A stretch of DNA of 64,000 nucleotides from Escherichia coli (GTDB taxonomy: Bacteria; Pseudomonadota; Gammaproteobacteria; Enterobacterales; Enterobacteriaceae). The notes under the pieces were generated by a model. That model was not told the DNA's origin. It was given only the letters and a program-made list of their open reading frames with translations, and did no database searches. The position numbers and the translations under genes are program-made. The stretch is from the NCBI RefSeq assembly GCF_050320075.1, contig NZ_CP190018.1. The stretch is one strand, 5' to 3'. Below, in pieces: positions 1 through 64,000 of this stretch. Within the stretch, counting starts at the first letter, position 1. Every line of letters starts with the position of its first letter.

Positions 1-251
1 TAGAAGCGGCGCGTGTGCTGGAAAGTCTGCACGGCGCGCTGGCTGCTGATGCCGCGCTGTTAAGCACCGCAGAGCGTCAGGTCATTGACGATGCTGCCGC
101 TCACCTGAGTGAAGTGGCGCAGGGCGATGATGTTGACGCTATCGAACAAGCGATTAAAAACGTAGACAAACAAACCCAGGATTTCGCCGCTCGCCGCATG
201 GACCAGTCGGTTCGTCGTGCGCTGAAAGGCCATTCCGTGGACGAGGTTTAA
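1..251 (+). CDS. hscA: Fe-S cluster chaperone HscA, C-terminal fragment (gene begins upstream of window)
   Basis: Open frame running to TAA at 249-251; sits immediately upstream of fdx and iscX as in the enterobacterial isc operon. Confidence 0.85.
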
Positions 252-252
252 T

Positions 253-588
253 ATGCCAAAGATTGTTATTTTGCCTCATCAGGATCTCTGCCCTGATGGC
301 GCTGTTCTGGAAGCGAATAGTGGTGAAACCATTCTCGACGTTGCGCTGCGTAACGGTATCGAGATTGAACACGCCTGTGAAAAATCCTGTGCTTGCACCA
401 CCTGCCACTGCATCGTTCGCGAAGGTTTTGACTCGCTGCCGGAAAGCTCAGAGCAGGAAGACGACATGCTGGACAAAGCCTGGGGACTGGAGCCGGAAAG
501 CCGTTTAAGCTGCCAGGCGCGCGTTACCGACGAAGATTTAGTGGTCGAAATCCCGCGTTACACTATCAACCATGCGCGTGAGCATTAA
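253..588 (+). CDS. fdx: [2Fe-2S] ferredoxin
   Basis: 111-aa ORF with cysteine cluster [12 protein letters not shown] typical of isc-operon ferredoxin; conserved position between hscA and iscX. Confidence 0.95.
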
Positions 589-599
589 CAGAGGTTAGT

Positions 600-800
600 A
601 TGGGACTTAAGTGGACCGATAGCCGCGAAATTGGCGAAGCACTGTACGATGCGTATCCCGATCTTGATCCGAAAACGGTTCGATTCACCGATATGCATCA
701 GTGGATTTGCGATCTGGAAGATTTCGACGACGACCCGCAGGCATCCAACGAGAAAATCCTCGAAGCGATTTTGTTAGTCTGGCTGGACGAAGCCGAATAA
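600..800 (+). CDS. iscX: Fe-S assembly protein IscX
   Basis: 66-aa acidic ORF directly after fdx, matching IscX/YfhJ size and synteny. Confidence 0.9.
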
Positions 801-1044
801 TTTCCGCGTCATGCTTCACGCCGCAGATGCGTTGGCTGCGCTCGTTCACCCCAGTCACATAGTTATCTATGCTCCTGGGGCTTCACTCACTTGCCGCGTG
901 ATTCGGCCTTTTGGCCTCACCCCTTTGGGGCCAGCGCAAGCGCTGTTCAAAACGCAATGCGTTTTGTCCTGCAACGCGAATCATTTAGCGGAAAAATCCT
1001 GGGGCTGCCAACTGGCGGCCCTTTTACAAAGAAGGATAACTAAA

Positions 1045-2328
1045 ATGACAGAAGCGATGAAGATTACCCTCTCTACCCAACCTGCCGACGCGCGCTGGGG
1101 AGAAAAAGCGACTTACAGCATTAATAATGATGGCATTACCCTGCATTTGAACGGGGCAGACGATCTGGGGCTGATCCAGCGTGCGGCGCGCAAGATTGAC
1201 GGTCTGGGCATCAAGCATGTTCAGTTAAGCGGTGAAGACTGGGATGCGGATCGCTGCTGGGCATTCTGGCAAGGTTACAAAGCCCCGAAAGGCACACGTA
1301 AAGTGGAGTGGCCGGATCTGGACGATGCCCAACGGCAGGAACTGGATAACCGCCTGATGATCATCGACTGGGTGCGTGACACCATCAACGCACCGGCGGA
1401 AGAACTGGGGCCATCGCAACTGGCACAGCGTGCTGTTGATCTGATCAGCAATGTCGCGGGCGATCGTGTGACTTACCGGATCACCAAAGGCGAAGATCTG
1501 CGTGATCAAGGTTATATGGGGCTGCACACGGTCGGACGCGGTTCAGAACGTTCTCCGGTATTGCTGGCGCTGGATTACAACCCGACTGGCGATAAAGAAG
1601 CGCCAGTGTACGCGTGCCTGGTTGGTAAAGGCATCACCTTTGATTCCGGCGGCTACAGTATCAAACAGACCGCATTTATGGACTCGATGAAGTCGGACAT
1701 GGGCGGCGCGGCAACGGTTACCGGGGCGCTGGCGTTTGCCATTACGCGCGGACTGAACAAGCGCGTGAAGCTGTTCCTCTGCTGTGCGGATAACCTGATC
1801 AGCGGCAACGCGTTCAAACTGGGCGATATTATTACCTATCGCAACGGTAAAAAAGTTGAAGTGATGAACACTGATGCGGAAGGGCGTCTGGTGCTGGCCG
1901 ATGGCCTGATTGATGCCAGTGCGCAGAAACCGGAACTGATCATTGATGCGGCGACCCTCACCGGGGCGGCGAAAACTGCGCTGGGTAATGATTATCACGC
2001 GCTGTTCAGTTTTGACGATGCGCTTGCCGGTCGCTTGCTGGCGAGTGCCGCGCAGGAGAATGAACCGTTCTGGCGTCTGCCGCTGGCGGAGTTCCACCGC
2101 AGCCAGCTGCCGTCTAACTTTGCCGAACTGAACAATACCGGAAGCGCGGCGTACCCGGCAGGCGCGAGCACGGCGGCGGGCTTCCTGTCGCACTTTGTTG
2201 AGAACTATCAGCAAGGCTGGCTGCATATCGACTGCTCGGCGACTTACCGTAAAGCGCCGGTTGAACAGTGGTCTGCGGGTGCTACGGGACTTGGTGTGCG
2301 CACGATTGCTAATCTGTTAACGGCGTAA
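1045..2328 (+). CDS. pepB: aminopeptidase B (M17 leucyl aminopeptidase family)
   Basis: ORF 811-2328; start placed at ATG 1045 preceded by AAGGA; M17 motif NTDAEGRL present; 427 aa. Confidence 0.9.
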
Positions 2329-2336
2329 TCGTCTTA

Positions 2337-2420
2337 TTTGGCCTACAAAATTGCGAAAATCCAATAGATTGAGATTCCCTTGTAGGCCTGATAAGCGTAG
2401 CGCATCAGGCACTTGTGCCC
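2337..2420. repeat. REP-like extragenic palindromic element
   Basis: Imperfect palindromes ggcctacaa...cttgtaggcc and gcctgataagcgtagcgcatcaggc in the pepB-sseB gap, typical of enterobacterial REP units. Confidence 0.5.
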
Positions 2421-2446
2421 CGAACGTTGAATGAATTGTGGTTCTT

Positions 2447-3223
2447 ATGTCCGAAACAAAAAACGAACTTGAAGATCTGCTGGAAAAAGCAGCAACCGAA
2501 CCGGCGCACCGCCCGGCCTTTTTCCGTACTCTACTGGAATCCACCGTCTGGGTGCCGGGTACGGCGGCGCAGGGCGAGGCTGTGGTTGAAGATAGCGCGC
2601 TTGATTTACAGCACTGGGAAAAAGAAGACGGCACCAGCGTCATTCCTTTTTTTACCTCGTTAGAAGCACTTCAACAGGCGGTTGAAGACGAACAGGCATT
2701 TGTCGTAATGCCCGTTCGCACATTGTTTGAGATGACCCTTGGCGAAACGCTCTTCCTTAATGCCAAACTGCCAACCGGTAAAGAATTTATGCCGCGTGAA
2801 ATCAGTTTGTTGATTGGTGAAGAAGGAAATCCGCTGAGCAGCCAGGAAGTACTGGAGGGCGGTGAATCGCTGATATTATCGGAAGTCGCAGAGCCGCCAG
2901 CACAAATGATTGATTCACTCACCACCTTATTTAAAACTATTAAGCCGGTGAAGCGTGCTTTTATTTGTTCAATTAAAGAGAACGAAGAGGCACAGCCTAA
3001 TTTACTTATTGGCATTGAAGCCGATGGTGATATCGAAGAAATTATTCAGGCGGCGGGAAGTGTAGCGACCGATACATTACCTGGCGATGAACCCATCGAT
3101 ATTTGTCAGGTGAAAAAAGGGGAAAAAGGAATTAGCCACTTTATTACCGAACATATTGTGCCATTCTATGAACGTCGCTGGGGTGGTTTTTTGCGTGACT
3201 TTAAACAGAACCGGATAATCTAA
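2447..3223 (+). CDS. sseB: SseB protein (enhances serine sensitivity)
   Basis: ORF 2438-3223; ATG at 2447 gives 258 aa beginning MSETKNELEDLLEKAA; synteny next to pepB and sseA. Confidence 0.85.
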   Translation: MSETKNELEDLLEKAATEPAHRPAFFRTLLESTVWVPGTAAQGEAVVEDSALDLQHWEKEDGTSVIPFFTSLEALQQAVEDEQAFVVMPVRTLFEMTLGETLFLNAKLPTGKEFMPREISLLIGEEGNPLSSQEVLEGGESLILSEVAEPPAQMIDSLTTLFKTIKPVKRAFICSIKENEEAQPNLLIGIEADGDIEEIIQAAGSVATDTLPGDEPIDICQVKKGEKGISHFITEHIVPFYERRWGGFLRDFKQNRII

Positions 3224-3299
3224 AATATGCCGCCCTAAAGGGCGGCATTCGGGCTTACTTGCTGCTCTGAAGGTTGTTAACCACCAGTAAATTGTTGCC

Positions 3300-3660
3300 G
3301 GAGAGACTCCGGTTATTATTTACCTCGGTTAACAGCGCACCAGAAACAATAAGTACGATACAAAAGCACCGTATCTTCATTGTGCGGTCCATGCGAAGAC
3401 CGCATCACGACAGCACCACTGGCGATATTGCCGCGATAGCAAGCACTGTGGGGTGTCTGCATTTACGGTCATGGAACATCCTTTCCTAAAGCCAGCGCCC
3501 GTTTGCGAGACGGCGAAAAGGGCCGTCACGAATAATACTCTCATGTTTGAATAATTACTCTGTTTATTATCTTGACATAGCCAGGCATAAAAGAGAGTAT
3601 TTCAACACTGTGGGGTGCCTGCGTTGCTCCAGCAACACAAGTCAACCAGCTGGAAAGGCC
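3300..3660. ncRNA. candidate small RNA locus in the sseB-sseA intergenic region (ryfA-like position); strand and ends uncertain
   Basis: 500-bp non-coding gap with a TTGACA box near 3572, an internal 18-bp repeat (about 3445 and 3606) and a flanking bidirectional terminator; ryfA is recalled to lie between sseA and sseB in K-12. Confidence 0.3.
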
Positions 3661-3667
3661 GCGAACC

Positions 3668-3708
3668 AGACCAGCAATAAAAAACCGCCAAATTCGGCGG
3701 TTTTTTAT
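3668..3708. terminator. bidirectional intrinsic terminator downstream of sseA
   Basis: Hairpin aaccgccaaattcggcggtt flanked by an A-run on one side and a T-run on the other. Confidence 0.6.
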
Positions 3709-3722
3709 TGCCTGTAAAAAGC

Positions 3723-4568
3723 TTATTTCAATGGCTCAACCGGTAAATCTGCCCGTGCGCCCCATTCACTCCATGCGCCGTCGTACAGTTTCACGTTTGG
3801 CACATCCAGCGTCGCGAGTGCCAACAAAACCACGGCTGCCGTTACACCAGAACCGCAACTGACGATAATAGGTTTGTCATAACTTACGCCGCGACCAAAA
3901 AATATCGCATCCAGTTCATCGGTCGTTTTTAGTTCGCCTTCACGTACCAGTTCTGTCCACGGAACGTTAAACGCGCCGGGAATATGTCCGCGACGTAAAC
4001 CTGGGCGAGGTTCATCAACTTCTGCGTTAAAACGTGCAGCCGGGCGGGCATCAATAATTTGCGCCGTATTTTCATGGCTTGCCAATAACACATCGGTGAC
4101 TTTCACCACGGCTTCAGGATTAAACGTGGCGTTAAACTCTCCTTCCGGCAGCTCTACTGCACCTTCTTCTAACAGCAGATCATCGCGCTGCCAGCCTGCA
4201 AGTCCACCCCCCAGAATCGACACTTTCTCTACACCAAAGGTGCGCAGCATCCACCATGCTCGTGGGGCTGAGAAAAGATTACCTTCGTCATAGACAATCA
4301 GGTGCTTATCCTGGTTAACGCCTAACTCACGCATCGCCACGGCGAACGTTTCCGGGCGCGGCAGCATGTGCGGAAGCGGGGAAGTGTGATCAGAAAGCGC
4401 TTCGATATCAAAAAACACTGCGCCGGGAATATGTCCATTCAGATACTCCTGAGCAACGTTACGATCTTCCTGTCCAGGCGACGCCATGCGGGCATCGATA
4501 ATCTGAATTTCCGGGTCATCAATATGTTCGGCGAGCCAGTCGGCTCCTACAAACCATGTCGTGGACAT
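3723..4568 (-). CDS. sseA: 3-mercaptopyruvate sulfurtransferase (rhodanese family)
   Basis: ORF 3723-4727 on minus strand; start placed at the ATG giving MSTTWFVGADW (281 aa); tandem rhodanese domains with active-site CGSGVTA. Confidence 0.9.
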   Translation of the reverse strand: MSTTWFVGADWLAEHIDDPEIQIIDARMASPGQEDRNVAQEYLNGHIPGAVFFDIEALSDHTSPLPHMLPRPETFAVAMRELGVNQDKHLIVYDEGNLFSAPRAWWMLRTFGVEKVSILGGGLAGWQRDDLLLEEGAVELPEGEFNATFNPEAVVKVTDVLLASHENTAQIIDARPAARFNAEVDEPRPGLRRGHIPGAFNVPWTELVREGELKTTDELDAIFFGRGVSYDKPIIVSCGSGVTAAVVLLALATLDVPNVKLYDGAWSEWGARADLPVEPLK

Positions 4569-4774
4569 AGGCATCTCCATTTTTGCCGGGGTTAGGCTAA
4601 ATTGTCGGATGTTTAGTGAAATGCAACAAGCAAAAGAGGCTGATTTGGCTGTCTGAGCCACAATTCTCACTAAAATTCGGATTGTATGGGCGTGATACTG
4701 AATTACATAACGTAAATTCTCACGCATAATAATTATTCGACGTTGCTAACGGGCCATTGTGGCAGGGATGAAAA

Positions 4775-7700
4775 ATGAAAAAGTTACGCGTAGCCGCCTG
4801 CATGCTAATGCTGGCGCTGGCAGGGTGCGACAACAACGATAACGCGCCAACAGCGGTGAAAAAAGATGCGCCTTCTGAAGTTACTAAAGCGGCCTCTTCA
4901 GAAAACGTGAGTTCAGCAAAACTTTCCGCGCCGGAGCGACAAAAACTGGCCCAACAGAGTGCCGGTAAGGCGCTGACATTGCTGGATCTCTCTGAAGTTC
5001 AACTTGATGGCGCAGCCACGCTGGTGCTGACGTTCTCCATTCCTCTCGACCCGGATCAGGATTTCTCACGCGTTATCCATGTCGTCGATAAGAAAAGCGG
5101 CAAAGTGGATGGTGCCTGGGAGCTGTCAGATAATCTTAAAGAGTTGCGTTTACGCCACCTCGAACCGAAACGTGATTTGATCGTCACTATTGGCAAGGAG
5201 GTCAAAGCACTCAACAACGCAACCTTCAGTAAAGATTACGAAAAAACTATAACTACCCGCGATATCCAACCCAGCGTCGGTTTTGCCAGCCGTGGTTCGT
5301 TGTTACCTGGTAAAGTTATTGAAGGGCTGCCGGTAATGGCGCTCAACGTTAACAATGTTGATGTTAACTTCTTCCGTGTGAAGCCCGAATCTCTGCCTGC
5401 ATTCATTAGCCAATGGGAATACCGCAATTCGCTGGCGAACTGGCAGTCTGAAAAACTGCTGCAGATGGCGGATCTGGTTTATACCGGACGGTTTGATCTC
5501 AATCCTGCGCGTAACACCCGTGAAAAATTATTGCTGCCGCTGGGTGATATCAAACCGCTTCAGCAGGCAGGCGTGTATCTGGCTGTGATGAATCAGGCTG
5601 GACGTTACGATTACAGTAATCCCGCGACGCTGTTTACGTTAAGTGATATCGGCGTTTCAGCTCACCGTTATCACAATCGTCTGGATATCTTTACCCAAAG
5701 TCTGGAAAACGGCGCGGCCCAGCAAGGAATACAAGTCTCTTTATTAAATGAGAAAGGGCAGACTCTGACTCAGGCAACCAGTGATGCTCAGGGGCATGTG
5801 CAGCTGGAAAATGATAAAAACGCGGCATTACTGCTGGCGCGTAAAGACGGTCAGACAACGCTACTCGATTTAAAACTTCCGGCGCTGGACTTAGCAGAAT
5901 TTAACATTGCTGGCGCGCCAGGCTATAGCAAACAGTTTTTCATGTTTGGCCCGCGCGATCTTTATCGCCCTGGTGAAACAGTCATCCTCAATGGTTTATT
6001 GCGTGATGCAGATGGAAAAGCATTGCCCGATCAACCCATCAAGTTAGACGTGATTAAACCCGACGGGCAGGTACTCAGGAGCGTCGTTAGTCAGCCGGAG
6101 AATGGCCTCTACCACTTTACCTGGCCACTCGATAGCAATGCGGCAACCGGTATGTGGCATATTCGCGCTAACACGGGCGATAACCAGTACCGGATGTGGG
6201 ATTTCCACGTCGAAGATTTTATGCCAGAGCGCATGGCGCTGAATCTGACTGGTGAGAAAACCCCGCTAACGCCGAAAGATGAAGTGAGATTTTCCGTGGT
6301 GGGGTACTACCTGTATGGTGCGCCTGCTAATGGTAATACTTTGCAAGGGCAACTTTTCCTGCGCCCACTGCGTGAAGCTGTGTCAGCCTTACCTGGTTTC
6401 GAATTCGGCGATATAGCTGCCGAAAATCTTTCCCGCACGCTGGATGAAGTTCAGTTGACGCTGGATGATAAAGGGCGTGGCGAAGTTTCTACAGAAAGCC
6501 AGTGGAAGGAAACGCATTCCCCATTACAGGTTATTTTCCAGGGTAGTTTGTTGGAATCGGGCGGTCGCCCGGTGACGCGCCGCGCTGAGCAGGCTATCTG
6601 GCCTGCCGATGCATTGCCGGGGATCCGTCCGCAGTTCGCCTCGAAATCGGTTTACGATTATCGCACTGACAGCACGGTGAAACAGCCCATTGTTGATGAA
6701 GGCAGTAACGCCGCTTTTGACATCGTTTATAGCGATGCGCAAGGCGTGAAAAAAGCCGTGTCGGGCTTGCAGGTGCGCCTGATTCGCGAACGCCGCGATT
6801 ACTACTGGAACTGGTCAGAAGATGAAGGCTGGCAATCACAGTTTGATCAAAAAGATCTGATTGAAAATGAACAAACTCTGGATCTGAAAGCGGACGAAAC
6901 CGGCAAGGTCAGTTTCCCGGTAGAGTGGGGCGCTTATCGTCTGGAAGTCAAAGCGCCGAATGAAGCGGTCAGTAGTGTGCGTTTCTGGGCTGGCTATAGC
7001 TGGCAGGACAACAGCGACGGGAGCGGCGCAGTGCGTCCGGACCGTGTCACGCTGAAACTGGATAAAGCCAGTTATCGCCCTGGCGACACCATTAAGTTGC
7101 ATATCGCCGCGCCAACGGCGGGTAAAGGTTATGCGATGGTCGAGTCCAGTGAAGGGCCGCTGTGGTGGCAAGAGATTGATGTTCCGGCTCAAGGGCTGGA
7201 TCTGACGATTCCGGTCGATAAAACCTGGAATCGTCATGATCTGTATTTAAGTACGCTGGTGGTACGTCCTGGCGATAAATCTCGCTCTGCGACGCCAAAA
7301 CGCGCAGTTGGGGTGTTGCATCTGCCGCTTGGCGATGAAAACCGTCGTCTCGATCTGGCGCTGGAAACCCCCACCAAAATGCGCCCCAATCAGCCATTAA
7401 CCGTGAAAATTAAAGCCAGCAATAAAAATGGTGAGATGCCAAAACAGGTGAATGTGCTGGTGTCTGCCGTTGATAGCGGTGTGCTGAATATTACTGATTA
7501 CGTTACCCCCGATCCGTGGCAGGCGTTCTTTGGTCAGAAACGCTATGGTGCAGACATTTACGATATTTACGGTCAGGTCATTGAAGGTCAGGGGCGTCTG
7601 GCAGCTCTGCGTTTTGGTGGCGATGGTGATGAGCTGAAACGTGGTGGTAAACCGCCGGTCAATCACGTCAATATTGTCGCGCAGCAGGCGCTGCCGGTAA

Positions 7701-9736
7701 CGCTCAACGAACAGGGCGAAGGCTCGGTTACACTGCCGATTGGCGATTTTAACGGTGAACTACGCGTCATGGCGCAAGCCTGGACGGCAGATGACTTCGG
7801 TAGCAACGAAAGCAAAGTGATAGTTGCCGCACCGGTGATTGCTGAACTGAACATGCCGCGCTTTATGGCGAGTGGCGATACCTCGCGTCTGACGCTGGAT
7901 ATCACTAATCTTACCGATAAACCGCAAAAACTGAACGTTGCCCTGACCGCCAGTGGTTTGCTTGAACTGGTCAGCGTTTCACCCGCAGCCGTTGAATTAG
8001 CGCCAGGTGTGCGTACTACGCTGTTTATCCCGGTGCGAGCATTGCCGGGTTATGGCGATGGAGAAATTCAGGCCACCATTAGCGGGTTAGCGTTACCGGG
8101 TGAAACCGTTGCCGATCAGCATAAGCAGTGGAAAATCGGCGTCCGTCCGGCGTTCCCGGCACAAACGGTTAATTACGGTACGGCGTTGCAGCCTGGTGAG
8201 ACATGGGCGATTCCGGCGGATGGATTGCAAAACTTCTCGCCTGTTACACTGGAAGGGCAATTGTTGTTGAGCGGCAAACCACCGCTGAACATCGCACGTT
8301 ATATCAAAGAGTTAAAAGCGTATCCGTACGGCTGTCTTGAGCAAACCGCCAGCGGCTTGTTCCCGTCACTTTATACCAACGCAGCCCAACTGCAGGCGTT
8401 GGGCATCAAAGGCGACAGTGATGAGAAACGCCGTGCATCGGTCGATATCGGCGTTTCCCGTTTGCTGCAAATGCAACGTGATAACGGCGGCTTTGCGCTG
8501 TGGGATAAAAACGGTGACGAAGAGTACTGGCTGACGGCTTACGTGATGGATTTCCTGGTCCGCGCAGGTGAGCAGGGGTACAGCGTGCCGACAGACGTCA
8601 TTAACCGGGGAAATGAGCGTCTGCTGCGCTATTTACAAGATCCGGGCATGATGTCGATCCCGTACGCGGATAATCTCAAAGCCAGTAAATTCGCCGTACA
8701 GTCTTACGCTGCGCTGGTGCTGGCCCGTCAGCAAAAAGCACCACTGGGTGCGCTGCGTGAAATCTGGGAGCATCGTGCAGATGCCGCTTCTGGTTTACCG
8801 CTGCTGCAACTTGGCGTTGCGCTGAAAACCATGGGTGATGCGACGCGTGGTGAAGAAGCAATTGCGTTGGCGCTGAAAACGCCGCGTAATAGTGATGAGC
8901 GGATATGGCTGGGTGATTACGGTAGTCCACTGCGCGACAACGCGTTGATGCTCTCCTTGCTGGAAGAAAATAAACTGCTACCCGATGAGCAGAACACTTT
9001 GCTGAACACGCTTTCGCAGCAGGCATTTGGTGAACGCTGGCTATCGACCCAGGAAAGTAACGCGTTGTTCCTGGCTGCCCGTACAATTCAGGATTTACCG
9101 GGTAAATGGCAGGCGCAAACCTCTTTCTCAGCTGAGCCGCTGACAGGCGAGAAAACGCTAAACAGCAATCTGAATAGCGATCAACTTGCCACCTTGCAGG
9201 TGACCAACAGTGGCGATCAGCCGTTATGGCTGCGTGTGGATGCCAGCGGTTATCCGCAATCCGCACCTTTACCGGCGAACAATGTGCTGCAAATCGAGCG
9301 TCATATTCTTGGTACTGATGGTCAGAGTAAATCGCTGGACTCGTTACGTAGCGGCGATCTGGTGCTGGTCTGGTTGCAGGTAAAAGCCAGTAACAGCGTG
9401 CCGGATGCGTTAGTCGTGGATCTGCTGCCTGCGGGTCTGGAACTGGAAAACCAGAATCTGGCGAACGGTAGCGCCAGCCTGGAGCAAAGTGGTGGCGAAG
9501 TGCAGAACTTACTGAACCAGATGCAGCAGGCGAGCATTAAGCACATTGAGTTCCGTGATGATCGCTTTGTGGCGGCGGTTGCCGTTGATGAATACCAACC
9601 GGTAACGCTGGTGTATCTGGCGCGGGCGGTGACGCCGGGAACGTATCAGGTACCGCAACCGATGGTGGAATCAATGTATGTTCCCCAATGGCGGGCGACT
9701 GGCGCGGCTGAAGATCTGCTGATTGTCAGACCGTAA
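4775..9736 (+). CDS. yfhM: alpha-2-macroglobulin family lipoprotein
   Basis: 1653-aa ORF with lipoprotein signal and lipobox LALAGC; size and position upstream of pbpC as in E. coli. Confidence 0.9.
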   Translation: MKKLRVAACMLMLALAGCDNNDNAPTAVKKDAPSEVTKAASSENVSSAKLSAPERQKLAQQSAGKALTLLDLSEVQLDGAATLVLTFSIPLDPDQDFSRVIHVVDKKSGKVDGAWELSDNLKELRLRHLEPKRDLIVTIGKEVKALNNATFSKDYEKTITTRDIQPSVGFASRGSLLPGKVIEGLPVMALNVNNVDVNFFRVKPESLPAFISQWEYRNSLANWQSEKLLQMADLVYTGRFDLNPARNTREKLLLPLGDIKPLQQAGVYLAVMNQAGRYDYSNPATLFTLSDIGVSAHRYHNRLDIFTQSLENGAAQQGIQVSLLNEKGQTLTQATSDAQGHVQLENDKNAALLLARKDGQTTLLDLKLPALDLAEFNIAGAPGYSKQFFMFGPRDLYRPGETVILNGLLRDADGKALPDQPIKLDVIKPDGQVLRSVVSQPENGLYHFTWPLDSNAATGMWHIRANTGDNQYRMWDFHVEDFMPERMALNLTGEKTPLTPKDEVRFSVVGYYLYGAPANGNTLQGQLFLRPLREAVSALPGFEFGDIAAENLSRTLDEVQLTLDDKGRGEVSTESQWKETHSPLQVIFQGSLLESGGRPVTRRAEQAIWPADALPGIRPQFASKSVYDYRTDSTVKQPIVDEGSNAAFDIVYSDAQGVKKAVSGLQVRLIRERRDYYWNWSEDEGWQSQFDQKDLIENEQTLDLKADETGKVSFPVEWGAYRLEVKAPNEAVSSVRFWAGYSWQDNSDGSGAVRPDRVTLKLDKASYRPGDTIKLHIAAPTAGKGYAMVESSEGPLWWQEIDVPAQGLDLTIPVDKTWNRHDLYLSTLVVRPGDKSRSATPKRAVGVLHLPLGDENRRLDLALETPTKMRPNQPLTVKIKASNKNGEMPKQVNVLVSAVDSGVLNITDYVTPDPWQAFFGQKRYGADIYDIYGQVIEGQGRLAALRFGGDGDELKRGGKPPVNHVNIVAQQALPVTLNEQGEGSVTLPIGDFNGELRVMAQAWTADDFGSNESKVIVAAPVIAELNMPRFMASGDTSRLTLDITNLTDKPQKLNVALTASGLLELVSVSPAAVELAPGVRTTLFIPVRALPGYGDGEIQATISGLALPGETVADQHKQWKIGVRPAFPAQTVNYGTALQPGETWAIPADGLQNFSPVTLEGQLLLSGKPPLNIARYIKELKAYPYGCLEQTASGLFPSLYTNAAQLQALGIKGDSDEKRRASVDIGVSRLLQMQRDNGGFALWDKNGDEEYWLTAYVMDFLVRAGEQGYSVPTDVINRGNERLLRYLQDPGMMSIPYADNLKASKFAVQSYAALVLARQQKAPLGALREIWEHRADAASGLPLLQLGVALKTMGDATRGEEAIALALKTPRNSDERIWLGDYGSPLRDNALMLSLLEENKLLPDEQNTLLNTLSQQAFGERWLSTQESNALFLAARTIQDLPGKWQAQTSFSAEPLTGEKTLNSNLNSDQLATLQVTNSGDQPLWLRVDASGYPQSAPLPANNVLQIERHILGTDGQSKSLDSLRSGDLVLVWLQVKASNSVPDALVVDLLPAGLELENQNLANGSASLEQSGGEVQNLLNQMQQASIKHIEFRDDRFVAAVAVDEYQPVTLVYLARAVTPGTYQVPQPMVESMYVPQWRATGAAEDLLIVRP

Positions 9737-12049
9737 ATGCCTCGCCTGTTAACCAAACGCGGCTGCTGGATAACGCTGGCAGCTGCGCCCTTTCTCCTTT
9801 TTCTTGCAGCGTGGGGAGCAGATAAACTCTGGCCTCTACCGCTGCATGAAGTCAATCCCGCACGAGTGGTTGTGGCGCAGGATGGGACGCCGCTCTGGCG
9901 CTTTGCCGATGCGGAAGGCATCTGGCGTTATCCGGTAACAATCGAAGATGTTTCTCCACGTTACCTTGAAGCGCTGATCAATTATGAAGATCGCTGGTTC
10001 TGGAAGCATCCGGGGGTGAATCCATTCTCGGTGGCGCGCGCAGCATGGCAAGATCTCACTTCGGGACGGGTTATTTCCGGTGGCAGCACGCTCACTATGC
10101 AGGTTGCTCGTCTGCTTGATCCTCACCCCAAAACATTTGGCGGCAAAATTCGCCAGCTCTGGCGCGCGTTGCAACTGGAGTGGCATCTGTCTAAGCGTGA
10201 AATTCTGACCTTGTATCTTAACCGTGCCCCGTTTGGCGGTACGTTGCAGGGGATCGGTGCGGCAAGTTGGGCTTATCTCGGAAAATCGCCTACGAATTTA
10301 AGCTATTCCGAGGCGGCAATGCTGGCGGTTTTGCCGCAAGCTCCCAGCCGTCTTCGCCCGGATCGCTGGCCGGAACGTGCCGAAGCCGCGCGTAATAAAG
10401 TGCTCGAACGGATGGCTGCGCAAGGTGTGTGGTCCCGTGAGCAGGTAAAAGAATCAAGGGAAGAACCCATCTGGCTGGCACCCCGACAAATGCCGCAACT
10501 GGCACCGCTGTTTTCGCGCATGATGCTCGGTAAAAGCAAAAGCGACAAAATCGTTACTACGCTGGATGCCGGTCTTCAACGACGTCTGGAAGAACTGGCG
10601 CAAAACTGGAAAGGACGATTACCACCGCGCAGCTCACTGGCGATGATCGTGGTTGATCATACCGATATGCGTGTTCGCGGCTGGGTGGGTTCTGTTGATC
10701 TCAACGATGATTCACGCTTTGGTCATGTTGATATGGTCAATGCGATCCGATCGCCAGGATCGGTGCTCAAACCGTTTGTTTATGGTCTGGCGCTGGATGA
10801 AGGCTTGATCCACCCGGCATCACTGCTGCAAGACGTTCCCCGGCGCACCGGTGATTATCGACCAGGTAACTTTGATAGCGGTTTTCATGGCCCGATCAGC
10901 ATGAGCGAGGCGCTGGTGCGCTCGCTGAATTTACCTGCTGTGCAGGTGCTGGAAGCCTATGGACCGAAACGGTTTGCGGCAAAATTACGCAATGTTGGAT
11001 TGCCGTTGTATCTGCCCAACGGCGCTGCGCCGAATCTTTCGCTCATTCTCGGCGGCGCTGGTGCAAAACTGGAAGATATGGCGGCAGCGTATACCGCGTT
11101 TGCTCGCCACGGCAAGGCAGGTAAATTGCGCTTACAGCCTGACGATCCGCTGCTTGAACGGCCTTTAATGTCGTCGGGGGCTGCGTGGATCATTCGCCGG
11201 ATTATGGCTGATGAAGCGCAACCCTTGCCGGATGGTGCCTTGCCGCGCGTCGCCCCACTGGCATGGAAAACGGGCACCAGCTATGGCTATCGTGATGCCT
11301 GGGCGATTGGGGTTAACGCTCGCTATGTCATTGGGATCTGGACTGGCAGACCGGACGGCACGCCCGTTGTTGGTCAGTTTGGCTTTGCCAGCGCCGTACC
11401 ATTGTTGAATCAGGTTAATAATATCTTACTGTCGCGCAGTGCGAATCTGCCGGAAGACCCACGTCCTGACTCTGTAAGTCGTGGCGTTATCTGCTGGCCG
11501 GGCGGACAGTCTTTGCCGGAAGGTGACGGTAACTGCCGCCGCCGCCTGGCAACCTGGCTGCTGGACGGGAGTCAGCCACCAACTCTATTACTGCCGGAGC
11601 AGGAAGGCATTAATGGCATTCGTTTCCCCATCTGGCTGGATGAAAACGGCAAACGTGTTGCCGCTGATTGCCCTCAGGCGCGACAAGAAATGATAAATGT
11701 CTGGCCGCTACCGCTGGAACCCTGGTTGCCCGCATCAGAACGCCGCGCTGTGCGCTTACCACCGGCCTCGACAATTTGCCCGCCATACGGTCACGATGCA
11801 CAACTCCCACTGCAGCTGACAGGTGTTCGCGATGGCGCGATTATTAAACGTTTACCGGGCGCAGCGGAAGCGACTTTGCCGTTGCAATCAAGTGGAGGGG
11901 CAGGTGAACGCTGGTGGTTTCTGAATGGCGAACCGTTAACTGAACGCGGGCGCAACGTGACCCTGCATTTGATGGATAAGGGCGATTATCAATTGCTGGT
12001 GATGGATGAGGTGGGGCAAATCGCGACAGTGAAATTTGTCATGCAATAG
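9737..12049 (+). CDS. pbpC: penicillin-binding protein 1C (peptidoglycan glycosyltransferase)
   Basis: 770-aa ORF; start overlaps yfhM stop (TAAATG); glycosyltransferase-51 and transpeptidase-like regions (SxxK present). Confidence 0.9.
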   Translation: MPRLLTKRGCWITLAAAPFLLFLAAWGADKLWPLPLHEVNPARVVVAQDGTPLWRFADAEGIWRYPVTIEDVSPRYLEALINYEDRWFWKHPGVNPFSVARAAWQDLTSGRVISGGSTLTMQVARLLDPHPKTFGGKIRQLWRALQLEWHLSKREILTLYLNRAPFGGTLQGIGAASWAYLGKSPTNLSYSEAAMLAVLPQAPSRLRPDRWPERAEAARNKVLERMAAQGVWSREQVKESREEPIWLAPRQMPQLAPLFSRMMLGKSKSDKIVTTLDAGLQRRLEELAQNWKGRLPPRSSLAMIVVDHTDMRVRGWVGSVDLNDDSRFGHVDMVNAIRSPGSVLKPFVYGLALDEGLIHPASLLQDVPRRTGDYRPGNFDSGFHGPISMSEALVRSLNLPAVQVLEAYGPKRFAAKLRNVGLPLYLPNGAAPNLSLILGGAGAKLEDMAAAYTAFARHGKAGKLRLQPDDPLLERPLMSSGAAWIIRRIMADEAQPLPDGALPRVAPLAWKTGTSYGYRDAWAIGVNARYVIGIWTGRPDGTPVVGQFGFASAVPLLNQVNNILLSRSANLPEDPRPDSVSRGVICWPGGQSLPEGDGNCRRRLATWLLDGSQPPTLLLPEQEGINGIRFPIWLDENGKRVAADCPQARQEMINVWPLPLEPWLPASERRAVRLPPASTICPPYGHDAQLPLQLTGVRDGAIIKRLPGAAEATLPLQSSGGAGERWWFLNGEPLTERGRNVTLHLMDKGDYQLLVMDEVGQIATVKFVMQ

Positions 12050-12197
12050 TCTGTTTTGTCCCTGATTGTTGCTTAAACTAGGTTTATTTTAAAAAAATGT
12101 TACCTTCATCAATAGTCAACGGCCCTGTTGCTCATTATAATCCGCGCCATCTCGTACGCTGGTACAGACAACAACAGAACAATTTACAGAGGTAAAA

Positions 12198-12629
12198 ATG
12201 GCTATTGAACGTACTTTTTCCATCATCAAACCGAACGCGGTAGCAAAAAACGTCATAGGTAATATCTTTGCGCGCTTTGAAGCTGCAGGGTTCAAAATTG
12301 TCGGCACCAAAATGCTGCACCTGACCGTTGAACAGGCTCGTGGCTTTTATGCTGAACACGATGGAAAACCGTTCTTTGATGGTCTGGTTGAATTCATGAC
12401 CTCTGGCCCGATCGTGGTTTCCGTGCTGGAGGGTGAAAACGCCGTTCAGCGTCACCGCGATCTGCTGGGCGCGACCAATCCGGCAAACGCACTGGCCGGT
12501 ACTCTGCGTGCTGATTACGCTGACAGCCTGACCGAAAATGGTACCCACGGTTCTGATTCCGTCGAATCTGCCGCTCGCGAAATCGCTTATTTCTTCGGCG
12601 AAGGCGAAGTGTGCCCGCGCACCCGTTAA
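12198..12629 (+). CDS. ndk: nucleoside diphosphate kinase
   Basis: 143-aa [18 protein letters not shown]... with the active-site NGTHGSDS motif. Confidence 0.95.
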
Positions 12630-12778
12630 TAATTTCGTAAATGCCGCGTGCAAACGTGGCATCCGTGCGCCAGAATTTGTACAATGCAGCGCCCCCGGAC
12701 GAGCAGCCGCTCACCGGGGCGTTTCTTTTTTCAACCCTCCAGGGGCCATAACGTGTAATAACGAGGCCGGAATAGCAT

Positions 12779-13933
12779 ATGTCTGAACAATTAGTCACAC
12801 CTGAAAACGTCACCACGAAAGATGGAAAAATCAACCTGCTGGATCTCAACCGTCAGCAGATGCGGGAGTTTTTTAAAGATTTAGGTGAAAAACCCTTCCG
12901 CGCCGATCAGGTGATGAAGTGGATGTATCACTATTGCTGCGACAACTTTGATGAGATGACCGACATCAACAAAGTGTTGCGCGGCAAACTGAAAGAGGTG
13001 GCGGAGATCCGCGCACCGGAAGTGGTTGAAGAACAGCGTTCATCTGACGGCACCATTAAATGGGCAATTGCCGTTGGCGATCAGCGCGTCGAAACGGTGT
13101 ATATCCCGGAAGACGACCGTGCCACGCTCTGCGTCTCTTCGCAGGTGGGGTGTGCGCTGGAGTGTAAATTCTGTTCCACCGCCCAGCAGGGCTTTAACCG
13201 CAACCTGCGGGTATCGGAAATTATCGGCCAGGTGTGGCGTGCAGCGAAAATCGTCGGCGCAGCAAAAGTCACCGGTCAGCGTCCAATCACTAACGTAGTG
13301 ATGATGGGCATGGGCGAGCCGCTGCTCAACCTGAACAATGTCGTTCCGGCGATGGAAATCATGCTTGATGATTTCGGTTTTGGCCTGTCTAAACGTCGCG
13401 TGACGCTTTCCACTTCCGGTGTAGTTCCGGCGCTGGATAAACTGGGCGATATGATCGACGTTGCACTGGCAATTTCCCTGCACGCGCCGAACGACGAAAT
13501 TCGTGACGAAATTGTGCCGATCAACAAAAAGTACAATATCGAAACGTTCCTTGCTGCGGTACGCCGTTATCTGGAGAAATCCAACGCCAATCAGGGCCGA
13601 GTCACTATTGAATACGTGATGCTTGACCACGTTAACGACGGCACTGAACACGCGCACCAACTGGCGGAGCTACTGAAAGATACGCCGTGTAAGATCAACC
13701 TGATCCCGTGGAACCCGTTCCCTGGCGCGCCGTATGGACGCAGTTCGAACAGCCGTATCGACCGTTTCTCAAAAGTGCTGATGAGCTACGGTTTCACCAC
13801 TATTGTGCGTAAAACTCGTGGTGATGATATCGATGCTGCCTGTGGTCAGTTGGCGGGCGATGTTATCGACCGTACGAAACGTACCCTGCGTAAACGGATG
13901 CAGGGTGAAGCCATCGATATTAAAGCGGTCTGA
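12779..13933 (+). CDS. rlmN: dual-specificity rRNA/tRNA adenine C2 methyltransferase (radical SAM)
   Basis: 384-aa ORF with radical-SAM cysteine motif [10 protein letters not shown]. Confidence 0.95.
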
Positions 13934-13937
13934 TAGC

Positions 13938-13978
13938 CATTACGCCACGGTTACTTTATGTACCGTGGCGTAATCTTT
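13938..13978 (+). terminator. intrinsic terminator after rlmN
   Basis: Hairpin attacgccacggt...accgtggcgtaat followed by a T-rich tract. Confidence 0.5.
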
Positions 13979-14217
13979 TATGAATGAAGTATTAAGTTGC
14001 AATTGTCTGGTCAATATTAACGGTGCGTTTTTGCTGACTTTAAGGCAGTATGTAACGATGCAACAGTAAGTTAGCCTTAGTGAATGTGGGCTTTGTCACG
14101 AGCACACAGACGGTCTTATACTGTATGATAACGGTTAACTTAACGGATGTTTCGCGGTGTGGGTGAGCATGATGGTTCACCGGCATCTCAATTCTCATTT
14201 AAACGTACCTGCAGCGA

Positions 14218-15231
14218 ATGAATACTGAAGCCACGCACGACCAAAATGAAGCACTTACTACCGGCGCTCGCCTGCGTAATGCTCGCGAACAACTAGGACT
14301 TAGTCAGCAGGCCGTTGCCGAGCGACTTTGCCTGAAGGTTTCCACGGTACGCGACATTGAAGAAGATAAGGCACCCGCCGATCTTGCTTCAACATTCCTG
14401 CGCGGATATATCCGCTCTTATGCGCGTCTGGTACATATTCCAGAAGAAGAACTGCTGCCAGGGCTGGAAAAGCAGGCTCCACTTCGGGCTGCAAAAGTTG
14501 CGCCGATGCAGAGTTTTTCCCTCGGTAAACGCCGCAAAAAACGCGACGGCTGGCTGATGACCTTCACCTGGCTGGTGTTGTTTGTGGTTATCGGCCTGAG
14601 CGGTGCCTGGTGGTGGCAAGACCACAAAGCTCAGCAGGAAGAGATCACCACTATGGCCGATCAATCTTCGGCGGAATTGAGCAGTAATAGCGAGCAGGGG
14701 CAGAGTGTTCCGTTAAATACGTCGACAACTACAGACCCGGCTACAACGTCCACGCCGCCAGCGTCTGTGGATACTACCGCAACCAACACGCAAACACCTG
14801 CCGTAACTGCGCCAGCACCAGCTGTTGATCCGCAACAGAATGCGGTTGTTTCGCCTTCGCAGGCAAATGTTGATACCGCCGCGACCCCGGCACCAACGGC
14901 AACAACAACGCCAGATGGTGCTGCGCCGTTGCCAACCGATCAGGCTGGCGTGACCACGCCGGCGGCTGATCCGAATGCGCTGGTGATGAACTTTACTGCC
15001 GATTGCTGGCTGGAGGTCACTGATGCTACCGGTAAAAAACTGTTTAGCGGGATGCAGCGTAAAGACGGTAATTTGAATTTAACCGGCCAGGCACCGTATA
15101 AACTGAAAATTGGTGCGCCAGCCGCAGTACAGATCCAGTATCAAGGGAAACCTGTCGATCTGAGTCGTTTTATCAGAACTAACCAGGTTGCGCGTCTGAC
15201 CCTCAATGCCGAACAATCACCGGCGCAGTAA
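14218..15231 (+). CDS. rodZ: cytoskeleton protein RodZ
   Basis: 337-aa ORF with N-terminal HTH, one transmembrane segment and a Pro/Thr/Ala-rich periplasmic linker. Confidence 0.9.
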
Positions 15232-15257
15232 CAGACGGGTAACGCGGGAGATTTTTC

Positions 15258-16376
15258 ATGCATAACCAGGCTCCAATTCAACGTAGAAAATCAACACGTA
15301 TTTACGTTGGGAATGTGCCGATTGGCGATGGTGCTCCCATCGCCGTACAGTCCATGACCAATACGCGTACGACAGACGTCGAAGCAACGGTCAATCAAAT
15401 CAAGGCGTTGGAACGTGTTGGCGCTGATATCGTCCGTGTCTCAGTACCGACGATGGACGCGGCAGAAGCGTTCAAACTCATCAAACAGCAGGTTAACGTG
15501 CCGCTGGTGGCTGACATCCACTTCGACTATCGCATTGCGCTGAAAGTAGCGGAATACGGCGTCGATTGTCTGCGTATTAACCCTGGCAATATCGGTAATG
15601 AAGAGCGTATTCGCATGGTGGTTGACTGTGCGCGCGATAAAAACATTCCGATCCGTATTGGCGTTAACGCCGGATCGCTGGAAAAAGATCTGCAAGAAAA
15701 GTATGGCGAACCGACGCCGCAGGCGTTGCTGGAATCCGCCATGCGTCATGTTGATCATCTCGATCGCTTGAACTTCGAACAGTTCAAAGTCAGCGTGAAA
15801 GCGTCAGACGTCTTCCTCGCTGTTGAGTCTTATCGTTTGCTGGCAAAACAGATCGATCAGCCGCTGCATCTGGGGATCACCGAAGCGGGTGGTGCGCGCA
15901 GCGGGGCGGTTAAATCCGCCATTGGTTTAGGTCTGCTGCTGTCTGAAGGCATTGGCGACACGCTGCGCGTATCGCTGGCGGCCGATCCGGTTGAAGAGAT
16001 CAAAGTCGGTTTCGATATTTTGAAATCGCTGCGTATCCGTTCGCGCGGGATCAACTTCATCGCCTGTCCAACCTGTTCGCGTCAGGAGTTTGATGTTATC
16101 GGTACGGTTAACGCGCTGGAGCAACGCCTGGAAGATATCATCACTCCGATGGACGTTTCGATTATCGGCTGTGTGGTGAATGGCCCAGGTGAGGCGCTGG
16201 TTTCTACACTCGGCGTCACCGGCGGTAACAAGAAAAGCGGCCTCTATGAAGATGGCGTGCGCAAAGACCGTCTGGACAACAACGATATGATCGACCAGCT
16301 GGAAGCGCGCATTCGTGCGAAAGCCAGTCAGCTGGACGAAGCGCGTCGAATTGACGTTCAGCAGGTTGAAAAATAA
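15258..16376 (+). CDS. ispG: 4-hydroxy-3-methylbut-2-enyl diphosphate synthase
   Basis: 372-aa [26 protein letters not shown]...; C-terminal Fe-S cysteines CPTCSR. Confidence 0.95.
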
Positions 16377-16486
16377 TAACGTGATGGGAAGCGCCTCGCT
16401 TCCCGTGTATGATTGAACCCGCATGGCTCCCGAAACATTGAGGGAAGCGTTGAGGGTTCATTTTTATATTCAGAAAGAGAATAAAC

Positions 16487-17761
16487 GTGGCAAAAAACAT
16501 TCAAGCCATTCGCGGCATGAACGATTACCTGCCTGGCGAAACGGCCATCTGGCAGCGCATTGAAGGCACACTGAAAAACGTGCTCGGCAGCTACGGTTAC
16601 AGTGAAATCCGCTTGCCGATTGTAGAGCAGACCCCGCTATTCAAACGTGCGATTGGTGAAGTCACCGACGTGGTTGAAAAAGAGATGTACACCTTTGAGG
16701 ATCGCAATGGCGACAGCCTGACTCTGCGCCCTGAAGGGACGGCGGGCTGTGTACGCGCCGGCATCGAGCATGGTCTTCTGTACAATCAGGAACAGCGTCT
16801 GTGGTATATCGGGCCGATGTTCCGTCACGAGCGTCCGCAGAAAGGGCGTTATCGTCAGTTCCATCAGTTGGGCTGCGAAGTTTTCGGTCTGCAAGGTCCG
16901 GATATCGACGCTGAACTGATTATGCTCACTGCCCGCTGGTGGCGCGCGCTGGGTATTTCCGAGCACGTAACACTTGAGCTGAACTCTATCGGTTCGCTGG
17001 AAGCTCGTGCAAATTACCGCGATGCGCTGGTGGCATTCCTTGAGCAGCATAAAGAAAAGCTGGACGAAGACTGCAAACGCCGCATGTACACTAACCCGCT
17101 GCGCGTGCTGGATTCAAAAAATCCGGAAGTGCAGGCGCTTCTCAACGACGCTCCGGCATTAGGCGATTATCTGGACGAGGAATCTCGTGAGCATTTTGCC
17201 GGTCTGTGCAAACTGCTTGAGAGCGCGGGGATCGCTTACACCGTCAACCAGCGTCTGGTGCGTGGCCTGGATTACTATAACTGTACCGTTTTCGAGTGGG
17301 TGACTAACAGCCTCGGTTCCCAGGGCACCGTGTGTGCAGGCGGTCGTTATGACGGTCTGGTGGAACAACTGGGTGGTCGTGCTACACCGGCTGTCGGTTT
17401 TGCGATGGGCCTCGAACGTCTTGTATTGTTAGTTCAGGCCGTTAATCCGGAATTTAAGGCCGATCCTGTTGTCGATATATACCTGGTGGCTTCAGGTGCT
17501 GATACACAATCTGCGGCTATGGCATTAGCAGAGCGTCTGCGTGATGAATTACCGGGCGTGAAATTGATGACCAACCACGGCGGCGGCAACTTTAAGAAAC
17601 AGTTTGCCCGTGCTGATAAATGGGGTGCCCGCGTTGCTGTGGTGCTGGGTGAGTCTGAAGTGGCTAACGGCACAGCAGTAGTGAAGGATTTGCGCTCTGG
17701 TGAGCAAACGGCAGTTGCGCAGGATAGCGTAGCCGCGCATTTGCGCACGTTACTGGGTTAA
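16487..17761 (+). CDS. hisS: histidine--tRNA ligase
   Basis: 424-aa ORF starting at GTG ([16 protein letters not shown]); class II aaRS motifs. Confidence 0.95.
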
Positions 17762-17778
17762 GGAAGGAGAAGGACAGC

Positions 17779-18399
17779 GTGGAAATTTACGAGAACGAAA
17801 ACGACCAGGTAGAAGCGGTTAAACGCTTTTTTGCTGAAAATGGCAAAGCACTGGCTGTTGGGGTGATTTTGGGCGTTGGCGCACTAATTGGCTGGCGCTA
17901 CTGGAACAGCCATCAGGTTGATTCTGCACGCTCCGCTTCTCTTGCCTATCAAAATGCGGTTACCGCAGTGAGCGAAGGCAAACCGGATAGCATTCCGGCG
18001 GCGGAAAAATTTGCTGCTGAAAATAAAAATACTTATGGTGCGCTGGCTTCTTTGGAACTTGCGCAGCAATTTGTTGACAAAAATGAACTAGAGAAAGCTG
18101 CCGCCCAGTTACAACAGGGGCTGGCAGACACGAGCGATGAAAATCTCAAAGCCGTGATAAATCTGCGTCTTGCTCGCGTTCAGGTTCAGCTCAAGCAGGC
18201 TGATGCCGCGCTGAAAACCCTTGATACCATCAAAGGTGAAGGGTGGGCTGCCATTGTTGCCGACCTGCGTGGTGAAGCATTGCTGAGCAAAGGTGATAAG
18301 CAAGGTGCGCGTAGTGCATGGGAAGCAGGCGTGAAAAGCGATGTTACCCCGGCACTGAGCGAAATGATGCAGATGAAAATTAATAATTTGTCCATCTGA
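17779..18399 (+). CDS. yfgM: ancillary SecYEG translocon subunit YfgM
   Basis: 206-aa ORF with one N-terminal transmembrane helix, located between hisS and bamB. Confidence 0.85.
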   Translation: MEIYENENDQVEAVKRFFAENGKALAVGVILGVGALIGWRYWNSHQVDSARSASLAYQNAVTAVSEGKPDSIPAAEKFAAENKNTYGALASLELAQQFVDKNELEKAAAQLQQGLADTSDENLKAVINLRLARVQVQLKQADAALKTLDTIKGEGWAAIVADLRGEALLSKGDKQGARSAWEAGVKSDVTPALSEMMQMKINNLSI

Positions 18400-18409
18400 G
18401 AGGGACCCG

Positions 18410-19588
18410 ATGCAATTGCGTAAATTACTGCTGCCAGGACTGCTTTCCGTTACCCTTTTAAGCGGCTGTTCGCTGTTTAACAGCGAAGAAGATGTGGTAA
18501 AGATGTCCCCATTGCCGACCGTTGAAAACCAGTTTACGCCGACCACGGCGTGGAGCACTTCCGTTGGTAGCGGCATTGGCAACTTCTATTCCAATCTTCA
18601 TCCGGCACTGGCGGACAACGTTGTCTATGCAGCGGACCGCGCTGGTTTAGTAAAAGCGCTGAATGCGGATGATGGCAAAGAAATCTGGTCTGTCAGCCTG
18701 GCCGAGAAAGATGGCTGGTTCTCTAAAGAGCCTGCATTACTTTCTGGCGGTGTGACCGTGTCTGGTGGGCATGTCTACATTGGCAGCGAAAAGGCGCAGG
18801 TTTACGCGCTGAATACCAGCGATGGTACTGTGGCATGGCAAACTAAAGTCGCGGGTGAAGCACTTTCGCGTCCGGTGGTCAGCGACGGTCTGGTGTTAAT
18901 CCACACCAGTAACGGTCAGTTACAAGCGCTGAACGAAGCTGACGGCGCTGTCAAATGGACAGTTAACCTCGATATGCCTTCGCTCTCTTTGCGTGGCGAG
19001 TCTGCGCCGGCAACGGCTTTTGGTGCGGCCGTCGTGGGTGGCGATAATGGTCGCGTCAGCGCAGTGCTGATGGAACAGGGCCAGATGATTTGGCAGCAGC
19101 GTATTTCCCAGGCGACCGGTTCTACCGAAATTGACCGTCTGAGCGATGTTGACACGACTCCCGTCGTTGTTAACGGCGTTGTTTTCGCGCTGGCCTATAA
19201 TGGTAACCTGACGGCGCTTGATCTGCGCAGTGGTCAGATTATGTGGAAACGCGAACTGGGTTCGGTGAATGATTTCATCGTCGACGGCAATCGCATCTAT
19301 CTGGTCGATCAAAATGACCGGGTGATGGCGTTGACCATTGATGGCGGCGTTACGCTGTGGACACAAAGCGATCTGTTGCATCGCCTGCTGACTTCTCCGG
19401 TGCTGTATAATGGCAACCTGGTGGTAGGTGACAGCGAAGGTTATCTGCACTGGATTAACGTCGAAGATGGTCGTTTCGTTGCCCAGCAAAAAGTTGATAG
19501 TTCCGGTTTCCAGACTGAACCGGTTGCCGCTGATGGCAAACTGCTGATCCAGGCAAAAGACGGAACCGTGTACTCTATTACACGTTAA
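18410..19588 (+). CDS. bamB: outer membrane protein assembly factor BamB
   Basis: 392-aa ORF with lipoprotein signal LLSGCSLF and beta-propeller repeats. Confidence 0.9.
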   Translation: MQLRKLLLPGLLSVTLLSGCSLFNSEEDVVKMSPLPTVENQFTPTTAWSTSVGSGIGNFYSNLHPALADNVVYAADRAGLVKALNADDGKEIWSVSLAEKDGWFSKEPALLSGGVTVSGGHVYIGSEKAQVYALNTSDGTVAWQTKVAGEALSRPVVSDGLVLIHTSNGQLQALNEADGAVKWTVNLDMPSLSLRGESAPATAFGAAVVGGDNGRVSAVLMEQGQMIWQQRISQATGSTEIDRLSDVDTTPVVVNGVVFALAYNGNLTALDLRSGQIMWKRELGSVNDFIVDGNRIYLVDQNDRVMALTIDGGVTLWTQSDLLHRLLTSPVLYNGNLVVGDSEGYLHWINVEDGRFVAQQKVDSSGFQTEPVAADGKLLIQAKDGTVYSITR

Positions 19589-19609
19589 TCGTCTCTGTCG
19601 TTCACTTTG

Positions 19610-19650
19610 AAAACGGCTCCTGGACAGGGGCCGTTTTCCTGTTTTTAACA
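19610..19650 (+). terminator. intrinsic terminator after bamB
   Basis: Hairpin aaaacggctcc...ggggccgtttt followed by a T-run. Confidence 0.5.
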
Positions 19651-19705
19651 ACGACACGAATATAGCGTGCGTTGTCTGATGATTTATAAAAATGAGGCTT
19701 TAAAC

Positions 19706-21178
19706 ATGGTACCTGTGGTCGCGCTTGTCGGGCGCCCTAACGTAGGAAAATCCACGTTATTTAACCGTCTAACTCGCACCCGAGATGCGCTGGTTGCGGA
19801 TTTCCCGGGTCTGACTCGTGACCGTAAGTACGGTCGTGCAGAAATTGAAGGCCGCGAGTTTATTTGTATTGATACTGGTGGGATTGATGGCACCGAAGAC
19901 GGTGTAGAGACACGTATGGCGGAACAGTCGCTGCTGGCGATTGAAGAAGCGGACGTCGTACTGTTTATGGTGGATGCGCGCGCGGGCCTGATGCCGGCGG
20001 ATGAAGCGATTGCCAAACATCTGCGCTCCCGTGAAAAACCGACCTTCCTGGTGGCAAACAAAACTGACGGTCTGGATCCCGATCAGGCGGTGGTTGATTT
20101 CTACTCGCTTGGTTTAGGGGAAATCTACCCGATCGCCGCGTCTCACGGTCGTGGCGTATTAAGTCTGCTGGAGCACGTGCTGCTGCCGTGGATGGAAGAT
20201 CTCGCACCGCAAGAAGAAGTCGACGAAGACGCCGAATACTGGGCGCAATTTGAAGCGGAAGAGAACGGCGAAGAAGAAGAGGAAGACGACTTCGACCCGC
20301 AAAGTCTGCCGATCAAACTGGCGATTGTGGGTCGTCCGAACGTAGGTAAGTCTACACTCACTAACCGTATTCTTGGTGAAGAGCGCGTTGTTGTTTATGA
20401 TATGCCTGGTACGACGCGTGACAGTATCTACATTCCAATGGAACGCGATGGACGTGAGTATGTGCTCATTGACACCGCTGGCGTACGTAAACGCGGCAAA
20501 ATCACCGATGCTGTAGAGAAATTCTCGGTAATCAAAACGTTGCAGGCCATTGAAGATGCCAACGTGGTGATGTTAGTGATTGATGCGCGCGAAGGTATTT
20601 CCGATCAGGATCTCTCCCTGCTGGGCTTTATTCTCAATAGTGGGCGCTCACTTGTCATTGTGGTGAATAAGTGGGATGGCCTGAGCCAGGAAGTGAAAGA
20701 GCAGGTGAAAGAAACGCTGGACTTCCGTCTGGGCTTTATCGATTTTGCTCGTGTGCATTTTATCTCAGCCTTGCACGGCAGTGGTGTTGGTAATCTGTTT
20801 GAATCAGTACGTGAAGCGTATGACAGCTCCACCCGTCGTGTGGGGACCTCTATGCTGACGCGCATCATGACGATGGCTGTTGAAGATCACCAACCGCCGT
20901 TGGTACGCGGTCGTCGTGTGAAGCTGAAATATGCCCACGCCGGTGGTTATAACCCGCCGATTGTGGTGATTCACGGTAATCAGGTGAAAGACCTGCCTGA
21001 TTCCTACAAGCGTTACTTGATGAACTACTTCCGCAAATCGCTGGACGTAATGGGATCGCCGATTCGTATTCAGTTCAAAGAAGGGGAAAACCCGTATGCG
21101 AACAAGCGTAACACCCTGACGCCAACCCAGATGCGTAAACGTAAGCGTCTGATGAAGCACATCAAGAAAAATAAATAA
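19706..21178 (+). CDS. der: ribosome-associated GTPase Der (EngA), tandem GTPase domains
   Basis: ORF 19667-21178; start placed at ATG 19706 ([17 protein letters not shown]); two G-domains each with GRPNVGKS P-loop. Confidence 0.9.
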
Positions 21179-21247
21179 TTATCCGTAAGTATTTTATCTG
21201 CCATTCCCTCTATGAATGTAGAGGGAATGGCTACCGGAGAAATTCAT

Positions 21248-22860
<1,613 letters not shown>

Positions 22861-22991
22861 TTATTCAGTCGATAGTAACCCGCCCTCCGGGGATAGCAAG
22901 CATTTTTTGCAAAAAGGGGTAGATGCAATCGGTTACGCTCTGTATAATGCCGCGGCAATATTTATTAACCACTCTGGTCGAGATATTGCCC

Positions 22992-24458
22992 ATGCTACGT
23001 ATCGCTAAAGAAGCTCTGACGTTTGACGACGTTCTCCTCGTTCCTGCTCATTCTACCGTTCTGCCGAATACTGCTGACCTCAGCACCCAGCTGACGAAAA
23101 CTATTCGTCTGAATATCCCTATGCTTTCCGCAGCAATGGATACCGTAACGGAAGCGCGCCTGGCTATTGCTCTGGCTCAGGAAGGCGGTATCGGCTTTAT
23201 CCACAAAAACATGTCCATTGAACGCCAGGCAGAAGAAGTTCGCCGTGTGAAAAAACACGAATCTGGCGTGGTAACTGATCCGCAGACCGTGCTGCCGACA
23301 ACCACCCTGCGTGAAGTGAAAGAACTGACCGAGCGTAACGGCTTTGCGGGCTACCCGGTGGTTACCGAAGAAAACGAACTGGTCGGCATCATCACCGGTC
23401 GTGACGTGCGTTTTGTGACCGATCTGAATCAACCGGTTAGCGTTTACATGACGCCGAAAGAGCGTCTGGTAACCGTGCGTGAAGGCGAAGCCCGTGAAGT
23501 GGTGCTGGCAAAAATGCACGAAAAACGCGTTGAAAAGGCGCTGGTGGTTGATGACGAATTCCACCTGATCGGCATGATCACCGTGAAAGACTTCCAGAAA
23601 GCGGAACGTAAACCGAACGCCTGTAAAGACGAGCAAGGCCGTCTGCGTGTTGGTGCAGCGGTTGGCGCGGGTGCGGGTAACGAAGAGCGTGTTGACGCGC
23701 TGGTTGCCGCAGGCGTTGACGTTCTGCTGATCGACTCCTCTCACGGTCACTCAGAAGGCGTTCTGCAACGTATCCGTGAAACCCGTGCTAAATATCCTGA
23801 TCTGCAAATCATCGGCGGCAACGTGGCAACAGCTGCAGGTGCACGCGCTCTGGCAGAAGCTGGTTGCAGCGCGGTTAAAGTCGGTATCGGCCCAGGCTCT
23901 ATCTGTACGACTCGTATCGTGACTGGCGTCGGTGTTCCACAGATCACCGCCGTTGCTGATGCAGTAGAAGCCCTGGAAGGCACCGGTATTCCGGTTATCG
24001 CTGACGGCGGTATCCGTTTCTCAGGCGATATCGCCAAAGCTATCGCCGCTGGCGCAAGCGCGGTAATGGTGGGTTCCATGCTGGCGGGTACTGAAGAATC
24101 TCCGGGTGAAATCGAACTCTACCAGGGCCGTTCTTACAAATCTTACCGTGGGATGGGTTCCCTGGGCGCGATGTCCAAAGGTTCTTCTGACCGTTACTTC
24201 CAGAGCGACAACGCTGCCGACAAACTGGTGCCGGAAGGTATCGAAGGTCGCGTAGCCTATAAAGGTCGCCTGAAAGAGATCATTCACCAGCAGATGGGCG
24301 GCCTGCGCTCCTGTATGGGGCTGACCGGCTGTGGTACTATCGACGAACTGCGTACTAAAGCGGAGTTTGTACGTATCAGCGGTGCGGGCATTCAGGAAAG
24401 CCACGTTCACGACGTGACCATTACTAAAGAGTCCCCGAACTACCGTCTGGGCTCCTGA
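22992..24458 (+). CDS. guaB: IMP dehydrogenase
   Basis: ORF 22923-24458; start placed at ATG 22992 ([21 protein letters not shown]); CBS pair and catalytic loop [11 protein letters not shown]. Confidence 0.95.
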
Positions 24459-24526
24459 TTCTCTTCGCCCGACTTCATGTCGGGCGATTTATATTATCTG
24501 TTTCACTTGCCTCGGAATAAGCGTCA

Positions 24527-26104
24527 ATGACGGAAAACATTCATAAGCATCGCATCCTCATTCTGGACTTCGGTTCTCAGTATACTCAACTGGTTGCGCG
24601 CCGCGTGCGTGAGCTGGGCGTTTACTGCGAACTGTGGGCGTGGGATGTGACAGAAGCACAAATTCGTGACTTCAATCCAAGCGGCATTATTCTTTCCGGC
24701 GGCCCGGAAAGCACCACCGAAGAAAACAGCCCGCGTGCGCCGCAGTATGTCTTTGAAGCAGGCGTACCGGTATTCGGCGTTTGCTATGGCATGCAGACCA
24801 TGGCAATGCAGTTGGGCGGTCACGTTGAAGCCTCTAACGAACGTGAATTTGGCTACGCGCAGGTTGAAGTCGTAAACGACAGCGCACTGGTTCGCGGTAT
24901 TGAAGATGCTCTGACCGCAGACGGTAAACCTCTGCTCGATGTCTGGATGAGCCACGGCGATAAAGTTACCGCTATCCCGTCCGACTTCGTCACCGTAGCC
25001 AGCACCGAAAGCTGCCCGTTTGCCATTATGGCTAACGAAGAAAAACGCTTCTATGGCGTACAGTTCCACCCGGAAGTGACTCACACCCGCCAGGGTATGC
25101 GCATGCTGGAGCGTTTTGTGCGTGATATCTGCCAGTGTGAAGCCCTGTGGACGCCAGCGAAAATTATCGACGATGCTGTAACTCGCATCCGCGAGCAGGT
25201 AGGCGACGATAAAGTCATCCTCGGCCTCTCTGGTGGTGTGGATTCCTCCGTAACCGCAATGCTGCTGCACCGCGCTATCGGTAAAAACCTGACTTGCGTA
25301 TTCGTCGACAACGGCCTGCTGCGTCTCAACGAAGCAGAGCAGGTTCTGGATATGTTTGGCGATCACTTTGGTCTCAATATTGTTCACGTTCCGGCAGAAG
25401 ATCGCTTCCTGTCAGCGCTGGCTGGCGAAAACGATCCGGAAGCAAAACGTAAAATCATCGGGCGCGTTTTCGTTGAAGTATTCGATGAAGAAGCGCTGAA
25501 ACTGGAAGACGTGAAGTGGCTGGCGCAGGGTACTATCTACCCTGACGTTATCGAATCTGCGGCGTCTGCAACCGGTAAAGCACACGTCATCAAATCTCAC
25601 CACAACGTGGGCGGCCTGCCGAAAGAGATGAAGATGGGCCTGGTTGAACCGCTGAAAGAGCTGTTCAAAGACGAAGTGCGTAAGATTGGTCTGGAGCTGG
25701 GCCTGCCGTACGACATGCTGTACCGTCACCCGTTCCCGGGACCAGGCCTTGGCGTTCGTGTTCTGGGTGAAGTGAAGAAAGAGTATTGTGACCTGCTGCG
25801 CCGTGCTGACGCCATCTTCATTGAAGAACTGCGTAAAGCGGACCTGTACGACAAAGTCAGCCAGGCATTCACCGTCTTCCTGCCGGTACGTTCCGTTGGC
25901 GTAATGGGCGATGGTCGTAAGTATGACTGGGTTGTTTCTCTGCGTGCTGTCGAAACCATCGACTTTATGACCGCACACTGGGCGCATCTGCCGTACGATT
26001 TCCTCGGTCGCGTTTCCAACCGCATTATCAATGAAGTGAACGGTATTTCCCGCGTGGTGTATGACATCAGCGGCAAGCCACCAGCTACCATTGAGTGGGA
26101 ATGA
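24527..26104 (+). CDS. guaA: GMP synthase (glutamine-hydrolysing)
   Basis: 525-aa ORF with GATase catalytic cysteine (GVCYGMQ) and ATP-PPase motif SGGVDSS; C-terminus ...PATIEWE intact. Confidence 0.95.
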
Positions 26105-26149
26105 TTAACAGCTAACTCATAGCAAATCATTCCTATTCAGATGCCAACT

Positions 26150-26183
26150 CAACCCTCTGTTTTTGCAGAGGGTTTTTGTTTTT
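26150..26183 (+). terminator. intrinsic terminator after guaA
   Basis: Hairpin aaccctctgtttttgcagagggtt followed by tttgttttt. Confidence 0.7.
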
Positions 26184-26296
26184 ATGTATTCATTTCTATT
26201 CACTCTACACCATATTTTTCGGCGGTACAGGTGACGGTATTACCTTAAAGGTATACTCTCATACCGTCATGAAAATGGTTTCTATACGGGTGAATT

Positions 26297-27547
26297 GTGC
26301 TTACCGATACAAAATTAAAAAACCTCAAGCCGCAGGACAAACTGTACAAGGTCTCCGATCGTGACGGGCTGTATGTAGCTGTGCTTACGTCAGGCACGGT
26401 CTCATTTCGTTATGACTACCGTATCAACGGTCGCCGCGAAACACTGGTAATCGGGCAGTATGGGCGTGACGGTATCAGCCTGGCAGAAGCGCGGGAAGAA
26501 CTGATTGCTGCAAAGAAGCTGCTTAAAGCAGGCCAGTCACCGGCTGCGGCTAAACGTGACGGTATCAAAAAGATTCGTGGTGCCGAAACGTTTGCGGTAC
26601 ATACCGACAGTTATATGAAACACGTCATCCTGGCTGAAAGTACCCGCGCAATGAAGCAGGCAGTGATCGACCGTGACATACTTCCGGTTCTTGGCAACAA
26701 AATGATGGCTGAAATTACCACATCGATGGTTCGTGATTTGTGTGACCGGATTGTCGAACGCGGTGGCCGGGCAACAGCAGTGCAGGCCAGGGAGATCATC
26801 AGCAGCGTATACCATCACGCCAATGACCGTGGTCATGGTTTGTTTAATCCTGCGGCTGACATTAAGCCTTCGTCTATCGCCATATTTAAACCACGAGAGC
26901 GAACACTGACACCAGAAGAAATTGGCCTGTTCTTCCGCACGTTGGATGCCATTGGTGCTATGGGCACTATGAAAATGGCTTTAAAACTGGTGCTTATCAC
27001 TATGGTTCGTAAGGGCGAATTCACCAATGCAACGTGGGATGAAATAGATTTTAAAAAATGGACATGGACAATTCCTTCAGACCGCATGAAGGGAAGCCGG
27101 GCGCATGTTATTTACCTGCCTAAACAGGCTCAGGATATATTGGTCGGGTTGCAGATGTGCGCTGGTGGAAGTGAATATCTGGTTCCTGGTCGTTACAATT
27201 TCCGGAAGCCATTATCTAATGCCGCGCTGAACTCTCTGATCGACAGAACGGTGAAAATAATAAATGAAGATGGTGAGCATATTCAGGATTTCACCGTACA
27301 CGATATGCGCCGTACAGCCAGTACGTTGTTGCATGAGGCTGGTTATCCTTCAGACTGGATTGAAAAGGCTCTGGCACATGAGCAGAAAGGTGTGCGCGCC
27401 GTATATAACAAAGCGGAATACGCCAGACAGCGCGCCTACATGTTGCAGCAGTGGGCCGATATGATAGATTCCTGGATTAACGGGGAGCATACGGATCTGA
27501 TTCCGTTCTCCCCGTCGAAGTTTGAGAAGTGGATGGCGAGGGAATAA
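26297..27547 (+). CDS. int: tyrosine integrase (P4-type, arm-binding N-terminal domain)
   Basis: 416-aa ORF; N-terminus TDTKLKNLKPQDKLYKVSDRDGLYVAV; catalytic HxxR (HDMRRT) and C-terminal Tyr region; lies at the prophage-host junction. Confidence 0.9.
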   Translation: MLTDTKLKNLKPQDKLYKVSDRDGLYVAVLTSGTVSFRYDYRINGRRETLVIGQYGRDGISLAEAREELIAAKKLLKAGQSPAAAKRDGIKKIRGAETFAVHTDSYMKHVILAESTRAMKQAVIDRDILPVLGNKMMAEITTSMVRDLCDRIVERGGRATAVQAREIISSVYHHANDRGHGLFNPAADIKPSSIAIFKPRERTLTPEEIGLFFRTLDAIGAMGTMKMALKLVLITMVRKGEFTNATWDEIDFKKWTWTIPSDRMKGSRAHVIYLPKQAQDILVGLQMCAGGSEYLVPGRYNFRKPLSNAALNSLIDRTVKIINEDGEHIQDFTVHDMRRTASTLLHEAGYPSDWIEKALAHEQKGVRAVYNKAEYARQRAYMLQQWADMIDSWINGEHTDLIPFSPSKFEKWMARE

Positions 27548-27550
27548 CGT

Positions 27551-27745
27551 TTAATTATTCTGCTGATTTTCTTCCATCTCGGCTTCTGCTGCCAGTGATT
27601 CAATTTTATCTGTGAATATTGCTGACAGTGTTGCAAATTCAGCATCAGTGACAGCGGGAATTGGAACAAACCTGATCCCGCTGTGTGCAAGCATGTTTGC
27701 AGTTTCAAGGCATTTCCTTAAATCTGCTGGTGATGCCCTGTTCAT
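27551..27745 (-). CDS. hypothetical small phage protein (64 aa)
   Basis: ATG overlaps the stop of the upstream methyltransferase gene (ATGA), consistent with translational coupling. Confidence 0.45.
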   Translation of the reverse strand: MNRASPADLRKCLETANMLAHSGIRFVPIPAVTDAEFATLSAIFTDKIESLAAEAEMEENQQNN

Positions 27746-28404
27746 GCTGCACGCTCCCGCCCCTGGTTGTCTGTTGGTGACAGCGGAGCATTGCTGAATG
27801 CATTTGTTAATCTGGCAATATCCAACGCGTATCCAGGGTGTAGTTGCACTGCCGGGTCTTCGCACTGATTACCCCAAACATCGAAACCATGAGACGACTG
27901 GCGGGCGAACAGTTCAATGCGAGAAACATCGCCTAACAATTGCACAAGTTTTTCACGAACGATATCTGGTTTTCTTGAATGCTCAAGCCGCGGTGCGGTA
28001 AATGACTGAACGATCCCTGCATTAATGCGCGTAGGTAGTTTTCCCTTTACTGCAAACAGGCAATCTTCACTATTGGCGCGAGTCATGTGACCCATACCCA
28101 TAACCAGTTTATCTGGTTGTCGACTACCACATTTTATCCACGTGAATCCCTTCATGGTCATCAGACGGAATCCCCAGGCCTCAACAACTTTTAGTGCTTC
28201 GAGTGGTTGTGTTGGCACCCACCACATGGCCAACAGACAGTTTTCATCGGCCAAATCCCACACAGGAAGGCGGCAGATATCCAGCACACTCATAACCGGA
28301 TATTTAAAACCGGCACCGCGATTACCATCTGCGGCTTTGTCCCGGTATACCCAGGGTGGATCTGCATAGATTAGTGTGTATTTCTTAGTCATAAACCACC
28401 CCAC
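27742..28404 (-). CDS. MT-A70-like DNA N6-adenine methyltransferase
   Basis: Protein begins ...MTKKYTLIYADPPWVY; DPPW is the catalytic motif of MT-A70/N6-adenine methyltransferases; start may be the second Met (28392). Confidence 0.8.
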   Translation of the reverse strand: MGWFMTKKYTLIYADPPWVYRDKAADGNRGAGFKYPVMSVLDICRLPVWDLADENCLLAMWWVPTQPLEALKVVEAWGFRLMTMKGFTWIKCGSRQPDKLVMGMGHMTRANSEDCLFAVKGKLPTRINAGIVQSFTAPRLEHSRKPDIVREKLVQLLGDVSRIELFARQSSHGFDVWGNQCEDPAVQLHPGYALDIARLTNAFSNAPLSPTDNQGRERAA

Positions 28405-28684
28405 AACATCCTATGCCGCTATAGTCGCCACGGCGAAGGCCGTTACCTTTTGTGATACATTGGTCCCTGCGAACCGCGATCCTTGCACGCTCAACATCAC
28501 CAGAAGCAACATCCATACACTGAAGCCAAAGGTGAGCGGCAATGCGGAACTGCCCTTTTTTCTCTCTTTCAATCGCGCGTTTTTCGATCTCTATCGCCGC
28601 AGGAGTAACGGCGACAATCTTTGACGGACTGCGCATTGAAACCTTGTTCATGTGATATTTTTCAAGTCGGCTTAACTTTCTCAC
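28385..28684 (-). CDS. hypothetical small protein, possibly a small regulator; start uncertain
   Basis: Minus-strand ORF in the early leftward operon, ending just inside the methyltransferase start. Confidence 0.4.
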   Translation of the reverse strand: MRKLSRLEKYHMNKVSMRSPSKIVAVTPAAIEIEKRAIEREKKGQFRIAAHLWLQCMDVASGDVERARIAVRRDQCITKGNGLRRGDYSGIGCCGVVYD

Positions 28685-28793
28685 TTAATCCAACCCTCTC
28701 TGAAAATTAATGCCAGCAGATAAAGCCATGCTGAAACAGAGGCCAGGAATAAGTACCATCCTGACCATTTGCTCCAGTGCCTTAGCAGCACAC

Positions 28794-29042
28794 TCATGCC
28801 GCGTTGCTCACGGGACGATATACACGTTGCTGAACAGGAGGTTTTTTACCCTGGAACTCTGCCGGGCTTGCTGCCTGACGTTCATCAAGCCAACGCTCAA
28901 CTTCATCACGGTTCCATGCGCAGCGTTTATCGGTGATATACCAGCGTTTAGGAAATTCCCCTGCGCGCTCCATACGGTCGATAGTGCTCCATGACAGTGG
29001 AACCACCGCCAGGAGTTCCTTCTTACCTAATGCACCTTTCAT
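28794..29042 (-). CDS. AlpA-like HTH regulator / excisionase family protein
   Basis: 82-aa protein with the pattern ELLAVVPLSWSTIDRMERAGEFPKRWYI...WNRDEVERWL typical of the AlpA prophage regulator fold. Confidence 0.6.
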   Translation of the reverse strand: MKGALGKKELLAVVPLSWSTIDRMERAGEFPKRWYITDKRCAWNRDEVERWLDERQAASPAEFQGKKPPVQQRVYRPVSNAA

Positions 29043-29091
29043 AAATACCTCTCTTGGTTGCAGTGCGGCGCGCGTGGCGCCGCGGTGGTGG

Positions 29092-30033
29092 TTACATAGA
29101 TGTTTCGTTTAATTCTTCCCGACGAACGCTGTAAACGTCGGTGGCTTTTGCCAGCAGTTCGTCATCATCTGAAAGTTTTTGTGCAATGTATTTGTAAGCC
29201 TTATCCAGTTCGGAGACAGTGCTGTAATTCATCGCTGCGCTGGTAAAGGCCATCAGCATTTCTTCTGGATCACGGCTGTCCGATTTACGCGTTTGCTCAT
29301 CAGGCTTTTTCGCTGGTTTAGCGTTGATCAGACTGTTCATTCCCGCAGCAGTGGTCGTTTGCGGAGTAATGTCTCGCTCAACGCGCGGTGCCGTTTCCTG
29401 TAATTCGTCTGGGGTGTAGACGCCCATGATTACGTCAGGACAGTGCAGGCGAGACCAGCGTTTTGTCGCAAGGTATGCGAGTTGTTGTTTCGGATCACTG
29501 GCCCAAAGTGTGGAGTTTCTTACCTGTGCTTGAGACAGCATTAACTCAAGCACTCGAGGTTGATCCTCGCCCTTCATGGTTGCCCATACGCGAACACCGC
29601 AGCCTTCTTCGTCTTTTAGAGTCCAGCCTGGTGCGATATATGGATTGCCGTTTTTGGATGTTTTCTCAACAAACTTACCGATCACGCGTTCCCACGGCCC
29701 GAACCACTCGTAGTTGATGCGATCTTTTGTTGGCGACATCGTTGAGATAACTGCGTTTACTAATTGGGCTTCATAACCTAGCGTGCCGTTCACAACATGG
29801 GTTTTCTGAGCCACGGCAAACGGGTTCATTCCCCACTGCGCAGCCTGCATTGCCACGGCCATGCAATCAGCTGGTTTCCCGGCGAGGTGCGCCGGTACCG
29901 TTACGCGGCTTTGCGCCATTACCTCGGCGAATTTCATCAGTTGGTTCAAGCCGTCTGGGCTGAAAATAGTTGCAGCAGTTCCAGCGATTGCTGTGTCTAC
30001 TGGTGCGTTGATGTTTGCGATGTCGTTGCTCAT
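29092..30033 (-). CDS. RecT-family single-strand annealing recombinase
   Basis: ORF 29092-30060; start placed at the Met directly following the stop of the upstream exonuclease gene; RecT-like sequence (...GTLGYEAQLVNAVISTMSP...). Confidence 0.75.
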   Translation of the reverse strand: MSNDIANINAPVDTAIAGTAATIFSPDGLNQLMKFAEVMAQSRVTVPAHLAGKPADCMAVAMQAAQWGMNPFAVAQKTHVVNGTLGYEAQLVNAVISTMSPTKDRINYEWFGPWERVIGKFVEKTSKNGNPYIAPGWTLKDEEGCGVRVWATMKGEDQPRVLELMLSQAQVRNSTLWASDPKQQLAYLATKRWSRLHCPDVIMGVYTPDELQETAPRVERDITPQTTTAAGMNSLINAKPAKKPDEQTRKSDSRDPEEMLMAFTSAAMNYSTVSELDKAYKYIAQKLSDDDELLAKATDVYSVRREELNETSM

Positions 30034-30851
30034 ATGTACATATCCTGTTTGCGTGCCCACTCAGGGCGTTTAATGATTTCCACACCGCCCCATTCATCAT
30101 TGATGCGGCATTCGTGATAGGTATTCAGATCCCGGCGGAACAGAGCGTGCCCGGCATCGACATCCTGCGCATCCAGCTCGAACACGCGTACCGGATACCG
30201 ACCACAATCAATGCTTTCGCTCACGGCAAGAAAGAAAAAACCATGCGGCTGACCAGTAACCCTCATTGCGCCTTCGCGGTACATTGCGTCCTGCACGTGG
30301 TAGCGGAATTCCTCGATGTGGCGTGCAAAACGGTCCATATCTGCAACCTTTTTCACGTCGACGATCACGTTGTGCTCGTTCAGCCATTTGTCTGGACGAA
30401 TTCGGCACAACTCCCCCGTCTCTTCATCGTTCCAGTACATTGATGCTTCGCAGTAACCAGGTGCTTCCAGCATCCAGCGTGCCGCCGGGTGAGCCATTGC
30501 GCTATCACGCATCAGCTCCAGTTTCCGCCACTGCTCGGCATCAAGTACCGTAATCCCCATATCCGCCACATCACGAAGAAATTCCTCTTCGTCAGCTTTA
30601 CCTTGTTTCGTCCGACGATCGAATTTCGGTGAAACAATGAAGCGTTTGTCGAACTCTCCAGGCTCCAGAAGCAGACAGTGCAATGCGGTTCCCATATCCA
30701 GTGCAGACTTTTTCTCTTCGTCTTCTGGTGCTGCCTGAACCCATTTAAGAAGCGCCGGATTCTTGGCAACCATGTCCAGTTGCGACTTACTCACGCCGTC
30801 ACCGGCGTGGTAGTCTTCGTTGCTGATGTCGAAATAAATTCCCGGTTTCAT
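30030..30851 (-). CDS. PD-(D/E)XK exonuclease (RecE/YqaJ-like recombination exonuclease)
   Basis: 273-aa protein MKPGIYFDISNEDYHAGDGVSKSQLD...; pairs with the downstream RecT as a RecET-like module. Confidence 0.7.
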   Translation of the reverse strand: MKPGIYFDISNEDYHAGDGVSKSQLDMVAKNPALLKWVQAAPEDEEKKSALDMGTALHCLLLEPGEFDKRFIVSPKFDRRTKQGKADEEEFLRDVADMGITVLDAEQWRKLELMRDSAMAHPAARWMLEAPGYCEASMYWNDEETGELCRIRPDKWLNEHNVIVDVKKVADMDRFARHIEEFRYHVQDAMYREGAMRVTGQPHGFFFLAVSESIDCGRYPVRVFELDAQDVDAGHALFRRDLNTYHECRINDEWGGVEIIKRPEWARKQDMYI

Positions 30852-31147
30852 GCCGCGTCCCTCTGTCCATCAAGCTGATCCGCCAGATCCCAGCGGGCGA
30901 TAATTGCCATTGCCTCTCGCCGATAGGCATCCATCAGTTCTTCGAACTCAGGGCTGTCTTTAGCAGCCTCCAGTACTTCCTGGCGAACGCCTTTAACTGT
31001 TACAACGTCGAAAGTTGATGCCAGTTGATGAAGCCGGATACTCTCAATCAGTTCAACTTGTCGGTCATATAGCTGTTCTGACAGACGGTAGTCCTTGTCG
31101 AATGCCAGCATGATTTTTTGAAGATTTTTCTGCTGATTAACGTTCAT
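30848..31147 (-). CDS. hypothetical phage early protein
   Basis: ORF 30848-31162; the ATG at 31147 sits 2 nt after the stop of the upstream small ORF. Confidence 0.45.
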   Translation of the reverse strand: MNVNQQKNLQKIMLAFDKDYRLSEQLYDRQVELIESIRLHQLASTFDVVTVKGVRQEVLEAAKDSPEFEELMDAYRREAMAIIARWDLADQLDGQRDAA

Positions 31148-31149
31148 TA

Positions 31150-31302
31150 TCAGCCCTCCCATATCTCGTTATCGTTGGCCACATCGCGAGCTTCTTTGCT
31201 GACGAAAGCCCACTTAATGCCTTCCTGTAAGGTGCGGAACTTCCAGCTCATGAATCCGCATGCAGTAACGCAGTACCAACCGTTGATGATTTTCCACTGC
31301 AT
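31150..31302 (-). CDS. small Cys/Trp-rich ORF (50 aa), first gene of the leftward early operon
   Basis: Manually translated: MQWKIINGWYCVTACGFMSWKFRTLQEGIKWAFVSKEARDVANDNEIWEG; GAGG ribosome-binding site upstream; below the ORF-track length cutoff. Confidence 0.35.
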   Translation of the reverse strand: MQWKIINGWYCVTACGFMSWKFRTLQEGIKWAFVSKEARDVANDNEIWEG

Positions 31303-31409
31303 AACTTGTTACCTCGGTCTGTTACCGTTGAGGTAATAATTATGCGTATATGGTTTGATGTCAATAGATATGAGTTAAAAAAATTACCCGTTAGGTAATC
31401 GAATAGGCA

Positions 31410-31435
31410 ATAAAAAAGCCGCCATAAGGCGGCTT
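31410..31435 (-). terminator. intrinsic terminator after the repressor gene
   Basis: Hairpin gccgccataaggcggc followed on the minus strand by a U-run. Confidence 0.6.
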
Positions 31436-31455
31436 ACTTACTGAAAAATATGGTT

Positions 31456-32040
31456 TTATTGTTTGTTTTTTTCGTTCTGGTTGATGACAAATTCAATGTA
31501 ACTTTCGATCTTTGCTTTCTCGGTTTCGGGTAACAATGCGTAGCGCGAGCGATCATAGTTGATGGTCGCAGGGTCGTGCGGGTGAATCAGTAATTCATAG
31601 CCGTGACGCCCGAATGCGGATGCAACATTCTCCAGGGTGGAAATGGAAACGCTGACCTCATTGTTTAACAGGCGGCTGATTGTCACCTGGGCTACGCCGG
31701 ATGCGCGGTGAAGTTTTCCCTGTGTTGAAAGGTCGCGGCTTTCGCTCATCCAGCGTTCCAGGTTGTGAGCCGCCAGCTGGCCAATGTCGCTTGGGCCGAC
31801 AGGCTGAAAACCTTCCTGAGAAAGCGAGCGATCGATATCAAGCCAGTTACGGGGTTTATTGGCGGCAGCTTCAATTTTTCGCGCAACCTGATCGCCGATA
31901 ACCTTCTTACCAAGAGCCCAGCGGTTTACCAGATTTGCCTGAGTTCCAAGTTTTTCAGCCATCCGCGTCTGAACACCATTGAATTCACGGTCGATCAAGT
32001 CGTTGAGATTTTGCCTGCGGACGTCCTGGATACTTTTCAT
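31456..32040 (-). CDS. prophage repressor candidate (CI-like), tandem HTH domains, no recognisable S24 peptidase domain
   Basis: 194-aa protein; HTH-like segments QTRMAEKLGTQANLVNRWALGKK and LHRASGVAQVTISRLLNNEVSVSISTLENVASAFG; divergent from a Cro-like gene across an operator-rich gap. Confidence 0.65.
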   Translation of the reverse strand: MKSIQDVRRQNLNDLIDREFNGVQTRMAEKLGTQANLVNRWALGKKVIGDQVARKIEAAANKPRNWLDIDRSLSQEGFQPVGPSDIGQLAAHNLERWMSESRDLSTQGKLHRASGVAQVTISRLLNNEVSVSISTLENVASAFGRHGYELLIHPHDPATINYDRSRYALLPETEKAKIESYIEFVINQNEKNKQ

Positions 32041-32194
32041 TTTCTGGAAAATCGCCTCATATATGAATCAGTAGATGATTCAATTTAAAGCAATATTACC
32101 CAACAGGTAAATGCACCTCATGGGTAACTATCCTTGATTTTTGTTACCTTATGGGTGAATATTTATTATCTGAAATAAATATCAGGCAATAGCT
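32041..32194. promoter_or_regulatory. divergent repressor/cro control region with three palindromic operator-like sites
   Basis: TTACC-caaca-GGTAA (32096-32110), gCACC-tcatg-GGTAA (32113-32127), TTACC-ttatg-GGTGA (32144-32158) between the divergent genes. Confidence 0.55.
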
Positions 32195-32425
32195 ATGAGC
32201 GATAACGGACATTTCGATTTCAAAAAGCACTGGCTTGCACTTACTCCGGATGAGCGTGAAGCCTTCGCACAGGAAGCCGGAACGACGAGTCACTATATCC
32301 AGACTCACTTAACAGGTAAGCGCAAAATGCCAGGTAAAGTATTGATGAATGGGCTTTTTAAAGCCTGTAAAACAAGACAATGGCTGCGCTCAAAAGCAGA
32401 ACTGGCATACTTCTTCTACTCATGA
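32195..32425 (+). CDS. Cro/CII-like small HTH regulator
   Basis: 76-aa ORF directly across the operator region from the repressor; HTH-like segment AQEAGTTSHYIQTHLTGKRK. Confidence 0.5.
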   Translation: MSDNGHFDFKKHWLALTPDEREAFAQEAGTTSHYIQTHLTGKRKMPGKVLMNGLFKACKTRQWLRSKAELAYFFYS

Positions 32426-32575
32426 TATCCAGCTACAACCCTCTGTAGACCGCCACCCGGCGGTCTTTTCATATCTATTCGTACCTCAAAGGTAATAAAA
32501 AACCAAATATGGTTGATATTTTTTTTGTGTCAGCACAAAATGACCGTAATCCCAATACTAATAACAGGGCTTACC

Positions 32576-32776
32576 ATGGAAATCATTACACGTATTGATG
32601 CCGCAAAGCGCGGACTTAAACGCTACTACACCGGAAAAACATGTAAGCACGGACATGACAGTGAACGCTGGGTTTACAACGGACACTGTGTTGAGTGCAC
32701 CATGGAATCAAACCGTCGTATCAGGGCAGAGATTAAGCAGATCATGATTAATTCCTCCCCACAACATTCAAGCTGA
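32576..32776 (+). CDS. hypothetical zinc-ribbon protein
   Basis: ORF 32513-32776 starts with a TTG; ATG 32576 gives MEIITRIDAAKRG... with a CKHGH...CVEC metal-binding pattern. Confidence 0.4.
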   Translation: MEIITRIDAAKRGLKRYYTGKTCKHGHDSERWVYNGHCVECTMESNRRIRAEIKQIMINSSPQHSS

Positions 32777-32791
32777 TAGCGGAGATTAATC

Positions 32792-33607
32792 ATGAGCAGA
32801 CATGCAACAGATTGGGCCTGGGAGACAGATCCAGGTAGCTCATCATTAAAGCTCATACTGCTCTCGATGGCTGACAGAGCCGATGAATATAACCTCTGCT
32901 ACCCCAGCATAGAACGCCTCGTTAAAGACACTTGCCTGAATAAAAAAACCGTGCAGGCCGGGCTTATATCGCTCATGAAAATGGGGCTTATTTCAGATAC
33001 CGGAGAGAGAAAGGGAGCGACAAAAAGAGTGCGGGTTTTCTCTCTTAATATAACCAAAAACGGGAACATTAAAGGCAACCGGGAAGGGGGTAATGAACCC
33101 GAAATCGGTAATGTTACCGAAAACGGGAATATACCCAAAAACGGGATGTTGAATGATCCCAAAAACGGGATGTTGAATGATCCCAAAAACGGGATCCAGA
33201 ACCAGTCATATAACCAGTCATTTAACCAAGAGAGGGAGAGCAGGACAAAAAGCGGGGATTCTGTGCCTCATGACCCCGGAGCAAACAACGCCGTGATGAA
33301 TAACTTTGTTCCTCCTGGTGGGCCAGGGCAATTAGGCAAATTTGTCATGCATGAACAATGGCAGCCATCAGATGACTTTCTTCGGAAAAGCTCATTGCAG
33401 GGGATCTACCTGGACAGTCTGCCAACGGCACAGGAACTTGCAGAGTTCAGAATTTACTGGATGGCTGAGGGTAAGGCATACCATCAGGCACAGTGGGAGC
33501 AGAAGCTGGCAAGGCGGCTGCAGATTAGCAGACAGAAGCAATCAACATTACCTGATAACAACGTTCCGCACTGGAACAGCCCTGAAGCATGGGAGGATTT
33601 CTTGTGA
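32792..33607 (+). CDS. replication initiator, lambda O-like (N-terminal winged-HTH, iteron-encoded linker, DnaT-like C-terminal region)
   Basis: 271-aa ORF; tandem DNA repeats inside the gene encode a low-complexity linker (PKNGMLNDPKNGMLNDPKNG), as in lambda O; followed by a P-like gene. Confidence 0.65.
   Translation: MSRHATDWAWETDPGSSSLKLILLSMADRADEYNLCYPSIERLVKDTCLNKKTVQAGLISLMKMGLISDTGERKGATKRVRVFSLNITKNGNIKGNREGGNEPEIGNVTENGNIPKNGMLNDPKNGMLNDPKNGIQNQSYNQSFNQERESRTKSGDSVPHDPGANNAVMNNFVPPGGPGQLGKFVMHEQWQPSDDFLRKSSLQGIYLDSLPTAQELAEFRIYWMAEGKAYHQAQWEQKLARRLQISRQKQSTLPDNNVPHWNSPEAWEDFL
33054..33225. repeat. iteron cluster (candidate replication origin) inside the O-like gene
   Basis: Five copies of CC(A/G)AAAACGGGA (about 33054, 33117, 33134, 33158, 33182), the last three as exact 24-bp tandem units, followed by a doubled aaccagtcat. 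Confidence 0.6.
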
Positions 33608-34389
33608 ACAACGTTTTTACCGCGATACAAAACCGTGACGGAGAAGCCCTTTCTCGCATGTCAGGTTATGAGCATCAGTACGTCAACAATGACAATGTGG
33701 TGAACATGTCAGCAGAGAGGCTTGTTGATGCCCTTTTTAAACAGCTGAAACAACTGTTTCCGGCGGCAGTGGTAACCAACCTGAAGACGCCAGAGCAGGA
33801 AGTTGCTGCAAAACAGCAGTGGATTGCTGCGTTTGCCGAAGGGGGGATCCGAACCCGTGAACAGGTTTCTGCTGGTATGCGCCACGCCCGCGCCAGTGAA
33901 TCTCCGTTCTGGCCGTCTCCAGGGCAATTTATCAAGTGGTGCAAAGACAGCAAGATGGTTCTTGGCGTCACCATTGACGATGTGATGGCGGAGTTTCACC
34001 GGTACAGCAAGGAAAAAAGTTTATATCCTGGTGGTCCCGAAAGATTCCCGTGGCGACATCCGGTTATGTACTGGGTCGTATGTGATACCCGCCGTGCAAT
34101 GTATCAGCGCCAGCTTAGCGAGATTGAGGTTGAGAAACACGCACGCAGGCTGCTCGATGATTGGGCGAAAAAGGTGGCTTCCGGACAGCAGATACCCGAT
34201 CCGGTGATCAGCATACAGGCAAAGCCAGAGCCCATGAGTACGCCTCCGGACACAGGGAGAGACGTTTACCATCCACCAGGGCGAAGTTTCGGGTGCATGC
34301 CTAACGCCGCCACCCTTGGGGGAATAACACCGGCGCAGTGGCTGATGGAGGAATACAGGCGGGGAAAGGCGGCAGGATTTATCAAGTAA
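33604..34389 (+). CDS. replication protein P-like (helicase loader)
   Basis: ORF 33589-34389; strong similarity by eye to lambda P (QVSAGMRHARASESPFWPSPGQFIKWC versus lambda QVNAGMRVARRQNRPFLPSPGQFVAWC); GTG 33604 with GGGAGG SD overlaps the O-like stop. Confidence 0.8.
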   Translation: MNNVFTAIQNRDGEALSRMSGYEHQYVNNDNVVNMSAERLVDALFKQLKQLFPAAVVTNLKTPEQEVAAKQQWIAAFAEGGIRTREQVSAGMRHARASESPFWPSPGQFIKWCKDSKMVLGVTIDDVMAEFHRYSKEKSLYPGGPERFPWRHPVMYWVVCDTRRAMYQRQLSEIEVEKHARRLLDDWAKKVASGQQIPDPVISIQAKPEPMSTPPDTGRDVYHPPGRSFGCMPNAATLGGITPAQWLMEEYRRGKAAGFIK

Positions 34390-34506
34390 TACCAGCGCGA
34401 TAGCGCATTTTTTTACGTCTATATGATTACCTGGAAGGTAATAAAATGTTCTAATCTCTATTGATTTCATGTCTTATGTGGTTTTTAATTACCTAAGGGG
34501 TAAATC

Positions 34507-34854
34507 ATGAGAAAACAGATACAGGCTCTTGGTCGACTCAAAACAGGCCAGATGAACAAAACAGAATCTGCGTATTGCCAGCACCTTGAGCTGCGTAAAC
34601 GTGCAGGGGAAATCGCCTGGTATCGATTCGAGGGTATCAAGCTGCGGTTAGCTAATAACACGTTCTATACGCCCGATTTCGCTGTGATGCTCGCCACCGG
34701 CGAGATGGAGCTGCACGAAGTGAAAGGGGGATTCTGGACCGATGACGCCAGAGTGAAAACCAAAGTCGCCGCAGATCAGTATCCGTTCCGAATCATCGGG
34801 GTAACGGTTAAACCAAAGAAAGCAGGTGGTGGCTGGAACATCGAAGAGTTCTGA
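34507..34854 (+). CDS. hypothetical phage protein (DUF1064-like)
   Basis: 115-aa ORF in the post-replication accessory region; family assignment from memory. Confidence 0.45.
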   Translation: MRKQIQALGRLKTGQMNKTESAYCQHLELRKRAGEIAWYRFEGIKLRLANNTFYTPDFAVMLATGEMELHEVKGGFWTDDARVKTKVAADQYPFRIIGVTVKPKKAGGGWNIEEF

Positions 34855-34915
34855 ATCGACGATCTATTTAGTTATCAATGTAATCAATAAGTTATGTGGA
34901 TAAGCGAGGGTAAAG

Positions 34916-35482
34916 ATGGAAAGTAATATCAAAGGGTTAGTTGCCGCCGGGCATGAGATGGCTTCGGAACTGAAAGCAGAATGTGGTGCCGTTGATATGC
35001 GCAGTGTGGCAAAGCTGATCAGCGATTTGGCAACGCAACTGGAAGTGCAACTGGTGCGTGCTAATGCGCTGGCGGCGGAGAGTGCGGCAATGCATGAAAC
35101 TATTGAAGCCGTTCGGAGTGTTGCGGATAACTCCAGTGGAATTGCCGGATGGCATTTGAATGGCGATATCGCTACATGGGAAGAGATTCTTCCTGAAATT
35201 AACGATATCGAAACTCCAGCCACCGATGCTTTCCTGGCTGAAATTCGTGCGGAAGCACGCAACGAGGGGATTAACTATACCGCCAGCCGTCTTGCTGCTG
35301 CGTTCAATCACGGATTTATCAATAAATCTTTGCGTGAAGTTTTCGACGTTACACGCATGATTTTGTCAGCGAAAGAAGAGTTGGCTAATGAACCGCATCC
35401 GATTGATGGCCTGTCCGGTGAATATGCGGAGAAATCCCTTGAAGAATGGGCGGAACAGATTCGCAAAGGAGGCAAGCAGTGA
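34916..35482 (+). CDS. hypothetical phage protein
   Basis: 188-aa acidic ORF with good coding continuity in the accessory region. Confidence 0.45.
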   Translation: MESNIKGLVAAGHEMASELKAECGAVDMRSVAKLISDLATQLEVQLVRANALAAESAAMHETIEAVRSVADNSSGIAGWHLNGDIATWEEILPEINDIETPATDAFLAEIRAEARNEGINYTASRLAAAFNHGFINKSLREVFDVTRMILSAKEELANEPHPIDGLSGEYAEKSLEEWAEQIRKGGKQ

Positions 35483-35778
35483 GTGTATATCTTATTGATA
35501 AACGTCGACGTGGGCAACAAATACCACCTGTAGGAATTCCGAATCACACATGGTTTTGCGTACTTGATATCGATGGTATGGATGCGTTGGTTGACACTCG
35601 TCATTACTGCGATACCGCAACAGCTACTCCGGCGAAAGCAAAGAAAATGGCTGCTCTGATAGAAAACTGGACTCCACCTGATGGTTGGTGCAATGGGAAT
35701 GATCGAGATTGGCATGAAAAAATGAAGGGCTATATCTGCGATTTCTTACGTAAATGCAACGGATTCAGGGTGATGTGA
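35479..35778 (+). CDS. hypothetical phage protein; start uncertain
   Basis: ORF 35446-35778; GTG at 35479 overlaps the upstream stop. Confidence 0.35.
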   Translation: MSVYLIDKRRRGQQIPPVGIPNHTWFCVLDIDGMDALVDTRHYCDTATATPAKAKKMAALIENWTPPDGWCNGNDRDWHEKMKGYICDFLRKCNGFRVM

Positions 35779-35779
35779 C

Positions 35780-36337
35780 ATGAACAAGATTGACTATCAG
35801 GCACTGCGTGAGGCGGCAGAGAAGGCAACGTGGGGAGACTGGGACTCATATAAACCACACCGTGGCGCACGTGGTTATGAGGTCCGACTAAGTAGTCAGG
35901 CCATTGCGCAACACGTTCTGAAAAACAACGCTGAATTTATTGCTGCCTTTAATCCAAAGATTGCTTTGGCACTACTGGATGAACGGGAAAGGAACCAGCA
36001 ATACATCAAATCCCGCGACCAGGAGAACGAGGATATTGCACTAACGGTAGGGAAGTTGCGCGTTGAGCTGGAAGCAGCAAAATCAAAACTCAACGAGCAG
36101 CGTGAGTATTACGAAGGTGTTATCTCTGATGGGAGTAAGCGCATAGCAGAGTTAGAAAGTGGTTCTCAGGCACAAAAGTTAGTTGAAGCAATCATTGTTG
36201 CGATAGAAAACGAACAGGAACGTCTTTTTGATGAAGATTACCTAATGGATTCGAAAGAATGCATTGACGTAATTCGTGAAGAAGTAAAGCGATGGGATGA
36301 TTCCCGCGCCGCTGGCATTGGCATCAAAGGAGAGTGA
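35780..36337 (+). CDS. hypothetical phage protein (Ea22-like)
   Basis: 185-aa ORF beginning MNKIDYQALREAAEKATWGDW with a coiled-coil-like middle. Confidence 0.45.
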   Translation: MNKIDYQALREAAEKATWGDWDSYKPHRGARGYEVRLSSQAIAQHVLKNNAEFIAAFNPKIALALLDERERNQQYIKSRDQENEDIALTVGKLRVELEAAKSKLNEQREYYEGVISDGSKRIAELESGSQAQKLVEAIIVAIENEQERLFDEDYLMDSKECIDVIREEVKRWDDSRAAGIGIKGE

Positions 36338-36602
36338 TATGGCAACTTTGACAAAAAAAGAACAAGCATGGTTGAGCGAATTACAGGACGTTCTTGATCG
36401 CTGCCCATCACCGAAAAAAATTGGTTTTTACACCATTGGCGATAAAAGCATTTACCTGTATGACCTGCGCCGCATGGATGAAATCATGGAGGCTCTTGAT
36501 AATCGTTCGTCAATGGATTGGTGTGTTGCTGTTCATGATATGAATGCCGGATTTGATGAAAAGATTTTATTCCCCTCATCAGTTGAAAGTACAGCAGGAT
36601 AA
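36337..36602 (+). CDS. hypothetical phage protein
   Basis: ORF 36297-36602; ATG 36337 (MATLTKKEQAWL...) overlaps the upstream stop. Confidence 0.4.
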
Positions 36603-36612
36603 GGACTAACAC

Positions 36613-37542
36613 ATGACCACTATTACCAAAGAGCGACTGCTGACAATCAGGCAGTGGCGCGAAACATACGGACCTGGTAGCAACGTTGTACTGCCAGCAG
36701 AAGAAGCGGAAGAACTGGCACGAATTGCTCTGGCATCGCTGGAGCAGAATGTACTATCGGGCAACTCTCCGCTTATTCCTGGTGAAGTGTTGTCCGCAAT
36801 CCGGGAGGTTGCCAGGATTCGTGCCGATTTCGATGATTTTGACGGTGACAGGCGAGGTATCGGTGATTGTCTGGATGAGGCCGAGCAAGAGCTTATCGTT
36901 ACCATTAACAAATATGCCAGTCAGTTGGCAGCAGAACCGATAGCGACTAATGACGTTCGAGAGCAGCAGACAGCCGTTCCGCCAGTTCCGGAAATACAGG
37001 ATGATGTCGCGCAAGCAATTGAAAATCTCAAGCAGAAGTTAGTGGAATGCAATCGCTATAACTACTGCGCAGATGCAGTTAAAGGCGTAGAGGATGCCTG
37101 CCATGCTGCCATGCTTCATAGTGCCGAACCTGCAAGTAATCATGAAGAGTTGCCGCTTGATTATCTCCAAGGTCAAAAAGATGGTCTTGAATGGGCTGCG
37201 CAGCTTGCAGAAGCAAATCACCCACAAACTGGCGACTGGCTTTACGATGACCCGCTGGAGGTGGCTAAAGCTATCAGAAAAGGTCCTGACATGCCCGAAT
37301 TCGATGGACCAACTCCGGCAACTCCGGATGGTTGGATAAGCTGTAGTGAGCGAATGCCGAACGATAAACAGTATGTTTGGTGTTGGGGTAAGTCTTACGG
37401 CTGGACTGAGTGCGATACCTTCGAAGGGTATTACGATTGGTCGAGAAACAAATGGTGGGCAGTTACTGACGATGGGGAAGAACCGGCATCGAAAGTAACC
37501 CACTGGATGCCGCTACCAGAACCGCCGCAGGAGGTGAAGTGA
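36613..37542 (+). CDS. hypothetical phage protein with DUF551-like C-terminus
   Basis: 309-aa ORF; C-terminal WISCSERMPNDKQYVWCW...VTHWMPLPEPP resembles the phage DUF551 domain. Confidence 0.5.
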   Translation: MTTITKERLLTIRQWRETYGPGSNVVLPAEEAEELARIALASLEQNVLSGNSPLIPGEVLSAIREVARIRADFDDFDGDRRGIGDCLDEAEQELIVTINKYASQLAAEPIATNDVREQQTAVPPVPEIQDDVAQAIENLKQKLVECNRYNYCADAVKGVEDACHAAMLHSAEPASNHEELPLDYLQGQKDGLEWAAQLAEANHPQTGDWLYDDPLEVAKAIRKGPDMPEFDGPTPATPDGWISCSERMPNDKQYVWCWGKSYGWTECDTFEGYYDWSRNKWWAVTDDGEEPASKVTHWMPLPEPPQEVK

Positions 37543-37647
37543 TGAACAAGTGCAACGCTCTGCTTTATGCCATGGTGATTGGTTTCGGCCTGGTTGCTGG
37601 TATCCGGGTTTATATTACCTGGGAGTCATTAATCAATCTGGCGTGGA

Positions 37648-37995
37648 GTGCGATTCGTGGCTAAATCCCCCGCAGAACGCAAAGCCGCGCAGCGCGCTCG
37701 GCAGTCCGCCGCCGGTGAGCGCAAAATTGAACTGGTGCTGGATAAGCAGGAGCAGGAAATGCTGGAGCGTAACTGTGCCACGCGTCGCCCCGGGCGTGCG
37801 CCTTACGAATTTGGGGAGTATATAGCGTTACTGATCCGCCAGGATGATGCACGCGTGCGCGGGCGTATAAAATCGATTAGCAGAAAACGTTGCGGTAAGT
37901 GCGGCGAGAAAGTTCCCGTTAATTCATGCCCGTGTAATGGTGACTCGCAATGCTGGGTGACTAAAGGCTGGCATGAAACGAAATTAATAGTGTGA
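37648..37995 (+). CDS. zinc-finger protein immediately upstream of the terminase genes (candidate late regulator)
   Basis: 115-aa basic protein with cysteine cluster CGKCGEKVPVNSCPCNGDSQC; stop codon lies inside a GTGACATGTCAC palindrome. Confidence 0.45.
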   Translation: MRFVAKSPAERKAAQRARQSAAGERKIELVLDKQEQEMLERNCATRRPGRAPYEFGEYIALLIRQDDARVRGRIKSISRKRCGKCGEKVPVNSCPCNGDSQCWVTKGWHETKLIV

Positions 37996-38044
37996 CATGT
38001 CACGAGTAGATTATGCATGATGAATTTGATGGGTTTTGAATACT

Positions 38045-38070
38045 GCCGCCAACTATGGCGGCTTTATTTT
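38045..38070 (+). terminator. intrinsic terminator between the early region and the terminase genes
   Basis: Hairpin gccgccaactatggcggc followed by tttatttt. Confidence 0.55.
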
Positions 38071-38113
38071 GCATGGTACTATTACCACAACGGTAACAAT
38101 TACCATGGTGGTT

Positions 38114-38710
38114 ATGATGCCTGCTGAACCTAAAACCTATAAACGCAAATCAACGCAATTTAAGCCACTAACCGCAATGCAGGAGGCTTATTGCCAGTCA
38201 TACATCAAAACGCCTGAAAACCAGACTCAGGCAGCGATTAACGCAGGATTCTCCCCAAATACAGCGGCAGTTAAAGCCAGTGTCATGATGCGCGATGAAC
38301 GCATTCAAAAACGGATTGCCGAGTTGATGGAGGAGCGCAACAAACGAATGCGCGTCAGTGCCGATTACGTTCTCATGCGCCTGGTGGAGATCGACCAGAT
38401 GGACGTGATTGATATCCTCAATGACGATGGGAGCCTTAAGCCAATCCGCGAGTGGCCGAAAATCTGGCGCACTACGCTTAGTGGCTTTGATCTGTCATCG
38501 ACCATCATGAACATGAACGAGGATTCGATAGAGACAATTCTCAAAAAAATTAAATGGCCTGACAAGGTGAAGAACCTCGAACTGATTGGTAAGCACGTCG
38601 ACGTCAATGCATTCAAAGAACGCCTGGATGTTAATGTGAATGTGACAATTGCTGATCGCATAGCGGCAGCCAGGAAGCGACTCAAAGAACGTCAGGATGG
38701 TAATCAGTGA
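38114..38710 (+). CDS. terminase small subunit
   Basis: ORF 38036-38710; start placed at ATG 38114/38117 (MPAEPKTYKRKS...); directly upstream of, and overlapping, the large terminase gene (GTGA). Confidence 0.6.
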   Translation: MMPAEPKTYKRKSTQFKPLTAMQEAYCQSYIKTPENQTQAAINAGFSPNTAAVKASVMMRDERIQKRIAELMEERNKRMRVSADYVLMRLVEIDQMDVIDILNDDGSLKPIREWPKIWRTTLSGFDLSSTIMNMNEDSIETILKKIKWPDKVKNLELIGKHVDVNAFKERLDVNVNVTIADRIAAARKRLKERQDGNQ

Positions 38711-40182
38711 CAGATACAGCGTTATCTCCTGAAGAGCAGTTGATCGAGGATATTGCAGGGTTCACTCACGATCCGCTTGGCTATGCCCTCTATGCGTTCC
38801 CGTGGGGGGAAGAGGGGACTGAACTGGCACATGCTACCGGCCCACGTCAGTGGCAGGCTGATGCGTTCCGAGAGATACGTGATCACCTGCAGAATCCAGA
38901 GACGCGCTATCAGCCGCTTATGCTGGCACGCGCTTCTGGTCACGGTATTGGTAAATCCGCATTCATCTCAATGCTGATCAACTGGGGCATGTCCACTTGC
39001 GAGGATTGTAAGGTCGTGGTGACCGCCAACACCGACAACCAGCTACGAACGAAGACCTGGCCGGAAATTATCAAGTGGTCGAACCTTGCTATCACGAAAG
39101 ACTGGTTTACCTGTACCGCTACTGCGATGTACAGCAATGATCCTGGGCACGACAAGCGGTGGCGAGCTGACGCAATCCCCTGGTCTGAGCACAACACTGA
39201 GGCATTCGCCGGACTACACAACGAGCGCAAACGCATCATCGTGGTATTCGATGAAGCGTCGAACATTGCGGATCTGGTGTGGGAAGTTGCTGAGGGTGCG
39301 CTTACGGACGAAGACACTGAGATTATCTGGGTGGCGTTCGGAAACCCTACACGTAATACCGGGCGTTTTCGCGAATGTTTCCGCAAATACAAACACCGCT
39401 GGAAAACTGCGCAGATTGACAGCCGGACGGTGGAAGGTACTAACAAACAGCAGTTGCAGAAATGGGTTGATGACTACGGGGAAGACAGCGACTTCGTTAA
39501 AATCCGTGTGCGCGGCATATTCCCTGATGCATCTGAATTGCAGTTTATCCCTACCGGTCTTACTGATGAGGCAATGAAACGGGTGGTAACCGCTGCGCAG
39601 GTTGCACATGCTCCGGTGATAATCGGCGTTGACCCGGCATACTCCGGAGTTGATGACGCTGTGATATACCTGCGGCAGGGGCTGCACAGTAAGGTGCTGT
39701 GGACTGGCAACAAGACCACTGACGATCTGATAATGGCGAAGCGTATCGCTGACTTTGAAGACCAGTACCAGGCTGACGCAGTGTTCATCGACTTCGGTTA
39801 CGGAACTGGTCTGAAGTCAATCGGTGACGGCTGGGGTCGTACATGGCAACTTGTTCCGTTCGGTGGCGCGTCTACTGACCCGCAGATGCTCAACAAGCGT
39901 GGGGAGATGTTCAACTCATGCAAGACATGGCTGAGGCTGGGCGGGATGCTGGATGACCAGGAAACAGCAGACGACCTGTCGACGGCAGAGTACAAAGTTC
40001 GCGTGGACGGTAAAATCGTTATCGAACCGAAGGAAGATATCAAGGAGCGGCTTGGGCGTTCGCCGGGTAAAGGCGATGCGCTACTGCTGACGTTTGCGTT
40101 CCCTGTGTCTAAGCGTCTGCGAATTCCCGGGCAGCAGAACCAGCAAGGCAAGGCCATTACAGATTACGATCCCTATGCTTAA
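38707..40182 (+). CDS. terminase large subunit
   Basis: 491-aa ORF with a Walker A-like ATPase region and C-terminal nuclease-like region. Confidence 0.85.
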   Translation: MTDTALSPEEQLIEDIAGFTHDPLGYALYAFPWGEEGTELAHATGPRQWQADAFREIRDHLQNPETRYQPLMLARASGHGIGKSAFISMLINWGMSTCEDCKVVVTANTDNQLRTKTWPEIIKWSNLAITKDWFTCTATAMYSNDPGHDKRWRADAIPWSEHNTEAFAGLHNERKRIIVVFDEASNIADLVWEVAEGALTDEDTEIIWVAFGNPTRNTGRFRECFRKYKHRWKTAQIDSRTVEGTNKQQLQKWVDDYGEDSDFVKIRVRGIFPDASELQFIPTGLTDEAMKRVVTAAQVAHAPVIIGVDPAYSGVDDAVIYLRQGLHSKVLWTGNKTTDDLIMAKRIADFEDQYQADAVFIDFGYGTGLKSIGDGWGRTWQLVPFGGASTDPQMLNKRGEMFNSCKTWLRLGGMLDDQETADDLSTAEYKVRVDGKIVIEPKEDIKERLGRSPGKGDALLLTFAFPVSKRLRIPGQQNQQGKAITDYDPYA

Positions 40183-40272
40183 TCCGTTAGCGGGGATAAT
40201 GACGGAGATATCCTCTGGTGAGGATAAAACAAAGCCAGCTCATCGGCTGGCTGTTTGTGACATGTCACGGTG

Positions 40273-40644
40273 TTATTGCTCGCTTAACTTCTGCTTCAGC
40301 AAGTAACCTTCAAGCATCCAGATTTTGTTTACAGCATTCTGCCGGGCAATCTTCCGACCAATTTCCGCATCAAAGTTTTCCGGGCTTGCACAGGCGCTCT
40401 CTCCGGTGACGGTGAAGCCGTTGCGCAGCACCAGAACGCAGAACGTCAGCAGAGAAAGTGATTCGTGCGGCTGGTAGTTTACCTCTCCGCCAGTATGTTT
40501 CGCTTTTATGGCTACGCCAAAGACACCATCTTCTGCTGTGAAATATGCCTCCTGAGCAATAATGCTCTCGATATGGTCTGGCGTAACGCGCGGCGCGGCT
40601 AAACCTTTAGCCTGAATTTCAGATTCAATGTCTTTGTCACTCAT
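40273..40644 (-). CDS. hypothetical phage protein
   Basis: 123-aa minus-strand ORF inserted between terminase and portal genes; AAGGTGA SD upstream. Confidence 0.45.
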   Translation of the reverse strand: MSDKDIESEIQAKGLAAPRVTPDHIESIIAQEAYFTAEDGVFGVAIKAKHTGGEVNYQPHESLSLLTFCVLVLRNGFTVTGESACASPENFDAEIGRKIARQNAVNKIWMLEGYLLKQKLSEQ

Positions 40645-40847
40645 AGTCTAATCTCACCTTAAAAAAATGCCCGGCGAACCGGGCGAACTGGAAGCAATGA
40701 GTTATGCCTTCCGTGGCTGTACTGGTTTACAGCATGAAGTCATCGCAATGGCGTCCTGCTGTAAAAAGGGCGGTGATAGTCCTTCAAGGGAAACCATCAC
40801 CGCCAAGCACCTGGAACTTCTGGCATCACGGTCCTTAGGCGTGATTC

Positions 40848-40924
40848 TGGCGTGGCATGCAGGATTCGAACCTGCGACCAACCGCTTAGAAGGCGGTTGC
40901 TCTGTCCAACTGAGCTAATGCCAC
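40848..40924 (-). tRNA. tRNA-Arg (anticodon UCU), phage-encoded
   Basis: Manual cloverleaf: acceptor GTGGCAT/ATGCCAC, D-arm GCTC/GAGC, anticodon stem ACCGC/GCGGT, loop CTTCTAA (UCU), T-arm GCAGG-TTCGAAT-CCTGC, discriminator G, CCA encoded; closely resembles host argU. Confidence 0.85.
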
Positions 40925-41352
40925 AACGCTGAGAGCACTTAGCCTGTTAAGTGCGCCACACTTTGTCGCAGCTCCATAAATGCTCTCATCGTTGTACCCT
41001 CGTCTCTTCCGAGGCGTCACACCGAATCGCCGGGATGGTGAATCCCCGTGCGCGGAATAAAACCGCTCGACTTGCACATTCCGGCTACCTGGTTCGTTTG
41101 CCCGAGCAAGGGAGGGTGCCCCTTAAACGTATCCAGACCGCTATCGGCGCATGTGCCATACGCCGTACTGCTCAAAATAAAAGCTCACTCCACCTGTTCA
41201 ATTTAACGACAAGCCAGTCAGGTTAATAACCGGAATGAACCATTTACTTACCTGAAAGGTAATAATTCGTGCGTTAAATGTCAACTACCTACGATAAATA
41301 AATCATATGTGGTTAAATTGGTAATAATTTAATTGCGTACGGAGTCATTGAT

Positions 41353-41559
41353 ATGTGCATGGGTAGCTCACCATCAGTGCCTGCAACACCAGAAGTTCAG
41401 GCAGCACCACAGGAGCAGGATGCCGCCGTTGTTGATGCCCGCGACGAAGAAACACGTCGCCGTCGCGCTGCTGCTGGTCGTAGTTCTACGCTGCTTACCG
41501 GTTCTCAGGGCGACACATCAACTGCTAATACCAGCGGTAAAACGCTGCTTGGTCAGTAA
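41353..41559 (+). CDS. hypothetical small protein
   Basis: 68-aa ORF just upstream of the portal gene with the same SD context (ggagtcattga-ATG) as the portal gene. Confidence 0.4.
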   Translation: MCMGSSPSVPATPEVQAAPQEQDAAVVDARDEETRRRRAAAGRSSTLLTGSQGDTSTANTSGKTLLGQ

Positions 41560-41573
41560 CCGGAGTCATTGAA

Positions 41574-43253
41574 ATGGCGGAAACAACTAAAGAGCGATTG
41601 AGCAAACAGTTCGCACAACTTGAAAGCGAGCGTCAGTCGTTCGAGCCGCACTGGCGCGAGTTGAGTGATTACATCAACCCGCGTGGTTCCCGCTTTCTGA
41701 CTTCTGAGGCCAACCGTAACGATCGGCGCAATACACACATTATTGATTCGACCGGGACTATGGCGGCGCGCACTCTCGCCAGCGGCATGATGTCAGGCAT
41801 CACAAGCCCCGCGCGTCCGTGGTTTCGCCTGGCTACGCCAGATCCTGAAATGATGGATTATGGCCCTGTTAAGTTGTGGCTTGAGGCGGTGCAGAACCGC
41901 ATGAACGATATGTTCAATAAGTCGAATCTCTATCAGTCGCTGCCGCAGTTATACGGAAGCCTCGGCACATACAGCACCGGTGCAATGGCGGTACTGGAGG
42001 ATGATGAGGACATCATTCGCACAATGCCATTCCCGATAGGCAGTTACTACCTGGCTAACTCACCTCGTGGCAGTGTTGACACCTGTTTTCGCAAGTTCTC
42101 TATGACTGTTCGTCAGCTTGTTCAGGAGTTCGGGCTAAATAACGTCAGCGAATCCGTAAAAAGCATGTGGGAAAGCGGCATCTACGAGAAGTGGATTGAC
42201 GTGATGCATTCGGTTTACCCGAACATTGACCGCGATACATCGAAGCTGGATAGCAAGAACAAGCCATTCAAATCGGTTTATTACGAGGTTGGTGGCGATA
42301 ACGACAAGTTGTTGCGTGAGTCCGGATTCGATGAGTTTCCAATTATGGCTCCGCGCTGGGAAGTTAACGGTGAAGATGTTTATGGATCATCATGCCCGGG
42401 CATGCTGGCGCTTGGACCTGTTAAGGCATTGCAGCTTCTCCAGAAGCGCAAGTCGCAGTTGATTGATAAAGCCACCAATCCGCCGATGGTTGCTCCGACT
42501 TCCCTCAAGAATCAGCGCGCCTCCCTTCTTCCTGGCGACATCACGTATATCGATCAGATTACTGGTCAGGATGGCTTCAGGCCTGCTTATCTGGTTAACC
42601 CCAGTACAGCAGATTTGGTGGCAGACATTCAGGACACTCGTCAAATCATTAACAGCGCCTACTTTGTCGATCTGTTCATGATGTTGCAGAACATCAATAC
42701 CCGCTCGATGCCTGTTGAAGCGGTGATCGAAATGAAAGAAGAAAAACTTCTGATGTTGGGGCCGGTTCTGGAGCGTCTGAACGACGAATGTCTTAATCCT
42801 CTCATTGACCGCGCTTTCTCGATGATGGTGCGTAAAAACATGCTGCCGCCACCGCCTGACGCGATGGAAGGCATGCCCCTGAAGGTCGAATACATTTCCG
42901 TCATGGCTCAGGCGCAGAAGTCTATCGGCCTGTCCAGTCTGGCGTCCACGGTTAACTTCATTGGTCAACTTGCGCAAGCGAAACCAGAAGCTCTCGACAA
43001 ACTCAACGTTGATCAGGCGATCGATGCATTCGCTGATATGTCCGGAGTGTCTCCAACCGTCATTGTTCCGCAGGAACAGGTTGAGCAGGCTCGCCAGCAA
43101 CGGGCACAGCAGCAACAGCAGCAACAAATGATGGCGATGGGGATGGCGGCGGCACAGGGGGCCAAGACGCTAAGCGAAGCTAAAACTTCGGATCCGAGTG
43201 TTTTGTCAGCTATGGCGAATGCAGTTAGTGGTCAGGGTGGGCAATCACAATGA
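41574..43253 (+). CDS. portal protein
   Basis: 559-aa ORF downstream of the large terminase and upstream of scaffold and capsid; size and Q-rich C-terminal tail typical of podovirus portals. Confidence 0.7.
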   Translation: MAETTKERLSKQFAQLESERQSFEPHWRELSDYINPRGSRFLTSEANRNDRRNTHIIDSTGTMAARTLASGMMSGITSPARPWFRLATPDPEMMDYGPVKLWLEAVQNRMNDMFNKSNLYQSLPQLYGSLGTYSTGAMAVLEDDEDIIRTMPFPIGSYYLANSPRGSVDTCFRKFSMTVRQLVQEFGLNNVSESVKSMWESGIYEKWIDVMHSVYPNIDRDTSKLDSKNKPFKSVYYEVGGDNDKLLRESGFDEFPIMAPRWEVNGEDVYGSSCPGMLALGPVKALQLLQKRKSQLIDKATNPPMVAPTSLKNQRASLLPGDITYIDQITGQDGFRPAYLVNPSTADLVADIQDTRQIINSAYFVDLFMMLQNINTRSMPVEAVIEMKEEKLLMLGPVLERLNDECLNPLIDRAFSMMVRKNMLPPPPDAMEGMPLKVEYISVMAQAQKSIGLSSLASTVNFIGQLAQAKPEALDKLNVDQAIDAFADMSGVSPTVIVPQEQVEQARQQRAQQQQQQQMMAMGMAAAQGAKTLSEAKTSDPSVLSAMANAVSGQGGQSQ

Positions 43254-43546
43254 CAGATTACGAAGACGATCAACTGAAAGAAGAAAACGCCCGTAAGCAA
43301 CGTGACATGGCACAGCGTGAAATTGATGACATTCGCTTTGTCATGAGCTGTGAACAGGGGCGTCGGGTTGTCTGGTCGGTACTGGAGAAAGGCCGTGTGT
43401 TTTCCGCTATCTCGCCGATGGACGCTATGGCAATGGCATTTAATGAGGGGCAACGCAATCTGGCGCTGGAACTGTTTCAGCGCGTTATGGCGCATTGCCC
43501 TGAACAGTATTTGAAGATGGCCAAAGAGGCCAGTGAACAGGAGTGA
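43250..43546 (+). CDS. hypothetical head-assembly protein
   Basis: 98-aa ORF coupled between portal and scaffold genes. Confidence 0.45.
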   Translation: MTDYEDDQLKEENARKQRDMAQREIDDIRFVMSCEQGRRVVWSVLEKGRVFSAISPMDAMAMAFNEGQRNLALELFQRVMAHCPEQYLKMAKEASEQE

Positions 43547-43549
43547 TCA

Positions 43550-44244
43550 TGAATTTATTTGAGCGTTTGCTGTATAGCCGTCTTTGCAATGAGCAACCAG
43601 TCGATGGTGGAGCAGCTCCGGCTGCGTCAGAACCGTCAGCGCCTGCAGGTGATAACCCTGCTCCAGTTGGTGATCCATCACAACAGGAAGGTGATAAGCC
43701 ACAACCTGTTGCTGATGGCGATAAACCTGCTGATGACAAAAAGCCTGAAAACGATAAGCAGGATGAAAAAAAGGACGGCGATAAACCAGAGGGTGCGCCT
43801 GAGAAGTACGAGTTTCAGGCTGCCGAAGGCGTAGAGCTGGATACAGAAGCGTTGAAGGAGTTCGAGCCGGTGGCGCGAGAACTTAACCTGACCAACGAGC
43901 AAGCGCAAAAGCTGGTTGATGCTTATCCGAAAATTCTGGCAGGTGTTCAGCAGCGCCAGGCAGAAGCCTGGCAGAAAACAACCGAGCAGTGGGCTGCGGA
44001 TGTAAAAGCTGACAAAGAAATCGGTGGCGACAAGTTGATTTCTAACCTTAGCGCCGCACAGCGTGCGCTTGACCAGTTCGGGACACCTGAACTCAAAGAA
44101 TATCTGAACACCACCGGGCTGGGTAATCACCCTGATCTGGTCAAAACGTTCGTGAAAATCGGAAAGGCTATGTCTGAAGATGGCATGGTCACCGGTGGTA
44201 ATGAAGGCCAGCGTAGTGCGGCCGAAGTGCTCTATGGCAAATAA
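43550..44244 (+). CDS. scaffolding protein
   Basis: Acidic, helical, low-complexity protein immediately upstream of the major capsid gene; ATG 43550 with AGGAG SD. Confidence 0.6.
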
Positions 44245-44258
44245 GAGAGGAGATAACA

Positions 44259-45245
44259 ATGTCTGTTAAAGGCTTAACTGCGCTAACGCTGGCTGACTGG
44301 GGTAAGCGCGTCGATCCAAATGGGAAAGTCGATAAGATTATCGAGCTTCTCAATCAAACTAACCCAATTCTTCAGGATATGCCTTTTGTTGAAGGAAACC
44401 TTCCTACCGGACACCGAACCACCATTCGTTCTGGTTTACCTTCTGCTACCTGGCGTTTGCTGAACTATGGCGTACAGCCAAGCAAATCAACCACAGTGCA
44501 GGTCACCGATTCCATTGGCATGCTGGAAACCTATGCTGAAGTCGATAAGTCTCTGGCTGATCTGAACGGTAATACTGCCGAATTCCGTCTGTCTGAAGAC
44601 CGAGCATTTATTGAAGCGATGAATCAGGCGATGGCGCAGACACTGTTTTACGGTGATTCCAGCGTTAACCCTCAGCAGTTTATGGGACTGTCCTCCCGCT
44701 ATTCCAGCCTGTCTGCGGGTAATGCTCAGAACATCATTGATGCTGGTGGCACGGGTACAGATAACACTTCAATCTGGTTAGTGGTGTGGGGCGAAAACAC
44801 CGTGCATGGCATCTTCCCGAAAGGACAGAAGGCTGGCATTCAGATGGAAGATAAAGGCCAGGTGACACTGGAAGATGCTAAAGGCGGCAAGTACGAAGGT
44901 TATCGTACCCATTATAAGTGGGACAACGGGCTGACATTACGTGACTGGCGCTATGTAGTTCGTATCGCAAACATTGATGTCAGTAATCTTGACGCTCCTT
45001 CTACTGCCGCGAATATCGCAAAACTGATGATTCGTGCCCTTCATCGAATCCCAAATCGTGGGATGGGACGTCCTGTTTTCTACATGAACAGAACCATTAA
45101 CGAAGTGCTTGACCTGCAATCTCTGGAGAAGAGTTCTCTGGCGATCAGCGTGAAAGAGACAGAAGGCGAATGGTGGACAGCACTTCGTGGTGTGCCGATT
45201 CGTGAAACTGACGCACTTCTGGAAACAGAAGCCCGCGTGGTGTAA
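44259..45245 (+). CDS. major capsid protein
   Basis: 328-aa ORF following the scaffold gene with a strong SD (GAGAGGAG); size and position typical of an HK97-fold capsid protein. Confidence 0.7.
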   Translation: MSVKGLTALTLADWGKRVDPNGKVDKIIELLNQTNPILQDMPFVEGNLPTGHRTTIRSGLPSATWRLLNYGVQPSKSTTVQVTDSIGMLETYAEVDKSLADLNGNTAEFRLSEDRAFIEAMNQAMAQTLFYGDSSVNPQQFMGLSSRYSSLSAGNAQNIIDAGGTGTDNTSIWLVVWGENTVHGIFPKGQKAGIQMEDKGQVTLEDAKGGKYEGYRTHYKWDNGLTLRDWRYVVRIANIDVSNLDAPSTAANIAKLMIRALHRIPNRGMGRPVFYMNRTINEVLDLQSLEKSSLAISVKETEGEWWTALRGVPIRETDALLETEARVV

Positions 45246-45296
45246 CGCCTGTTATTAACCTGTGGGCCGCAACAGGCCCACTAATGGAGAAAGAAG

Positions 45297-45734
45297 ATGA
45301 TCACCGACAAACTGTTGATGTTCTCCGAAGCACAGGCGGTAACTGATACCGCGGCTTCTACTGACGTAATCGATCTCGGTCCAATTGACGGAAACCGTCG
45401 CGATATCGGTGTGGGTTACCCGCTTGAGTTTTGGGTGCTGGTTAACGAAGCCGCCACGGCAAGTGGTGAGGCAACTGTAAACATCCAGTTGCAGACGAGT
45501 GAGAATAACAGCTCATGGTCCACTATTTATGATAGTGGCGCACTGGCAAAGGCCACCCTGACAGCAGGTAAGCGAGTTGTTTCTGCAAAGGTGCCTGCCG
45601 GTGTTCAGCGATATCTGCGTGTTAACTACTCCGTCGCAACTGGCCCACTAACGGCTGGCAAATTCACTGCGGGTATCAATCTTGATGTTGATGCCAATAC
45701 GCCGTATCCGATCCGCTCAAAAGTAACTGGTTAA
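45297..45734 (+). CDS. hypothetical head protein (possible decoration protein)
   Basis: 145-aa ORF immediately after the capsid gene. Confidence 0.45.
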   Translation: MITDKLLMFSEAQAVTDTAASTDVIDLGPIDGNRRDIGVGYPLEFWVLVNEAATASGEATVNIQLQTSENNSSWSTIYDSGALAKATLTAGKRVVSAKVPAGVQRYLRVNYSVATGPLTAGKFTAGINLDVDANTPYPIRSKVTG

Positions 45735-45744
45735 GGTGATATTG

Positions 45745-46080
45745 ATGTCAGGTGAGAAACCAAGATACCGCGTTCTGCGCCTCTCTCATATCCATAACAC
45801 TCTGTGGCCGGAGGGGGCAGAAATCGAATACGAAGGTGAGCCTGGTAGCGCACTGGAACCTGTTAACGATGCAGCCAGACAGGCAAAAGCAAAAGTTGCA
45901 GGAAAGGTGTCAATGGCAGCAACCAGCACCAAAATCATCAACGATGTGTCAGATGATGGTGAACTGGATAAGCTCCGTGAAGAGTACGAATTGCTCTTTA
46001 ACGAGAAGCCACACCATAACGCCAAAGCCGAAACGCTCCGCGAGAAGATCGCAGATAAGCGTAAAGAACTGGGCGTGTAA
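45745..46080 (+). CDS. hypothetical virion-associated protein
   Basis: ORF 45736-46080; ATG 45745 with AAGGTGA SD; followed by a terminator. Confidence 0.45.
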   Translation: MSGEKPRYRVLRLSHIHNTLWPEGAEIEYEGEPGSALEPVNDAARQAKAKVAGKVSMAATSTKIINDVSDDGELDKLREEYELLFNEKPHHNAKAETLREKIADKRKELGV

Positions 46081-46096
46081 GCCTCGCGAATCAGAC

Positions 46097-46118
46097 AAGG
46101 GGCTTCGGCCCCTTTATT
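46097..46118 (+). terminator. intrinsic terminator between head and tail modules
   Basis: Hairpin ggggcttcggcccc followed by tttatt. Confidence 0.55.
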
Positions 46119-46136
46119 GCAGGAGTATAGAAACTT

Positions 46137-46742
46137 ATGGCCTCTGTAGTAGAGATCTGCAATCGTGCGCTGTCCAATATTGGCAACAGCCGCAGTATTA
46201 ACAGCCTGACGGAAGCCAGCAAGGAAGCGGGGGAATGTTCGCTGCACTTTGAGGCCTGCCGTGATGCTGTGCTTTCTGATTTTGACTGGAACTTTGCTAC
46301 CAAACGCGTGGCGCTTGCAGATACGAGCAATCCACCGCCTGACTGGGAATATGCGTACCAGTACCCGTCCGATTGTCTGCGCATTACTGAAATTATGCTT
46401 CCTGGTGTACGCAATCCAACAGCAGCAATGCGCGTTCAGTACGAAGTTGGTGCAGACACCAACGGAACAGGAAAGTTGATCTACACAGACCAGCCGCAGG
46501 CATGGCTCAAGTATGTATCTCGCGTTTCAGATGTGAACATGTTTGATGCCATTTTTATGGAGGCGTTGGCCTGGCGTCTTGCGGCAGCCATTAACATGGC
46601 GCTGACTGGGAATGCAGACCTCGGTACGTTTGCCCTCAATATGTACAATCGCGTGATTCTTAGTGCTGGCTCGCATAGCCAGAATGAATCACAGGAACCA
46701 CAGCCACCGGTTGACGAGTTTACCATTGCGAGGTTGTCCTGA
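46137..46742 (+). CDS. tail tubular protein A-like (T7 gp11-like adaptor)
   Basis: 201-aa protein of gp11-like size with a similar N-terminal pattern, directly upstream of a roughly 820-aa gp12-like protein. Confidence 0.5.
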   Translation: MASVVEICNRALSNIGNSRSINSLTEASKEAGECSLHFEACRDAVLSDFDWNFATKRVALADTSNPPPDWEYAYQYPSDCLRITEIMLPGVRNPTAAMRVQYEVGADTNGTGKLIYTDQPQAWLKYVSRVSDVNMFDAIFMEALAWRLAAAINMALTGNADLGTFALNMYNRVILSAGSHSQNESQEPQPPVDEFTIARLS

Positions 46743-49213
46743 TGGCTATCAGTTGGATCCAGCCCAGCTTTGCCGGTGGTGAGATTGGACCGTCGTTGTA
46801 CGGACGTATCGACATGGCGAAGTACCAGGTGGCATTGCGCAAGTGCGATAACTTTATCGTGCGGCAGTATGGCGGCGTTGAGAATCGACCAGGTACGCGT
46901 TTTGTCGGTGCCGCAAAATACCCAAATCGGAAATGCCGCCTGATCCCGTTCCAGTTCTCGACGGTTCAGACCTATGCTCTGGAGTTCGGACACCAGTACA
47001 TGCGCGTTATCAAAGATGGTGCGTTGGTGCTGAACAGCAGCAATGTTATTTATGAAATTGCCACGCCATATACTGAAGCCGATCTGTTCCGAATTAAATT
47101 CACGCAAAGCGCCGACGTGCTTACGCTGGTTCACCCGGCATACCCGCCGAAAGAGTTGCGCCGCTACGCGCATGACAACTGGCAACTGGTTGATGTGGTA
47201 ACGAAGAACGGGCCATTTGAAGATATCAATATTGACGAGTCAGTGACGGTTTATGCCAGCGCCAGCACCGGGACAATTACGTTAACGGCAAGCGCCTCTA
47301 TTTTTGGCGCGGAGCAGGTAGGCAAATTGTTCTATCTGGAACAGCCTGCAGTGGATTCAGTGCCGGTATGGGAAACCAGTAAGAGTACGTCGATTGGCGA
47401 TATTCGCCGTGCAGACAGTAATTACTATCGCGCCGTTACAGCAGGCAAAACAGGCACTTTGCGCCCTTCGCATACAGAAGGCACATCATGGGATGGCTGG
47501 GGCGGCTCCGGTGATGATGATACTGGCATTGAGTGGGAGTATCTGCACAGTGGTTTTGGCATTGCCCGTATCACTGCTGTAAACGGCACTACTGCAACTG
47601 CCGAGGTGATTTCCTATATCCCTTCGCAGGTCGTTGGCGAGGATAATGCCAGCTATAAATGGGCTAAATATGCCTGGAACAGTGTTAATGGTTATCCTGG
47701 CACTGTTGTTTATTATCAACAACGTCTTTACTTCGCCGCATCGACTGCGTTCCCTCAGACTATCTGGGCCAGCCGTACCGGGGATTATAAGGATTTTGGC
47801 AAAAGCAATCCTACGCAGGATGACGACAGAATTATCTACACCTATGCCGGGCGTCAGGTTAATGAGATCCGCCACCTGATTGATGTTGGTTCGCTGGTGG
47901 CGCTGACTTCCGGAGGTGAGTACGTCATCACCGGCGACCAGAACAAAGTGTTAACCCCATCATCATTTGCATTCAGCTCTCAGGGATCAAATGGCTCAAG
48001 CAACGTCCCACCAATTGCTGTGGCGAATATTGCTCTGTTCGTCCAGGAGAAAGGCAGTGTTGTCCGTGATCTGGCCTACTCATTCGATGTTGACGGCTAT
48101 CAGGGGAACGACCTTACTATCCTTGCCAATCATCTTTTTCAGAAGCACAGCATTGTTGACTGGTGCTTCTCTATTGTCCCTTACTCCAGCGCCTTCTGCA
48201 TTCGTGATGACGGTAAATTACTGGTGATGACCTATTTGCGTGATCAACAGGTTTTTGCATGGGCACCACAGTCCAGTACCGGAAAATATGAAAGCACATG
48301 CAGTATCAGCGAAGGCAATGAAGATGCGGTGTATTTCGTCGTTAACCGAACCGTTAACGGGCAAACAGTGAGATACATCGAGCGGCTGTCCAGCCGTTTA
48401 TTTACCAGCGATGAAGATGCTTTCTTTGTTGATTCTGGCCTTAGCTATGATGGAAGAAATACGTCTGACAGAACGATGACCATCACTGGTGGTTCTGGCG
48501 AATGGGATTATCGCGCGGAATATACAATCAGTGTTTCTGGTGGTGCGTACTTCACCAGTAGTGATGTCGGCGCGCAACTACAGTTCCCTTATGCCGGAAC
48601 TGATCCTGATACTGGCGATGAAGTGTCAAAGGAATTACGTTGCGACATTATTTCTGTAACCAGCAATACCGCTGTAGTGGTTCGTGCCAACAGGAACGTC
48701 CCGCCATCCCTCAGGAATACGGCCACCACGAACTGGCAGATGGCGCGCCGGACATTTGGAGGCCTGTCTCATCTTGAAGGACAGACCGTAAACATTCTTT
48801 CTGATGCGAATGTTGAGCCACAGAAAGTTGTTTCCGGAGGTGCCGTCACACTGGAATCTCCGGGGGCTGTAGTGCACATCGGCCTGCCAATAACTGCTGA
48901 ATTCGAAACACTGGATATCAACATTAACGGACAGGAAACGCTGCTGGACAAAAAACAGGTGATCCCCTCCGTTACTCTGGTTGTGAATGCCAGTCGCGGC
49001 ATCTGGGCGACTACGCCCGGCGGTAAATGGTACGAATATCCACAGCGTGAATTCGAGTTCTACGATGATCCTGTTGATGATGCTACCGGAAAAGTAGAAG
49101 TGAAACTGGACAGTAACTGGGGCAAAAACGGACGTGTAAAAATCCGTCAGCTTGACCCGTTGCCGCTGTCTGTTCTTGCCGTTATTCCTCGCCTTACTGT
49201 TGGGGGATTCTGA
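46742..49213 (+). CDS. tail tubular protein B-like (T7 gp12-like nozzle)
   Basis: 823-aa ORF overlapping the gp11-like stop (TGATG); size and order match podovirus tail tube B. Confidence 0.55.
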   Translation: MAISWIQPSFAGGEIGPSLYGRIDMAKYQVALRKCDNFIVRQYGGVENRPGTRFVGAAKYPNRKCRLIPFQFSTVQTYALEFGHQYMRVIKDGALVLNSSNVIYEIATPYTEADLFRIKFTQSADVLTLVHPAYPPKELRRYAHDNWQLVDVVTKNGPFEDINIDESVTVYASASTGTITLTASASIFGAEQVGKLFYLEQPAVDSVPVWETSKSTSIGDIRRADSNYYRAVTAGKTGTLRPSHTEGTSWDGWGGSGDDDTGIEWEYLHSGFGIARITAVNGTTATAEVISYIPSQVVGEDNASYKWAKYAWNSVNGYPGTVVYYQQRLYFAASTAFPQTIWASRTGDYKDFGKSNPTQDDDRIIYTYAGRQVNEIRHLIDVGSLVALTSGGEYVITGDQNKVLTPSSFAFSSQGSNGSSNVPPIAVANIALFVQEKGSVVRDLAYSFDVDGYQGNDLTILANHLFQKHSIVDWCFSIVPYSSAFCIRDDGKLLVMTYLRDQQVFAWAPQSSTGKYESTCSISEGNEDAVYFVVNRTVNGQTVRYIERLSSRLFTSDEDAFFVDSGLSYDGRNTSDRTMTITGGSGEWDYRAEYTISVSGGAYFTSSDVGAQLQFPYAGTDPDTGDEVSKELRCDIISVTSNTAVVVRANRNVPPSLRNTATTNWQMARRTFGGLSHLEGQTVNILSDANVEPQKVVSGGAVTLESPGAVVHIGLPITAEFETLDININGQETLLDKKQVIPSVTLVVNASRGIWATTPGGKWYEYPQREFEFYDDPVDDATGKVEVKLDSNWGKNGRVKIRQLDPLPLSVLAVIPRLTVGGF

Positions 49214-49677
49214 TGATCGATGTTCAAATTATTCCCGCTACCGAAGAGCATCTTCAGATGATTTTGCCGGATGTTCGTCAGGCTGATATTGACGAACTGT
49301 ATGCGGTATCACTGATGACTACCGAAGATGCGCTGCGTGTTGGTCTGCGTACTGCGACTATGGCCTGGTCAGGATTTGCGAACGGAGAACTGGTAACCAT
49401 GTTTGGTGTATCTCCGGCGTCAATGATCGGTGGCAATGGTACGCCCTGGCTGGTCGGAACCAGCCGTATTGAAAAATATCAGAAGACATTTCTTCGCCAC
49501 TGCCGCCCTGTATTGCAGCAGATGCTGGCAGTTTATCCGCGCCTGGAAAACTACGTCGACGAGCGAAACCATGTTGCCAAAGCATGGCTGCACTGGCTTG
49601 GATTCAGGCTTGAAGAAGCCGCGCCTTATGGTGCTCTTGGTCTTAATTTCCACAGATTTCACATGGAGAGAAAATAA
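49213..49677 (+). CDS. hypothetical internal virion protein
   Basis: 154-aa ORF coupled to neighbours in the tail/ejection module. Confidence 0.4.
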   Translation: MIDVQIIPATEEHLQMILPDVRQADIDELYAVSLMTTEDALRVGLRTATMAWSGFANGELVTMFGVSPASMIGGNGTPWLVGTSRIEKYQKTFLRHCRPVLQQMLAVYPRLENYVDERNHVAKAWLHWLGFRLEEAAPYGALGLNFHRFHMERK

Positions 49678-50222
49678 TGTGCGATCCGGTTATTGCTGGT
49701 GGCGCAATGCTCGCCATGAGTGGCATTCAGGCATACACCCAGTACCAACAGGGAAAGTATGCCTCGAAGGTTGCAGAAGCGAACGCAGATATAGCCACAG
49801 CTCAGGCAAATGATGCAATAAACAGAGGTAACGCTGAAGCTGAGCAACGGCGCAGAGAGACCCGACAGCGGCTTGGTACACAGGCGGCGACAATGGGGGC
49901 TACCGGCGCTGATTTATCTACAGGTAACGCGCTGGATATATTTGGTGACACTGCTCAGTTTGGCGCTCTTGATTCGCTAACGACGGTGAATAACGCGCAA
50001 CGCGAGGCTTACGGTTATCAGGTTCAGGCTGCCAACTATAAAGCAGAAGCCAGATCAGCCCGTAAACAGGGGAATGTGGGAGCAGCAACAACATTGCTCA
50101 CTGCGCCTCTGAAGGCATACGGTGCGTACCAGATGTTTGGTGGGACGTGGAGTCCGTTTACTCAAAGCACTCCTGCGCCAATCGGGGCAGCAGCAGGAAC
50201 CAGATTACCCGGAGGATTATAA
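49677..50222 (+). CDS. hypothetical internal virion protein
   Basis: 181-aa Ala/Gln-rich ORF coupled to neighbours. Confidence 0.4.
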   Translation: MCDPVIAGGAMLAMSGIQAYTQYQQGKYASKVAEANADIATAQANDAINRGNAEAEQRRRETRQRLGTQAATMGATGADLSTGNALDIFGDTAQFGALDSLTTVNNAQREAYGYQVQAANYKAEARSARKQGNVGAATTLLTAPLKAYGAYQMFGGTWSPFTQSTPAPIGAAAGTRLPGGL

Positions 50223-52843
50223 TGCCAGTCGTACCAACAGTATCCGGACGTCAGGTTGAGAGCCGTGGAGTTCAGTCAGCAGGCTTGCAGATGTTTTCTC
50301 AGCCAGGTATTGGTGATGCTTTTGTTCTGGCAGGGGCAGAGGCTATTGATGTTCTGGGTCAGGCAAAACAGCGTGCCAATATTGCCTTGGTTCAGGAGGC
50401 ATCCCTTAAACTCAGTCAGACAGGCAGCGATCTGCTGAATAACCCTGAAACAGGTTTGCTTAACCTGAAAGGGAAAAATGCTATTGGAAAAGGTCAGGAG
50501 TATACGCAGCAGTTTGATGCTCAGGTCGAACAACTGGCTATGTCGCTGCCGGATGAACAGGCTCGTAATGCTTTCATGCAGCAGGCGCAGCAGCAGCGCA
50601 TTCAGTTCACTACGCAGGCCGGGAGGTACGAAATAGGACAGGTTCGCCAGTATGAGGCGGATATGCAGGATGCGACACTAAAAAACCTATCGATGCAGTT
50701 CCGTAACCCGACAATGGCAAACCAGGCAGGATTGAAGGCATATCATAGCATCATCGCTTACGGAGAAGCCCACGGCCAGAGTCAGGAAGAGATCGAACAG
50801 AACTGGGTTTCGTGGCGCGAGAATGCCGCGAACGGTGCGGCGGAGGCGTGGTATGTGCCGATGTATCAACAGATGATGGGTCCGAACGGCAAGATTGAGG
50901 TAACCGATACACCGAGTGAGGCGCAGTTATTCTCTGCAATAATCTGGCAGGAGAGTGGCGGAAATCAGTACGGAAAGGACGGAACACCTCTGGTGTCGCC
51001 AAAAGGCGCTGTTGGCGTAGCGCAGGTGACGGAAGATACTGGCCCCGAAGCTGCCCGCCTTGCTGGCGTGCCGTGGGACCGCGATAAATGGTTGAATGAC
51101 CCGCGCTATAATGCCCGCTTGGGGCAAGCTTATTTCGGCGCGCAGATGAAGAAATACGACAATAACCCGGTTCTGGCAGTAGCTGCCTATAACGCTGGCC
51201 CAGGAAAGGTTGACGGCTGGATTAAACAGATTGGCGATCCGCGCACAGGCGAAGTCAGTAACGCCCAGTTTGCCGCAGCTATCCCATACGACGAGACGCG
51301 CAATTATGTGGCAAAAGTAACTGGCAGTGCTGGAGCTATTCCTGGATCTGCGACGATGGAAAACCTCATCGCACAGCCATTCTGGAACGCCATGAGTCCG
51401 GACAAAAAGTCGCAGATGATGAGCAAGGTTGCTGGCATGTACGACATGCAGGCTTCAGCCGGTCGCGTTGCGCTACAGAGTCGAATGCAGGACGACCTAT
51501 CCAAAATTGAGGCCGGTAAGCAGGTGACGCCTATTTCAGCGCACGAATGGGCCGCCGTTATGCCGCTTCAGGCAGCGCCTGCCGAGCGCCTGCAGATGGA
51601 AAAAACCTTCCAGCAATACCAGCAGGCAATGACGCTACAACCTGTTTATCAGACCATTATGCAGGGCAACGTCCAGCAGGGTACCGCCGCCGTGCAGGCA
51701 ATGGCACCGCAGGAAAACGACCCTGACTTTAAATACAAAGCAGAGCTTTATGCATCGGCAAAGGTCAAGCTTGGGCAGGTACTGAAGGCGCGGGAAGCGG
51801 ATCCGGGGGCATGGCTGCAACAAAACTCTCCGGTTGTGCAGGCTGCATTCCAGCAGTACCTGAATGACCCTTCATCTGGTGAATACCTAGTTTCCCGCAT
51901 ACAGTCTGAAAAAGACCGCCTGGGGATAATGAGCAAAAAAGTTTTACCGGAGTCCATGGTCAACGACGTACTGCAGCGTATTGACAACACGCAGGAATCT
52001 AGCGTAAAGGCCATTCAGTCGGTGGCGCAGTCGTTCGGCAAATACTCGGATCAGGTGATGCGGCAGGTGCAAAATAAAGCATTCCCAGCTTTAAAGGTTG
52101 TAATGTCTACAGAAAACCAACGGGCAGCAGATGCGTTGTGGCAAATACGGAATGTACCTACTTCTGATTTGAGATCTGGTTTGGATAAAAACCAGGCAGA
52201 CAGTGCAGACTCATCGTGGACAGATCAATTTAAAGATTTTTCTTCAACTCTTATTCCTCAGAGAAATGGTGCTGAAAACTGGACTATTTATAACGAGCAG
52301 GGAAAACGCTTGACCTACAACTACATGCAGCGCGGAATGTCGGCGTCTGATGCAGCAAAACAGGCGTATCAGGACCTTCTCGGCGAGCAGTACCAGACCA
52401 ATGGCACTTGGCGGCTACCTAATCGTGCAGGGGTAGATATTCGTGACGTTAACGATGGTGCCAATGCGTATCTGAAAAACCTGTCAGCAGATCAGATTAT
52501 GCCGCTTATTGGTGACCCAAGGCTACCTGATGAGGTCAACCGTGAGCAGAGTATCTCCCGCATTCGTGATAATGCGCAGTGGGTTACCAACAGCGACGAA
52601 ACAGGACTTACCCTGATGCTCAACGGGCTGATCGTCAACGGTGCCGACGGCAACTCGATTACGGTGACGTTCAACGATCTGGCGAAACTGGGAACAACCA
52701 ACCGATCAGTATGGAACCGCATTACCAAGTTCATTGATACTCCGGTGAAATATACTCCCGGACAGTCTAAGGAATACAGCGCAGAAAGTCAGCGCGACAA
52801 CCTGATTAACATTTTCCAGAACGGCCAGCAATCAGGACGATAA
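50222..52843 (+). CDS. internal virion/ejection protein with lytic transglycosylase (SLT) domain
   Basis: ORF 50147-52843; start placed at ATG 50222; SLT motifs ...WQESGGNQ...GAVGVAQVT...AYNAGPGKV. Confidence 0.75.
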   Translation: MPVVPTVSGRQVESRGVQSAGLQMFSQPGIGDAFVLAGAEAIDVLGQAKQRANIALVQEASLKLSQTGSDLLNNPETGLLNLKGKNAIGKGQEYTQQFDAQVEQLAMSLPDEQARNAFMQQAQQQRIQFTTQAGRYEIGQVRQYEADMQDATLKNLSMQFRNPTMANQAGLKAYHSIIAYGEAHGQSQEEIEQNWVSWRENAANGAAEAWYVPMYQQMMGPNGKIEVTDTPSEAQLFSAIIWQESGGNQYGKDGTPLVSPKGAVGVAQVTEDTGPEAARLAGVPWDRDKWLNDPRYNARLGQAYFGAQMKKYDNNPVLAVAAYNAGPGKVDGWIKQIGDPRTGEVSNAQFAAAIPYDETRNYVAKVTGSAGAIPGSATMENLIAQPFWNAMSPDKKSQMMSKVAGMYDMQASAGRVALQSRMQDDLSKIEAGKQVTPISAHEWAAVMPLQAAPAERLQMEKTFQQYQQAMTLQPVYQTIMQGNVQQGTAAVQAMAPQENDPDFKYKAELYASAKVKLGQVLKAREADPGAWLQQNSPVVQAAFQQYLNDPSSGEYLVSRIQSEKDRLGIMSKKVLPESMVNDVLQRIDNTQESSVKAIQSVAQSFGKYSDQVMRQVQNKAFPALKVVMSTENQRAADALWQIRNVPTSDLRSGLDKNQADSADSSWTDQFKDFSSTLIPQRNGAENWTIYNEQGKRLTYNYMQRGMSASDAAKQAYQDLLGEQYQTNGTWRLPNRAGVDIRDVNDGANAYLKNLSADQIMPLIGDPRLPDEVNREQSISRIRDNAQWVTNSDETGLTLMLNGLIVNGADGNSITVTFNDLAKLGTTNRSVWNRITKFIDTPVKYTPGQSKEYSAESQRDNLINIFQNGQQSGR

Positions 52844-52844
52844 C

Positions 52845-54542
52845 ATGCCAATTTACACAGATGATCCGGGACAGGGCATTAACCAGCCAATTGGCAACGC
52901 GCCAGCAGGGCTTGGCGAATCGCTGCTTTCTTCCCTTAAGCAGGGATTTGAAGAGGGGCCGGTCATGTCCGGCTACCGCTTTGCGCAGGTCGACTCGCTG
53001 GCGAATGACCCAAACTCTACAGTTATCAGTAAGCAGGACGCAGATGAGCTCCTGAAGCAGTACGGCGTAAAGAGCATAAACGTGCCAGATTCTGGCGTTA
53101 CGCAGGCTTTTCTCGATCATGTTATTGCCGAACGCAAAGATTCTCTGGCACGCCAGCAGATTGCGATGTCGGCACCGAGCGGGTGGGTAGCCACGCCGCT
53201 TAATTTCGCAGCCAGCCTAGCTGGTTCAATGGCAGATCCTGGTAACGTGGCGCTGGCGCTGGTTCCGTTCGCTGGAGAAGCAAAGGCAGCTTCTGTGCTT
53301 GGCCGATTTGGCGAGCGATTTGTTGCGGGTGCACGCATGGGGGCAGCGCAGGCGGTGGTGACCGTGCCGTTTACCGGGCTGGCAGCGGCGGCGGAAGGTG
53401 ACGACTTCACCTATAGCAACGCGTTGGAAAGTACTTTCTTTAACACGATGGCTGGCGGTCTAATGCATGCCGGCGGCGGCCTTATCGCCGATATCGTGCG
53501 ACCGCGTCGCGTTCCCGATGCTGCAACGGGAGAGTCCCCGGCGTTTTCTGGCGATGCGCAGCCAACCCCGGTGATAACGCCTGACAACATTCCGGCGGGC
53601 GTGAATATCCCTGAGGTTGGCGCTAACGCAGATCTGGCGGCGGCCATTTCCAGTGAAGCGGAGAGCTACGCATACAGCCGGGCTTATGACGACGTGGTTC
53701 CTGACTATATGGCGCGCCAGCAGGAGTTACAGAGCGGACAGATCGGTAACGTTGCCGACCTGCGTGCCGAGCTTGCGGCTAATCAACGTCATGCTGACTC
53801 GCTTGATGCGACTCTGCAGCAGCGCACCAAAAAGTATCAGGGGCAGCGGATGAAGTTTAAGGATGCGCGCTCTAGGGCACTGAAAGAGATTCAGGCCGAG
53901 AAAGACGCCATCGCTGCACGCAATCAGGAGATCAACACATCGCTGGAGCAGAACGCGACAGCAGAGCAGGCGCGCTGGCACCAGTCTCAGATTTCCCGCG
54001 GCGAGATCCCCGACGACCTGAAAGTCACCATTTCCGAGCGTGCGCAGCAGATCCTGGACGGCATGCAGATGTCGCCGATCGCTGGCGCAGTTCGCACTGC
54101 CGCAAGCGCCATCAGGGATGCTGACTGGAGCGTGAACCAGCAGGCGTATCGCGCTGCGCTGGCACACATGATGGAAGGACGTAGCCCAGATGTTGAGCCC
54201 TTCTATGAACTGCACAAATCGGCACTGCGTGAACGCGCCATCCATCGCATACAGAACCCGGCACGGCAGGTTGATGAAACGGCTCGCCCAGTAAGCGAAA
54301 CAGCCGATCGGGTTTATCAAGAAACGCAAAAGGCAGATCATGAAATTACCGCTGCCGCTGCAGACCTTGATAACGAGCTCAACCTGAGTAACGCCCTGCT
54401 TGACGATATCGCTGTCGATAACCCTGATCTTGCGACCACGTTGCGCCAGAAACTCAATGATATTCGTGCCGACGCCAGCGACAATAGCATGAGCAACGCT
54501 TTCCGGGCATTTGCCGCCTGTATGATTAACCGGGGGATGTGA
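52845..54542 (+). CDS. internal virion/ejection protein
   Basis: 565-aa ORF in the ejection-protein block. Confidence 0.45.
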   Translation: MPIYTDDPGQGINQPIGNAPAGLGESLLSSLKQGFEEGPVMSGYRFAQVDSLANDPNSTVISKQDADELLKQYGVKSINVPDSGVTQAFLDHVIAERKDSLARQQIAMSAPSGWVATPLNFAASLAGSMADPGNVALALVPFAGEAKAASVLGRFGERFVAGARMGAAQAVVTVPFTGLAAAAEGDDFTYSNALESTFFNTMAGGLMHAGGGLIADIVRPRRVPDAATGESPAFSGDAQPTPVITPDNIPAGVNIPEVGANADLAAAISSEAESYAYSRAYDDVVPDYMARQQELQSGQIGNVADLRAELAANQRHADSLDATLQQRTKKYQGQRMKFKDARSRALKEIQAEKDAIAARNQEINTSLEQNATAEQARWHQSQISRGEIPDDLKVTISERAQQILDGMQMSPIAGAVRTAASAIRDADWSVNQQAYRAALAHMMEGRSPDVEPFYELHKSALRERAIHRIQNPARQVDETARPVSETADRVYQETQKADHEITAAAADLDNELNLSNALLDDIAVDNPDLATTLRQKLNDIRADASDNSMSNAFRAFAACMINRGM

Positions 54543-57091
54543 TGGCAGCAAACGAATTTTTGACGCAGTGCGAGCGCAGTGTAAATGCTGCCGCTGGTCG
54601 CGAGCTTTCTTCCGATGAGATGGAGTCGCTGGTGCGTGACATGAACGACACCACTAGGCGAATTCTGGCGACCAATGAGGCGCTGTCTCTGGAAGAGGCC
54701 GCGATGCGCGCAGCGGAAGAACTGAGCAATGCCGATATGCTGGCAAAACAGATTGAGTCCCGCAATAAGGCAATCAACACCCGTATTGCCGCACAACGAC
54801 TTAGAGAGCTTCGTACTATCTGGAAAGACCGCCCGGATATCGGGCTTGAAGCAATGCTGGTTGGCCGCAACGATGCGCGTACCGGCGCCCGCCGGTCGGT
54901 ATCTTCGGAGGTGGCGCAACTGCGCGGCAAGTATCATTCCGGTATCAACTACGATTTTGACCGTGCCGGGCTGGTGCAATTCATCGCCAGCGGCAGCAAT
55001 GACAGGGAAATTGCCGATGCAATGTGGCGCATAGGGCGCGGGCAGTCAACTGACGGTATGACAAGGCAATCCGTAAGCGCTGCACAAATCATCATGAAAT
55101 GGCAGGAAACTGCGCACATTGATGAGAACCGCGCCGGGGCATGGATACGCAAAGAGCCGGGCTATATAGTGCGCCAGTCACACGACATCATGAAGATCCG
55201 CGCCGCAGGTTATGAAGCATGGCGAAATGCTATTCTCCCGCGCCTTGATGAGCGCACTTTTGACGGCGTGGCTGACCGCGAGCAGTTCATGCGTAACATT
55301 TATAACGGGCTGGCTTCCGGCGTGCATCTTACATCTGAAAAGCCCGATTGGATGAATGGCTTTAAGGGATCGGCGAACGCAGCTAAACGCGCCAGCCAAG
55401 AGCGAATTTTGCACTTCAAAGATGGTATCTCGTGGCACGAGTACAACCAGCAATTCGGCACCGGCAGCCTGCGAGAGGCGCTGTTTGGTGGCTTAAACAG
55501 CGCTGCCCGCACAACGGGCATGATGCGCGTACTGGGCACTAACCCACAGAACATGTTTAAGTACCTGACGGACACCATTGCTGAAGATATCAGCAAATCC
55601 GGAAGACCGGCAGCGTTGGCTGACTACATGACGAAGGTGCGTCGCATTAACCGTACCGTAATGCCGCAGGTTGACGGCTCGCTAAATATTCCTGGCAGCG
55701 TAGGCTGGGCCAATGCGTCGGCGGCTGTACGCGGCTGGTTGCGTATGAGCCAGCTTGGTGGCGCGGTAATCTCATCGTTTAACGACGTGCCTATCGCCGC
55801 TACCGAGATGCGCTACCAAGGGCAGAATTTTATGCAGGCGTTGCTTGGTGCTATGAGAGGCCGCTTCACGCGTTACAACAGCGCGGAGCAGAAAGAGATC
55901 CTTTCCTCTATCGGAGTTTATTCCGACTCCATGACGCAGGAAATCATCCGGCGTATATCTGGTGATGACACGCTGAATGGAAAACTTGGTCGCGCGCAGC
56001 AGCTTTTCTTTAAGTACAACCTCATGAACTTCTGGACCGAGAGCGGTCGCAACAGCAACGCCATGATGATAACCAACTGGCTTGCAAAGAATGCTGACCA
56101 GCCTCATGCGCGGCTACCGGAAGACCTGCGACGCGTGCTGGATCTGCACGGTATTGGCGAACGTGAGTGGGAAATTTTTCGCAACATGGACATGGCCGAT
56201 AGCGAAGGTCGTAAGTTCATGACGACCAGCGGCATCCGCGGCGTGCCTGACGAAGTGATTGCCGGTTATGTAGAGAGTAAGGGGATCAAGCCAACGCAGC
56301 GCGCTATCGCTGACGCACGCGATCAATTGGAAGGGCAGTTGCGCGGCTACATCCTTGACCGCCTGAATATCGCCATGTCAGAGCCTGGCGATCGCACGCA
56401 GGCGTTTATGAAGATGGGCACGGTGCCAGGAACGGTGGCTGGGGAAGCAATACGATTCGCTGGTCAGTACAAATCGTTCACTGCAAGCTTCATGCAGAAC
56501 GTACTAGGACGCGAAGTATTCGGGCGTGGTTATATTCCTGCTGGGCTTGGTGAGTCGAAAACCGGATCGCTGACGAATGCTCTGCTGCGTAACGGGAAGG
56601 GGGCTTTCCTTGGTGCTGCAAACCTCTTTGTCTGGGCGACTATGTTTGGTTATATCTCCATGCAGTCAAAACTCATGCTGAAAGGGCAAACACCACGCCC
56701 GGCAGATGCCAAGACGTTTCTCGCAGCCGCATCTCAGGGGGGCGGTCTTGGCATCTTGGGTGACTTCATGTTTGGCGAGGTCAACCGCATGGGGGCCGGG
56801 CCGGTTACGTCGCTAATGGGACCGGCAGCATCGAACGCTGACAGCATTATCACGCTGCTCCAGCAGACCACGAGAGGGGATGCAGATTTGGGTGACTGGT
56901 ATCGCACGGCACTTGACAATACGCCATTCCTCAACGTGTTCTGGCTTCGTACGGCGATGAATGGTTTAATATTGAACCGGATACAAGATGCCCTTGACCC
57001 AGGCTCTCTTGAGCGTTATCAGCGCCGTGTTGAGCGTGAGCAGGGTAACGAATTTCTGATCCCACCATCGCAGTTCATGCTAGGGAAGTAA
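54542..57091 (+). CDS. internal virion/ejection protein (large)
   Basis: ORF 54539-57091; ATG 54542 overlaps the upstream stop. Confidence 0.45.
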   Translation: MAANEFLTQCERSVNAAAGRELSSDEMESLVRDMNDTTRRILATNEALSLEEAAMRAAEELSNADMLAKQIESRNKAINTRIAAQRLRELRTIWKDRPDIGLEAMLVGRNDARTGARRSVSSEVAQLRGKYHSGINYDFDRAGLVQFIASGSNDREIADAMWRIGRGQSTDGMTRQSVSAAQIIMKWQETAHIDENRAGAWIRKEPGYIVRQSHDIMKIRAAGYEAWRNAILPRLDERTFDGVADREQFMRNIYNGLASGVHLTSEKPDWMNGFKGSANAAKRASQERILHFKDGISWHEYNQQFGTGSLREALFGGLNSAARTTGMMRVLGTNPQNMFKYLTDTIAEDISKSGRPAALADYMTKVRRINRTVMPQVDGSLNIPGSVGWANASAAVRGWLRMSQLGGAVISSFNDVPIAATEMRYQGQNFMQALLGAMRGRFTRYNSAEQKEILSSIGVYSDSMTQEIIRRISGDDTLNGKLGRAQQLFFKYNLMNFWTESGRNSNAMMITNWLAKNADQPHARLPEDLRRVLDLHGIGEREWEIFRNMDMADSEGRKFMTTSGIRGVPDEVIAGYVESKGIKPTQRAIADARDQLEGQLRGYILDRLNIAMSEPGDRTQAFMKMGTVPGTVAGEAIRFAGQYKSFTASFMQNVLGREVFGRGYIPAGLGESKTGSLTNALLRNGKGAFLGAANLFVWATMFGYISMQSKLMLKGQTPRPADAKTFLAAASQGGGLGILGDFMFGEVNRMGAGPVTSLMGPAASNADSIITLLQQTTRGDADLGDWYRTALDNTPFLNVFWLRTAMNGLILNRIQDALDPGSLERYQRRVEREQGNEFLIPPSQFMLGK

Positions 57092-57092
57092 T

Positions 57093-57464
57093 ATGAACAG
57101 AATTATATTAATGATTATTCTTATGCTTTTAGCTGTAAAATCTTTTGCAGATACTACCTCACCGTTAATGATTCAGCCTAAAAATGGGGAAACACTGGAG
57201 GACTCTAAAAAGCATACAATGGAATATTTTGGATGTATAAAAGGGCAGGCCGTAAAATACGCTAAGACAGGAGAAAGTGTTGATTCTATATCCAAAGCTT
57301 CGGTTGTGTCATGCGAGTCGTACATACAAAAGATTGCTGAATCAAATATATACTATTTAAATTCCTCTCAAGACGGTAAGCGGAAATTTATTGGAAGGCT
57401 TAAATCAGATGGTGAAAATTTAGCAACGAAATTTGCTATGGATGAAAAGCTAAAAAATAAATAG
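57093..57464 (+). CDS. secreted protein of unknown function (moron)
   Basis: 123-aa ORF with N-terminal signal peptide MNRIILMIILMLLAVKSFA; conspicuously AT-rich coding sequence. Confidence 0.5.
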   Translation: MNRIILMIILMLLAVKSFADTTSPLMIQPKNGETLEDSKKHTMEYFGCIKGQAVKYAKTGESVDSISKASVVSCESYIQKIAESNIYYLNSSQDGKRKFIGRLKSDGENLATKFAMDEKLKNK

Positions 57465-57471
57465 GTGACAC

Positions 57472-57768
57472 ATGCAAGCGATAGGATTCATTGTTTATAT
57501 CGTCGTTGGTCTTTTTCAGTTGGCAGCAATTATGGCTGGGCTTGAATCATGGTGGGGATTGCACTGGATAATTGCAGCCCCCATTGCTTTCATCGTGAGC
57601 TATATTCCATTTGTTGGAGCGATTGTTGGTATGGTTGGTGCTGTGGATGTATGGCGGTGGGAGTGGTGGCAGGCTGGCCTTCTCTTCTTTGGTGGGATCA
57701 TCTTTGCTATTGTCTGCGGTGGAATGTCATCATTTTTCGAACGGCTATCATTCAGAAAAGGAACGTGA
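57472..57768 (+). CDS. small inner-membrane protein (moron)
   Basis: 98-aa ORF with three hydrophobic helices; AGGTGA SD; stop codon inside a GTGACATGTCAC palindrome. Confidence 0.5.
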   Translation: MQAIGFIVYIVVGLFQLAAIMAGLESWWGLHWIIAAPIAFIVSYIPFVGAIVGMVGAVDVWRWEWWQAGLLFFGGIIFAIVCGGMSSFFERLSFRKGT

Positions 57769-57800
57769 CATGTCACAGGCCGCTTTCGCGGCCTTGTTTT

Positions 57801-57959
57801 TAACGAATGCCACCGCCACCCGGGCGGGAATCCGCAGAACGCCCACCGCAGCGGGAGCCGTCAGCGGCAGTATCGCTGTCGTGCTGACAACGACCGGCAA
57901 AGGCCTGAGTTGAAGCTACCAGAGACAACAAAACGAACAGTGCAGCAAATGCTTTTTTC
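57801..57959 (-). CDS. small secreted Cys-containing peptide (about 52 aa)
   Basis: Manual translation MKKAFAALFVLLSLVASTQAFAGRCQHDSDTAADGSRCGG...; signal peptide; terminator hairpin ggccgcgaaagcggcc right after the stop. Confidence 0.35.
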
Positions 57960-58030
57960 ATTGTGAAATTTCCATCTATAAGCCACCTCAATGTGGCGTC
58001 AATGAGTGTAGCACTGACTTTTGTTTCGTC

Positions 58031-58054
58031 CACAAAAAAGCCCGCAGCGCGGGC
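58031..58054 (-). terminator. intrinsic terminator after the DUF2335-like gene
   Basis: Hairpin gcccgcagcgcgggc followed on the minus strand by a U-run. Confidence 0.55.
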
Positions 58055-58603
58055 TTACTTTTCTTCAGGTTTGTTGTCTTCAGATTTCTTCTTGATGCTT
58101 GGTTTTTGTCTAAGAACGAAAATACCAGCCACTGCAACAACTGTACCGATCACTGTGCCAGCTAGAACTTCATGACCTGTTAAACCTAATAATGTTGCAC
58201 AAGCTACTGTAAAAATAGTTGCACTCAGGCCAAACCACTGCCCACGTTTATCTCTATTAATAGCCCCGTCAAGTGCCTTTTCCTCCATTTTCTGGCGGTG
58301 AGCAAACTCCTTCTCCGTCAGCTGGAAGATGCGTTCGGGGGCATCAGGTAAAATATCCTGATACCCGCGAAGCAGATAGGGGGGAGGAAGCGGACCCTGA
58401 AACGCATGGTGAGCGACAACTATCTCCTGAATTTCAGGGCGATCAAGAACTCTTGTGAAGGCATCTGGGTGTTGAATGATCTCGTTACTTAGCCCTTCCT
58501 CAACTTCCTCGAACTCAGTTTCTTCGTTATCACTTGGTTGCCCAATAGATTTTTGCATATTTGTCGAAGGACATTCCTTTAGCTTCTGGTTTTCCTCTTG
58601 CAT
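58055..58603 (-). CDS. membrane protein, DUF2335-like
   Basis: 182-aa protein: acidic N-terminus, PLPPPYLLRGY...ERIFQLTEKEFAHRQKMEEKALD...RGQWFG motif, two C-terminal transmembrane helices. Confidence 0.5.
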   Translation of the reverse strand: MQEENQKLKECPSTNMQKSIGQPSDNEETEFEEVEEGLSNEIIQHPDAFTRVLDRPEIQEIVVAHHAFQGPLPPPYLLRGYQDILPDAPERIFQLTEKEFAHRQKMEEKALDGAINRDKRGQWFGLSATIFTVACATLLGLTGHEVLAGTVIGTVVAVAGIFVLRQKPSIKKKSEDNKPEEK

Positions 58604-58871
58604 TTGAGTTTTTCCCTGTCACTATTGCCCATTTTCCGCCAGCAGGCGCTGCAATTTTTTTTCCGTTCTTTACTATATATTCAGCATAAACACGATTTTC
58701 TGACCGTCTGAGATCGTCTCCGACCATATTCATGTCTCTTGATATAACTTTGACGACAGAGTCTCGGTTTAAAGCCTTGGCATAGTTGGAGCCAGGAACG
58801 ATACCCAAAGGGGTGCCAGACTCTATAGCCAGCTCCTTGACATATCTTCTGCTCATATGAACCTCAACCAA
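58530..58871 (-). CDS. hypothetical protein; overlaps the start of the downstream DUF2335-like gene in another frame
   Basis: 113-aa ORF; real extent uncertain because of the 74-nt out-of-frame overlap. Confidence 0.35.
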   Translation of the reverse strand: MVEVHMSRRYVKELAIESGTPLGIVPGSNYAKALNRDSVVKVISRDMNMVGDDLRRSENRVYAEYIVKNGKKIAAPAGGKWAIVTGKNSNARGKPEAKGMSFDKYAKIYWATK

Positions 58872-58977
58872 TCGACTTTACCAATCGGGTAATTTTAAAC
58901 ATGAGTATAATGCTTTTAACTGCAACGAGTGTAAACAATTATTGATAATTGTAGGCACATCCCTGTGCCGCCGCCCG

Positions 58978-59664
58978 TCAGAAGAACCCTGCTTTGTCGT
59001 TGATGTACTCCGCGTGCGTCTGGATATCACGCAGGCATTTACTCACACCGACGATGTAGCAGAACATGGTGGTCAACTCCGCCGCCGCGCCCGATACGTC
59101 GTGCCCGTCGTCCTGTAACTGGTTCAGCAAATTCATCAGCAGTGAGTTCTCCGTCAGGCCGAGAACACCAGACGGCGAATGAATCAGGCTACGGTAGCCG
59201 GGCTTCAGTGGGGCGCTGTAGGTTTTGTTCTCTATCTTCATTGCCTGCATCACTGCTGATGCTGTGGCGTTGGCTACCTGGTCGGCAACCATCTTTATGC
59301 GTTCTTCCTGCGGGAGCGAGTTTTTAATGTAACTTCCGGTGCGGCGGATCTGAGGAAGAACCTCACCTGTAACCCATTTGCGAAAGCGGTAGGGGATAGT
59401 GCCTGGTGTTACTGCATCGCGGCAGCGGAGGATCAGTGTGTAGAGGCCTGACTCGTTGATAATATTGGTTTCGCCTTGACGGCCTAAGTTAAATTTAGCC
59501 CTTTCATCATCATCAAGAGATTTTATTGACATAGTGGGGTTTGTCAGTTGAAGAGCTTTAATAACGTCTTTGGCAACAAACCAAGGATTTCCATCAATAA
59601 CAATGGCTCGAATGGTTGCTTCTGATTCAAAATGAAAAACAGATGGGGTTACGTTAGCAGTCAT
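58978..59664 (-). CDS. antirepressor (Bro-N domain protein)
   Basis: ORF 58978-59817; start placed at the ATG giving MTANVTPSVFHFESEATIRAIVIDGNPWFVAKDVIKALQL... (Bro-N signature); AAGGTGA SD. Confidence 0.7.
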   Translation of the reverse strand: MTANVTPSVFHFESEATIRAIVIDGNPWFVAKDVIKALQLTNPTMSIKSLDDDERAKFNLGRQGETNIINESGLYTLILRCRDAVTPGTIPYRFRKWVTGEVLPQIRRTGSYIKNSLPQEERIKMVADQVANATASAVMQAMKIENKTYSAPLKPGYRSLIHSPSGVLGLTENSLLMNLLNQLQDDGHDVSGAAAELTTMFCYIVGVSKCLRDIQTHAEYINDKAGFF

Positions 59665-59817
59665 AGTGATCACCTTTGTAGTTAGGTTAATCACCACTAC
59701 CGACGCCAATCGGTTGGTGGTGAACTGTGCAGGGTTGGCGTAACCGGCTACAAAGGACCCGGCGCACCTTTCGGTGCCCCCACACAGCCCACCATAGAAT
59801 AGGTGCGCTTTACACAT

Positions 59818-59838
59818 AAAAAAAACCGCTTATGCGGC
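59818..59838 (-). terminator. intrinsic terminator after the 90-aa gene
   Basis: Hairpin ccgcataagcgg followed on the minus strand by eight U. Confidence 0.5.
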
Positions 59839-59977
59839 ATATGTGCCTCTGTAGTAACTCGGGACGCCAATCCCGGCACTGGATTTTGCCAGTGCCCGAT
59901 TACTATGGCACAAGAGGAGTGCGTTGTAAATTTACCGCAAAGGTAAATATAAGCACTCCACTTGGCAATTGCAAACC

Positions 59978-60250
59978 TTATCTGGTTTGTTTTCGTAATT
60001 GTTCGGCACAATAGTCGAGATGTGTTTGCAGATCCCGCATAGACATCTGTGAGCTGGTGACGTAGTTAATCAGTGCAGTCAGTTCGGCAAGTGGGCCATC
60101 GACATTAAATCCATCCTTATCGAGATCCCGGAGTAATTTCATCAAGTGCGATCCCTCCACCAGTGACCTGACGCCTCCCGGCGTGTGAATCCTTTCGGTA
60201 AATCCGTCTTCCAGTGGATAGTGATACTGCTGCATCTTAATCTTCTCCAT
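59978..60250 (-). CDS. small protein similar to the C-terminal region of the adjacent antirepressor
   Basis: 90-aa ORF; LMKLLRDLDKDGFNVDGPLAELTALINYV...RDLQTHLDY parallels LMNLLNQLQDDGHDVSGAAAELTTMFCYI...RDIQTHAEY in the Bro protein. Confidence 0.45.
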   Translation of the reverse strand: MEKIKMQQYHYPLEDGFTERIHTPGGVRSLVEGSHLMKLLRDLDKDGFNVDGPLAELTALINYVTSSQMSMRDLQTHLDYCAEQLRKQTR

Positions 60251-60431
60251 GCAATAACTGTATATTTATACAGTATCAAATAATTTGTTTGCTATCCAGC
60301 ACGTTTTGCAAATTACCTGAAAGGTAATATCTATTCATATTCACAGTCTTTCTATCCATATATGGTTTTTTGGGTAATAGAATAACCAGATATGCGGCGC
60401 AACGGGTGCTGCGACTATCTGGAGATTTAAC

Positions 60432-63275
60432 ATGACGGTCTCAACCGAAGTTGACCACAACGAATACACAGGTAACGGCGTTACGACATCGTTTCCGTAT
60501 ACTTTTCGAATTTTCAGAAAATCAGACCTGGTTGTTCAGGTGTCTGACCTGAACGGGAACGTAACAGAATTGGTTCTGGATACCGGTTATACGGTAACTG
60601 GGGCGGGCACTTATAGTGGCGGTTCAGTGGTTCTGCCGTCTCCGCTTGCTGCTGGCTGGCGAATTACGATAGATCGTGTGCTTGATGTAGTGCAGGAGAC
60701 AGACCTCCGCAATCAGGGAAAGTTTTTCCCCGAAGTGCATGAAGATGCCTTTGACTACCTGACGATGCTGATCCAGCAATGTTTTGGGTGGTTCAGACGT
60801 GCATTGATGAAGCCCTCTCTGCTTGCAAAATATTACGATGCAAAGCAAAACAGAATTTCTAACCTTGCAGATCCATCACTTGAGCAGGACGCTGTAAATA
60901 ATCGCTCAATGCGTAATTATGTCGATGCTGCAATCGCCGGAGTTGTTGGTGGTTTTGGTTGGTTTATTCAGTATGGTTCTGGGGCAGTATATCGCACCTT
61001 CCAGGACAAGATGCGAGATGAAATAAATGTTCATGATTATGGTGCTATAGGTGATGGAAATTATCACCCGCTTTCTGAACGTTATTCATCGTTGGCTGCT
61101 GCGCAGCAACAATATCCATTTGCTACTTCCCTTGGTCAGTCTATTGACTGGGCTGCAATACAGGCAGCGATCAATGCCTCACAAGGCAGAAAGGTAAAAT
61201 TATTAGCAAAAACATACATTTCTACTGATGGATTCACTGGCGTTGATGGTCTTTGTTTAATTGGTGAAGGTGCTACCCCTTTTTACCTTAACTTTCAGGA
61301 CATTCCATACACCAACAATGGTGGTACTGACATTCTTTTCTATGGTACAGGCCAAAAGAACAGAAGCATTTATGGTATTTCGGATATGCAGCCATCCGGT
61401 GGTGTGAGGACAGATCCTGATTTAGGCGTGACTCATGCATTAACCAATATGACGAATGGAGACGCCAGCACTTCGGCGGCTGCAACCCCTCGAGCAGTAA
61501 GCGCTGGCTTATACCTTGAGCATTGCAAAGGCTGGCAAATTGAGGGAATCCGATTTGCTCCATATTTTAACGGGGTCGAATCATATACAGACCAGACTAA
61601 CTTAGGGCTGGCTGATGAATGGGATATCGGAATTCTCATCAATAGTTCTTATGATGGTGTAATGCGCGATGTTCGCGCGGTTGGGCACTGGCGAGTTGCT
61701 GGCCTGGCTGTGTTTGCAGGCGAAAATCCTTTCAACACAGGCGCGTCATCTTCATGTGAACGAAACAGATTTTTTTCCTGTCAGTTTAATGGAAAGTCTG
61801 GCGTTCTTATTCGCGGCGGGGATGCCTACCGGTGTACAGCAGTAACAGCTGACACTGTCGAAATTCCATGGCACGATTCAAACCCGTTCCGGCATACCGG
61901 TGGGGTATTTCTTGGGGCCTTTGGTGGCGCAACCTCTGCAAGCTATACCTATACCAGCGCAACGGTTACCGGTGATAAGCTGACGCTCCACGGAGTAAGC
62001 CCTAACCCTTTATCGAATGGTATGACAACATCTTCAGGGGTGTATACCGGTAGAAGTTATGGGTTCCAGGGTACGCAATTCTTTGGTTGTTACTTTGGCG
62101 GCCTTGAGCATCAGACTAACCGAGTGGCTACAGACCCGGCGCTTACCTCACCATTCCCTACGTCGTCAAAACCTGTCGAAATTTCAGGTGTTCCGGCAGG
62201 AAATATCAGGTTCTATGGTTGTACGCACATGACCCGGGAAGACTGTGTGTGGATGATCCATAACGCCTCAAATATCTACGACTTCGGAGGCTATTTTGAG
62301 GCCAAGCGAGCGATCACTGCTACTGGCGGCGGCTCGCGCATGGTAGCCATCGGTAATTGGCCTGATTACACCCCGACTGCAGAATCACCATATCCGTTTG
62401 GTACGGTCAGTAACATAAATATGTTCGGTTCGCAGGCTCTTAATTTCGTTGATATGTACCCTGTAGTTGCCCGTTCTACAGGTGTAACGCGCTTTACCTC
62501 CGGGATGTGGGATTGTAAGACCCTCTATAGCTCCGAGGCATTTCAGGATCTTGCTGACACCAACAACTATGTAATAAAGGGTTTACGAAACGAAAGCATA
62601 AGGTTCGAGGACGGAGCCGGCGGCCATCTTATGACCATGCAGAATATTGGCAATCTCCTGCTTGGTAAGCGCGCCAGATTTAACACCTCAACAGAGGATC
62701 GTTATCAGTTCTATCGACTCGATGGAACAACCATTTTCTTATCCCTCGATGGCACGATGTCCACGCCAGTAATGACTCTGGATGGAAACTTTGTCCCTGC
62801 AGTTGCCAATACAAGGTTGGTCGGAACTGCGGCCAAGCCCTTCTCGGGAGGTAATACCCAGACAGCTTATAACATCACTTCTGACCGGAACTACAAAACT
62901 GACTTTGGTGAAATTCCTGACGCCGTTCTGGATGCATGGGAATTGGTGCAGTATTCACAATATAAACTCAGGGATGCAGTTGCGTTGAAGGGGGAAGGCG
63001 CCAGATTACATGTCGGTGTTGTTGCACAGCAGGTGAAAGAGGCATTTGAATCAGTAGGGGTCGATCCTTTTGCATATGGCGTACTGTGCTACGACGAATG
63101 GTCTGGTCAGGAAGAAGTTATTGAGGACGGTGTCATTACGCAGCAAAAAGTGGAAGCAGGGAAGCGTTACAGTGTGCGCTACGAAGAGGCATATGCAATA
63201 GAGTCCGCCTTGCTTCGGAGAACTCATACCAGATTGGAGCAGCGCTTATCTTCTCTTGAAGAAAAATCAAAATAG
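60432..63275 (+). CDS. tailspike/tail fibre protein with C-terminal S74 intramolecular chaperone domain
   Basis: 947-aa ORF; conserved podovirus N-terminal region; C-terminal ...NITSDRNYKTDF... autoproteolysis motif (Ser/Lys dyad) typical of Peptidase_S74 chaperone domains. Confidence 0.8.
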   Translation: MTVSTEVDHNEYTGNGVTTSFPYTFRIFRKSDLVVQVSDLNGNVTELVLDTGYTVTGAGTYSGGSVVLPSPLAAGWRITIDRVLDVVQETDLRNQGKFFPEVHEDAFDYLTMLIQQCFGWFRRALMKPSLLAKYYDAKQNRISNLADPSLEQDAVNNRSMRNYVDAAIAGVVGGFGWFIQYGSGAVYRTFQDKMRDEINVHDYGAIGDGNYHPLSERYSSLAAAQQQYPFATSLGQSIDWAAIQAAINASQGRKVKLLAKTYISTDGFTGVDGLCLIGEGATPFYLNFQDIPYTNNGGTDILFYGTGQKNRSIYGISDMQPSGGVRTDPDLGVTHALTNMTNGDASTSAAATPRAVSAGLYLEHCKGWQIEGIRFAPYFNGVESYTDQTNLGLADEWDIGILINSSYDGVMRDVRAVGHWRVAGLAVFAGENPFNTGASSSCERNRFFSCQFNGKSGVLIRGGDAYRCTAVTADTVEIPWHDSNPFRHTGGVFLGAFGGATSASYTYTSATVTGDKLTLHGVSPNPLSNGMTTSSGVYTGRSYGFQGTQFFGCYFGGLEHQTNRVATDPALTSPFPTSSKPVEISGVPAGNIRFYGCTHMTREDCVWMIHNASNIYDFGGYFEAKRAITATGGGSRMVAIGNWPDYTPTAESPYPFGTVSNINMFGSQALNFVDMYPVVARSTGVTRFTSGMWDCKTLYSSEAFQDLADTNNYVIKGLRNESIRFEDGAGGHLMTMQNIGNLLLGKRARFNTSTEDRYQFYRLDGTTIFLSLDGTMSTPVMTLDGNFVPAVANTRLVGTAAKPFSGGNTQTAYNITSDRNYKTDFGEIPDAVLDAWELVQYSQYKLRDAVALKGEGARLHVGVVAQQVKEAFESVGVDPFAYGVLCYDEWSGQEEVIEDGVITQQKVEAGKRYSVRYEEAYAIESALLRRTHTRLEQRLSSLEEKSK

Positions 63276-63366
63276 GGGATGGTAATAATTATCCGTATAT
63301 GGTTTATTGTGTATGATGAACTCACCAACTAAGGGGGTTCTTTATGCACAATAAACGGTGGTCATC

Positions 63367-63771
63367 ATGTCGCACTCGTTAACTACGGAGTCGCTAAATC
63401 AGGGGCTTAGCCTGAGCGCGCTGGTTTCCGTATTGGCAGGTGTGCCGCCAGAAGTGGCTTTAGGGGCGCTGGCCGGTGCGGTAATTTTTGTTACCTCTGC
63501 GGTCGAGTACCCCATAAAGCGGCGTTTACTTCTGGCGTTCCTCAGCTTCTTCTGCGGCCTTCTTTTTTATAAACCAGCAGCATCAATTCTTATCGGCATC
63601 GCCAGCCTGATCCCTACTATCACGCAGGACTCTTTTGAAAAAGGGATTGTTTTCTCTGCTGGCGCATTCGTGTCAGCAATTGTTGCTGTGCGTATTGGTA
63701 TATGGCTCTACCACCGTTCCGATAATCCACGCGAGTTAATTCCGGGGAGAAAAGACGATGGTAACGCATGA
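63367..63771 (+). CDS. small membrane protein (possible holin or other moron)
   Basis: ORF 63358-63771; ATG 63367; three or four hydrophobic helices and a charged C-terminus. Confidence 0.45.
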   Translation: MSHSLTTESLNQGLSLSALVSVLAGVPPEVALGALAGAVIFVTSAVEYPIKRRLLLAFLSFFCGLLFYKPAASILIGIASLIPTITQDSFEKGIVFSAGAFVSAIVAVRIGIWLYHRSDNPRELIPGRKDDGNA

Positions 63772-64000
63772 GTTTTTTTTGCTTATCACCAATGCAGTTA
63801 TTTGTACTGGCATAGCAATTCGCGTTGTCACATTCCGGCGTAACGGATCTCAATATCGAAGATTGGGGGGATGGCTTGCTTATTTCCTGATTGTCGCTGC
63901 GGCAAGTATTCCTGTTCGTGTCGTCTATGCAATCTGGTTACGCACGCCAATGGCTGTGGATTTATCCGAGGTCATTATCAATGCTGTCATGCTTGCTGCG
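63768..64000 (+). CDS. membrane protein, N-terminal fragment (continues beyond window)
   Basis: Manual translation MSFFLLITNAVICTGIAIRVVTFRRNGSQYRRLGGWLAYFLIVAA...; ATG overlaps the upstream stop. Confidence 0.35.

Follow-up and report, generated by a model that had tools for sequence, protein, structure and literature searches.

The closest described relatives of the locus analysed here are found in Salmonella and Shigella. The RNA known as ryfA is the messenger of timP, the toxin gene in a type I toxin-antitoxin system (PMC7667032). In Salmonella, TimP is toxic and localises to the membrane, and its repression by the small RNA TimR is backed by compensatory mutants; membrane damage and repression of translation by TimR have been shown in Salmonella only (PMC7667032). 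The 5' end of TimR (STnc2070; RyfB1 in Shigella) base-pairs over ~18 nt with the timP 5'UTR, and translation is blocked (PMC7667032). [quoted passage not shown] Both the binding of TimR to SL2 (PMC7667032, PMC11228461) and the function of the SL1-SL3 pseudoknot (PMC11228461) were demonstrated experimentally in Salmonella; the pseudoknot, the structural switch and the role of SL4 are described in PMC11228461 and PMC13000454.

In Shigella dysenteriae, ryfA1 and ryfA2 form a tandem pair and RyfB1 specifically lowers RyfA1; Fris et al. read RyfA1 and RyfB1 as non-coding regulators (Fris 2017, PMC5333039). RNAs of ~100 nt corresponding to TimR have been detected in Shigella, Salmonella, UPEC and APEC, and Northern or RNA-seq evidence for both RNAs is available from Salmonella, S. 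dysenteriae, CFT073 and CH138 (PMC5333039, PMC7667032, PMC13188913). ProQ binding to RyfA has been reported in APEC. The type I toxin-antitoxin pairs zorO-orzO, shoB-ohsC and tisB-istR1 of E. coli have no sequence homology to timPR but share its layout, with divergent adjacent promoters, non-overlapping RNAs and ~18-20 nt of complementarity in a long toxin 5'UTR; their toxins are also small hydrophobic membrane peptides. These pairs require nucleolytic processing of the toxin mRNA, whereas timP is reported to be a purely structural switch (PMC11228461, PMC13000454).

The window examined here is a 64,000-nucleotide stretch of E. coli DNA. Its sseB-sseA intergenic space spans 3224-3722 (499 bp between large ORFs), as sseB (2438-3223, plus strand; Pfam SseB and SseB_C) ends at 3223 and the stop codon of sseA (minus strand; Rhodanese) lies at 3723. 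Further out, pepB is upstream and yfhM downstream of the sseB-gap-sseA block. The E. coli locus lies directly between sseB and sseA; Salmonella, in contrast, has STM2534 in between. This space very probably contains the timPR (ryfA/ryfB1) locus of E. coli, a type I toxin-antitoxin system of enterobacteria which would work as it does in Salmonella; we assign this reading a probability of roughly 93%. Its direct basis is the families to which the RNA and the ORF belong, the geometry of the locus, the covarying complementarity, and the conservation of promoter, terminator and pseudoknot; every sequence-level defining feature of timPR is present. Transcription, toxicity and the repression mechanism we infer from the Salmonella and Shigella work. 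The timPR locus is already known and well characterised, and no new sRNA is described here. It is present in 5425 of 5426 complete E. coli genomes.

The timP mRNA, formerly 'RyfA sRNA', is ~305 nt long from its 5' end to its terminator and occupies 3526 to 3222 on the minus strand. The match to Rfam ryfA (RF00126) is full length (model positions 1-296 of 296) and scores 319.9 bits (E = 1e-89). The first-pass annotation had pointed to a ryfA-type RNA between sseA and sseB in K-12 and had proposed an Rfam search; the suggestion was correct, and the search returned a match well over the gathering score of 80. That annotation had also described the gap as 470 bp of non-coding DNA at 3253-3722. There is indeed a gap, but it is the longer one given above, since a start at 3253 cuts away the timP terminator at 3227-3248; nor is it non-coding, because the timP ORF lies inside it.

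This ORF (3380 to 3255, minus strand) has 41 codons and a stop (MKIRCFCIVLIVSGALLTEVNNNRSLSGNNLLVVNNLQSSK) and begins at +147 of the mRNA, after a leader of 146 nt. Its product matches the NCBIfam profile NF040796, toxic_TimP, at 86.8 bits (cutoff 45) over 40 of 40 profile positions, and identical DNA in RefSeq E. coli genomes is annotated timP, 'small toxic inner membrane protein TimP'. Its hydrophobic part is the N-terminal half, with a Kyte-Doolittle hydropathy of +1.76 for residues 1-20 compared to -0.78 for residues 21-41. The locus thus belongs to the same RNA family (ryfA) and protein family (TimP) as timP-TimR of Salmonella enterica SL1344 (Andresen 2020; Eleftheraki 2024, 2026); the protein has 41 residues here and 38 in Salmonella, and the C-terminal half is divergent. 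Another in-frame AUG at 3392 (minus strand), four codons 5' of the TimP start and within the SL4 loop, would give a 45-aa form (MDRTMKIRC…), which is the form predicted for CFT073. Rahnella and Erwinia lack this upstream AUG, as they have AAGGA where AUGGA stands here; the conserved timP start is therefore the AUG at 3380.

The timP mRNA ends in an intrinsic terminator (3227-3248, minus strand), found both by a terminator scan and as an inverted repeat, which has 9 pairs (7 of them G-C) followed by a T-rich tail and is the last helix of the Rfam ryfA model. The hairpin is 4 nt past the sseB stop codon and probably serves sseB too, on the plus strand.

Relatives of the locus were collected by scanning species-representative genomes with a pattern taken from SL4. 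Among the 120 matches listed, in which chance matches in GC-rich genomes dominate and Salmonella does not appear, 14 are from Enterobacterales (Escherichia, Citrobacter, Superficieibacter, Yersinia, Rahnella and Erwinia); all 14 score above the gathering score for ryfA. Three E. coli alleles, from K-12, A26 and EDL933, were added to the comparison. All 18 loci compared have an intact timP ORF of 38-41 codons, with a conserved hydrophobic N-terminus and indels in multiples of three. It starts between +147 and +149 in 17 of these loci and at +123 of a truncated RNA in the remaining one, a deletion derivative from C. amalonaticus. Between genera, dN/dS is mostly 0.10-0.29, rising to 0.72 in comparisons with Superficieibacter; inside Escherichia it is ~1, a value that comes from a handful of changes and is uninformative on coding constraint because there are too few substitutions.

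E. coli RyfA might instead be mainly a regulatory RNA which acts independently of any peptide on stress resistance, fimbriae, motility and virulence, with TimR as its RNA partner or sponge. In CFT073 (UPEC), a ryfA deletion is complemented by ryfA alleles whose ORF has been disrupted (PMC8205139). Deletion of ryfA attenuates APEC, and a timR deletion and the ryfA-timR double deletion are almost without phenotype (PMC13188913). Fris et al. found no RyfA1 peptide in Shigella (PMC5333039), a TimP peptide has not been demonstrated in E. coli itself in the literature, and the dN/dS within Escherichia is uninformative. Against this, the ORF is in frame throughout six genera at the low between-genera dN/dS given above, the match to the TimP profile is strong, and the leader features that control translation (the SD in SL4 and the pseudoknot) are conserved; Salmonella timP is moreover toxic from the E. 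coli chromosome (FASTBAC-Seq design, PMC13000454). A mainly regulatory RNA is rather unlikely, and the cross-genus conservation of the ORF and of its translation control argues that the TimP peptide is under selection as well. The two roles are compatible, and ryfA could be a dual-function RNA.

The leader shares its architecture with that of Salmonella: in both, the four stem-loops SL1-SL4 precede an ORF that starts at about +145/+147, SL4 contains the SD, and SL1 and SL3 are joined by a 7-bp pseudoknot. SL1 (mRNA nt 7-46; 3481-3520, minus strand) follows the Rfam consensus structure, and the first pseudoknot arm is its upper loop at nt 30-36 (3491-3497). SL3 (nt 90-123; 3404-3437, minus strand) contains the other arm: CGCUGGC at nt 30-36 pairs over 7 bp with GCCAGUG at nt 104-110 (3417-3423). 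In an alignment of 15 sequences the pseudoknot is 100% paired, with compensatory changes in 3 of its 7 pairs, and helices 1 and 2 of the leader are 97-100% paired. SL4 (nt 124-143; 3384-3403, minus strand) has 7 of 7 pairs invariant, which is partly by construction because SL4 supplied the search pattern. The SD sequence GGA (nt 137-139; 3388-3390) is part of the 3' arm of SL4 and precedes the AUG at 3380 by 7 nt. For all six leader helices, including the pseudoknot, 96.7% of the cells in the 15-sequence alignment pair (90-100% per helix).

On the opposite strand, the antitoxin gene timR (the RyfB1/STnc2070 homologue) is placed at 3607-3706, from the start predicted by its promoter to the end of its terminator. 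The putative TimR of ~100 nt folds into a free 5' seed, hairpin 1 (3623-3636), hairpin 2 (3649-3675) and a terminator (3679-3706), at -35.5 kcal/mol (z = -2.5). Hairpin 1 and the terminator show compensatory changes among 13 homologues; hairpin 2 (GCUGGAAAGGCCGC…CCAGC) is sequence-invariant among them. The divergent sRNA of ~100 nt, the complementarity of its 5' end to SL2 over ~18-20 nt, and intrinsic terminators on both RNAs are further features in common with Salmonella.

Hairpin 2 and its loop (GCUGGAAAGGCCGCGAACCAGACCAGC) are almost invariant in sequence over the six genera, unlike the seed and hairpin 1. The hairpin contains GGAAAGG, which is identical to the 3' arm of the lower stem of timP SL1 and consequently complementary to timP nt 6-12. 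Hairpin 2 may make a second contact or bind a protein.

The two genes diverge from an 80-bp promoter region (3527-3606), and from its sequence we infer transcription start sites at ~3607 for timR and 3526 for timP. The timR promoter (plus strand) consists of the -35 box TTGACA (3572-3577), a 17-nt spacer and the -10 box GAGTAT (3595-3600); the near-consensus -35 box noted earlier is thus an exact TTGACA. The arrangement TTGAC(A), 17-nt spacer, nAnTAT is kept in 17 of 17 loci, with TTGAC invariant, while the flanks diverge. For timP (minus strand), the -10 box is TATTAT (3537-3532), and no convincing -35 box was seen by eye. A generic promoter scan called neither promoter; for timR this is explained by its -10 box, which fits only 3 of 6 consensus positions. 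The -10 regions of timR (3593-3601) and timP (3534-3542) are inverted copies of one another, each reading GAGAGTATT on its own transcribed strand, so that the divergent promoters are near mirror images.

The strong bidirectional terminator reported by the first-pass annotation is present at 3674-3711, where it ends timR on the plus strand and sseA on the minus strand. It was recognised as an inverted repeat and by its fold: the 19-nt arms (3674-3692 and 3693-3711) are 95% complementary and lie between an A-run and a T-run, and the fold is an 11-bp hairpin followed by U6. The candidate small RNA proposed for the gap corresponds to TimR, since TTGACA, the second repeat copy and this terminator belong to the plus-strand gene; as a description of ryfA the term does not hold, because ryfA is the mRNA of TimP. 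TimR has no Rfam family; consequently, the lack of an Rfam hit could not count against a plus-strand sRNA.

Several names and matches for the plus-strand RNA were rejected. The Rfam families sraL (33.7 against a gathering score of 39) and IS128 (25-27 against 80) align mainly to the terminator hairpin, and the sub-threshold matches to the rimP leader, the Leu leader and RNAI rest on the same hairpin. A second near-match to the TimR body motif at 54820 lies inside an 850-codon ORF and is due to chance. The name 'ryfB' of the older K-12 literature belongs to a different gene; we take it to be the shoB mRNA and not Shigella RyfB1/TimR.

The two repeat copies that had been noted about 160 bp apart are CACTGTGGGGTGTCTGCATT at 3444-3463 and CACTGTGGGGTGCCTGCGTT at 3606-3625. 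They are identical at 18 of 20 positions and are spaced 162 bp from start to start. Copy 1 read on the minus strand is the predicted TimR-binding site in SL2 (mRNA nt 64-83, AAUGCAGACACCCCACAGUG), and copy 2 read on the plus strand is the predicted 5' seed of TimR (CACUGUGGGGUGCCUGCGUU); both assignments are based on complementarity and covariation. Seed and target pair at 19 of 20 positions (18 Watson-Crick pairs and one G·U), with one C·A mismatch, whereas 18 continuous pairs are formed in Salmonella, where the seed and target sequences differ from those here. Imperfect complementarity is also a feature of the Shigella pair (16 of 18). The predicted duplex has an energy of -33.2 kcal/mol, compared to -10.6 to -20.8 kcal/mol for the same timP target with seeds of other classes or genera; over all loci, cognate duplexes range from -30 to -39 kcal/mol and non-cognate ones mostly from -9 to -25 kcal/mol.

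Complements were searched for as ungapped 20-mers, together with 20-mer duplex energies; RNAduplex gave only meaningless global duplexes when the complete leader (150 nt) was run against 450 nt from upstream. The leader and the divergent upstream DNA have their best complementary 20-mers at the same two places in 14 of 15 loci: leader nt 63-85 and 64-100 nt upstream of the timP 5' end. These pair at 18-20 of 20 positions although the core sequence differs. When seeds and targets from the 15 loci (six genera) are aligned, 95.7% of cells pair, compared to 27-51% with the partner slid by 1-3 columns; these pairing counts are somewhat inflated, as the seeds were located via complementarity. Compensatory changes occur in 10 of the 20 pairs, and the observed covariation score was reached by 0 of 500 shuffles. 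Of the 33 non-Watson-Crick cells in the alignment, 20 are G·U wobbles.

The repeat could in principle be a chance match or a functionless leftover of local duplication, unrelated to TTGACA and the terminator: there are only two copies, short two-copy families are often due to chance, and tandem duplications of the timP locus do occur in E. coli (strain Tig207). This is extremely improbable. A degenerate 17-mer covering the repeat has exactly two occurrences in the 64 kb, where 0.04 are expected by chance, and two matches arose in 0 of 100 shuffles; furthermore, the copies change together between classes and genera, and their position is fixed relative to the conserved promoter and terminator. 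The other short repeats (D2-D4) were treated as chance. Direct repeats around a divergent promoter region can also serve as operators, and the copies might be two sites for a DNA-binding regulator of both promoters. Such a role is just as improbable, as copy 1 is inside the transcribed leader and copy 2 covers +1 to +20 of timR, so that neither spans a promoter; within a single species their sequence is hypervariable, and the locus has no gene for a partner regulator that varies with it. The G·U wobbles are sensible only at the RNA level, and the compensatory-mutant genetics in Salmonella show RNA-RNA pairing (PMC7667032).

The toxin-antitoxin reading gives the following mechanism, modelled on Salmonella. 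The divergent promoter region would produce two RNAs, the timP mRNA leftward (3526 to 3222) and TimR rightward (~3607 to 3706). The timP leader would fold into its four stem-loops, and the ORF would encode a hydrophobic inner-membrane toxin. With the SD locked in SL4, translation would depend on a long-range rearrangement as well as on the SL1-SL3 pseudoknot. TimR would pair through its first ~20 nt (copy 2) with SL2 in the leader (copy 1, opposite strand), and this pairing would destabilise the pseudoknot and thereby block translation. As copy 2 is the seed of TimR and copy 1 its target, the 'direct repeat' in the DNA would be the footprint of an RNA-RNA duplex.

The locus varies considerably within E. 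coli. When a 561-bp query was compared with 5425 E. coli genomes, 564 matched at at least 95% identity and 4819 at 80-90%. The low number of close matches is explained by the clustering of differences in SL2, the promoters, the TimR seed and hairpin 1 (~3445-3640); between E. coli alleles there are 0 differences in leader nt 90-146 and 1-6 in the timP CDS. Published types of the variable region include CCCCC, and RyfA1-like alleles read CACCC, CCCCC or CGCGT, not TGTTT (PMC5333039). The window and EDL933 have the RyfA1-like CACCC, A26 and E. whittamii have CGCGT, and K-12 has TGTTT. In the window, SL2 of the mRNA reads GCAGA-CACCC-CACAG, which places the allele in the RyfA1-like class; the CACCC variable region (mRNA GACACCCCAC) is shared with S. 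dysenteriae RyfA1, and the window has a single copy instead of the S. dysenteriae tandem pair.

An exact 40-mer of the window allele is found in 142 of 5426 E. coli genomes. The window differs from EDL933 at mRNA nt 71, where it has A (T at 3456) and EDL933 has G; this A forms an A·C in the SL2 stem as well as the C·A mismatch with TimR. The predicted stability of SL2 is -6.0 kcal/mol in the window and -9.2 kcal/mol in EDL933. The predicted net gain from dimer formation is ~-21 kcal/mol in both; repression is therefore predicted not to be lost in the window allele.

It is possible, although we lean somewhat against it, that the region running from SL2 across both promoters to the TimR seed (~3445-3640) is, in E. 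coli, a hypervariable specificity cassette in which near-orthogonal classes of seed and target (CACCC, CGCGT, TGTTT and the published CCCCC) are kept apart by selection against cross-talk, and that the mismatch in the window is compensated tuning of toxin repression. Selection against cross-talk is suggested by the tandem and chimeric loci, which combine two classes. The variable region and the specificity of RyfB1 are already published (Fris 2017), and the novelty of such a cassette would be limited to the population-level picture and its selective interpretation.

Loci of K-12 type (K-12 NCM3722, locus positions 301-1179, and one further locus) are ~320 bp longer and contain two timR genes. 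In NCM3722, the timR adjoining timP has a non-cognate, CGCGT-class seed (-23.7 kcal/mol with K-12 timP), while the distal timR is the cognate one (-34.1 kcal/mol); in front of it are the promoters and ~15-20 nt left over from a ryfA 5' end. The proximal K-12 timP resembles a chimera, in which an SL2 of the TGTTT class is combined with a 5' end and promoter like those of A26. Some 1,500 additional 'places' matched among the 5425 genomes suggest that the arrangement with two timR genes is common. In E. coli Tig207 (locus positions 574-1780), the whole unit is duplicated in tandem, together with 87 bp from the 3' end of sseB; the TGTTT class is found in unit 1 and the CACCC class in unit 2, and each timP adjoins its cognate timR. 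This is an S. dysenteriae-like 'sibling' arrangement in E. coli.

Disrupted loci were also observed. In Citrobacter amalonaticus (8069-8340), the DNA between the repeat copies, comprising SL1 and both promoters, is missing; as a result, the reverse complement of the TimR body is fused straight to timP SL2. This looks like a deletion via recombination between the direct repeats which left a promoterless remnant. E. coli strain 410 has an IS1 element within the timP locus; in E. coli P276M, timP is unannotated, the match is limited to query positions 160-561 and sseB is frameshifted. Both look like occasional natural disruptions of the locus.

Elsewhere in the window, Rfam matches above the gathering score were obtained for sroE (16376-16467, plus strand) and for a tRNA (40851-40924, minus strand). 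C4 antisense RNA adjoins isrK (59713-59799 and 59819-59895, minus strand), a pair typical of P4-like or prophage DNA. A match to 'AaHKsRNA22' (902-974, minus strand) is located inside or upstream of pepB and occurs in the equivalent place in E. whittamii too.

A repeat, a promoter and a terminator in a seemingly empty gap thus resolve, with high probability, into a textbook-style divergent type I toxin-antitoxin pair, in which pairing between the RNAs of two divergent genes shows up in the DNA as a direct repeat. The locus also exposes gaps in annotation, since TimR has no Rfam family and both promoters escape generic promoter scans. timPR is of current interest for its non-canonical control of translation through a pseudoknot switch. 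Whether E. coli RyfA is a toxin mRNA, a regulatory RNA or both is under debate. To either question the window adds no more than one documented allele.

Follow-up and report, generated by a model that had tools for sequence, protein, structure and literature searches.

attL of a phiV10/epsilon15-type prophage at the 3' end of guaA in Escherichia coli

Positions 26090-26296 of a 64-kb stretch of Escherichia coli DNA (64,000 nucleotides, hereafter the window) almost certainly form the attL of a complete temperate podovirus of the phiV10/epsilon15 type (genus Uetakevirus), inserted at the canonical site at the 3' end of guaA. The junction is already known, being the published canonical attachment site both of this phage genus and of the wider integrase cluster, and its significance is slight beyond correct annotation. 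The gene, the junction and the phage DNA that follows it are placed as listed here.

24527-26104, plus strand: guaA (GMP synthase), intact, from the open reading frame list, comparison with K-12 and the annotation of RefSeq strains
26090-26106, plus strand: attL core, the 17-bp identity or crossover segment ATTGAGTGGGAATGATT, a unique 17-mer placed by four-way alignment
26107-26296, plus strand: former attP P' arm, the phage sequence that separates the core from int, 98-99.9% identical to phiV10, ZX5 and EC.W1-9
26107-64000, plus strand: Uetakevirus-type prophage body, from gene content in strain YZLc1-3, continuing about 1.27 kb past the end of the window to the attR core

The guaA product is full length, with the C-terminus ...PPATIEWE, and is identical to K-12 GuaA at 523 of 525 residues, in agreement with the intact gene ending at 26104 that the first-pass annotation described. 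The core ATTGAGTGGGAATGATT is composed of the last four guaA codons (ATT GAG TGG GAA), the stop codon TGA and TT, and the crossover segment therefore lies within the 3' end of the gene, which stays intact because the phage copy of the core regenerates its end. Using megablast with positions 25600-27600 as the query against 5,426 complete E. coli genomes, guaA was matched in 5,425, and a contiguous guaA site is present in 4,464. In more than 4,800 empty-site genomes the homology stops at query base 507, corresponding to 26106 in the window, two bases past the guaA stop codon, and the segment 26107-26296 is absent from empty-site E. coli. Comparison with an empty site had been proposed as a check; it confirms the junction, but with homology ending at 26106 rather than farther downstream. 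The accompanying expectation, that attL would lie within about 135 bp downstream of guaA, was off by roughly 15-135 bp, as the core overlaps the stop codon. The prophage boundary thus belongs at 26090-26106, inside the guaA 3' end.

Within the window ATTGAGTGGGAATGATT occurs once, even with two mismatches allowed (0.01 expected). The attR end was read in the near-identical public genome of strain YZLc1-3 and not in the window DNA; YZLc1-3 differs from the window by 2 mismatches across 38 kb (26001-64000) and by none upstream. A second copy of ATTGAGTGGGAATGATT is located 39,184 bp downstream in this strain (locus coordinates 42061-42077), corresponding to window-equivalent 65274-65290, and attR is therefore outside the 64-kb window. 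The first-pass annotation had placed the right junction beyond the window and had anticipated a short direct repeat at the far end of the prophage, which is the 17-bp segment found in YZLc1-3. The inserted DNA in YZLc1-3 spans from the end of guaA to just before yfgI, and yfgI directly follows guaA in K-12.

A four-way alignment of attB, attL, attP and attR, in which the attP sequences are those of the free phage genomes phiV10 and epsilon15 and the empty site is that of K-12, has one copy of ATTGAGTGGGAATGATT in each of K-12 attB, phiV10 attP and epsilon15 attP. An excised phage site would read from the P arm through ATTGAGTGGGAATGATT into AACAGCTAACTC.... In the alignment, attL corresponds to attB-left, core and attP-right, and attR to attP-left, core and attB-right. 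Joining attL-left, core and attR-right in silico gives a healed site of 177 nt that is found uninterrupted and 100% identical in many prophage-free strains, which shows that insertion was precise and duplicated 17 bp. Immediately to the right of the attR core there is a departure from K-12 (TTTTGATCCC compared with TTTGACCC; an extra T and a C-to-T change) that we considered as an integration scar and rejected; uninterrupted empty sites carry the same variant, and it is therefore an ordinary strain polymorphism.

The core was derived here independently of the published one, and the two match exactly. In phage ZX5 the attP/attB core 'attgagtgggaatgatt' is positioned 190 bp 5' of int, the integration site is the guaA 3' end, and attB, attL and attR were verified by PCR and Sanger sequencing (PMC9782041); a passage of the same paper states that this sequence is also the attP of phiV10 and epsilon15. 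Phage TL-2011b is likewise reported to sit in guaA (PMC3293862). The window shares with phiV10, epsilon15 and ZX5 the identical core attgagtgggaatgatt, its placement about 190 bp upstream of int, and integration at the guaA 3' end, and with phiV10 and epsilon15 also a terminator and arm repeats at the same positions. For int and the P' arm together, nucleotide identity is 98% with phiV10 and 81% with epsilon15. There is no difference from these phages at the junction, and the prophage is mosaic relative to them elsewhere (tail fibre, accessory genes and a block at 51001-57450).

The DNA between the core and int contains a stem-loop followed by a T tract.

26151-26183, plus strand: phage-borne intrinsic terminator with a 10-bp stem and T tract, from hairpin folding, a terminator scan and phage records

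The hairpin itself occupies 26151-26174, with the T tract extending to about 26183, and it is predicted to be stable (-16.7 kcal/mol, z = -4.7); it starts 43 nt past the core. The first-pass annotation had called 26150-26183 the guaA terminator, and although the hairpin and T tract are real, they are not guaA's own, being phage-borne in phiV10 and epsilon15. If they were, guaA and its terminator would both be host DNA and attL would lie between about 26105 and 26240. The hairpin does lie where a guaA terminator would be expected, and in the right orientation, and it is identical at 24 of 28 positions to the true native one, and this resemblance is why it was misread as the host's. But in such a layout the homology to empty sites should not be lost at 26106, nor should 26107-26296 be found in free phage genomes, where the hairpin is located just to the right of the attP core and is entered as a rho-independent terminator in the records of both phiV10 and epsilon15. 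Moreover, the native guaA terminator AACCCTCTGTTACTACAGAGGGTTTTTT is located to the right of attR. The healed 177-nt site contains nothing from 26107 onward. The hairpin at 26151-26183 thus belongs to the phage, stands in for the native guaA terminator and should be labelled phage-derived. We regard the host-DNA layout as extremely improbable. By sequence, integration appears to swap terminators, such that guaA would gain the phage hairpin, and that of guaA would pass to the lysis genes at the other end of the phage.

To the right of the terminator are the integrase gene and a set of repeats related to its putative binding sites, with an AlpA-family gene farther into the prophage.

26231-26240, plus strand: putative arm-type integrase-binding repeat GTGACGGTAT in the P' arm, matching epsilon15 record positions 1627-1636 ('protein_bind integrase')
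26261-26270, minus strand: arm-type repeat, inverted and with one mismatch (ATGACGGTAT), from a motif scan
26297-27547, plus strand: int, tyrosine integrase of 416 aa with P4-type architecture, from the open reading frame list, Pfam and alignments
26466-26475, plus strand: putative arm-type repeat GTGACGGTAT within the int coding region, matching epsilon15 record 'integrase' site 1862-1871
26556-26565, plus strand: putative arm-type repeat GTGACGGTAT within the int coding region, matching epsilon15 record 'integrase' site 1952-1961
28794-29042, minus strand: AlpA-family helix-turn-helix protein, from Pfam Phage_AlpA; the homologue phiV10p36 is annotated as AlpA family

A prophage-type motif had been noticed near 26240, and it corresponds to GTGACGGTAT, whose only exact copies in the 64 kb are those starting at 26231, 26466 and 26556, together with the inverted one-mismatch copy at 26261. 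Allowing up to one mismatch there are 15 matches in the window, compared with 2.5 expected. A further exact copy is located in the P arm near attR (YZLc1-3 locus 41980-41989). The repeat positions coincide with the features entered as 'protein_bind: integrase' in the epsilon15 GenBank record. The int reading frame begins with a GTG codon at 26297, the start that had been assigned previously; a sigma-70 promoter scan gave no candidate int promoter in 25900-26500.

Assignment of the integrase to the P4 type is borne out by its three-domain architecture (Arm-DNA-bind_3, PF13356, 4e-20; Phage_int_M, PF22022, 1.7e-11; Phage_integrase, PF00589, 1.4e-19) and by alignment with P4 Int, with which it shares this architecture and 28% identity over the full length (E 5e-41). 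The NCBIfam model PRK09692 gives a domain-level match that is below the full-length cut-off. Candidate catalytic residues R238, H335, R338, H361 and Y370 align with their counterparts in P4 Int and in the Int of the resistance island GIsul2, with the R, HxxR, H and Y (nucleophile) motifs all in register. The P4 attP is also organized similarly, in that it adjoins int and its arm repeats are found to the left and right of the core, reaching into the int coding region.

P4 integrates at the 3' end of a tRNA-Leu gene, and integration at tRNA 3' ends is typical of the P4 cluster without being defining for the IntSXT subgroup. Unlike P4 Int, the window Int falls in a distinct group that is specific for guaA. 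This 'epsilon15 cluster' of the IntSXT subgroup, in which every member is reported to use the guaA 3' end as its target (PMC8138268), also includes the integrases of GIsul2 and CMGI-3. The insertion described here is at guaA and not at a tRNA 3' end, which fits the epsilon15 cluster, and a tRNA target cannot be assumed from a 'P4-type' integrase. No tRNA gene was found at the junction by ARAGORN in a scan of the 64-kb window, as the first-pass annotation had stated. The sole tRNA in the window, tRNA-Arg(TCT) at 40848-40924 on the minus strand, is deep within the prophage, with a Gp49-family gene on one side and the portal operon on the other; it belongs to the phage and has no connection with the attachment site.

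By analogy with lambda- and P4-type integrases, the 416-aa Int would use its N-terminal arm-binding domain to contact the GTGACGGTAT arm-type repeats; in the predicted layout the P arm has a single repeat and the P' arm has four, of which two are inside int. Its core-binding and catalytic domains would bind core-type sites in or flanking the 17-bp segment, with strand exchange presumably occurring inside the segment of identity and assisted by host bending proteins. Excision would be the reversal of this reaction, with the AlpA-family protein encoded at 28794-29042 as the directionality factor; such an excisionase role is likely by comparison with P4 Vis, CP4-57 AlpA and GIsul2 AlpA. After integration, guaBA transcription is expected to stop at the phage terminator before it reaches int, and the original guaA terminator would then sit behind the phage lysis genes at attR.

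The identity of the element is reflected in both its nucleotide sequence and its gene content. Across 26105-27600 the window is 99.9% identical to EC.W1-9, 98.1% to phiV10, 97.9% to vB_EcoP_ZX5 and 97.9% to TL-2011b, compared with about 81% for Salmonella phage epsilon15 and its relatives, and the first 25 kb of the prophage are about 97% identical to phiv142-3, PAS61 and ZX5 over 80-88% of the length. The RefSeq annotation of YZLc1-3 has a full podovirus gene complement and lists a lambdoid-style early region; genes for terminase, portal, protease, capsid and a Bbp16-type cement protein; internal virion proteins; and a T7 gp14-like core protein, transglycosylase, tail fibre, holins, endolysin and spanin.

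A non-phage island of the GIsul2/CMGI-3 type can also occupy guaA, and several features of the element could be read in this way. GIsul2 integrates at the guaA 3' end with an 8-bp core, GAGTGGGA (PMC9376610), which falls inside the 17-mer of the window, and its Int is 54% identical and 72% similar to that of the window over 396 aa without gaps. In both, int is downstream of the core in the same orientation, an element-borne hairpin begins 43 nt past the core, and there is an AlpA-family gene, alpA following int in GIsul2. However, GIsul2 is a 15-kb mobilizable resistance island and not a phage, with arm-repeat and terminator-stem sequences of its own, and when gene content is compared with the copy in plasmid pAB3, nothing of the GIsul2 backbone (alpA-repA-repC-trbJKL-TA-ars-resG-ISCR2-sul2) is present in the prophage save the AlpA-family gene. 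Lacking repA/repC, trb, ars and sul2, encoding terminase, portal, capsid, internal virion proteins, tail fibre, holin and endolysin, and being about 97% identical to isolated Uetakeviruses, the element is a prophage, and its interpretation as an island is barely credible. Two other integrases recovered as weak tblastn matches, a truncated plasmid integrase beside IS2 and raffinose genes and an Acinetobacter plasmid integrase, were considered and rejected as being GIsul2 Int.

Two regions of the prophage stand out. For the block of large internal-virion or ejection proteins at 51001-57450 (open reading frames 50147-52843, 52845-54542 and 54539-57091), megablast gave no close match in the phage records that otherwise match best, and its G+C content of 55-58% is higher than that of the remaining prophage (about 48-51%); the block resembles a mosaic module that has been exchanged. 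At about 36613-37542 in the window (YZLc1-3 locus 13400-14329), three short coding sequences including a truncated DUF551 are marked incomplete by RefSeq, an indication of some minor decay in the early region or of scars that recombination left there.

These two features, the three small incomplete fragments and the roughly 6.5-kb block of internal virion proteins without a close match in sequenced phages, would also be compatible with a fixed, non-excisable remnant in the canonical site, for which the junction would be a fossil attL. Such a remnant is unlikely, if less remote than the previous two alternatives. Against it, int is full length with all of its catalytic motifs, both 17-bp cores and all of the arm repeats are intact, and the morphogenesis and lysis genes are all annotated as intact in YZLc1-3. 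In addition, the close relative ZX5 is spontaneously induced, and its excision and integration have been demonstrated (PMC9782041). We therefore favor a complete temperate prophage, and none of the observations speaks against the assignment of attL.

The first-pass annotation had regarded the guaA end as a less usual target, and this view is not supported, given the epsilon15 cluster, the published ZX5 core, the use of the site by GIsul2 and the frequency in E. coli. The integrase of the window is found beside guaA, at high coverage, in 566 of the 5,426 complete E. coli genomes (about 10%), and as the cluster as a whole targets guaA, the location is nothing out of the ordinary for integrases of this clade. 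The guaA end resembles a tRNA 3' end in being an extremely conserved sequence that is regenerated by the element upon insertion. About 960 of the 5,426 genomes are without a contiguous guaA-yfgI attB, compared with the 566 that have the integrase; the remaining non-contiguous sites probably represent other occupants or divergent right flanks.

A scan for the 17-mer in one genome per species (GTDB) returned at least 120 loci, a large majority of which are guaA 3' ends (...TIEWE stop), with roughly 17 being chance matches that have no guaA translation. Among the matches listed, the guaA loci include Alpha-, Beta- and Gammaproteobacteria, Clostridia, Bacteroidia and one MAG labelled Euryarchaeota. 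At least 37 of the loci have a tblastn match to the integrase (43-86% identity) starting no more than 1.5 kb past the core and on the same strand; among the matches listed, about 25 of 37 are near full length and start 190-320 nt after the core, and the rest are partial or are ended by the edge of the locus. One group of identical sequences spread across several genera led, via plasmid pAB3, to GIsul2 (int-alpA-repA-repC-trbJKL-ars-ISCR2-sul2). Because the ...TIEWE-stop end is so widely conserved, it is a shared hotspot for phages, GIsul2-type islands and other elements across the Proteobacteria.

The phage terminator resembles the native guaA terminator more closely than do other terminator-like hairpins in the sequences compared here. 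When the phage hairpin (26151-26178) is compared with the native E. coli guaA terminator (K-12 locus 3532-3559; YZLc1-3 locus 42103-42130), every stem base is identical among the 24 of 28 matching positions, with three of the differences located in the loop and the fourth at the last base of the tail. The same native terminator matches 168 other terminator-like hairpins at no more than 21 of 28 positions, and usually at 10-16. This suggests, from sequence comparison, either that the P' arm is derived from a guaA 3' flank that was picked up, for instance through aberrant excision, or that the similarity has been kept by selection. A host guaA flank that gave rise to the arm might be recognized by the spacing of about 43 nt together with the sequence TTAACAGCTAACTCATAGC....

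A hairpin with a T tract, borne by the element, also starts 42-45 nt after the core in 16 of the 33 integrase-bearing loci examined among the matches listed, GIsul2 included (L009, L018, L026, L032, L047, L070, L071, L084, L087, L093, L101, L112, L117, L118, L124 and L127). The survey covered the first 80 nt after the 17-mer with a simple detector, and in that interval the same detector found no such hairpin in Alphaproteobacterial members of the same integrase clade. It is possible, if on balance doubtful, that the hairpin terminator is a built-in functional part of the attachment site in guaA-targeting elements. If so, a 'terminator swap' of this kind would preserve proper termination of guaBA and shield int from transcription entering from the host. 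A replacement terminator may be a part of these sites that selection maintains.

Sequences resembling the GIsul2 attL arm, with tctggca repeats and the gcccgcgtaaNtgcgggc terminator, are positioned directly after guaA in loci from E. albertii, Pantoea, Lelliottia and Enterobacter (L013, L030, L043 and L015). No integrase homologue is present within 2-6 kb downstream at these four loci, which may be island remnants or differently organized elements. In many Clostridia MAGs a conserved segment of ~90 nt immediately follows the guaA stop codon (tcagaRgcccgRaaaagcc...ggcaacgatttggcaacaYttttcattattca; loci L008, L036, L040, L051, L076, L079, L081, L083, L091, L106 and L107). A distant tyrosine integrase of about 23% identity is encoded about 1.3 kb downstream in L036, L083 and L096, the last having a more divergent flank, and these Firmicutes loci probably represent a different family of guaA-targeting elements.

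Follow-up and report, generated by a model that had tools for sequence, protein, structure and literature searches.

Dispersed palindromes as candidate operators of the Rep repressor in a phiV10/ε15-type prophage of Escherichia coli

Known repressor systems and the identity of the prophage

In phage P1, which is maintained as a plasmid prophage, the single repressor C1 acts at operators overlapping the individual promoters of many dispersed operons and is inactivated by an antirepressor; its operators are asymmetric 17-mers and its immI region carries a c4-ant module. The stoperators recognized by gp71 of mycobacteriophage L5 are instead asymmetric and orientation-dependent sites that lie within transcription units, where they stop elongation. 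Closest to the locus described here are the Rep/Ant switch of Salmonella phage SPC32H and the annotated repressor sites of Salmonella phage ε15, the type phage. Rep is a tetramer when bound to its palindromic sites (PMC9638917). DNA binding resides in its N-terminal domain and tetramerisation in its C-terminal domain, which is of a type associated with DNA looping; how it represses in structural terms has been described as not extensively characterized (PMC9986798).

The window analysed in this work, a stretch of 64,000 nucleotides of E. coli DNA, contains a prophage of the common phiV10/ε15 type (genus Uetakevirus) integrated at guaA; among 5,426 complete E. coli genomes, 540 carry its immunity region. 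The prophage encodes its own Rep-family repressor, which aligns from end to end with the crystal structure of SPC32H Rep (5D50, E = 4e-42); Pfam recognized two HTH-like regions in this HTH_3/XRE-type protein and reported no peptidase domain match. It represents the phiV10 allele, sharing 42% identity with the Rep proteins of ε15 and SPC32H. Alignment with six Rep proteins showed that NLVNRW, a helix motif of the N-terminal part, is kept despite overall identities of only 42-78%, which is consistent with these proteins having one half-site in common. The prophage also encodes a close homologue of the SPC32H antirepressor Ant downstream of a LexA box (Table 1), which, by analogy, completes a lysis-lysogeny switch of the SPC32H type.

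Table 1. Putative operators, candidate promoters and associated features of the prophage (positions in the window)
Feature	Position	Strand	Remarks
Operator-like site upstream of int	26240-26254		TTACCTTAAAGGTAT, 1 mismatch; GGTAT variant kept in all relatives
PL core operator	31322-31336		edge base is last T of leftward -10 AATTAT
Candidate PL promoter	31336-31364	-	TTGACA-17-AATTAT; -35 conserved in relatives
PL upstream operator	31384-31398		62 bp from PL core operator
rep, 194-aa repressor	31456-32040	-	N-terminal HTH DNA-binding domain, HTH-like middle domain; SPC32H Rep homologue
rep-cro operator 1	32096-32110		perfect
rep-cro operator 2	32113-32127		GCACC...GGTAA, 2 mismatches; perfect in ε15 and SPC32H
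Candidate PR promoter	-35 32134-32139; -10 32157-32162		TTGATT, GAATAT; holds operator 3 in spacer
rep-cro operator 3	32144-32158		1 mismatch
cro-like small regulator gene	32195-32425	+	first gene of rightward early operon
Operator after cro terminator	32481-32495		GTACC..., 1 mismatch
Upstream operator, DUF1064-gene promoter	34427-34441
Candidate DUF1064-gene promoter	34461-34489	+	TTGATT-17-TTTAAT; -35 invariant in 7 genomes
Core operator, DUF1064-gene promoter	34489-34503		62 bp from 34427
Extended -10 promoter candidate	38074-38096	+	TGgTACTAT; fused to terS operator 1
terS operator 1	38082-38096
terS operator 2	38100-38114		GGTTA variant; ends 2 nt before conserved ATG at 38117
Operator between tRNA-Arg/leftward unit and portal operon	41248-41262
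ATGTGGTT box, portal-operon promoter region	41307-41314	+	other copies: 31348, 31448, 32507, 34476, 60360, 63297
Operator upstream of membrane-protein moron	58878-58892		adjoins leftward -10 TAAAAT
Operator adjoining leftward promoter	59932-59946		TTGCAA-17-TATATT
ant, small antirepressor	59978-60250	-	87% identical to SPC32H Ant
LexA box in front of ant	60258-60273		CTGTATATTTATACAG, perfect
Operator, divergent ant-tailspike gap	60313-60327
Lone GGTAA half-site	63281-63285		operator-unit remnant at mosaic junction, after tailspike stop codon

Distribution and conservation of the palindrome

The first-pass annotation had described a palindrome, TTACC-N5-GGTAA, dispersed over intergenic sites of the prophage, and our scan bears it out. 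Ten perfect copies are present in the window (0.03 expected), a number reached in none of 100 shuffles, together making 15 with those carrying one mismatch (1.0 expected); 14 of these 15, all intergenic, lie inside the prophage between 26240 and 60313. Only nine perfect sites had been counted before, the one at 58878 having been overlooked, and the reported absence of the motif from host DNA holds for perfect sites but not for a one-mismatch match at 10855, the sole host match at this threshold. Matches with two mismatches occur at similar, near-background densities in host and phage, the excess being therefore limited to near-perfect sites. The 15 listed prophage sites, which include the one at 32113 (present as claimed, albeit with two mismatches), fall without exception in intergenic gaps that total 2,614 bp, i.e. 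6.9% of the prophage in our ORF map, and are spread over ten of these gaps. Conversely, no site with up to one mismatch was found within the 17.6-kb structural operon (41263-58877) or the left operon (26255-31321). As had been noted, the copy at 63281 is indeed only a half-site; that at 59932, previously placed upstream of the tailspike gene, is in fact situated 3' to small ant and 5' to a leftward antirepressor module.

The consensus extends to ATTACC-WNAAA-GGTAAT, and the 57 perfect sites of six genomes are all palindromic, with an A-rich bias restricted to the N5 spacer and the flanks. Because of this symmetry, the single orientation formerly ascribed to the sites can apply only to their flanks and A-rich spacer, not to the palindrome itself.

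The palindrome recurs at the corresponding intergenic positions of ε15, SPC32H, phiV10, Tyrion, BUCT554 and Kp4865-1. Alignments of orthologous positions in seven genomes revealed invariant half-sites and variable N5 and flanks, and even imperfect variants are conserved, namely the GGTAT half of the int site and the GTACC half of the site that follows cro. In the GenBank and RefSeq records of ε15 seven copies are labelled as protein_bind features of the 'repressor', labels that may themselves be predictions; the labelled features 12-27, 2931-2947, 19895-19911, 32479-32632 and 35906-35922 correspond to TTACC-N5-GGTAA. That record lists just 7 of the 15 ε15 sites with up to one mismatch, and operator features are absent from the phiV10, Tyrion, BUCT554 and SPC32H records that we examined. 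The operator layout is thus real and conserved but already known in this phage genus through the ε15 annotation, so that the novelty implied by the first reading does not stand. Some traits set the present prophage apart from ε15 and SPC32H: besides its divergent Rep, the second rep-cro operator is degenerate, exchange of the tailspike module has left only a half-site of the lysis-promoter operator, and an extra C4/isrK antirepressor module is present with an operator of its own.

A link between the Rep N-terminal domain and the half-site that appears independent of this genus came from the unrelated siphovirus PseuP_224 of Pseudomonas, whose cI protein is 39% identical to Rep in its N-terminal domain, with the HTH residues conserved, and differs in having another, longer C-terminal domain. 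This phage carries the same half-sites with a shorter spacer, TTACC-N4-GGTAA (three perfect, one with one mismatch and one with two mismatches), and these sites are found only on both sides of its cI gene. Taking all lines of evidence together, we assign a probability of roughly 0.85 to the reading that TTACC-N5-GGTAA constitutes the operator of Rep, placed at almost every promoter-bearing gap of the prophage. The genome-wide operator network initially proposed for the tandem-HTH protein is supported by the Rep homology, the ε15 labels and the invariant half-sites.

A self-complementary motif, one copy of which (63281) sits at a mosaic junction, could also be viewed as an RNA or DNA hairpin serving as terminator, processing site or recombination signal, a reading that we regard as scarcely credible. 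The predicted folds are weak (-3.5 to -4.2 kcal/mol, with 10-26 of 200 shuffles folding equally well) and are not followed by a T-run; moreover, the half-site sequence is invariant rather than maintained by compensatory changes, the one-mismatch variants are conserved although uncompensated, and a mere 3 of the 141 two-mismatch matches are compensatory, at least two of these three being in coding DNA. The alternative that the main ligand, or a co-ligand of Rep, is another phage protein, either the Cro-like product or the regulator encoded before terS (37648-37995), draws on the several small regulators encoded in the prophage and on the sharing of operators by Cro and CI in lambdoid phages. 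Nevertheless, half-site and Rep N-terminal domain go together even in the unrelated Pseudomonas phage, and a lytic-phase repressor acting on late-gene promoters would be counter-productive, which makes this alternative improbable.

Association with promoters and geometry of the sites

Promoters were called as consensus matches only; by this measure, 34 of the 92 sites in six genomes (37%) adjoin a -10/-35 or extended -10 match, versus 2.4% of control positions, and many of them adjoin a sigma-70-like -10 element. At several candidate promoters the operator and the -10 hexamer share one base, the outer T of the former being the final T of the latter, and bound Rep would thus cover about -7 to +8. 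This is the case at the DUF1064-gene promoter, where the core operator begins with the final T of TTTAAT and extends over the region of the start site and the Shine-Dalgarno sequence of the gene at 34507. The TGn motif and -10 element in front of terS are conserved in five further genomes, and the TTGCAA-17-TATATT candidate leads into isrK/C4-like RNAs and the gene of a 279-aa antirepressor. Conserved operator pairs are either 62 bp apart, at PL and the replication-module promoter, or 17-18 bp apart; the former spacing was observed in 13 of 14 pair cases, the remaining one being 63 bp. The operator at 32481 is followed, about 60 bp downstream, by a degenerate core half-site located at another promoter candidate, TTGATA-17-CAAAAT (32513-32541). 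On the other hand, the best -10 candidates of the portal, tailspike and lysis promoters are found 50-85 bp downstream of the operator, and repression there is not explained by simple occlusion.

These gaps also harbour a second motif, the ATRTGGTT box, in seven copies, all on the plus strand and all within prophage gaps; the ATATGGTT box is real and conserved. Its spacing agrees with the first description, both for the copies located 11 nt after an operator (31348, 32507 and 63297) and for those at longer distances of 32-44 nt (34476, 41307 and 60360).

Many copies of the palindrome touch a -10-like hexamer, and copies precede early, packaging, structural and tailspike genes. Both observations would fit the phage-specific promoter class raised as an alternative in the first-pass annotation, with the motif either forming part of the promoter or being bound by an activator of the phage. 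We find this very unlikely because the position of the motif with respect to the candidate -35 and -10 elements varies: it covers -7 to +8 at PL, the DUF1064-gene promoter and terS, falls in the spacer at PR, lies some 62 bp upstream where sites are paired, and is downstream of the start in terS operator 2. The three tandem copies in the rep-cro gap are as operators would show, the Pseudomonas phage, whose cI is a remote relative of Rep in its N-terminal domain, has the half-sites around that cI gene only, and the ε15 labels denote repressor sites.

Stoperators of the L5 type, at which Rep would block elongating RNA polymerase within transcription units rather than initiation, were the analogy drawn in the first-pass annotation. 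No promoter-like element adjoined the 26240 site, between host guaA and int, in the consensus-match scan, nor is there a convincing one at 38100, downstream of the terS start site, and such promoterless sites could block read-through. However, the sites are symmetric, the structural operon (41.3-58.9 kb) and the left operon are devoid of them, and most come after a terminator and overlap or flank promoter-like elements, an arrangement with which stoperators are hard to reconcile.

A single-repressor regulon and its possible mode of action

Operators of Rep are best read as forming a single-repressor, many-operator regulon in which each operon is silenced directly, resembling in layout that of P1 C1 rather than the L5 stoperators. 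As in P1, one repressor would govern many separate operons, with at least ten operators at separate predicted promoters, an antirepressor is present and one of the operators precedes a C4-type antisense RNA and antirepressor gene; unlike in P1, the operators are symmetric 15-17-mers and Rep is a two-domain tetramer of the HTH_3/XRE type. With L5 the prophage shares the many repressor sites beyond the immunity region, some near late genes, and not the asymmetric, orientation-dependent sites located away from promoters. Three tandem operators between divergent repressor and cro-like genes and operators at PL also recall lambda OL/OR. Nonetheless, ten further sites lie beyond the immunity region, operators thus not being confined to the surroundings of the repressor gene, no S24 peptidase accompanies them (as judged by the Pfam result for Rep), and induction would proceed, by homology with SPC32H, via a LexA-controlled antirepressor instead of repressor self-cleavage. 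The first view that this is not a classical two-operator lambdoid circuit was therefore well founded.

According to the literature on Rep, the N-terminal HTH domains of the tetramer would bind two half-sites one helical turn apart. Putative operators sit at PL, in the rep-cro gap (three sites), at two internal early-right promoters, at the terminase promoter, in the portal-operon gap, at two moron/antirepressor promoters, in the ant-tailspike gap and upstream of int. At PL and the DUF1064-gene promoter, a single tetramer could bridge the core operator and its upstream partner, exactly 62 bp away, by looping and enclose the whole promoter. If the switch operates as in SPC32H, DNA damage would remove LexA from the box at 60258, allowing Ant to be made and to dissociate Rep from DNA, with all operons being freed together.

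It is tempting to speculate further that each conserved 62-bp pair forms a promoter cassette held by one Rep tetramer in a small DNA loop, the core operator being fused to the -10 element and its partner, on the same face of the helix, enclosing the -35, and that every lytic operon (early, replication, packaging, head-tail, tailspike, lysis and antirepressor) is an independent Rep-gated sigma-70 unit; we hold this extension as possible, though doubtful. If true, timing after induction would depend on the number, quality and geometry of the operators and not on a dedicated late activator or antiterminator, and the pairs would offer a defined natural substrate for the question of how Rep represses (PMC9986798).

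The operator map reveals no new kind of regulation. It would nonetheless explain how one small repressor silences a 39-kb phage and how a LexA-controlled antirepressor frees it, and may serve the annotation of phiV10-type records, the engineering of phiV10-based reporter phages and tests of tetrameric Rep on paired sites.

Distribution of the palindrome and its probable match to the repressor

The palindrome TTACC-N5-GGTAA occurs ten times as a perfect copy in the window, against 0.03 in dinucleotide shuffles, and 15 times when up to one mismatch is allowed, against 1.0 expected. The stretch 26240-60313 contains every perfect copy and all but one of the 15 near-perfect sites (up to one mismatch), and the host half of the window holds a single match, with one mismatch. 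These counts confirm the claim of the first-pass annotation that the motif is dispersed over the prophage; the coordinates of its site list also stood, except that the perfect site at 58878 had been missed and the one at 59932 mis-assigned. Matches with two mismatches are of similar density in host and phage DNA, near background, and the signal is thus the near-perfect site set and not an effect of composition. The spacing variant TTACC-N4-GGTAA stays at chance level in the window. When the prophage was divided according to our own ORF map, all 15 sites (the two-mismatch site at 32113 being counted) were intergenic, in gaps that total 2,614 bp or 6.9% of the prophage, and no site with up to one mismatch was found inside the 17.6-kb structural operon.

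The prophage region is 98% identical to phiV10-type Escherichia phages of the genus Uetakevirus, is integrated beside guaA and agrees with phiV10 in gene order. Its 194-aa repressor Rep (31456-32040, minus strand) matches over the whole length the sequence of the crystal structure of Rep from the Salmonella phage SPC32H (5D50; E = 4e-42), with a weak N-terminal and a clearer central helix-turn-helix match and no Pfam match to a peptidase domain. SPC32H Rep forms a tetramer, and its DNA targets are palindromic (PMC9638917); the protein is composed of an N-terminal DNA-binding, a middle dimerisation and a C-terminal tetramerisation domain, the last with a fold associated with DNA looping (PMC9986798). 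Over-expression of the vB_EcoP_ZX5 repressor shuts off lytic transcription, that of endolysin and holin falling by >99.9%, in a study that defines no operator (PMC9782041); the translated gene region of this repressor is 100% identical to Rep of the window.

The motif sits in the same gaps of phiV10, SPC32H, ε15, Kp4865-1, BUCT554 and Tyrion, these six genomes together having 57 perfect copies in 236 kb, with the extended consensus ATTACC-WNAAA-GGTAAT. Alignment of seven genomes across the replication-module gap and across the gap between rep and the cro-like gene revealed invariant half-sites, the N5 and most flanks being variable. Hairpin or terminator function of the palindrome is excluded by weak folding energies and by the lack of covariation or compensatory change. 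Conservation extends to imperfect variants: GGTAT precedes int in every genome, GTACC follows the cro terminator, and the second terS site has GGTTA, a pattern that argues for selection on graded affinity. The Rep proteins are only 42-78% identical but keep the N-terminal motif (S/Q)(A/Q)NLVNRW, which would explain the use of one half-site by heterologous repressors. An independent check is offered by the Pseudomonas siphovirus PseuP_224, whose cI has an N-terminal domain 39% identical to that of Rep and whose TTACC-N4-GGTAA sites, five in all (three perfect, the others with one and with two mismatches), are confined to both sides of cI (19922-19974 and 20797-20836). Compared with the window, the half-site is unchanged, the spacer has one base less, and the sites are laid out in the classical two-region manner. 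Given that these sites flank a gene for a Rep-like N-terminal domain and that N4 spacing is at chance in the window, the half-site follows the DNA-binding domain, dispersal being a property of Uetakevirus genomes.

Geometry of putative operators and candidate promoters, and accompanying elements

All promoters considered here are consensus matches only, and several arrangements of these promoters and the putative operators, given in the table, recur in all genomes. At core operators the outer T of the palindrome doubles as the last T of the -10 hexamer, the operator spanning about -7 to +8. The TGn of the terS extended -10 is conserved in all six genomes scored and the -35 TTGATT of candidate PR is invariant. 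At both PL and the DUF1064/RuvC promoter the core operator is paired with a second one, exactly 62 bp farther upstream, a spacing kept in 13 of 14 cases across seven genomes (63 bp in the remaining one). Overall, a promoter-like element abuts 34 of the 92 sites with up to one mismatch in six genomes, as compared with 2.4% of control positions having the same end bases. A leftward PL-like promoter at 41248 was rejected, because in every genome just 11 nt separate its TTGACA-like hexamer from the -10-like one.

Candidate promoters, operator groups, ATRTGGTT boxes and antirepressor-module elements of the prophage (window coordinates; a slash marks the end of the -10 hexamer)
Feature	Position	Strand or direction	Details
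PL core	31322	leftward	TTGACA-17-AATTAT/TACC; consensus match
DUF1064/RuvC-gene promoter core	34489		TTGATT-17-TTTAAT/TACC; consensus match
terS promoter	38082		extended -10 TGgTACTAT/TACC; consensus match
Candidate promoter	58878	leftward	TAAAAT -10 fused to operator
Candidate promoter	59932	leftward	TTGCAA-17-TATATT fused to operator
rep-cro gap operators			three sites, 17 and 31 bp apart; third within spacer of candidate PR
terS operators			pair with 18-bp spacing; end of second is 2 nt ahead of conserved ATG
Portal, tailspike and lysis operators			single sites 50-85 bp upstream of best -10 candidates
Box	32507		overlaps candidate -35
Box	34476		in spacer, adjoining candidate -10
Boxes at tailspike, lysis and portal promoters			about -30 to -20
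Box in PL			in spacer, opposite orientation
C4 antisense RNA	59713-59799	-	Rfam RF01695, 79.5 bits
isrK	59819-59895	-	Rfam RF01394, 74.2 bits
Bro/Ant-type antirepressor ORF, 279 aa	58978-59817		RNAs lie between ORF and Rep operator at 59932

This geometry bears on other readings of the palindrome. A promoter or activator element, which the first-pass annotation had entertained as a phage-specific promoter class, is unlikely, since the position of the motif relative to promoters varies and the motif tracks the Rep DNA-binding domain. The likeness to the stoperators of mycobacteriophage L5, proposed at the same time, is not supported for the whole set, since the sites are symmetric, associate with promoters and are missing from operons; 26240, between guaA and int, and 38100 may act as roadblocks. 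Besides Rep, the Cro-like protein may share the sites.

Some of these gaps hold further features. The PL cassette (31354-31398, plus strand) may also direct rightward transcription: TTGATG-18-AAAAAT, which is fused to the operator at 31384, would give a transcript antisense to the 3' end of rep. The phiV10/Tyrion/BUCT554 type conserves this candidate promoter, which is weak or absent in the ε15 type; its A-run could alternatively be an UP element for PL. The annotated terS start of phiV10 (position 41) makes the coding sequence cross both operators (41-119; window 38036-38117), the more likely start being the conserved ATG that lies 2 nt beyond the second operator (at 38117 in the window and at position 47 in ε15). 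Between the terminase and portal operons lies a tRNA-Arg (anticodon UCU; 40848-40924, minus strand), annotated at the same place in SPC32H, which overlaps the plus-strand ORF 40667-40918, hypothetical protein p04 of phiV10.

At 63276-63345 a half-site unit, GGTAATAATTATCCGTATATGGTT, directly follows the tailspike stop codon and is fused to the conserved lysis-promoter sequence. Its sequence corresponds to the right part of two operator units, those of PL (31332-31355) and of the Kp4865-1 post-cro promoter. At the same place phiV10 has an O-acetylase gene and a near-complete operator with one mismatch; the stretch looks like a module-exchange junction inside an operator. In the lysis-operon 5' leader (63303-63365, plus strand), TTTATTGTG is complementary to CACAATAAA, which lies about 40 nt farther on and right after the ATG; a long-range stem between the two could mask the start codon; the equivalent stretch of ε15 is annotated as an RNase III site.

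The second short motif near the operators, the ATATGGTT box (ATRTGGTT), has seven copies in the window, all on the plus strand and all in prophage gaps, where a rough estimate of our own predicts about 0.1. Orthologous positions of the relatives carry the box as well, 'T.TGG.T' being invariant in the replication-module-gap alignment, and its distance to the operator is fixed within each region (26, 47-50 or 59 nt, start to start). Some copies are part of a palindrome (AACCATATATGGTT in phiV10, CCATATATGG at 60358 in the window). By eye, the box was compared with -10 and -35 hexamers, sigma-54 -24/-12 elements, IHF sites, CRP half-sites, short ORF starts and degenerate Rep half-sites, none of which fits all copies, because promoters differ in where the box lies relative to their best -35/-10 candidates. 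The box may be either a second-factor site or a shared remnant of duplicated promoter cassettes.

Probable induction circuit and antirepressors

The 90-aa ORF at 59978-60250 (minus strand) is 87% identical to the SPC32H antirepressor Ant, and directly upstream of it is a perfect LexA box, CTGTATATTTATACAG, at 60258-60273; a LexA box before Ant is also present in ε15, SPC32H and phiV10. Together with the lack of a Pfam peptidase match in Rep, this suggests by homology a switch in which LexA would control Ant and Ant would control Rep, all operators being released at once.

Leftward of the 59932 operator a second module comprises isrK and a C4 antisense RNA, both Rfam matches, followed by a 279-aa protein with a Bro/Ant-type N-terminal and an Ant-like C-terminal region. 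Under its putative Rep operator, this arrangement resembles the c4-ant module of P1 immI. The C4 match extends over the first part of the ORF, and translation therefore probably begins at a later codon.

Relation to known systems

The sequence-level features tested all agree in placing the prophage within the ε15/SPC32H Rep-Ant system. Functionally, the site set would be a one-repressor, many-operator regulon whose logic is closest to that of the P1 C1 system, in which an antirepressor and a c4-type RNA likewise take part.

In both the GenBank and the RefSeq record of ε15, seven protein_bind features bear the label 'repressor': four are upstream of terS, gp3 (portal operon), the tailspike gene and the RuvC-like gene, the other three belong to the PL region, and each of the seven is a TTACC-N5-GGTAA. 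The dispersed layout was therefore already recognised for the type phage, and the dispersed-site finding is correct but already annotated in ε15. The actual ε15 total is 11 perfect and four one-mismatch sites, of which the intragenic one-mismatch match at 11654 is probably a chance match; among those missing from the annotation are three copies between the repressor gene and gp39, single copies ahead of the lysis genes and of int, and the RuvC-gene promoter's core site. The records of phiV10, Tyrion, SPC32H and BUCT554 do not annotate the sites, and a full-text literature search for the motif string gave no match. Our analysis contributes a complete list of the sites in a phiV10-type E. coli prophage, the rule of operator fusion to the -10, the conserved pairing at 62 bp and the additional C4/antirepressor module. 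Among 5,426 complete E. coli genomes, 540 have the immunity region (window 31300-32500, with rep, operators and cro-like gene) at ≥95% identity, nearly always as one chromosomal copy, and annotation of these operators has therefore practical value.

Follow-up and report, generated by a model that had tools for sequence, protein, structure and literature searches.

A small prophage protein of 216 aa is, on balance, probably a Dam-like GATC DNA adenine methyltransferase which would be expressed from the early leftward operon of its phage. Homology to enzymes with published substrates suggests the specificity, and the pattern of promoter-like and terminator-like sites suggests the timing. The window, i.e., the whole 64-kb stretch of DNA that was analysed, consists of E. 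coli chromosome and a phiV10/epsilon15-like prophage inserted directly after guaA (24527-26104). At 98-100% identity the prophage DNA matches that of phages EC.W1-9, phiV10 and TL-2011b as well as the corresponding locus of many E. coli. Of 5,426 complete E. coli genomes, 548 contain a 1.4-kb segment with the methyltransferase gene; complete assemblies with an identical gene include those of strains ECONIH1 and FDAARGOS_497. RefSeq names the three genes considered here a DUF1382 family protein, an MT-A70 family methyltransferase (WP_000163456.1) and a PerC family regulator. The gene and its family are thus already annotated and widespread, and experimental work on close relatives exists; nothing in the locus is new and, as it stands, its description adds little. 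The methyltransferase gene and its immediate surroundings comprise the following features:

27551..27745, minus strand: DUF1382 protein of 64 aa, lambda Orf63 family (exo-xis region), by Pfam, PHROG and PDB matches
27742..27745, minus strand: ATGA stop/start overlap of methyltransferase and DUF1382 genes (TGA 27742-27744, ATG 27743-27745)
27742..28392, minus strand: MT-A70 family (class beta) N6-adenine methyltransferase of 216 aa, identical to RefSeq WP_000163456.1
27745..27831, minus strand: C-terminal tail specific to the lineage, residues 188-216 (...GYALDIARLTNAFSNAPLSPTDNQGRERAA); a helix is predicted at residues 192-200 in the AlphaFold2 model
28351..28362, minus strand: catalytic motif IV DPPW, residues 11-14, read from the sequence
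28385..28392, minus strand: last 8 nt of the PerC-like gene (ATGACTAA), which are also the first 8 nt of the methyltransferase gene (TAA 28385-28387, ATG 28390-28392)
28385..28684, minus strand: PerC/ANR-like small protein, 99 aa from a GTG at 28684; the RefSeq start is an ATG at 28636 (83 aa)

Pfam matches to MT-A70, DUF1382 and PerC establish that the three ORFs are real genes and not chance open frames. In a mechanical ORF list the methyltransferase occupies 27742-28404 on the minus strand, with a GTG start at 28404 and 220 aa. The family-conserved start is the ATG at 28392, which yields the protein of 216 aa beginning with MTKKYTLIYADPPW; every relative starts at the equivalent position. 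Pfam PF05063 (MT-A70) matches over its entire length (E 3.8e-22, model positions 1-172 of 172), phrog_359 'DNA methyltransferase' with E 1.8e-120 and the PADLOC type II methyltransferase model MTase_II with E 2.2e-77; neither the methyltransferase nor the 64-aa ORF has a model in NCBIfam. The DPPW motif is positioned near the N-terminus ahead of the SAM-binding part, i.e., in permuted order, and its counterpart in the alignments to MTA1 and METTL3 is likewise DPPW. In an alignment of 54 homologues D11, P12 and W14 are invariant or nearly so. A sequence search of the PDB retrieved Tetrahymena MTA1 (E 3.5e-13) and also human METTL3. The same two proteins are the best Foldseek matches (probability 1.00, TM-score 0.60-0.65) of an AlphaFold2 model built with 54 homologues (pLDDT 80, pTM 0.78). 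The protein is thus predicted to be a small, single-domain, SAM-dependent adenine methyltransferase of the MT-A70 fold. The initial annotation had described an MT-A70-like adenine methyltransferase with a DPPW motif, and Pfam profile and predicted fold agree with it.

Fold and DPPW are held in common with the eukaryotic MT-A70 enzymes METTL3-METTL14 and ciliate MTA1-MTA9, the best matches among solved structures, yet their identity to the E. coli prophage enzyme is about 20-24%. The eukaryotic enzymes carry additional domains and function only as heteromers; their targets are RRACH in RNA or ApT in DNA. The bacterial branch of the MT-A70 family, to which M.EfaBMDam of transposon Tn1549 belongs, was reportedly described by Bujnicki et al. 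in 2002. An identity with M.EcoGII was considered and rejected: M.EcoGII, like M.EcoGI, has 349 aa and the N6_N4-type class beta architecture, with DPPY as its motif and a recognition domain in the centre (PMC5778455), as opposed to 216 aa, DPPW and an MT-A70 profile. M.EcoGII and M.EcoGI resemble the enzyme insofar as they are orphan class beta adenine methyltransferases of E. coli prophages; they are non-specific and not of the MT-A70 type.

The 64-aa ORF downstream matches DUF1382 over its full length (Pfam E 1.6e-30, model positions 1-60 of 60), phrog_292 (E 8e-30) and PDB entry 8DSB (E 5.8e-13), which is lambda Orf63 (PMC10869804). Lambda orf63 occupies the same place, close to xis and int within the leftward operon, but differs in having no adjoining methyltransferase gene. 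Its deletion delays and reduces prophage induction (PMC5575149). The upstream ORF matches phrog_868 from end to end (E 5.7e-62, positions 1-99 of 99) and Pfam PerC over 46 residues (E 8.6e-07); the match to NCBIfam ANR_neg_reg (E 3.4e-05) has 23.6 bits and is below the curated cut-off of 32 bits. The N-terminus of the PerC-like protein is kept in relatives at 66-68% identity.

The remainder of the operon and its presumed control region are arranged as follows:

26297..27547, plus strand: tyrosine integrase, first prophage gene, convergent with the operon (phrog_1 E 2e-86, NCBIfam integrase domain, RefSeq)
28681..28797, minus strand: ORF for a 38-aa membrane protein (phrog_17484 E 4.7e-27), with 4-nt overlaps to both neighbours
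28794..29042, minus strand: AlpA-like helix-turn-helix protein/excisionase (phrog_66 E 2e-16, RefSeq)
29092-30033, minus strand: RecT annealing protein (phrog_561 E 4.6e-147)
30030-30851, minus strand: exonuclease VIII-like PD-(D/E)XK nuclease (phrog_412 E 3.5e-127), recombination partner of RecT
31336..31364, minus strand: promoter-like site, candidate pL (TTGACA, 17-nt spacer, AATTAT), a pattern match of 10/12 positions in a consensus scan
31416-31435, minus strand: terminator-like hairpin 3' of the CI-like repressor gene, from a terminator scan
31456-32040, minus strand: CI-like repressor (phrog_8 and repressor families)

Two further small ORFs are located between the exonuclease VIII-like gene and the promoter-like site. 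The consensus scan gave one strong promoter-like site below the repressor gene, the terminator scan detected no minus-strand terminator-like site between it and 27551, and phage epsilon15 has the same operon order and layout. Placement of the methyltransferase in an early leftward operon, as initially proposed, fits these patterns and this synteny and is reasonable.

Substrates of several relatives have been published. Residues 1-187, the core, are 83% identical to gp5 of the Stx phage phiPA8 (M.EcoPA8orf6770P). Both genes code for an MT-A70 core with DPPW and are positioned in a leftward operon, close to its integrase end; in both loci a DUF1382/Orf63-like gene follows immediately (the 64-aa ORF is 49% identical to phiPA8 gp4) and an upstream gene overlaps the start codon. 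The differences are that the upstream gene codes for PNB-2 in phiPA8 and for a PerC-like protein here, that one phage is a Stx-converting lambdoid phage and the other a phiV10-like podovirus, and that the last 29 residues are unrelated. M.EcoGV of an O104 STEC strain, highly similar to gp5, methylated GATC in vivo when overproduced, according to a citation in PMC10810198; the same source states that many gp5 relatives are entered in REBASE as GATC enzymes, and an entry in PMC6602927 gives M.EcoGV as GATC-specific. A single residue separates gp5 from the methylase of P13374, a Stx2a phage of O104:H4.

More distant relatives point in the same direction. Protein p32 of Serratia phage vB_SspM_BZS1 is 40% identical to the prophage methyltransferase, with a 23-residue insertion in the alignment. 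When expressed alone in dam- E. coli it rendered plasmid DNA MboI-resistant and DpnI-sensitive (PMC7556043). Its gene has an ANR/PerC-type small gene directly upstream and a small ORF downstream, and it lies beside excisionase and integrase genes. By BLASTP the neighbours of p32 show no similarity to the neighbours in the E. coli prophage; a multiple alignment lines up the ANR core of the BZS1 gene with the PerC-like family. Further, an MT-A70 protein of Tn1549 type from Enterococcus is 45% identical to the prophage methyltransferase. It is probably M.EfaBMDam, judging by its matching identity of 41% to BZS1 p32; M.EfaBMDam is cited in PMC7556043 as the GATC-specific enzyme of Tn1549. It, too, is a small class beta enzyme on a mobile element, yet it is located among conjugation genes and not in a phage operon, and with 180 aa it has no C-terminal tail. 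GATC specificity at 83% (the gp5/M.EcoGV type), 45% and 40% identity thus spans the family and brackets the prophage protein on both sides. The initial annotation had given the target site as unknown. This is superseded insofar as substrates of relatives have been published, i.e., GATC (PMC10810198, PMC6602927, PMC7556043) and, jointly with PNB-2, 16S rRNA (PMC10810198).

If the enzyme is indeed Dam-like, its physiological role could be outlined as follows. After infection or induction the early leftward promoter, itself under control of the repressor, would drive its transcription jointly with that of the recombination and excision genes. Methylation of the GATC adenine would keep the fast-replicating phage DNA fully methylated where host Dam is limiting or absent. 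Full methylation may shield the phage DNA from nucleases which cut unmethylated GATC, and it may deny a hemimethylated substrate to MutH while the RecT/exonuclease pair makes recombinants.

Several points argue against a GATC enzyme. E. coli already has Dam, and in its presence a second GATC enzyme has no obvious protective value in E. coli. The closest tested homologue, gp5, had negligible activity on DNA or RNA in vitro when purified alone, even on dam- DNA (PMC10810198). Moreover, the last 29 residues of the prophage enzyme differ from those of every tested enzyme. As to benefit, the initial annotation had suggested anti-restriction or regulation; anti-restriction is but one possible role, and the sole phenotype measured for a close homologue is more spontaneous prophage induction.

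The alternative which survives best, unlikely as we consider it to be, runs as follows: the protein may mainly be an RNA methyltransferase like gp5-PNB-2, acting on host 16S rRNA or another stable RNA, thereby tuning translation and induction frequency, with DNA methylation as a side activity. Gong et al. reported that an IS629 insertion in gp5 of phiPA8 lowers spontaneous induction and virulence and that complementation, i.e., raising both again, requires the DPPW of gp5 (PMC10810198). Together with PNB-2, the product of the overlapping upstream gene, gp5 formed a 1:1 complex which methylated RNA >13-fold better than DNA and preferred 16S rRNA (PMC10810198). The high core identity to gp5 favors an RNA substrate, as does the fact that METTL3, an RNA enzyme, is among the closest solved structures. 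Yet the very subunit reported to confer the RNA preference is absent. The upstream ORF has no similarity to PNB-2 by BLASTP or hhalign; the profile-profile comparison using the PerC-like family gave a probability of 0.1%. Neither PNB-1 nor PNB-2 was detected in the 64-kb window by tblastn. Further to this point, the C-terminal 27 residues of gp5 were proposed as the contact to PNB-2 and to be needed for the holoenzyme (PMC10810198), and exactly this part is replaced: after residue 187 the tail is unrelated to that of gp5. In addition, the base that is modified in the rRNA was never identified. We found no follow-up to the phiPA8 gp5 study in the papers searched.

The tail itself deserves attention. 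Compared with five diverged relatives its pN/pS is 0.21-0.31, i.e., it is evidently under purifying selection and not read-through junk. The sequence NAPLSPTDNQG of the tail recurs with its flanks in an independent ORF of 63 aa, again C-terminally. This ORF is positioned directly 3' of short-tailed methyltransferases (196 aa) with an ATGA overlap, and its DNA matches that of the tail at 29/35 bases. There is also a weak match to phrog_16888. These similarities hint at an origin of the tail by fusion with a once-separate small gene.

The neighbourhood was compared in 306 related loci from viral contigs, collected with four queries; the first query gave near-identical loci only, and three diverged queries added diversity. 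For each locus the methyltransferase gene and the flanking ORFs on the same strand were located. PNB-2 occurs only with the tail type of Stx phages, which again speaks against an RNA enzyme of the gp5-PNB-2 kind. Whatever the neighbour, the methyltransferase gene most commonly overlaps it by 1-8 nt, at the 5' end as well as at the 3' end. Downstream, an overlap of 4 nt is commonest independent of which gene follows; upstream, an overlap of 8 nt prevails in nearly all phiV10-type loci. In the prophage itself the region from 29042 to 27551 is an unbroken chain of five genes with overlaps of 4-8 nt, and the exonuclease and RecT genes are joined likewise. Since the overlaps extend along the entire operon, irrespective of the neighbour, coupling is a property of the operon and not a mark of a specific partner. 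The overlaps of the stop codon with the start of the 64-aa ORF (ATGA) and of the start codon with the upstream small gene had been noted initially and are exact to the base. Translational coupling, claimed at the same time, is compatible with the overlapping stop and start codons, but it is not specific to the methyltransferase.

A second alternative, which appears still less probable, assigns the protein the role of a catalytic subunit in a heteromer with a coupled neighbour, either the PerC/ANR-like protein or an Orf63-like dimer docking on the C-terminal helix; the partner would then set the substrate. The 1:1 complex of gp5 and PNB-2 is a precedent. The PerC/ANR-like gene is located directly upstream of methyltransferase genes whose products are 69-100% identical, and BZS1 (40%) has an ANR gene in the same place, i.e., the pairing extends over 40-100% identity; in three loci the PerC/ANR-like gene is fused to an N-terminal winged-helix-like domain. 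DUF1382 follows almost exclusively long-tailed enzymes (47 distinct methyltransferase/neighbour combinations versus 1). The tail, selected and predicted to be helical, would suit lambda Orf63, the cleft of which binds amphipathic helices (PMC10869804). On the other hand, in seven loci the same methyltransferase with the same tail is preceded by an unrelated 367-aa gene instead of the PerC-like gene. DUF1382 gives way to a phosphatase (219 aa) or another ORF (82 aa) in about 50 loci of the phiV10 type, and the methyltransferase is unchanged. BZS1 p32 worked alone (PMC7556043). As two or three lineages supply the associations, the pairing of neighbours may reflect common descent, and overlaps are the rule across the operon. 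An AlphaFold2 model of a PerC-linker-methyltransferase fusion (pLDDT 46, pTM 0.31, paired alignment of 10 sequences only) speaks neither for nor against an interaction.

More speculative again is a small complex of the methyltransferase, as its catalytic core, with its overlapping neighbours. The PerC/ANR-like protein, or the Orf63-like dimer bound to the C-terminal helix, would retarget the enzyme just as PNB-2 directs gp5 to 16S rRNA, and the three-gene cassette would be a switch for lysis-lysogeny or induction; we regard this as doubtful. If true, it would be the first biochemical role for lambda Orf63, and it could tie this poorly understood family to a biochemical activity. Of broader concern are two conflicting published results on almost the same protein, one with GATC in DNA as the substrate in vivo and the other with 16S rRNA as the substrate of a complex with a partner. 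The phiV10-type variant lends itself to a test, as its catalytic core is the same while its tail differs and PNB-2 is missing. Its substrate, determined alone and in the presence of the two small neighbours, would tell whether small neighbours set the substrate of the MT-A70 family.

That the gene is a decaying or silent passenger devoid of activity is very improbable: prophage methyltransferases are often silent in lysogens (PMC5778455, PMC4659465), yet all motifs are intact, the protein is kept in hundreds of genomes and in free phages such as phiV10 and TL-2011b, and purifying selection acts even on the tail. A function as the modification half of a restriction-modification system is hardly credible: PADLOC places the enzyme under type II methyltransferase models, but it has no other match among the neighbours, including the RecT/exonuclease pair, no restriction enzyme is among the RefSeq entries for the annotated prophage part, and the sole nuclease of the operon is the partner of RecT. 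With neighbours typed by PHROG, RefSeq (for the annotated prophage part) and PADLOC, no restriction endonuclease was found nearby, and lacking a cognate nuclease the methyltransferase is an orphan, just as the initial annotation had it.

Returning to the probable Dam-like GATC enzyme, the base composition of the prophage gives no signal either way, with observed/expected ratios of GATC of 0.76 (prophage) and 0.84 (host flank). Neither GATC nor other 4- and 6-bp palindromes are unusually depleted or enriched when prophage and host flank are compared. A link of the enzyme to recurring palindromes, about which the initial annotation had speculated, is not supported, as the sole recurring long palindrome found, GTGACATGTCAC, contains no GATC and shows no tie to the enzyme. 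Its three copies are located at 37992, 40257 and 57765, in unrelated flanks.

From the AlpA-like gene to the DUF1382 gene, the 64-aa ORF downstream of the methyltransferase, five consecutive genes are joined by stop/start overlaps of ATGA, GTGA or 8 nt (27551-29042, minus strand). The 104-aa ORF, the exonuclease and RecT are likewise joined by stop/start overlaps (30030-31162, minus strand). The leftward operon as a whole is arranged for coupled translation.

The small gene directly upstream of the methyltransferase has two possible starts:

28385-28684, minus strand: PerC-like gene, GTG start at 28684; the RefSeq start is the ATG at 28636 (83 aa)

Relatives conserve the 16 residues preceding the RefSeq start, with 66-68% identity, the PHROG 868 match to the PerC-like protein covers residues 1-99, and the GTG at 28684 overlaps the preceding 38-aa ORF as GTGA. 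The true start is probably this GTG rather than the RefSeq ATG at 28636.

The cassette is modular. In related loci (L009 and about 45 others of phiV10-like type, L012, L015) the neighbours are swapped and the methyltransferase stays unchanged. A 219-aa serine/threonine phosphatase stands in for DUF1382 in about 45 loci, and an 82-aa PHROG 9805 ORF does so in 7; in 7 loci the place of the PerC-like gene is taken by a 367-aa ORF which, judged by eye, we take to be DndB/DGQHR-like. In L201, L204 and L202 the ORF that directly precedes the methyltransferase (at about 3000) encodes a fusion protein, apparently with an N-terminal winged-helix-like and a C-terminal PerC/ANR-like domain. In further loci the methyltransferase is flanked on either side by small stand-alone ORFs which by eye also appear winged-helix-like. 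Related methyltransferases about 68% identical to that of the window have another location: in lambdoid prophages (L163-L186 and similar) they lie in the rightward operon, within its nin region, between an ORF recognised by eye as presumably NinB and a NinE-like ORF; again they share 4-nt overlaps with the adjoining genes.

The methyltransferase itself carries a C-terminal tail (27745-27831, minus strand; …LTNAFSNAPLSPTDNQGRERAA), which is similar to the C-terminus, …LLTAVLRNAPLAPSDNQGKIRNEPETPVA, of a separate ORF:

L269:3587-3779: separate 63-aa ORF, with counterparts in L275, L283 and L290

In these four loci it follows short-tailed, 196-aa methyltransferases and is joined to them by an ATGA overlap. 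Because the tail resembles the C-terminus of an ORF located behind short-tailed relatives, a gene fusion in the past is suggested as its origin.

Elsewhere in the prophage the exact 12-bp palindrome GTGACATGTCAC is present in three copies, all at borders between gene blocks:

37992-38003: exact match, ahead of the small terminase gene
40257-40268: exact match, past the large terminase gene
57765-57776: exact match, directly ahead of a hairpin that is GC-rich and has a T run

A one-mismatch version at 43302 constitutes a fourth site. The sequences flanking the copies show no conservation. One possible role of the palindrome is to bind a regulator of late genes.

Close to the terminase and portal genes, inside the prophage, lies a tRNA gene:

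40848-40924, minus strand: tRNA-Arg, anticodon TCT

This anticodon reads AGA, a rare codon. At the integrase end (26105-27547), no more than about 190 bp separate the stop codon of guaA from the start of the prophage. In lambda the integrase gene is the last of the leftward operon, whereas here it is transcribed towards the leftward operon, i.e., convergently.

Follow-up and report, generated by a model that had tools for sequence, protein, structure and literature searches.

The recombination operons most readily compared with the locus reported here are those of the Rac prophage of Escherichia coli K-12, of phage lambda, and of phages phiV10 and epsilon15. In Rac, as in the present locus, an exonuclease gene (recE) is followed by an overlapping gene of the RecT family, and several small ORFs (kilR, ydaE, racC) lie upstream in the early-left operon. 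The lambda Red genes likewise belong to a repressor-controlled leftward operon, which comprises a small protein (Kil), a nuclease-inhibitor slot (Gam), and an exonuclease with its annealing protein. Bet and RecT are members of one annealing-protein superfamily. Proteins directed against RecBCD belong to several sequence types, namely Gam, GamL, Abc2 and MuGam.

We analysed a 64,000-nucleotide stretch of E. coli DNA (NZ_CP190018.1; "the window"), which contains an operon of this kind. Over 2.46 kb, the operon stretch is 100% identical in DNA sequence to Escherichia phage EC.W1-9, and it is 98.5% identical to phiV10 over the same length. The annotated gene order (repressor, small ORF, 99-residue ORF, exonuclease, RecT, AlpA) is common to EC.W1-9, phiV10 and epsilon15, and is also found in the annotations of Tyrion, BUCT554, BUCT711, PAT1 and SPN1S. 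We read the locus as a repressor-controlled early-left RecET-type recombination operon carried by a phiV10/epsilon15-like (Uetakevirus) prophage that is inserted beside guaA, and assign this reading a probability of about 80%. Deposited phage genomes already contain each of the four genes, so the module is a known one, real but ordinary.

Layout and control of the operon

The operon occupies positions 29092-31302, the interval delimited in the first-pass annotation, and all of its features are on the minus strand. It contains four tightly coupled cistrons, encoding proteins of 50, 99, 273 and 313 residues. The small ORF, the exonuclease and RecT had been recognised from the start; the 99-residue gene had been omitted, so that there are four cistrons and not three. 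As read from the sequence, the junctions in operon order are a 2-nt gap (TGA-TA-ATG) followed by two ATGA overlaps. The 50-codon ORF (31150..31302) is indeed the first cistron and has a good Shine-Dalgarno sequence (GAGGT, 31311..31315) 8 nt before its ATG; the gene that follows after the 2-nt gap is the 99-residue ORF (orf99), whose own Shine-Dalgarno sequence (GGAGGG) falls within the final codons of the small ORF.

The small ORF lies directly 3' of a predicted repressor-controlled promoter. A sigma-70-type early-left promoter is predicted at 31336..31364 (TTGACA-17 nt-AATTAT) from a 10/12 match to the consensus, and its -35 hexamer TTGACA is invariant among six aligned phages. It is bracketed by two repressor operators, both exact matches to the palindrome TTACC-N5-GGTAA. 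The distal operator (31384..31398), just 5' of the -35 hexamer, aligns with sites that the epsilon15 record marks as bound by the repressor, and the proximal one (31322..31336), which overlaps the -10/transcription start region, is conserved in the alignment. The window contains 15 TTACC-N5-GGTAA sites where 1.0 would be expected, and none of 100 shuffled sequences reached this number. The prophage repressor itself, a protein with two HTH motifs (PF01381, E=1.2e-9), is encoded on the same strand at 31456..32040; for the homologous gp38, the epsilon15 record mentions that HHpred matched it to 5D50, a structure of the SPC32H repressor. A terminator belonging to the repressor gene is predicted upstream of the operon at 31416-31435. 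Downstream of RecT, the next gene (28794..29042, minus strand) encodes an AlpA-family excisionase or regulator (PF05930, E=3.1e-5; phrog_66, E=2e-16). With this arrangement, departure of the two-HTH repressor from both operators would release a single mRNA from the bracketed promoter, and the four cistrons would be translated from it as a coupled chain.

The exonuclease, RecT and the gene upstream of them

The third cistron (30030..30851) encodes a predicted 273-residue 5'-3' exonuclease of the PD-(D/E)XK superfamily. A profile search matched it to PF12684 (PDDEXK-like DUF3799) with E=9.5e-23, and residues 12-268 match the crystal structure of the RecE nuclease domain (PDB 3H4R) with E=9.4e-78. 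Sequence identity to residues 595-862 of Rac RecE is 48.5%, and His58, Asp154, Asp165 and Lys167 align without gaps with RecE His652, Asp748, Asp759 and Lys761. The latter are the catalytic residues of RecE, as reportedly established by Chang and Julin in 2001 and by Zhang, Xing and Bell in 2009. The NCBIfam equivalog model for full-length exodeoxyribonuclease VIII (NF007259) gave 311.7 bits against a cutoff of 1269 bits, with only profile positions 606-873 being covered. By these alignments, the protein consists of no more than the nuclease domain and lacks the N-terminal part of about 600 residues present in Rac RecE. The YqaJ/lambda Exo family (PF09588) gave no match at E<=0.01; of the two families initially considered, RecE and YqaJ, the exonuclease thus belongs to the first.

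The fourth cistron (29092..30033) encodes a predicted single-strand annealing protein of 313 residues. It matches the RecT family PF03837 with E=2.1e-44 (151.9 bits against a cutoff of 24) over profile positions 2-188 of 198, as well as phrog_561 (E=1.2e-146); an NCBIfam search and a phmmer search of the PDB gave no match for this protein. Its ATG overlaps the stop codon of the exonuclease gene, and the identical start is annotated in phage EC.W1-9. The description of the two genes as a tightly, translationally coupled RecET-like pair is thus borne out, the profile searches supporting both family assignments. If the two proteins act like their relatives, the RecE-type protein would resect the 5' strand at double-strand ends, leaving a 3' single strand for RecT to coat and anneal. 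The pair would then carry out recombination and repair independently of RecA while the phage replicates, in the manner of Rac RecET and lambda Red.

The second cistron, orf99 (30848..31147), encodes an acidic helical protein of 99 residues directly upstream of the exonuclease. It matches phrog_856 over its entire length (positions 1-99 of 99, E=5e-55) and corresponds to epsilon15 gp36 and PhiV10p38. The position of the gene is what makes it informative. In one sister locus (L020) the same position, directly upstream of the exonuclease, is taken by Gam (PF06064, E=3.6e-12), and in another (L022) by a phi80-type GamL (PF28165), a documented anti-RecBCD type (PMC12315714). Elsewhere, Gam is located directly upstream of a Bet/RecT-type annealing gene in SEN34, PhiR30_1, PhiR5_2 and Dewey, and in PhiR5_2 and several Stx phages the neighbour on the other side of Gam is annotated as exodeoxyribonuclease VIII. 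Recombination genes with Gam beside them thus include those of the RecE type.

Profile-profile comparison points weakly in the same direction. Aligned with hhalign against a Gam alignment, the orf99 family gave 87.8% with a broad set of sequences and 50.8% with a core set, far above the shuffled (<=2.3%) and reversed controls. Given its location in the Gam/GamL slot and this weak similarity, we consider orf99 a candidate RecBCD inhibitor that most likely plays the role of Gam. It would then protect linear phage DNA and recombination intermediates by blocking host RecBCD.

A serious, if somewhat less probable, alternative is that orf99 is no analogue of Gam and encodes an unrelated helical protein, such as a regulator or scaffold, which merely shares the position. 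This would agree with the failure of more direct searches: orf99 and 16 scanned family members gave no match to PF06064 or any other Pfam family at E<=10, neither the single sequence (phmmer) nor a profile matched any PDB entry, GamS (2UUZ) included, and Foldseek found nothing at E<=0.001 in the PDB or BFVD. The AF2 model of orf99 is weak (pLDDT 68.7). The hhalign result also depends on which Gam sequences are used. When the L020 Gam, which occupies the slot itself, was left out of the Gam alignment, the value for the core set dropped to 13.5%, and lambda Gam alone gave 5.6%, aligned to a different segment; a scan of IMG/VR detected no close relative of the L020 Gam. Against an unrelated protein stand the exact equivalence of the slot to the one in which sister phages carry true Gam and GamL, the consistency of the 51-88% hhalign values, and the likeness of orf99 and Gam in length and acidity.

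The 50-residue first cistron

The small ORF had been described as unannotated, which holds only for the window as supplied: PhiV10p39, epsilon15 gp37 and WP_001198620.1 are all entered as "hypothetical protein". Its product (MQWKIINGWYCVTACGFMSWKFRTLQEGIKWAFVSKEARDVANDNEIWEG) matches phrog_898 over positions 1-50 of 50 (E=1.9e-38). With five Trp and two Cys residues, the protein in the window may be called Cys/Trp-rich, but richness in Cys is not a trait of the family, as both residues are lost in distant homologues. For the same reason, the idea that the Cys pair forms a metal site or a disulphide was discarded.

Over codons 1-25, comparison with six relatives revealed 6.5-10 synonymous and 1-4.5 non-synonymous differences, corresponding to dN/dS values of 0.009-0.098. 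The first 25 residues are nearly invariant while third codon positions vary freely, and Gly8, Thr13, Trp31, Phe33 and Ala38 are unchanged even in homologues of 36% overall identity; conservation is poor in the C-terminal third. The sequence pattern thus identifies the small ORF as a genuine protein gene under strong purifying selection, and its conservation, on which the first-pass annotation had staked its account of this ORF, is confirmed at the protein level. Two other explanations of the conserved stretch were rejected. For an RNA element in place of, or overlapping, the small ORF, positions 27500-33500 gave no Rfam match at E<=1, and an antisense ORF annotated in phage Tyrion is not open in distant relatives, the selection signal being in the sense frame.

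The small ORF could in principle serve mainly as a translated leader, which opens the mRNA and brings ribosomes to orf99 and the genes beyond, its peptide having no target. The placement of the orf99 Shine-Dalgarno sequence, the close junction (a 2-nt gap in the window, 4-nt overlaps in distant relatives), the invariable first position and the weakly conserved C-terminal third would all suit such a device. Mere coupling, though, has no need of a near-invariant N-terminal half with free third positions, nor of the five residues retained down to 36% identity, and no attenuator or terminator was found after the small ORF, nor any Rfam match. We regard a leader function as very unlikely.

About 10% of complete E. 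coli genomes carry the gene. A search of 1.84 billion representatives returned 18 matches, and all those whose context was examined show the same architecture; in all relatives examined, the small ORF is the first gene after the repressor. An exonuclease and RecT pair was found within about 1.5 kb of it in all 77 evaluable IMG/VR loci and in 8 phage genomes. At more distant loci the pair follows in 8 of 11 cases; the remaining three contigs stop short of the nuclease. An identical small ORF occurs in 80 IMG/VR loci, where the pair behind it includes a RecE-type exonuclease in 62 and a YqaJ-type exonuclease in 15; the latter also replaces the RecE-type gene in epsilon15.

This constant linkage could equally mean that the small ORF serves recombination. 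It might encode a dedicated accessory subunit that loads or modulates the exonuclease, RecT or the Gam-like protein, as its translational coupling to the module and the presence of the pair in every locus with enough sequence would allow. We think this improbable. The identical 50-residue protein is paired with two non-homologous types of exonuclease, with RecT proteins that are only 65-100% identical, and with three different proteins in the Gam slot; given this variety, a specific physical partner within the module is unlikely, and the linkage would follow just as well from a genome architecture that is fixed in one phage lineage. Our best guess is that the small ORF is not part of the nuclease/annealase machinery.

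What the protein does instead is suggested mainly by analogy. Searches of Pfam, NCBIfam, PADLOC and PDB sequences gave no meaningful match. A PDB match to the designed protein "Bagel" (E=1.7e-4) was treated as spurious, because it is the sum of eight repeats of a 15-residue motif contributing about 1.4 bits each. An AF2 model built from a 19-sequence alignment shows a single long helix, but is weak (pLDDT 56.4) and uninformative; the sequences themselves suggest a small soluble protein with a β-hairpin-rich N-terminal half and a C-terminal helix. A membrane peptide was ruled out, given that the most hydrophobic 19-residue segment has a Kyte-Doolittle mean of 0.57 and that homologues have Lys, His, Asp and Asn there.

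The first-pass annotation had likened the small ORF to Kil and other host-takeover proteins. As far as position is concerned the analogy holds: kil is located just upstream of gam in lambda, phiES15, SEN34 and PhiR30_1, and the small ORF adjoins the gene in the Gam slot. The sizes are also close (50 residues compared to 47 in lambda Kil), and the small ORF would be the first gene expressed from the derepressed early promoter. In sequence the analogy fails. Comparisons of the small ORF with Kil of lambda, phiES15, SEN34 and Dewey, with Rac KilR, with cIII of lambda and Dewey, and with Ral gave hhalign values of at most 1.1%; those for the Kil families (lambda Kil, KilR, and Kil of phiES15, SEN34 and Dewey) were 0.1-0.4%, and Pfam gave no match. 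In some relatives, moreover, a gene of 326-348 codons intervenes between the small ORF and the Gam slot. Since the Kil families are mutually unrelated, the argument for a Kil-type factor, such as one that inhibits FtsZ or cell division, is a positional one, and we judge such a factor unlikely.

The wider comparison with early-left proteins was also negative, hhalign values for the small-ORF family being at most 6% against lambda Kil, cIII, Ral, orf28, orf60a, orf61 and orf63, and against KilR, YdaE, YdaF, YdaG and RalR of Rac and cIII of Dewey. The value of 6% was obtained with RalR over residues 4-29 of the small ORF, where the two share a resemblance (CG-x5-F-x-T-x2-E-[AG]-I-x-W) that we treat as only a lead. 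None of 19 members of the small-ORF family matched the Lar/RalR family PF14354, and when the four-Cys zinc ribbon was looked for, the small ORF proved to lack the first CxxC knuckle of the Lar type, its own two Cys not being conserved. Only two Lar proteins occur among the loci examined. Of two IMG/VR queries for diverse Lar relatives, one found no match and the other only copies that are 98-100% identical.

As a best guess from these analogies, the small ORF encodes an early effector of the Kil, cIII or Ral class, a lineage-specific protein that would bind a target of host or phage origin soon after derepression. It is a strongly constrained orphan and the predicted first product of a derepressed prophage promoter. 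By virtue of its location in the Gam slot, orf99 is the more informative of the two accessory genes, and it may extend the set of anti-RecBCD sequence types. A combined reading, in which orf99 is a third, highly divergent type of Gam-like RecBCD inhibitor and the small ORF an early effector or regulator, so far unrecognised and specific to this lineage, whose small fold and target would both be new, is tentative and, taken as a whole, rather doubtful. The overall importance of the locus is limited, as the module is of the textbook RecET/Red-like kind and GenBank phage records already contain this very sequence. Nevertheless, a natural "minimal RecE" with its own RecT and a possible substitute for Gam could make a compact recombineering cassette.

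Comparison with known systems

Compared with Rac, the exonuclease of the window is much shorter (273 residues, the nuclease domain alone, against 866 in RecE). The two RecT proteins have no similarity detectable by BLASTP, although both belong to PF03837, and RacC, YdaE and KilR are not similar to the 99-residue or 50-residue proteins of the window. Compared with lambda Red, the order of nuclease and annealase is reversed, and the exonuclease is of the RecE type and not of the lambda Exo/YqaJ type. orf99 is at best a very distant relative of Gam, and neither Kil nor cIII is related to the small ORF. No gene for an N-like antiterminator precedes the small ORF, whose own position we take to be that occupied in lambda by N, the first gene of pL.

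Both phi80 GamL and lambda Gam are proteins of about 95 residues found at the exact position of orf99 in sister prophages. Lambda Gam is acidic, as is orf99, and the Gam structure is helical like orf99. With no direct HMM match to either, orf99 (phrog_856) constitutes a third sequence type in this slot.

The closest correspondence is with phiV10 (PhiV10p37-p39) and epsilon15 (gp34-gp37). Epsilon15 differs in that an exonuclease of the YqaJ/lambda-Exo type and a RecT of 340 residues replace the RecE-type pair. In the phiV10 record, RecE and RecT form one fusion ORF of 586 residues, due to one extra A in a run of A residues 20 nt before the exonuclease stop codon; the window, like 60 of 63 related loci, has separate genes for the 273-residue exonuclease and RecT. 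In both phages, the genes, their order, and the layout of operators and promoter are as in the window.

Operon layout and predicted repressor control

The module comprises four genes, all on the minus strand: the small ORF (31150-31302, 50 aa), orf99 (30848-31147, 99 aa), an exonuclease gene (30030-30851, 273 aa) and recT (29092-30033, 313 aa), as read from the ORF list and the sequence. The same sources bear out the coordinates of the first-pass annotation, its 2-nt gap and its adjacent exonuclease stop and RecT start; its RecT, exonuclease and 50-aa ORF all stand, but it omitted the 99-aa gene between the small ORF and the exonuclease. The small ORF was rightly described as the first gene of the operon with a good Shine-Dalgarno sequence: GAGGT lies 8 nt ahead of its ATG, and it is the first cistron after the repressor. 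Its stop codon is followed after 2 nt by the ATG of orf99, whose own Shine-Dalgarno sequence (GGAGGG) sits inside the final small-ORF codons. The orf99/exonuclease and exonuclease/RecT junctions are ATGA overlaps.

A two-HTH repressor gene (31456-32040, terminator at 31416-31435) flanks the promoter region opposite the small ORF. Between the two genes lies a candidate promoter, TTGACA-17-AATTAT, flanked by exact TTACC-N5-GGTAA palindromes at 31384-31398 and 31322-31336, which align with annotated repressor binding sites of the epsilon15 record. The upstream promoter and operator palindromes thus predict an early-left operon under repressor control, with the small ORF as its first cistron. Allowing at most one mismatch, the window contains 15 such palindromes (10855, 26240, 31322, 31384, 32096, 32144, 32481, 34427, 34489, 38082, 38100, 41248, 58878, 59932 and 60313) against 1.0 expected by chance. 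All but one (14/15) lie within the prophage or at its left edge, spread beyond the immunity region, a pattern suggesting that many promoters across the phage genome are under repressor control.

A strong terminator-like hairpin (32447-32466, plus strand; 8 pairs, 6 GC) lies directly 3' of the 76-aa cro-position gene (32195-32425). It is followed by an operator-like site (32481-32495) and a weak promoter-like site, so a separate repressor-controlled promoter may serve the replication genes. The window lacks a 70-nt leader that precedes the small ORF in epsilon15, PAT1 and BUCT711 (columns about 184-254 of the upstream-region alignment); this leader includes a CCAC...GTGG stem-loop and, immediately ahead of the small-ORF Shine-Dalgarno sequence, a third operator.

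Provenance and the recombination genes

Phage homology begins near window position 26,090, beside guaA-side host genes, and runs to the window end; the integrase (26297-27547) is near the left prophage end (26090-26300). This location agrees with reports that phiV10 and ZX5 attach at the 3' end of guaA, and with the guaA site reported for this phage group (PMC9782041). Over 2.46 kb the module region matches Escherichia phage EC.W1-9 at 100% identity and phiV10 at 98.5%. The order repressor, small ORF, orf99, exonuclease, RecT, AlpA is shared with phiV10, epsilon15, Tyrion, BUCT554, BUCT711, PAT1, SPN1S and two Klebsiella prophages. The small ORF had been called unannotated, but it is PhiV10p39, epsilon15 gp37 and, in RefSeq E. 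coli genomes, WP_001198620.1 ('hypothetical protein'); orf99 is PhiV10p38 and epsilon15 gp36. Small-ORF DNA occurs in 557 of 5,426 complete E. coli genomes. With genes, order and WP_001198620.1 in deposited records, the finding is already in databases, RecE and RecT under identical functional labels. It is an ordinary but correct observation of a known phage module, and what remains of interest is the roles of the two conserved hypothetical proteins.

RecT matches PF03837 (E=2.1e-44), and the exonuclease matches PF12684 (PDDEXK-like DUF3799; E=9.5e-23) and the RecE nuclease-domain structure 3H4R (E=9.4e-78). Against the exonuclease VIII equivalog NF007259, the exonuclease aligns with the C-terminal 268 positions and scores 311.7 bits, the whole-protein cutoff being 1269 bits. 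It aligns ungapped with Rac RecE residues 595-862 (48.5% identity), and its H58, D154, D165 and K167 coincide with RecE H652, D748, D759 and K761, which we take from the RecE literature to be the catalytic residues. The proposed RecET-like pairing of RecT with a PD-(D/E)XK exonuclease is upheld, but the YqaJ alternative is not, as the profile search gave no YqaJ match for this exonuclease. By homology, the pair is assigned as a RecE-type exonuclease (nuclease domain only) plus RecT.

In the phiV10 record (NC_007804.2) PhiV10p37 is annotated as a 586-aa RecE-RecT 'fusion protein'. A single additional A in an A-run that lies 20 nt ahead of the exonuclease stop (about 4030-4050 of the compared phiV10 locus, window 30040-30060) accounts for the fusion. 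A separate 273-aa exonuclease is present in 60 of 63 related loci and the fusion only in the phiV10 record; it is likely a sequencing error or private mutation. In SPN1S, an inserted HNH endonuclease gene (4759-5169) separates the exonuclease gene from recT.

The small ORF as a protein

Residues 1-25 are almost invariant across seven sequences from different phages, with third-position variation at nine of these codons and dN/dS of 0.009-0.098 (Nei-Gojobori, window versus six others). Conservation is thus at the protein level, and the selection pattern identifies the small ORF as a real protein gene. A word-indexed search returned 28 clusters, every named source being Enterobacteriaceae, and only 18 proteins emerged when 1.84 billion representatives were searched exhaustively with a profile, indicating a narrow family. 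Divergent members (36-57% identical) keep G8, T13, W31, F33 and A38. Because they lack both cysteines, the supposed Cys-rich character is incidental. The ordered pattern x-F-x-N-G-x-Y-x-V-T, G-L-V-S-W-K-F, x-E-A-I-x-W-A-F-x-T-K-x-A suggests, as a reading rather than a computation, two or three short strands and then a helix; the AF2 pLDDT is just 56.4. Searches of Pfam, NCBIfam, PADLOC, PDB and Rfam gave zero matches. The likeness to kil-type proteins holds for position, as an early-left first cistron, but not for sequence: hhalign showed no relationship to Kil, KilR, cIII, Ral, YdaE, YdaF or YdaG, the top value being 6% (RalR/Lar).

In the Tyrion record, a 70-aa opposite-strand ORF (3405-3617), probably a mis-call, is annotated across the small-ORF locus and the conserved 50-aa gene left out. 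Three family-search proteins (P0089, P0090, P0092) are chimeric; P0089 and P0090 join the first 15-17 small-ORF residues to the C-terminus of orf99 and of a downstream adenine methyltransferase, respectively. Such chimeras indicate that in some prophages the early-left operon has undergone deletion.

In every distant locus the small ORF is the first gene past the two-HTH repressor, with exonuclease and RecT downstream in 8 of 11, all those whose contig reaches far enough. Between it and the exonuclease lie a 95-aa Gam (L020), a 326-aa coiled-coil protein and 94-aa GamL (L022), a 348-aa protein and 101-aa orf99 relative (L015, L017, L019) or a 94-aa orf99 relative (L021); in L018 a 550-aa RecE-type protein follows with no intervening gene. 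Of 80 IMG/VR loci whose small ORF is identical, 62 carry the RecE-type pair and 15 (L029, L038, L044 and 12 others; about 4451-6382) a YqaJ-type 299-aa exonuclease and 340-aa RecT, as in epsilon15, with orf99 93-100% identical. This is a clean mosaic exchange of the nuclease/annealase cassette. Given these varied neighbours, the small protein does not track any one type of nuclease, annealase or Gam, which argues against a specific physical partner within the module and favours a separate early function.

The 326-348-aa proteins that some relatives insert after the small ORF and ahead of the Gam-slot gene (L015 5150-6196; L019 5153-6199; L022 3249-4229; L013 5146-5805) are Ala/Glu/Arg-rich coiled coils with no Pfam family.

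orf99 and the proposed recombination route

The Gam slot, directly upstream of the exonuclease and occupied here by orf99, holds PF06064 Gam (E=3.6e-12) or GamL in sister phages. GamL is the anti-RecBCD protein of phi80; together with Gam, Abc2 and MuGam it makes up the four anti-RecBCD types known from lambdoid Rec modules (PMC12315714). A direct HMM search gave no match of orf99 to Gam. Compared profile to profile (hhalign) with a Gam alignment of seven sequences, the broad orf99 family set scored a probability of 87.8% (P 3.3e-6) and the core family 50.8% (P 1.6e-4), falling to 13.5% (P 2.1e-3) when the in-slot Gam of L020 was removed. Thirty column-shuffled Gam alignments gave the core family at most 2.3% and the reversed alignment 0.3%; all real comparisons aligned the same C-terminal helices. 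The AF2 model is a helical hairpin (pLDDT 68.7) with no Foldseek match. We put a Gam-like anti-RecBCD role for orf99 at slightly better than even odds, with position as the main argument and homology putative.

Upon derepression the promoter would fire and yield a single mRNA. The 50-aa protein would be a small early effector, and orf99 would shield DNA ends from RecBCD. Resection by the RecE domain, then annealing by RecT, would give RecA-independent recombination, a proposed resection and annealing route like those of Rac RecET and lambda Red.
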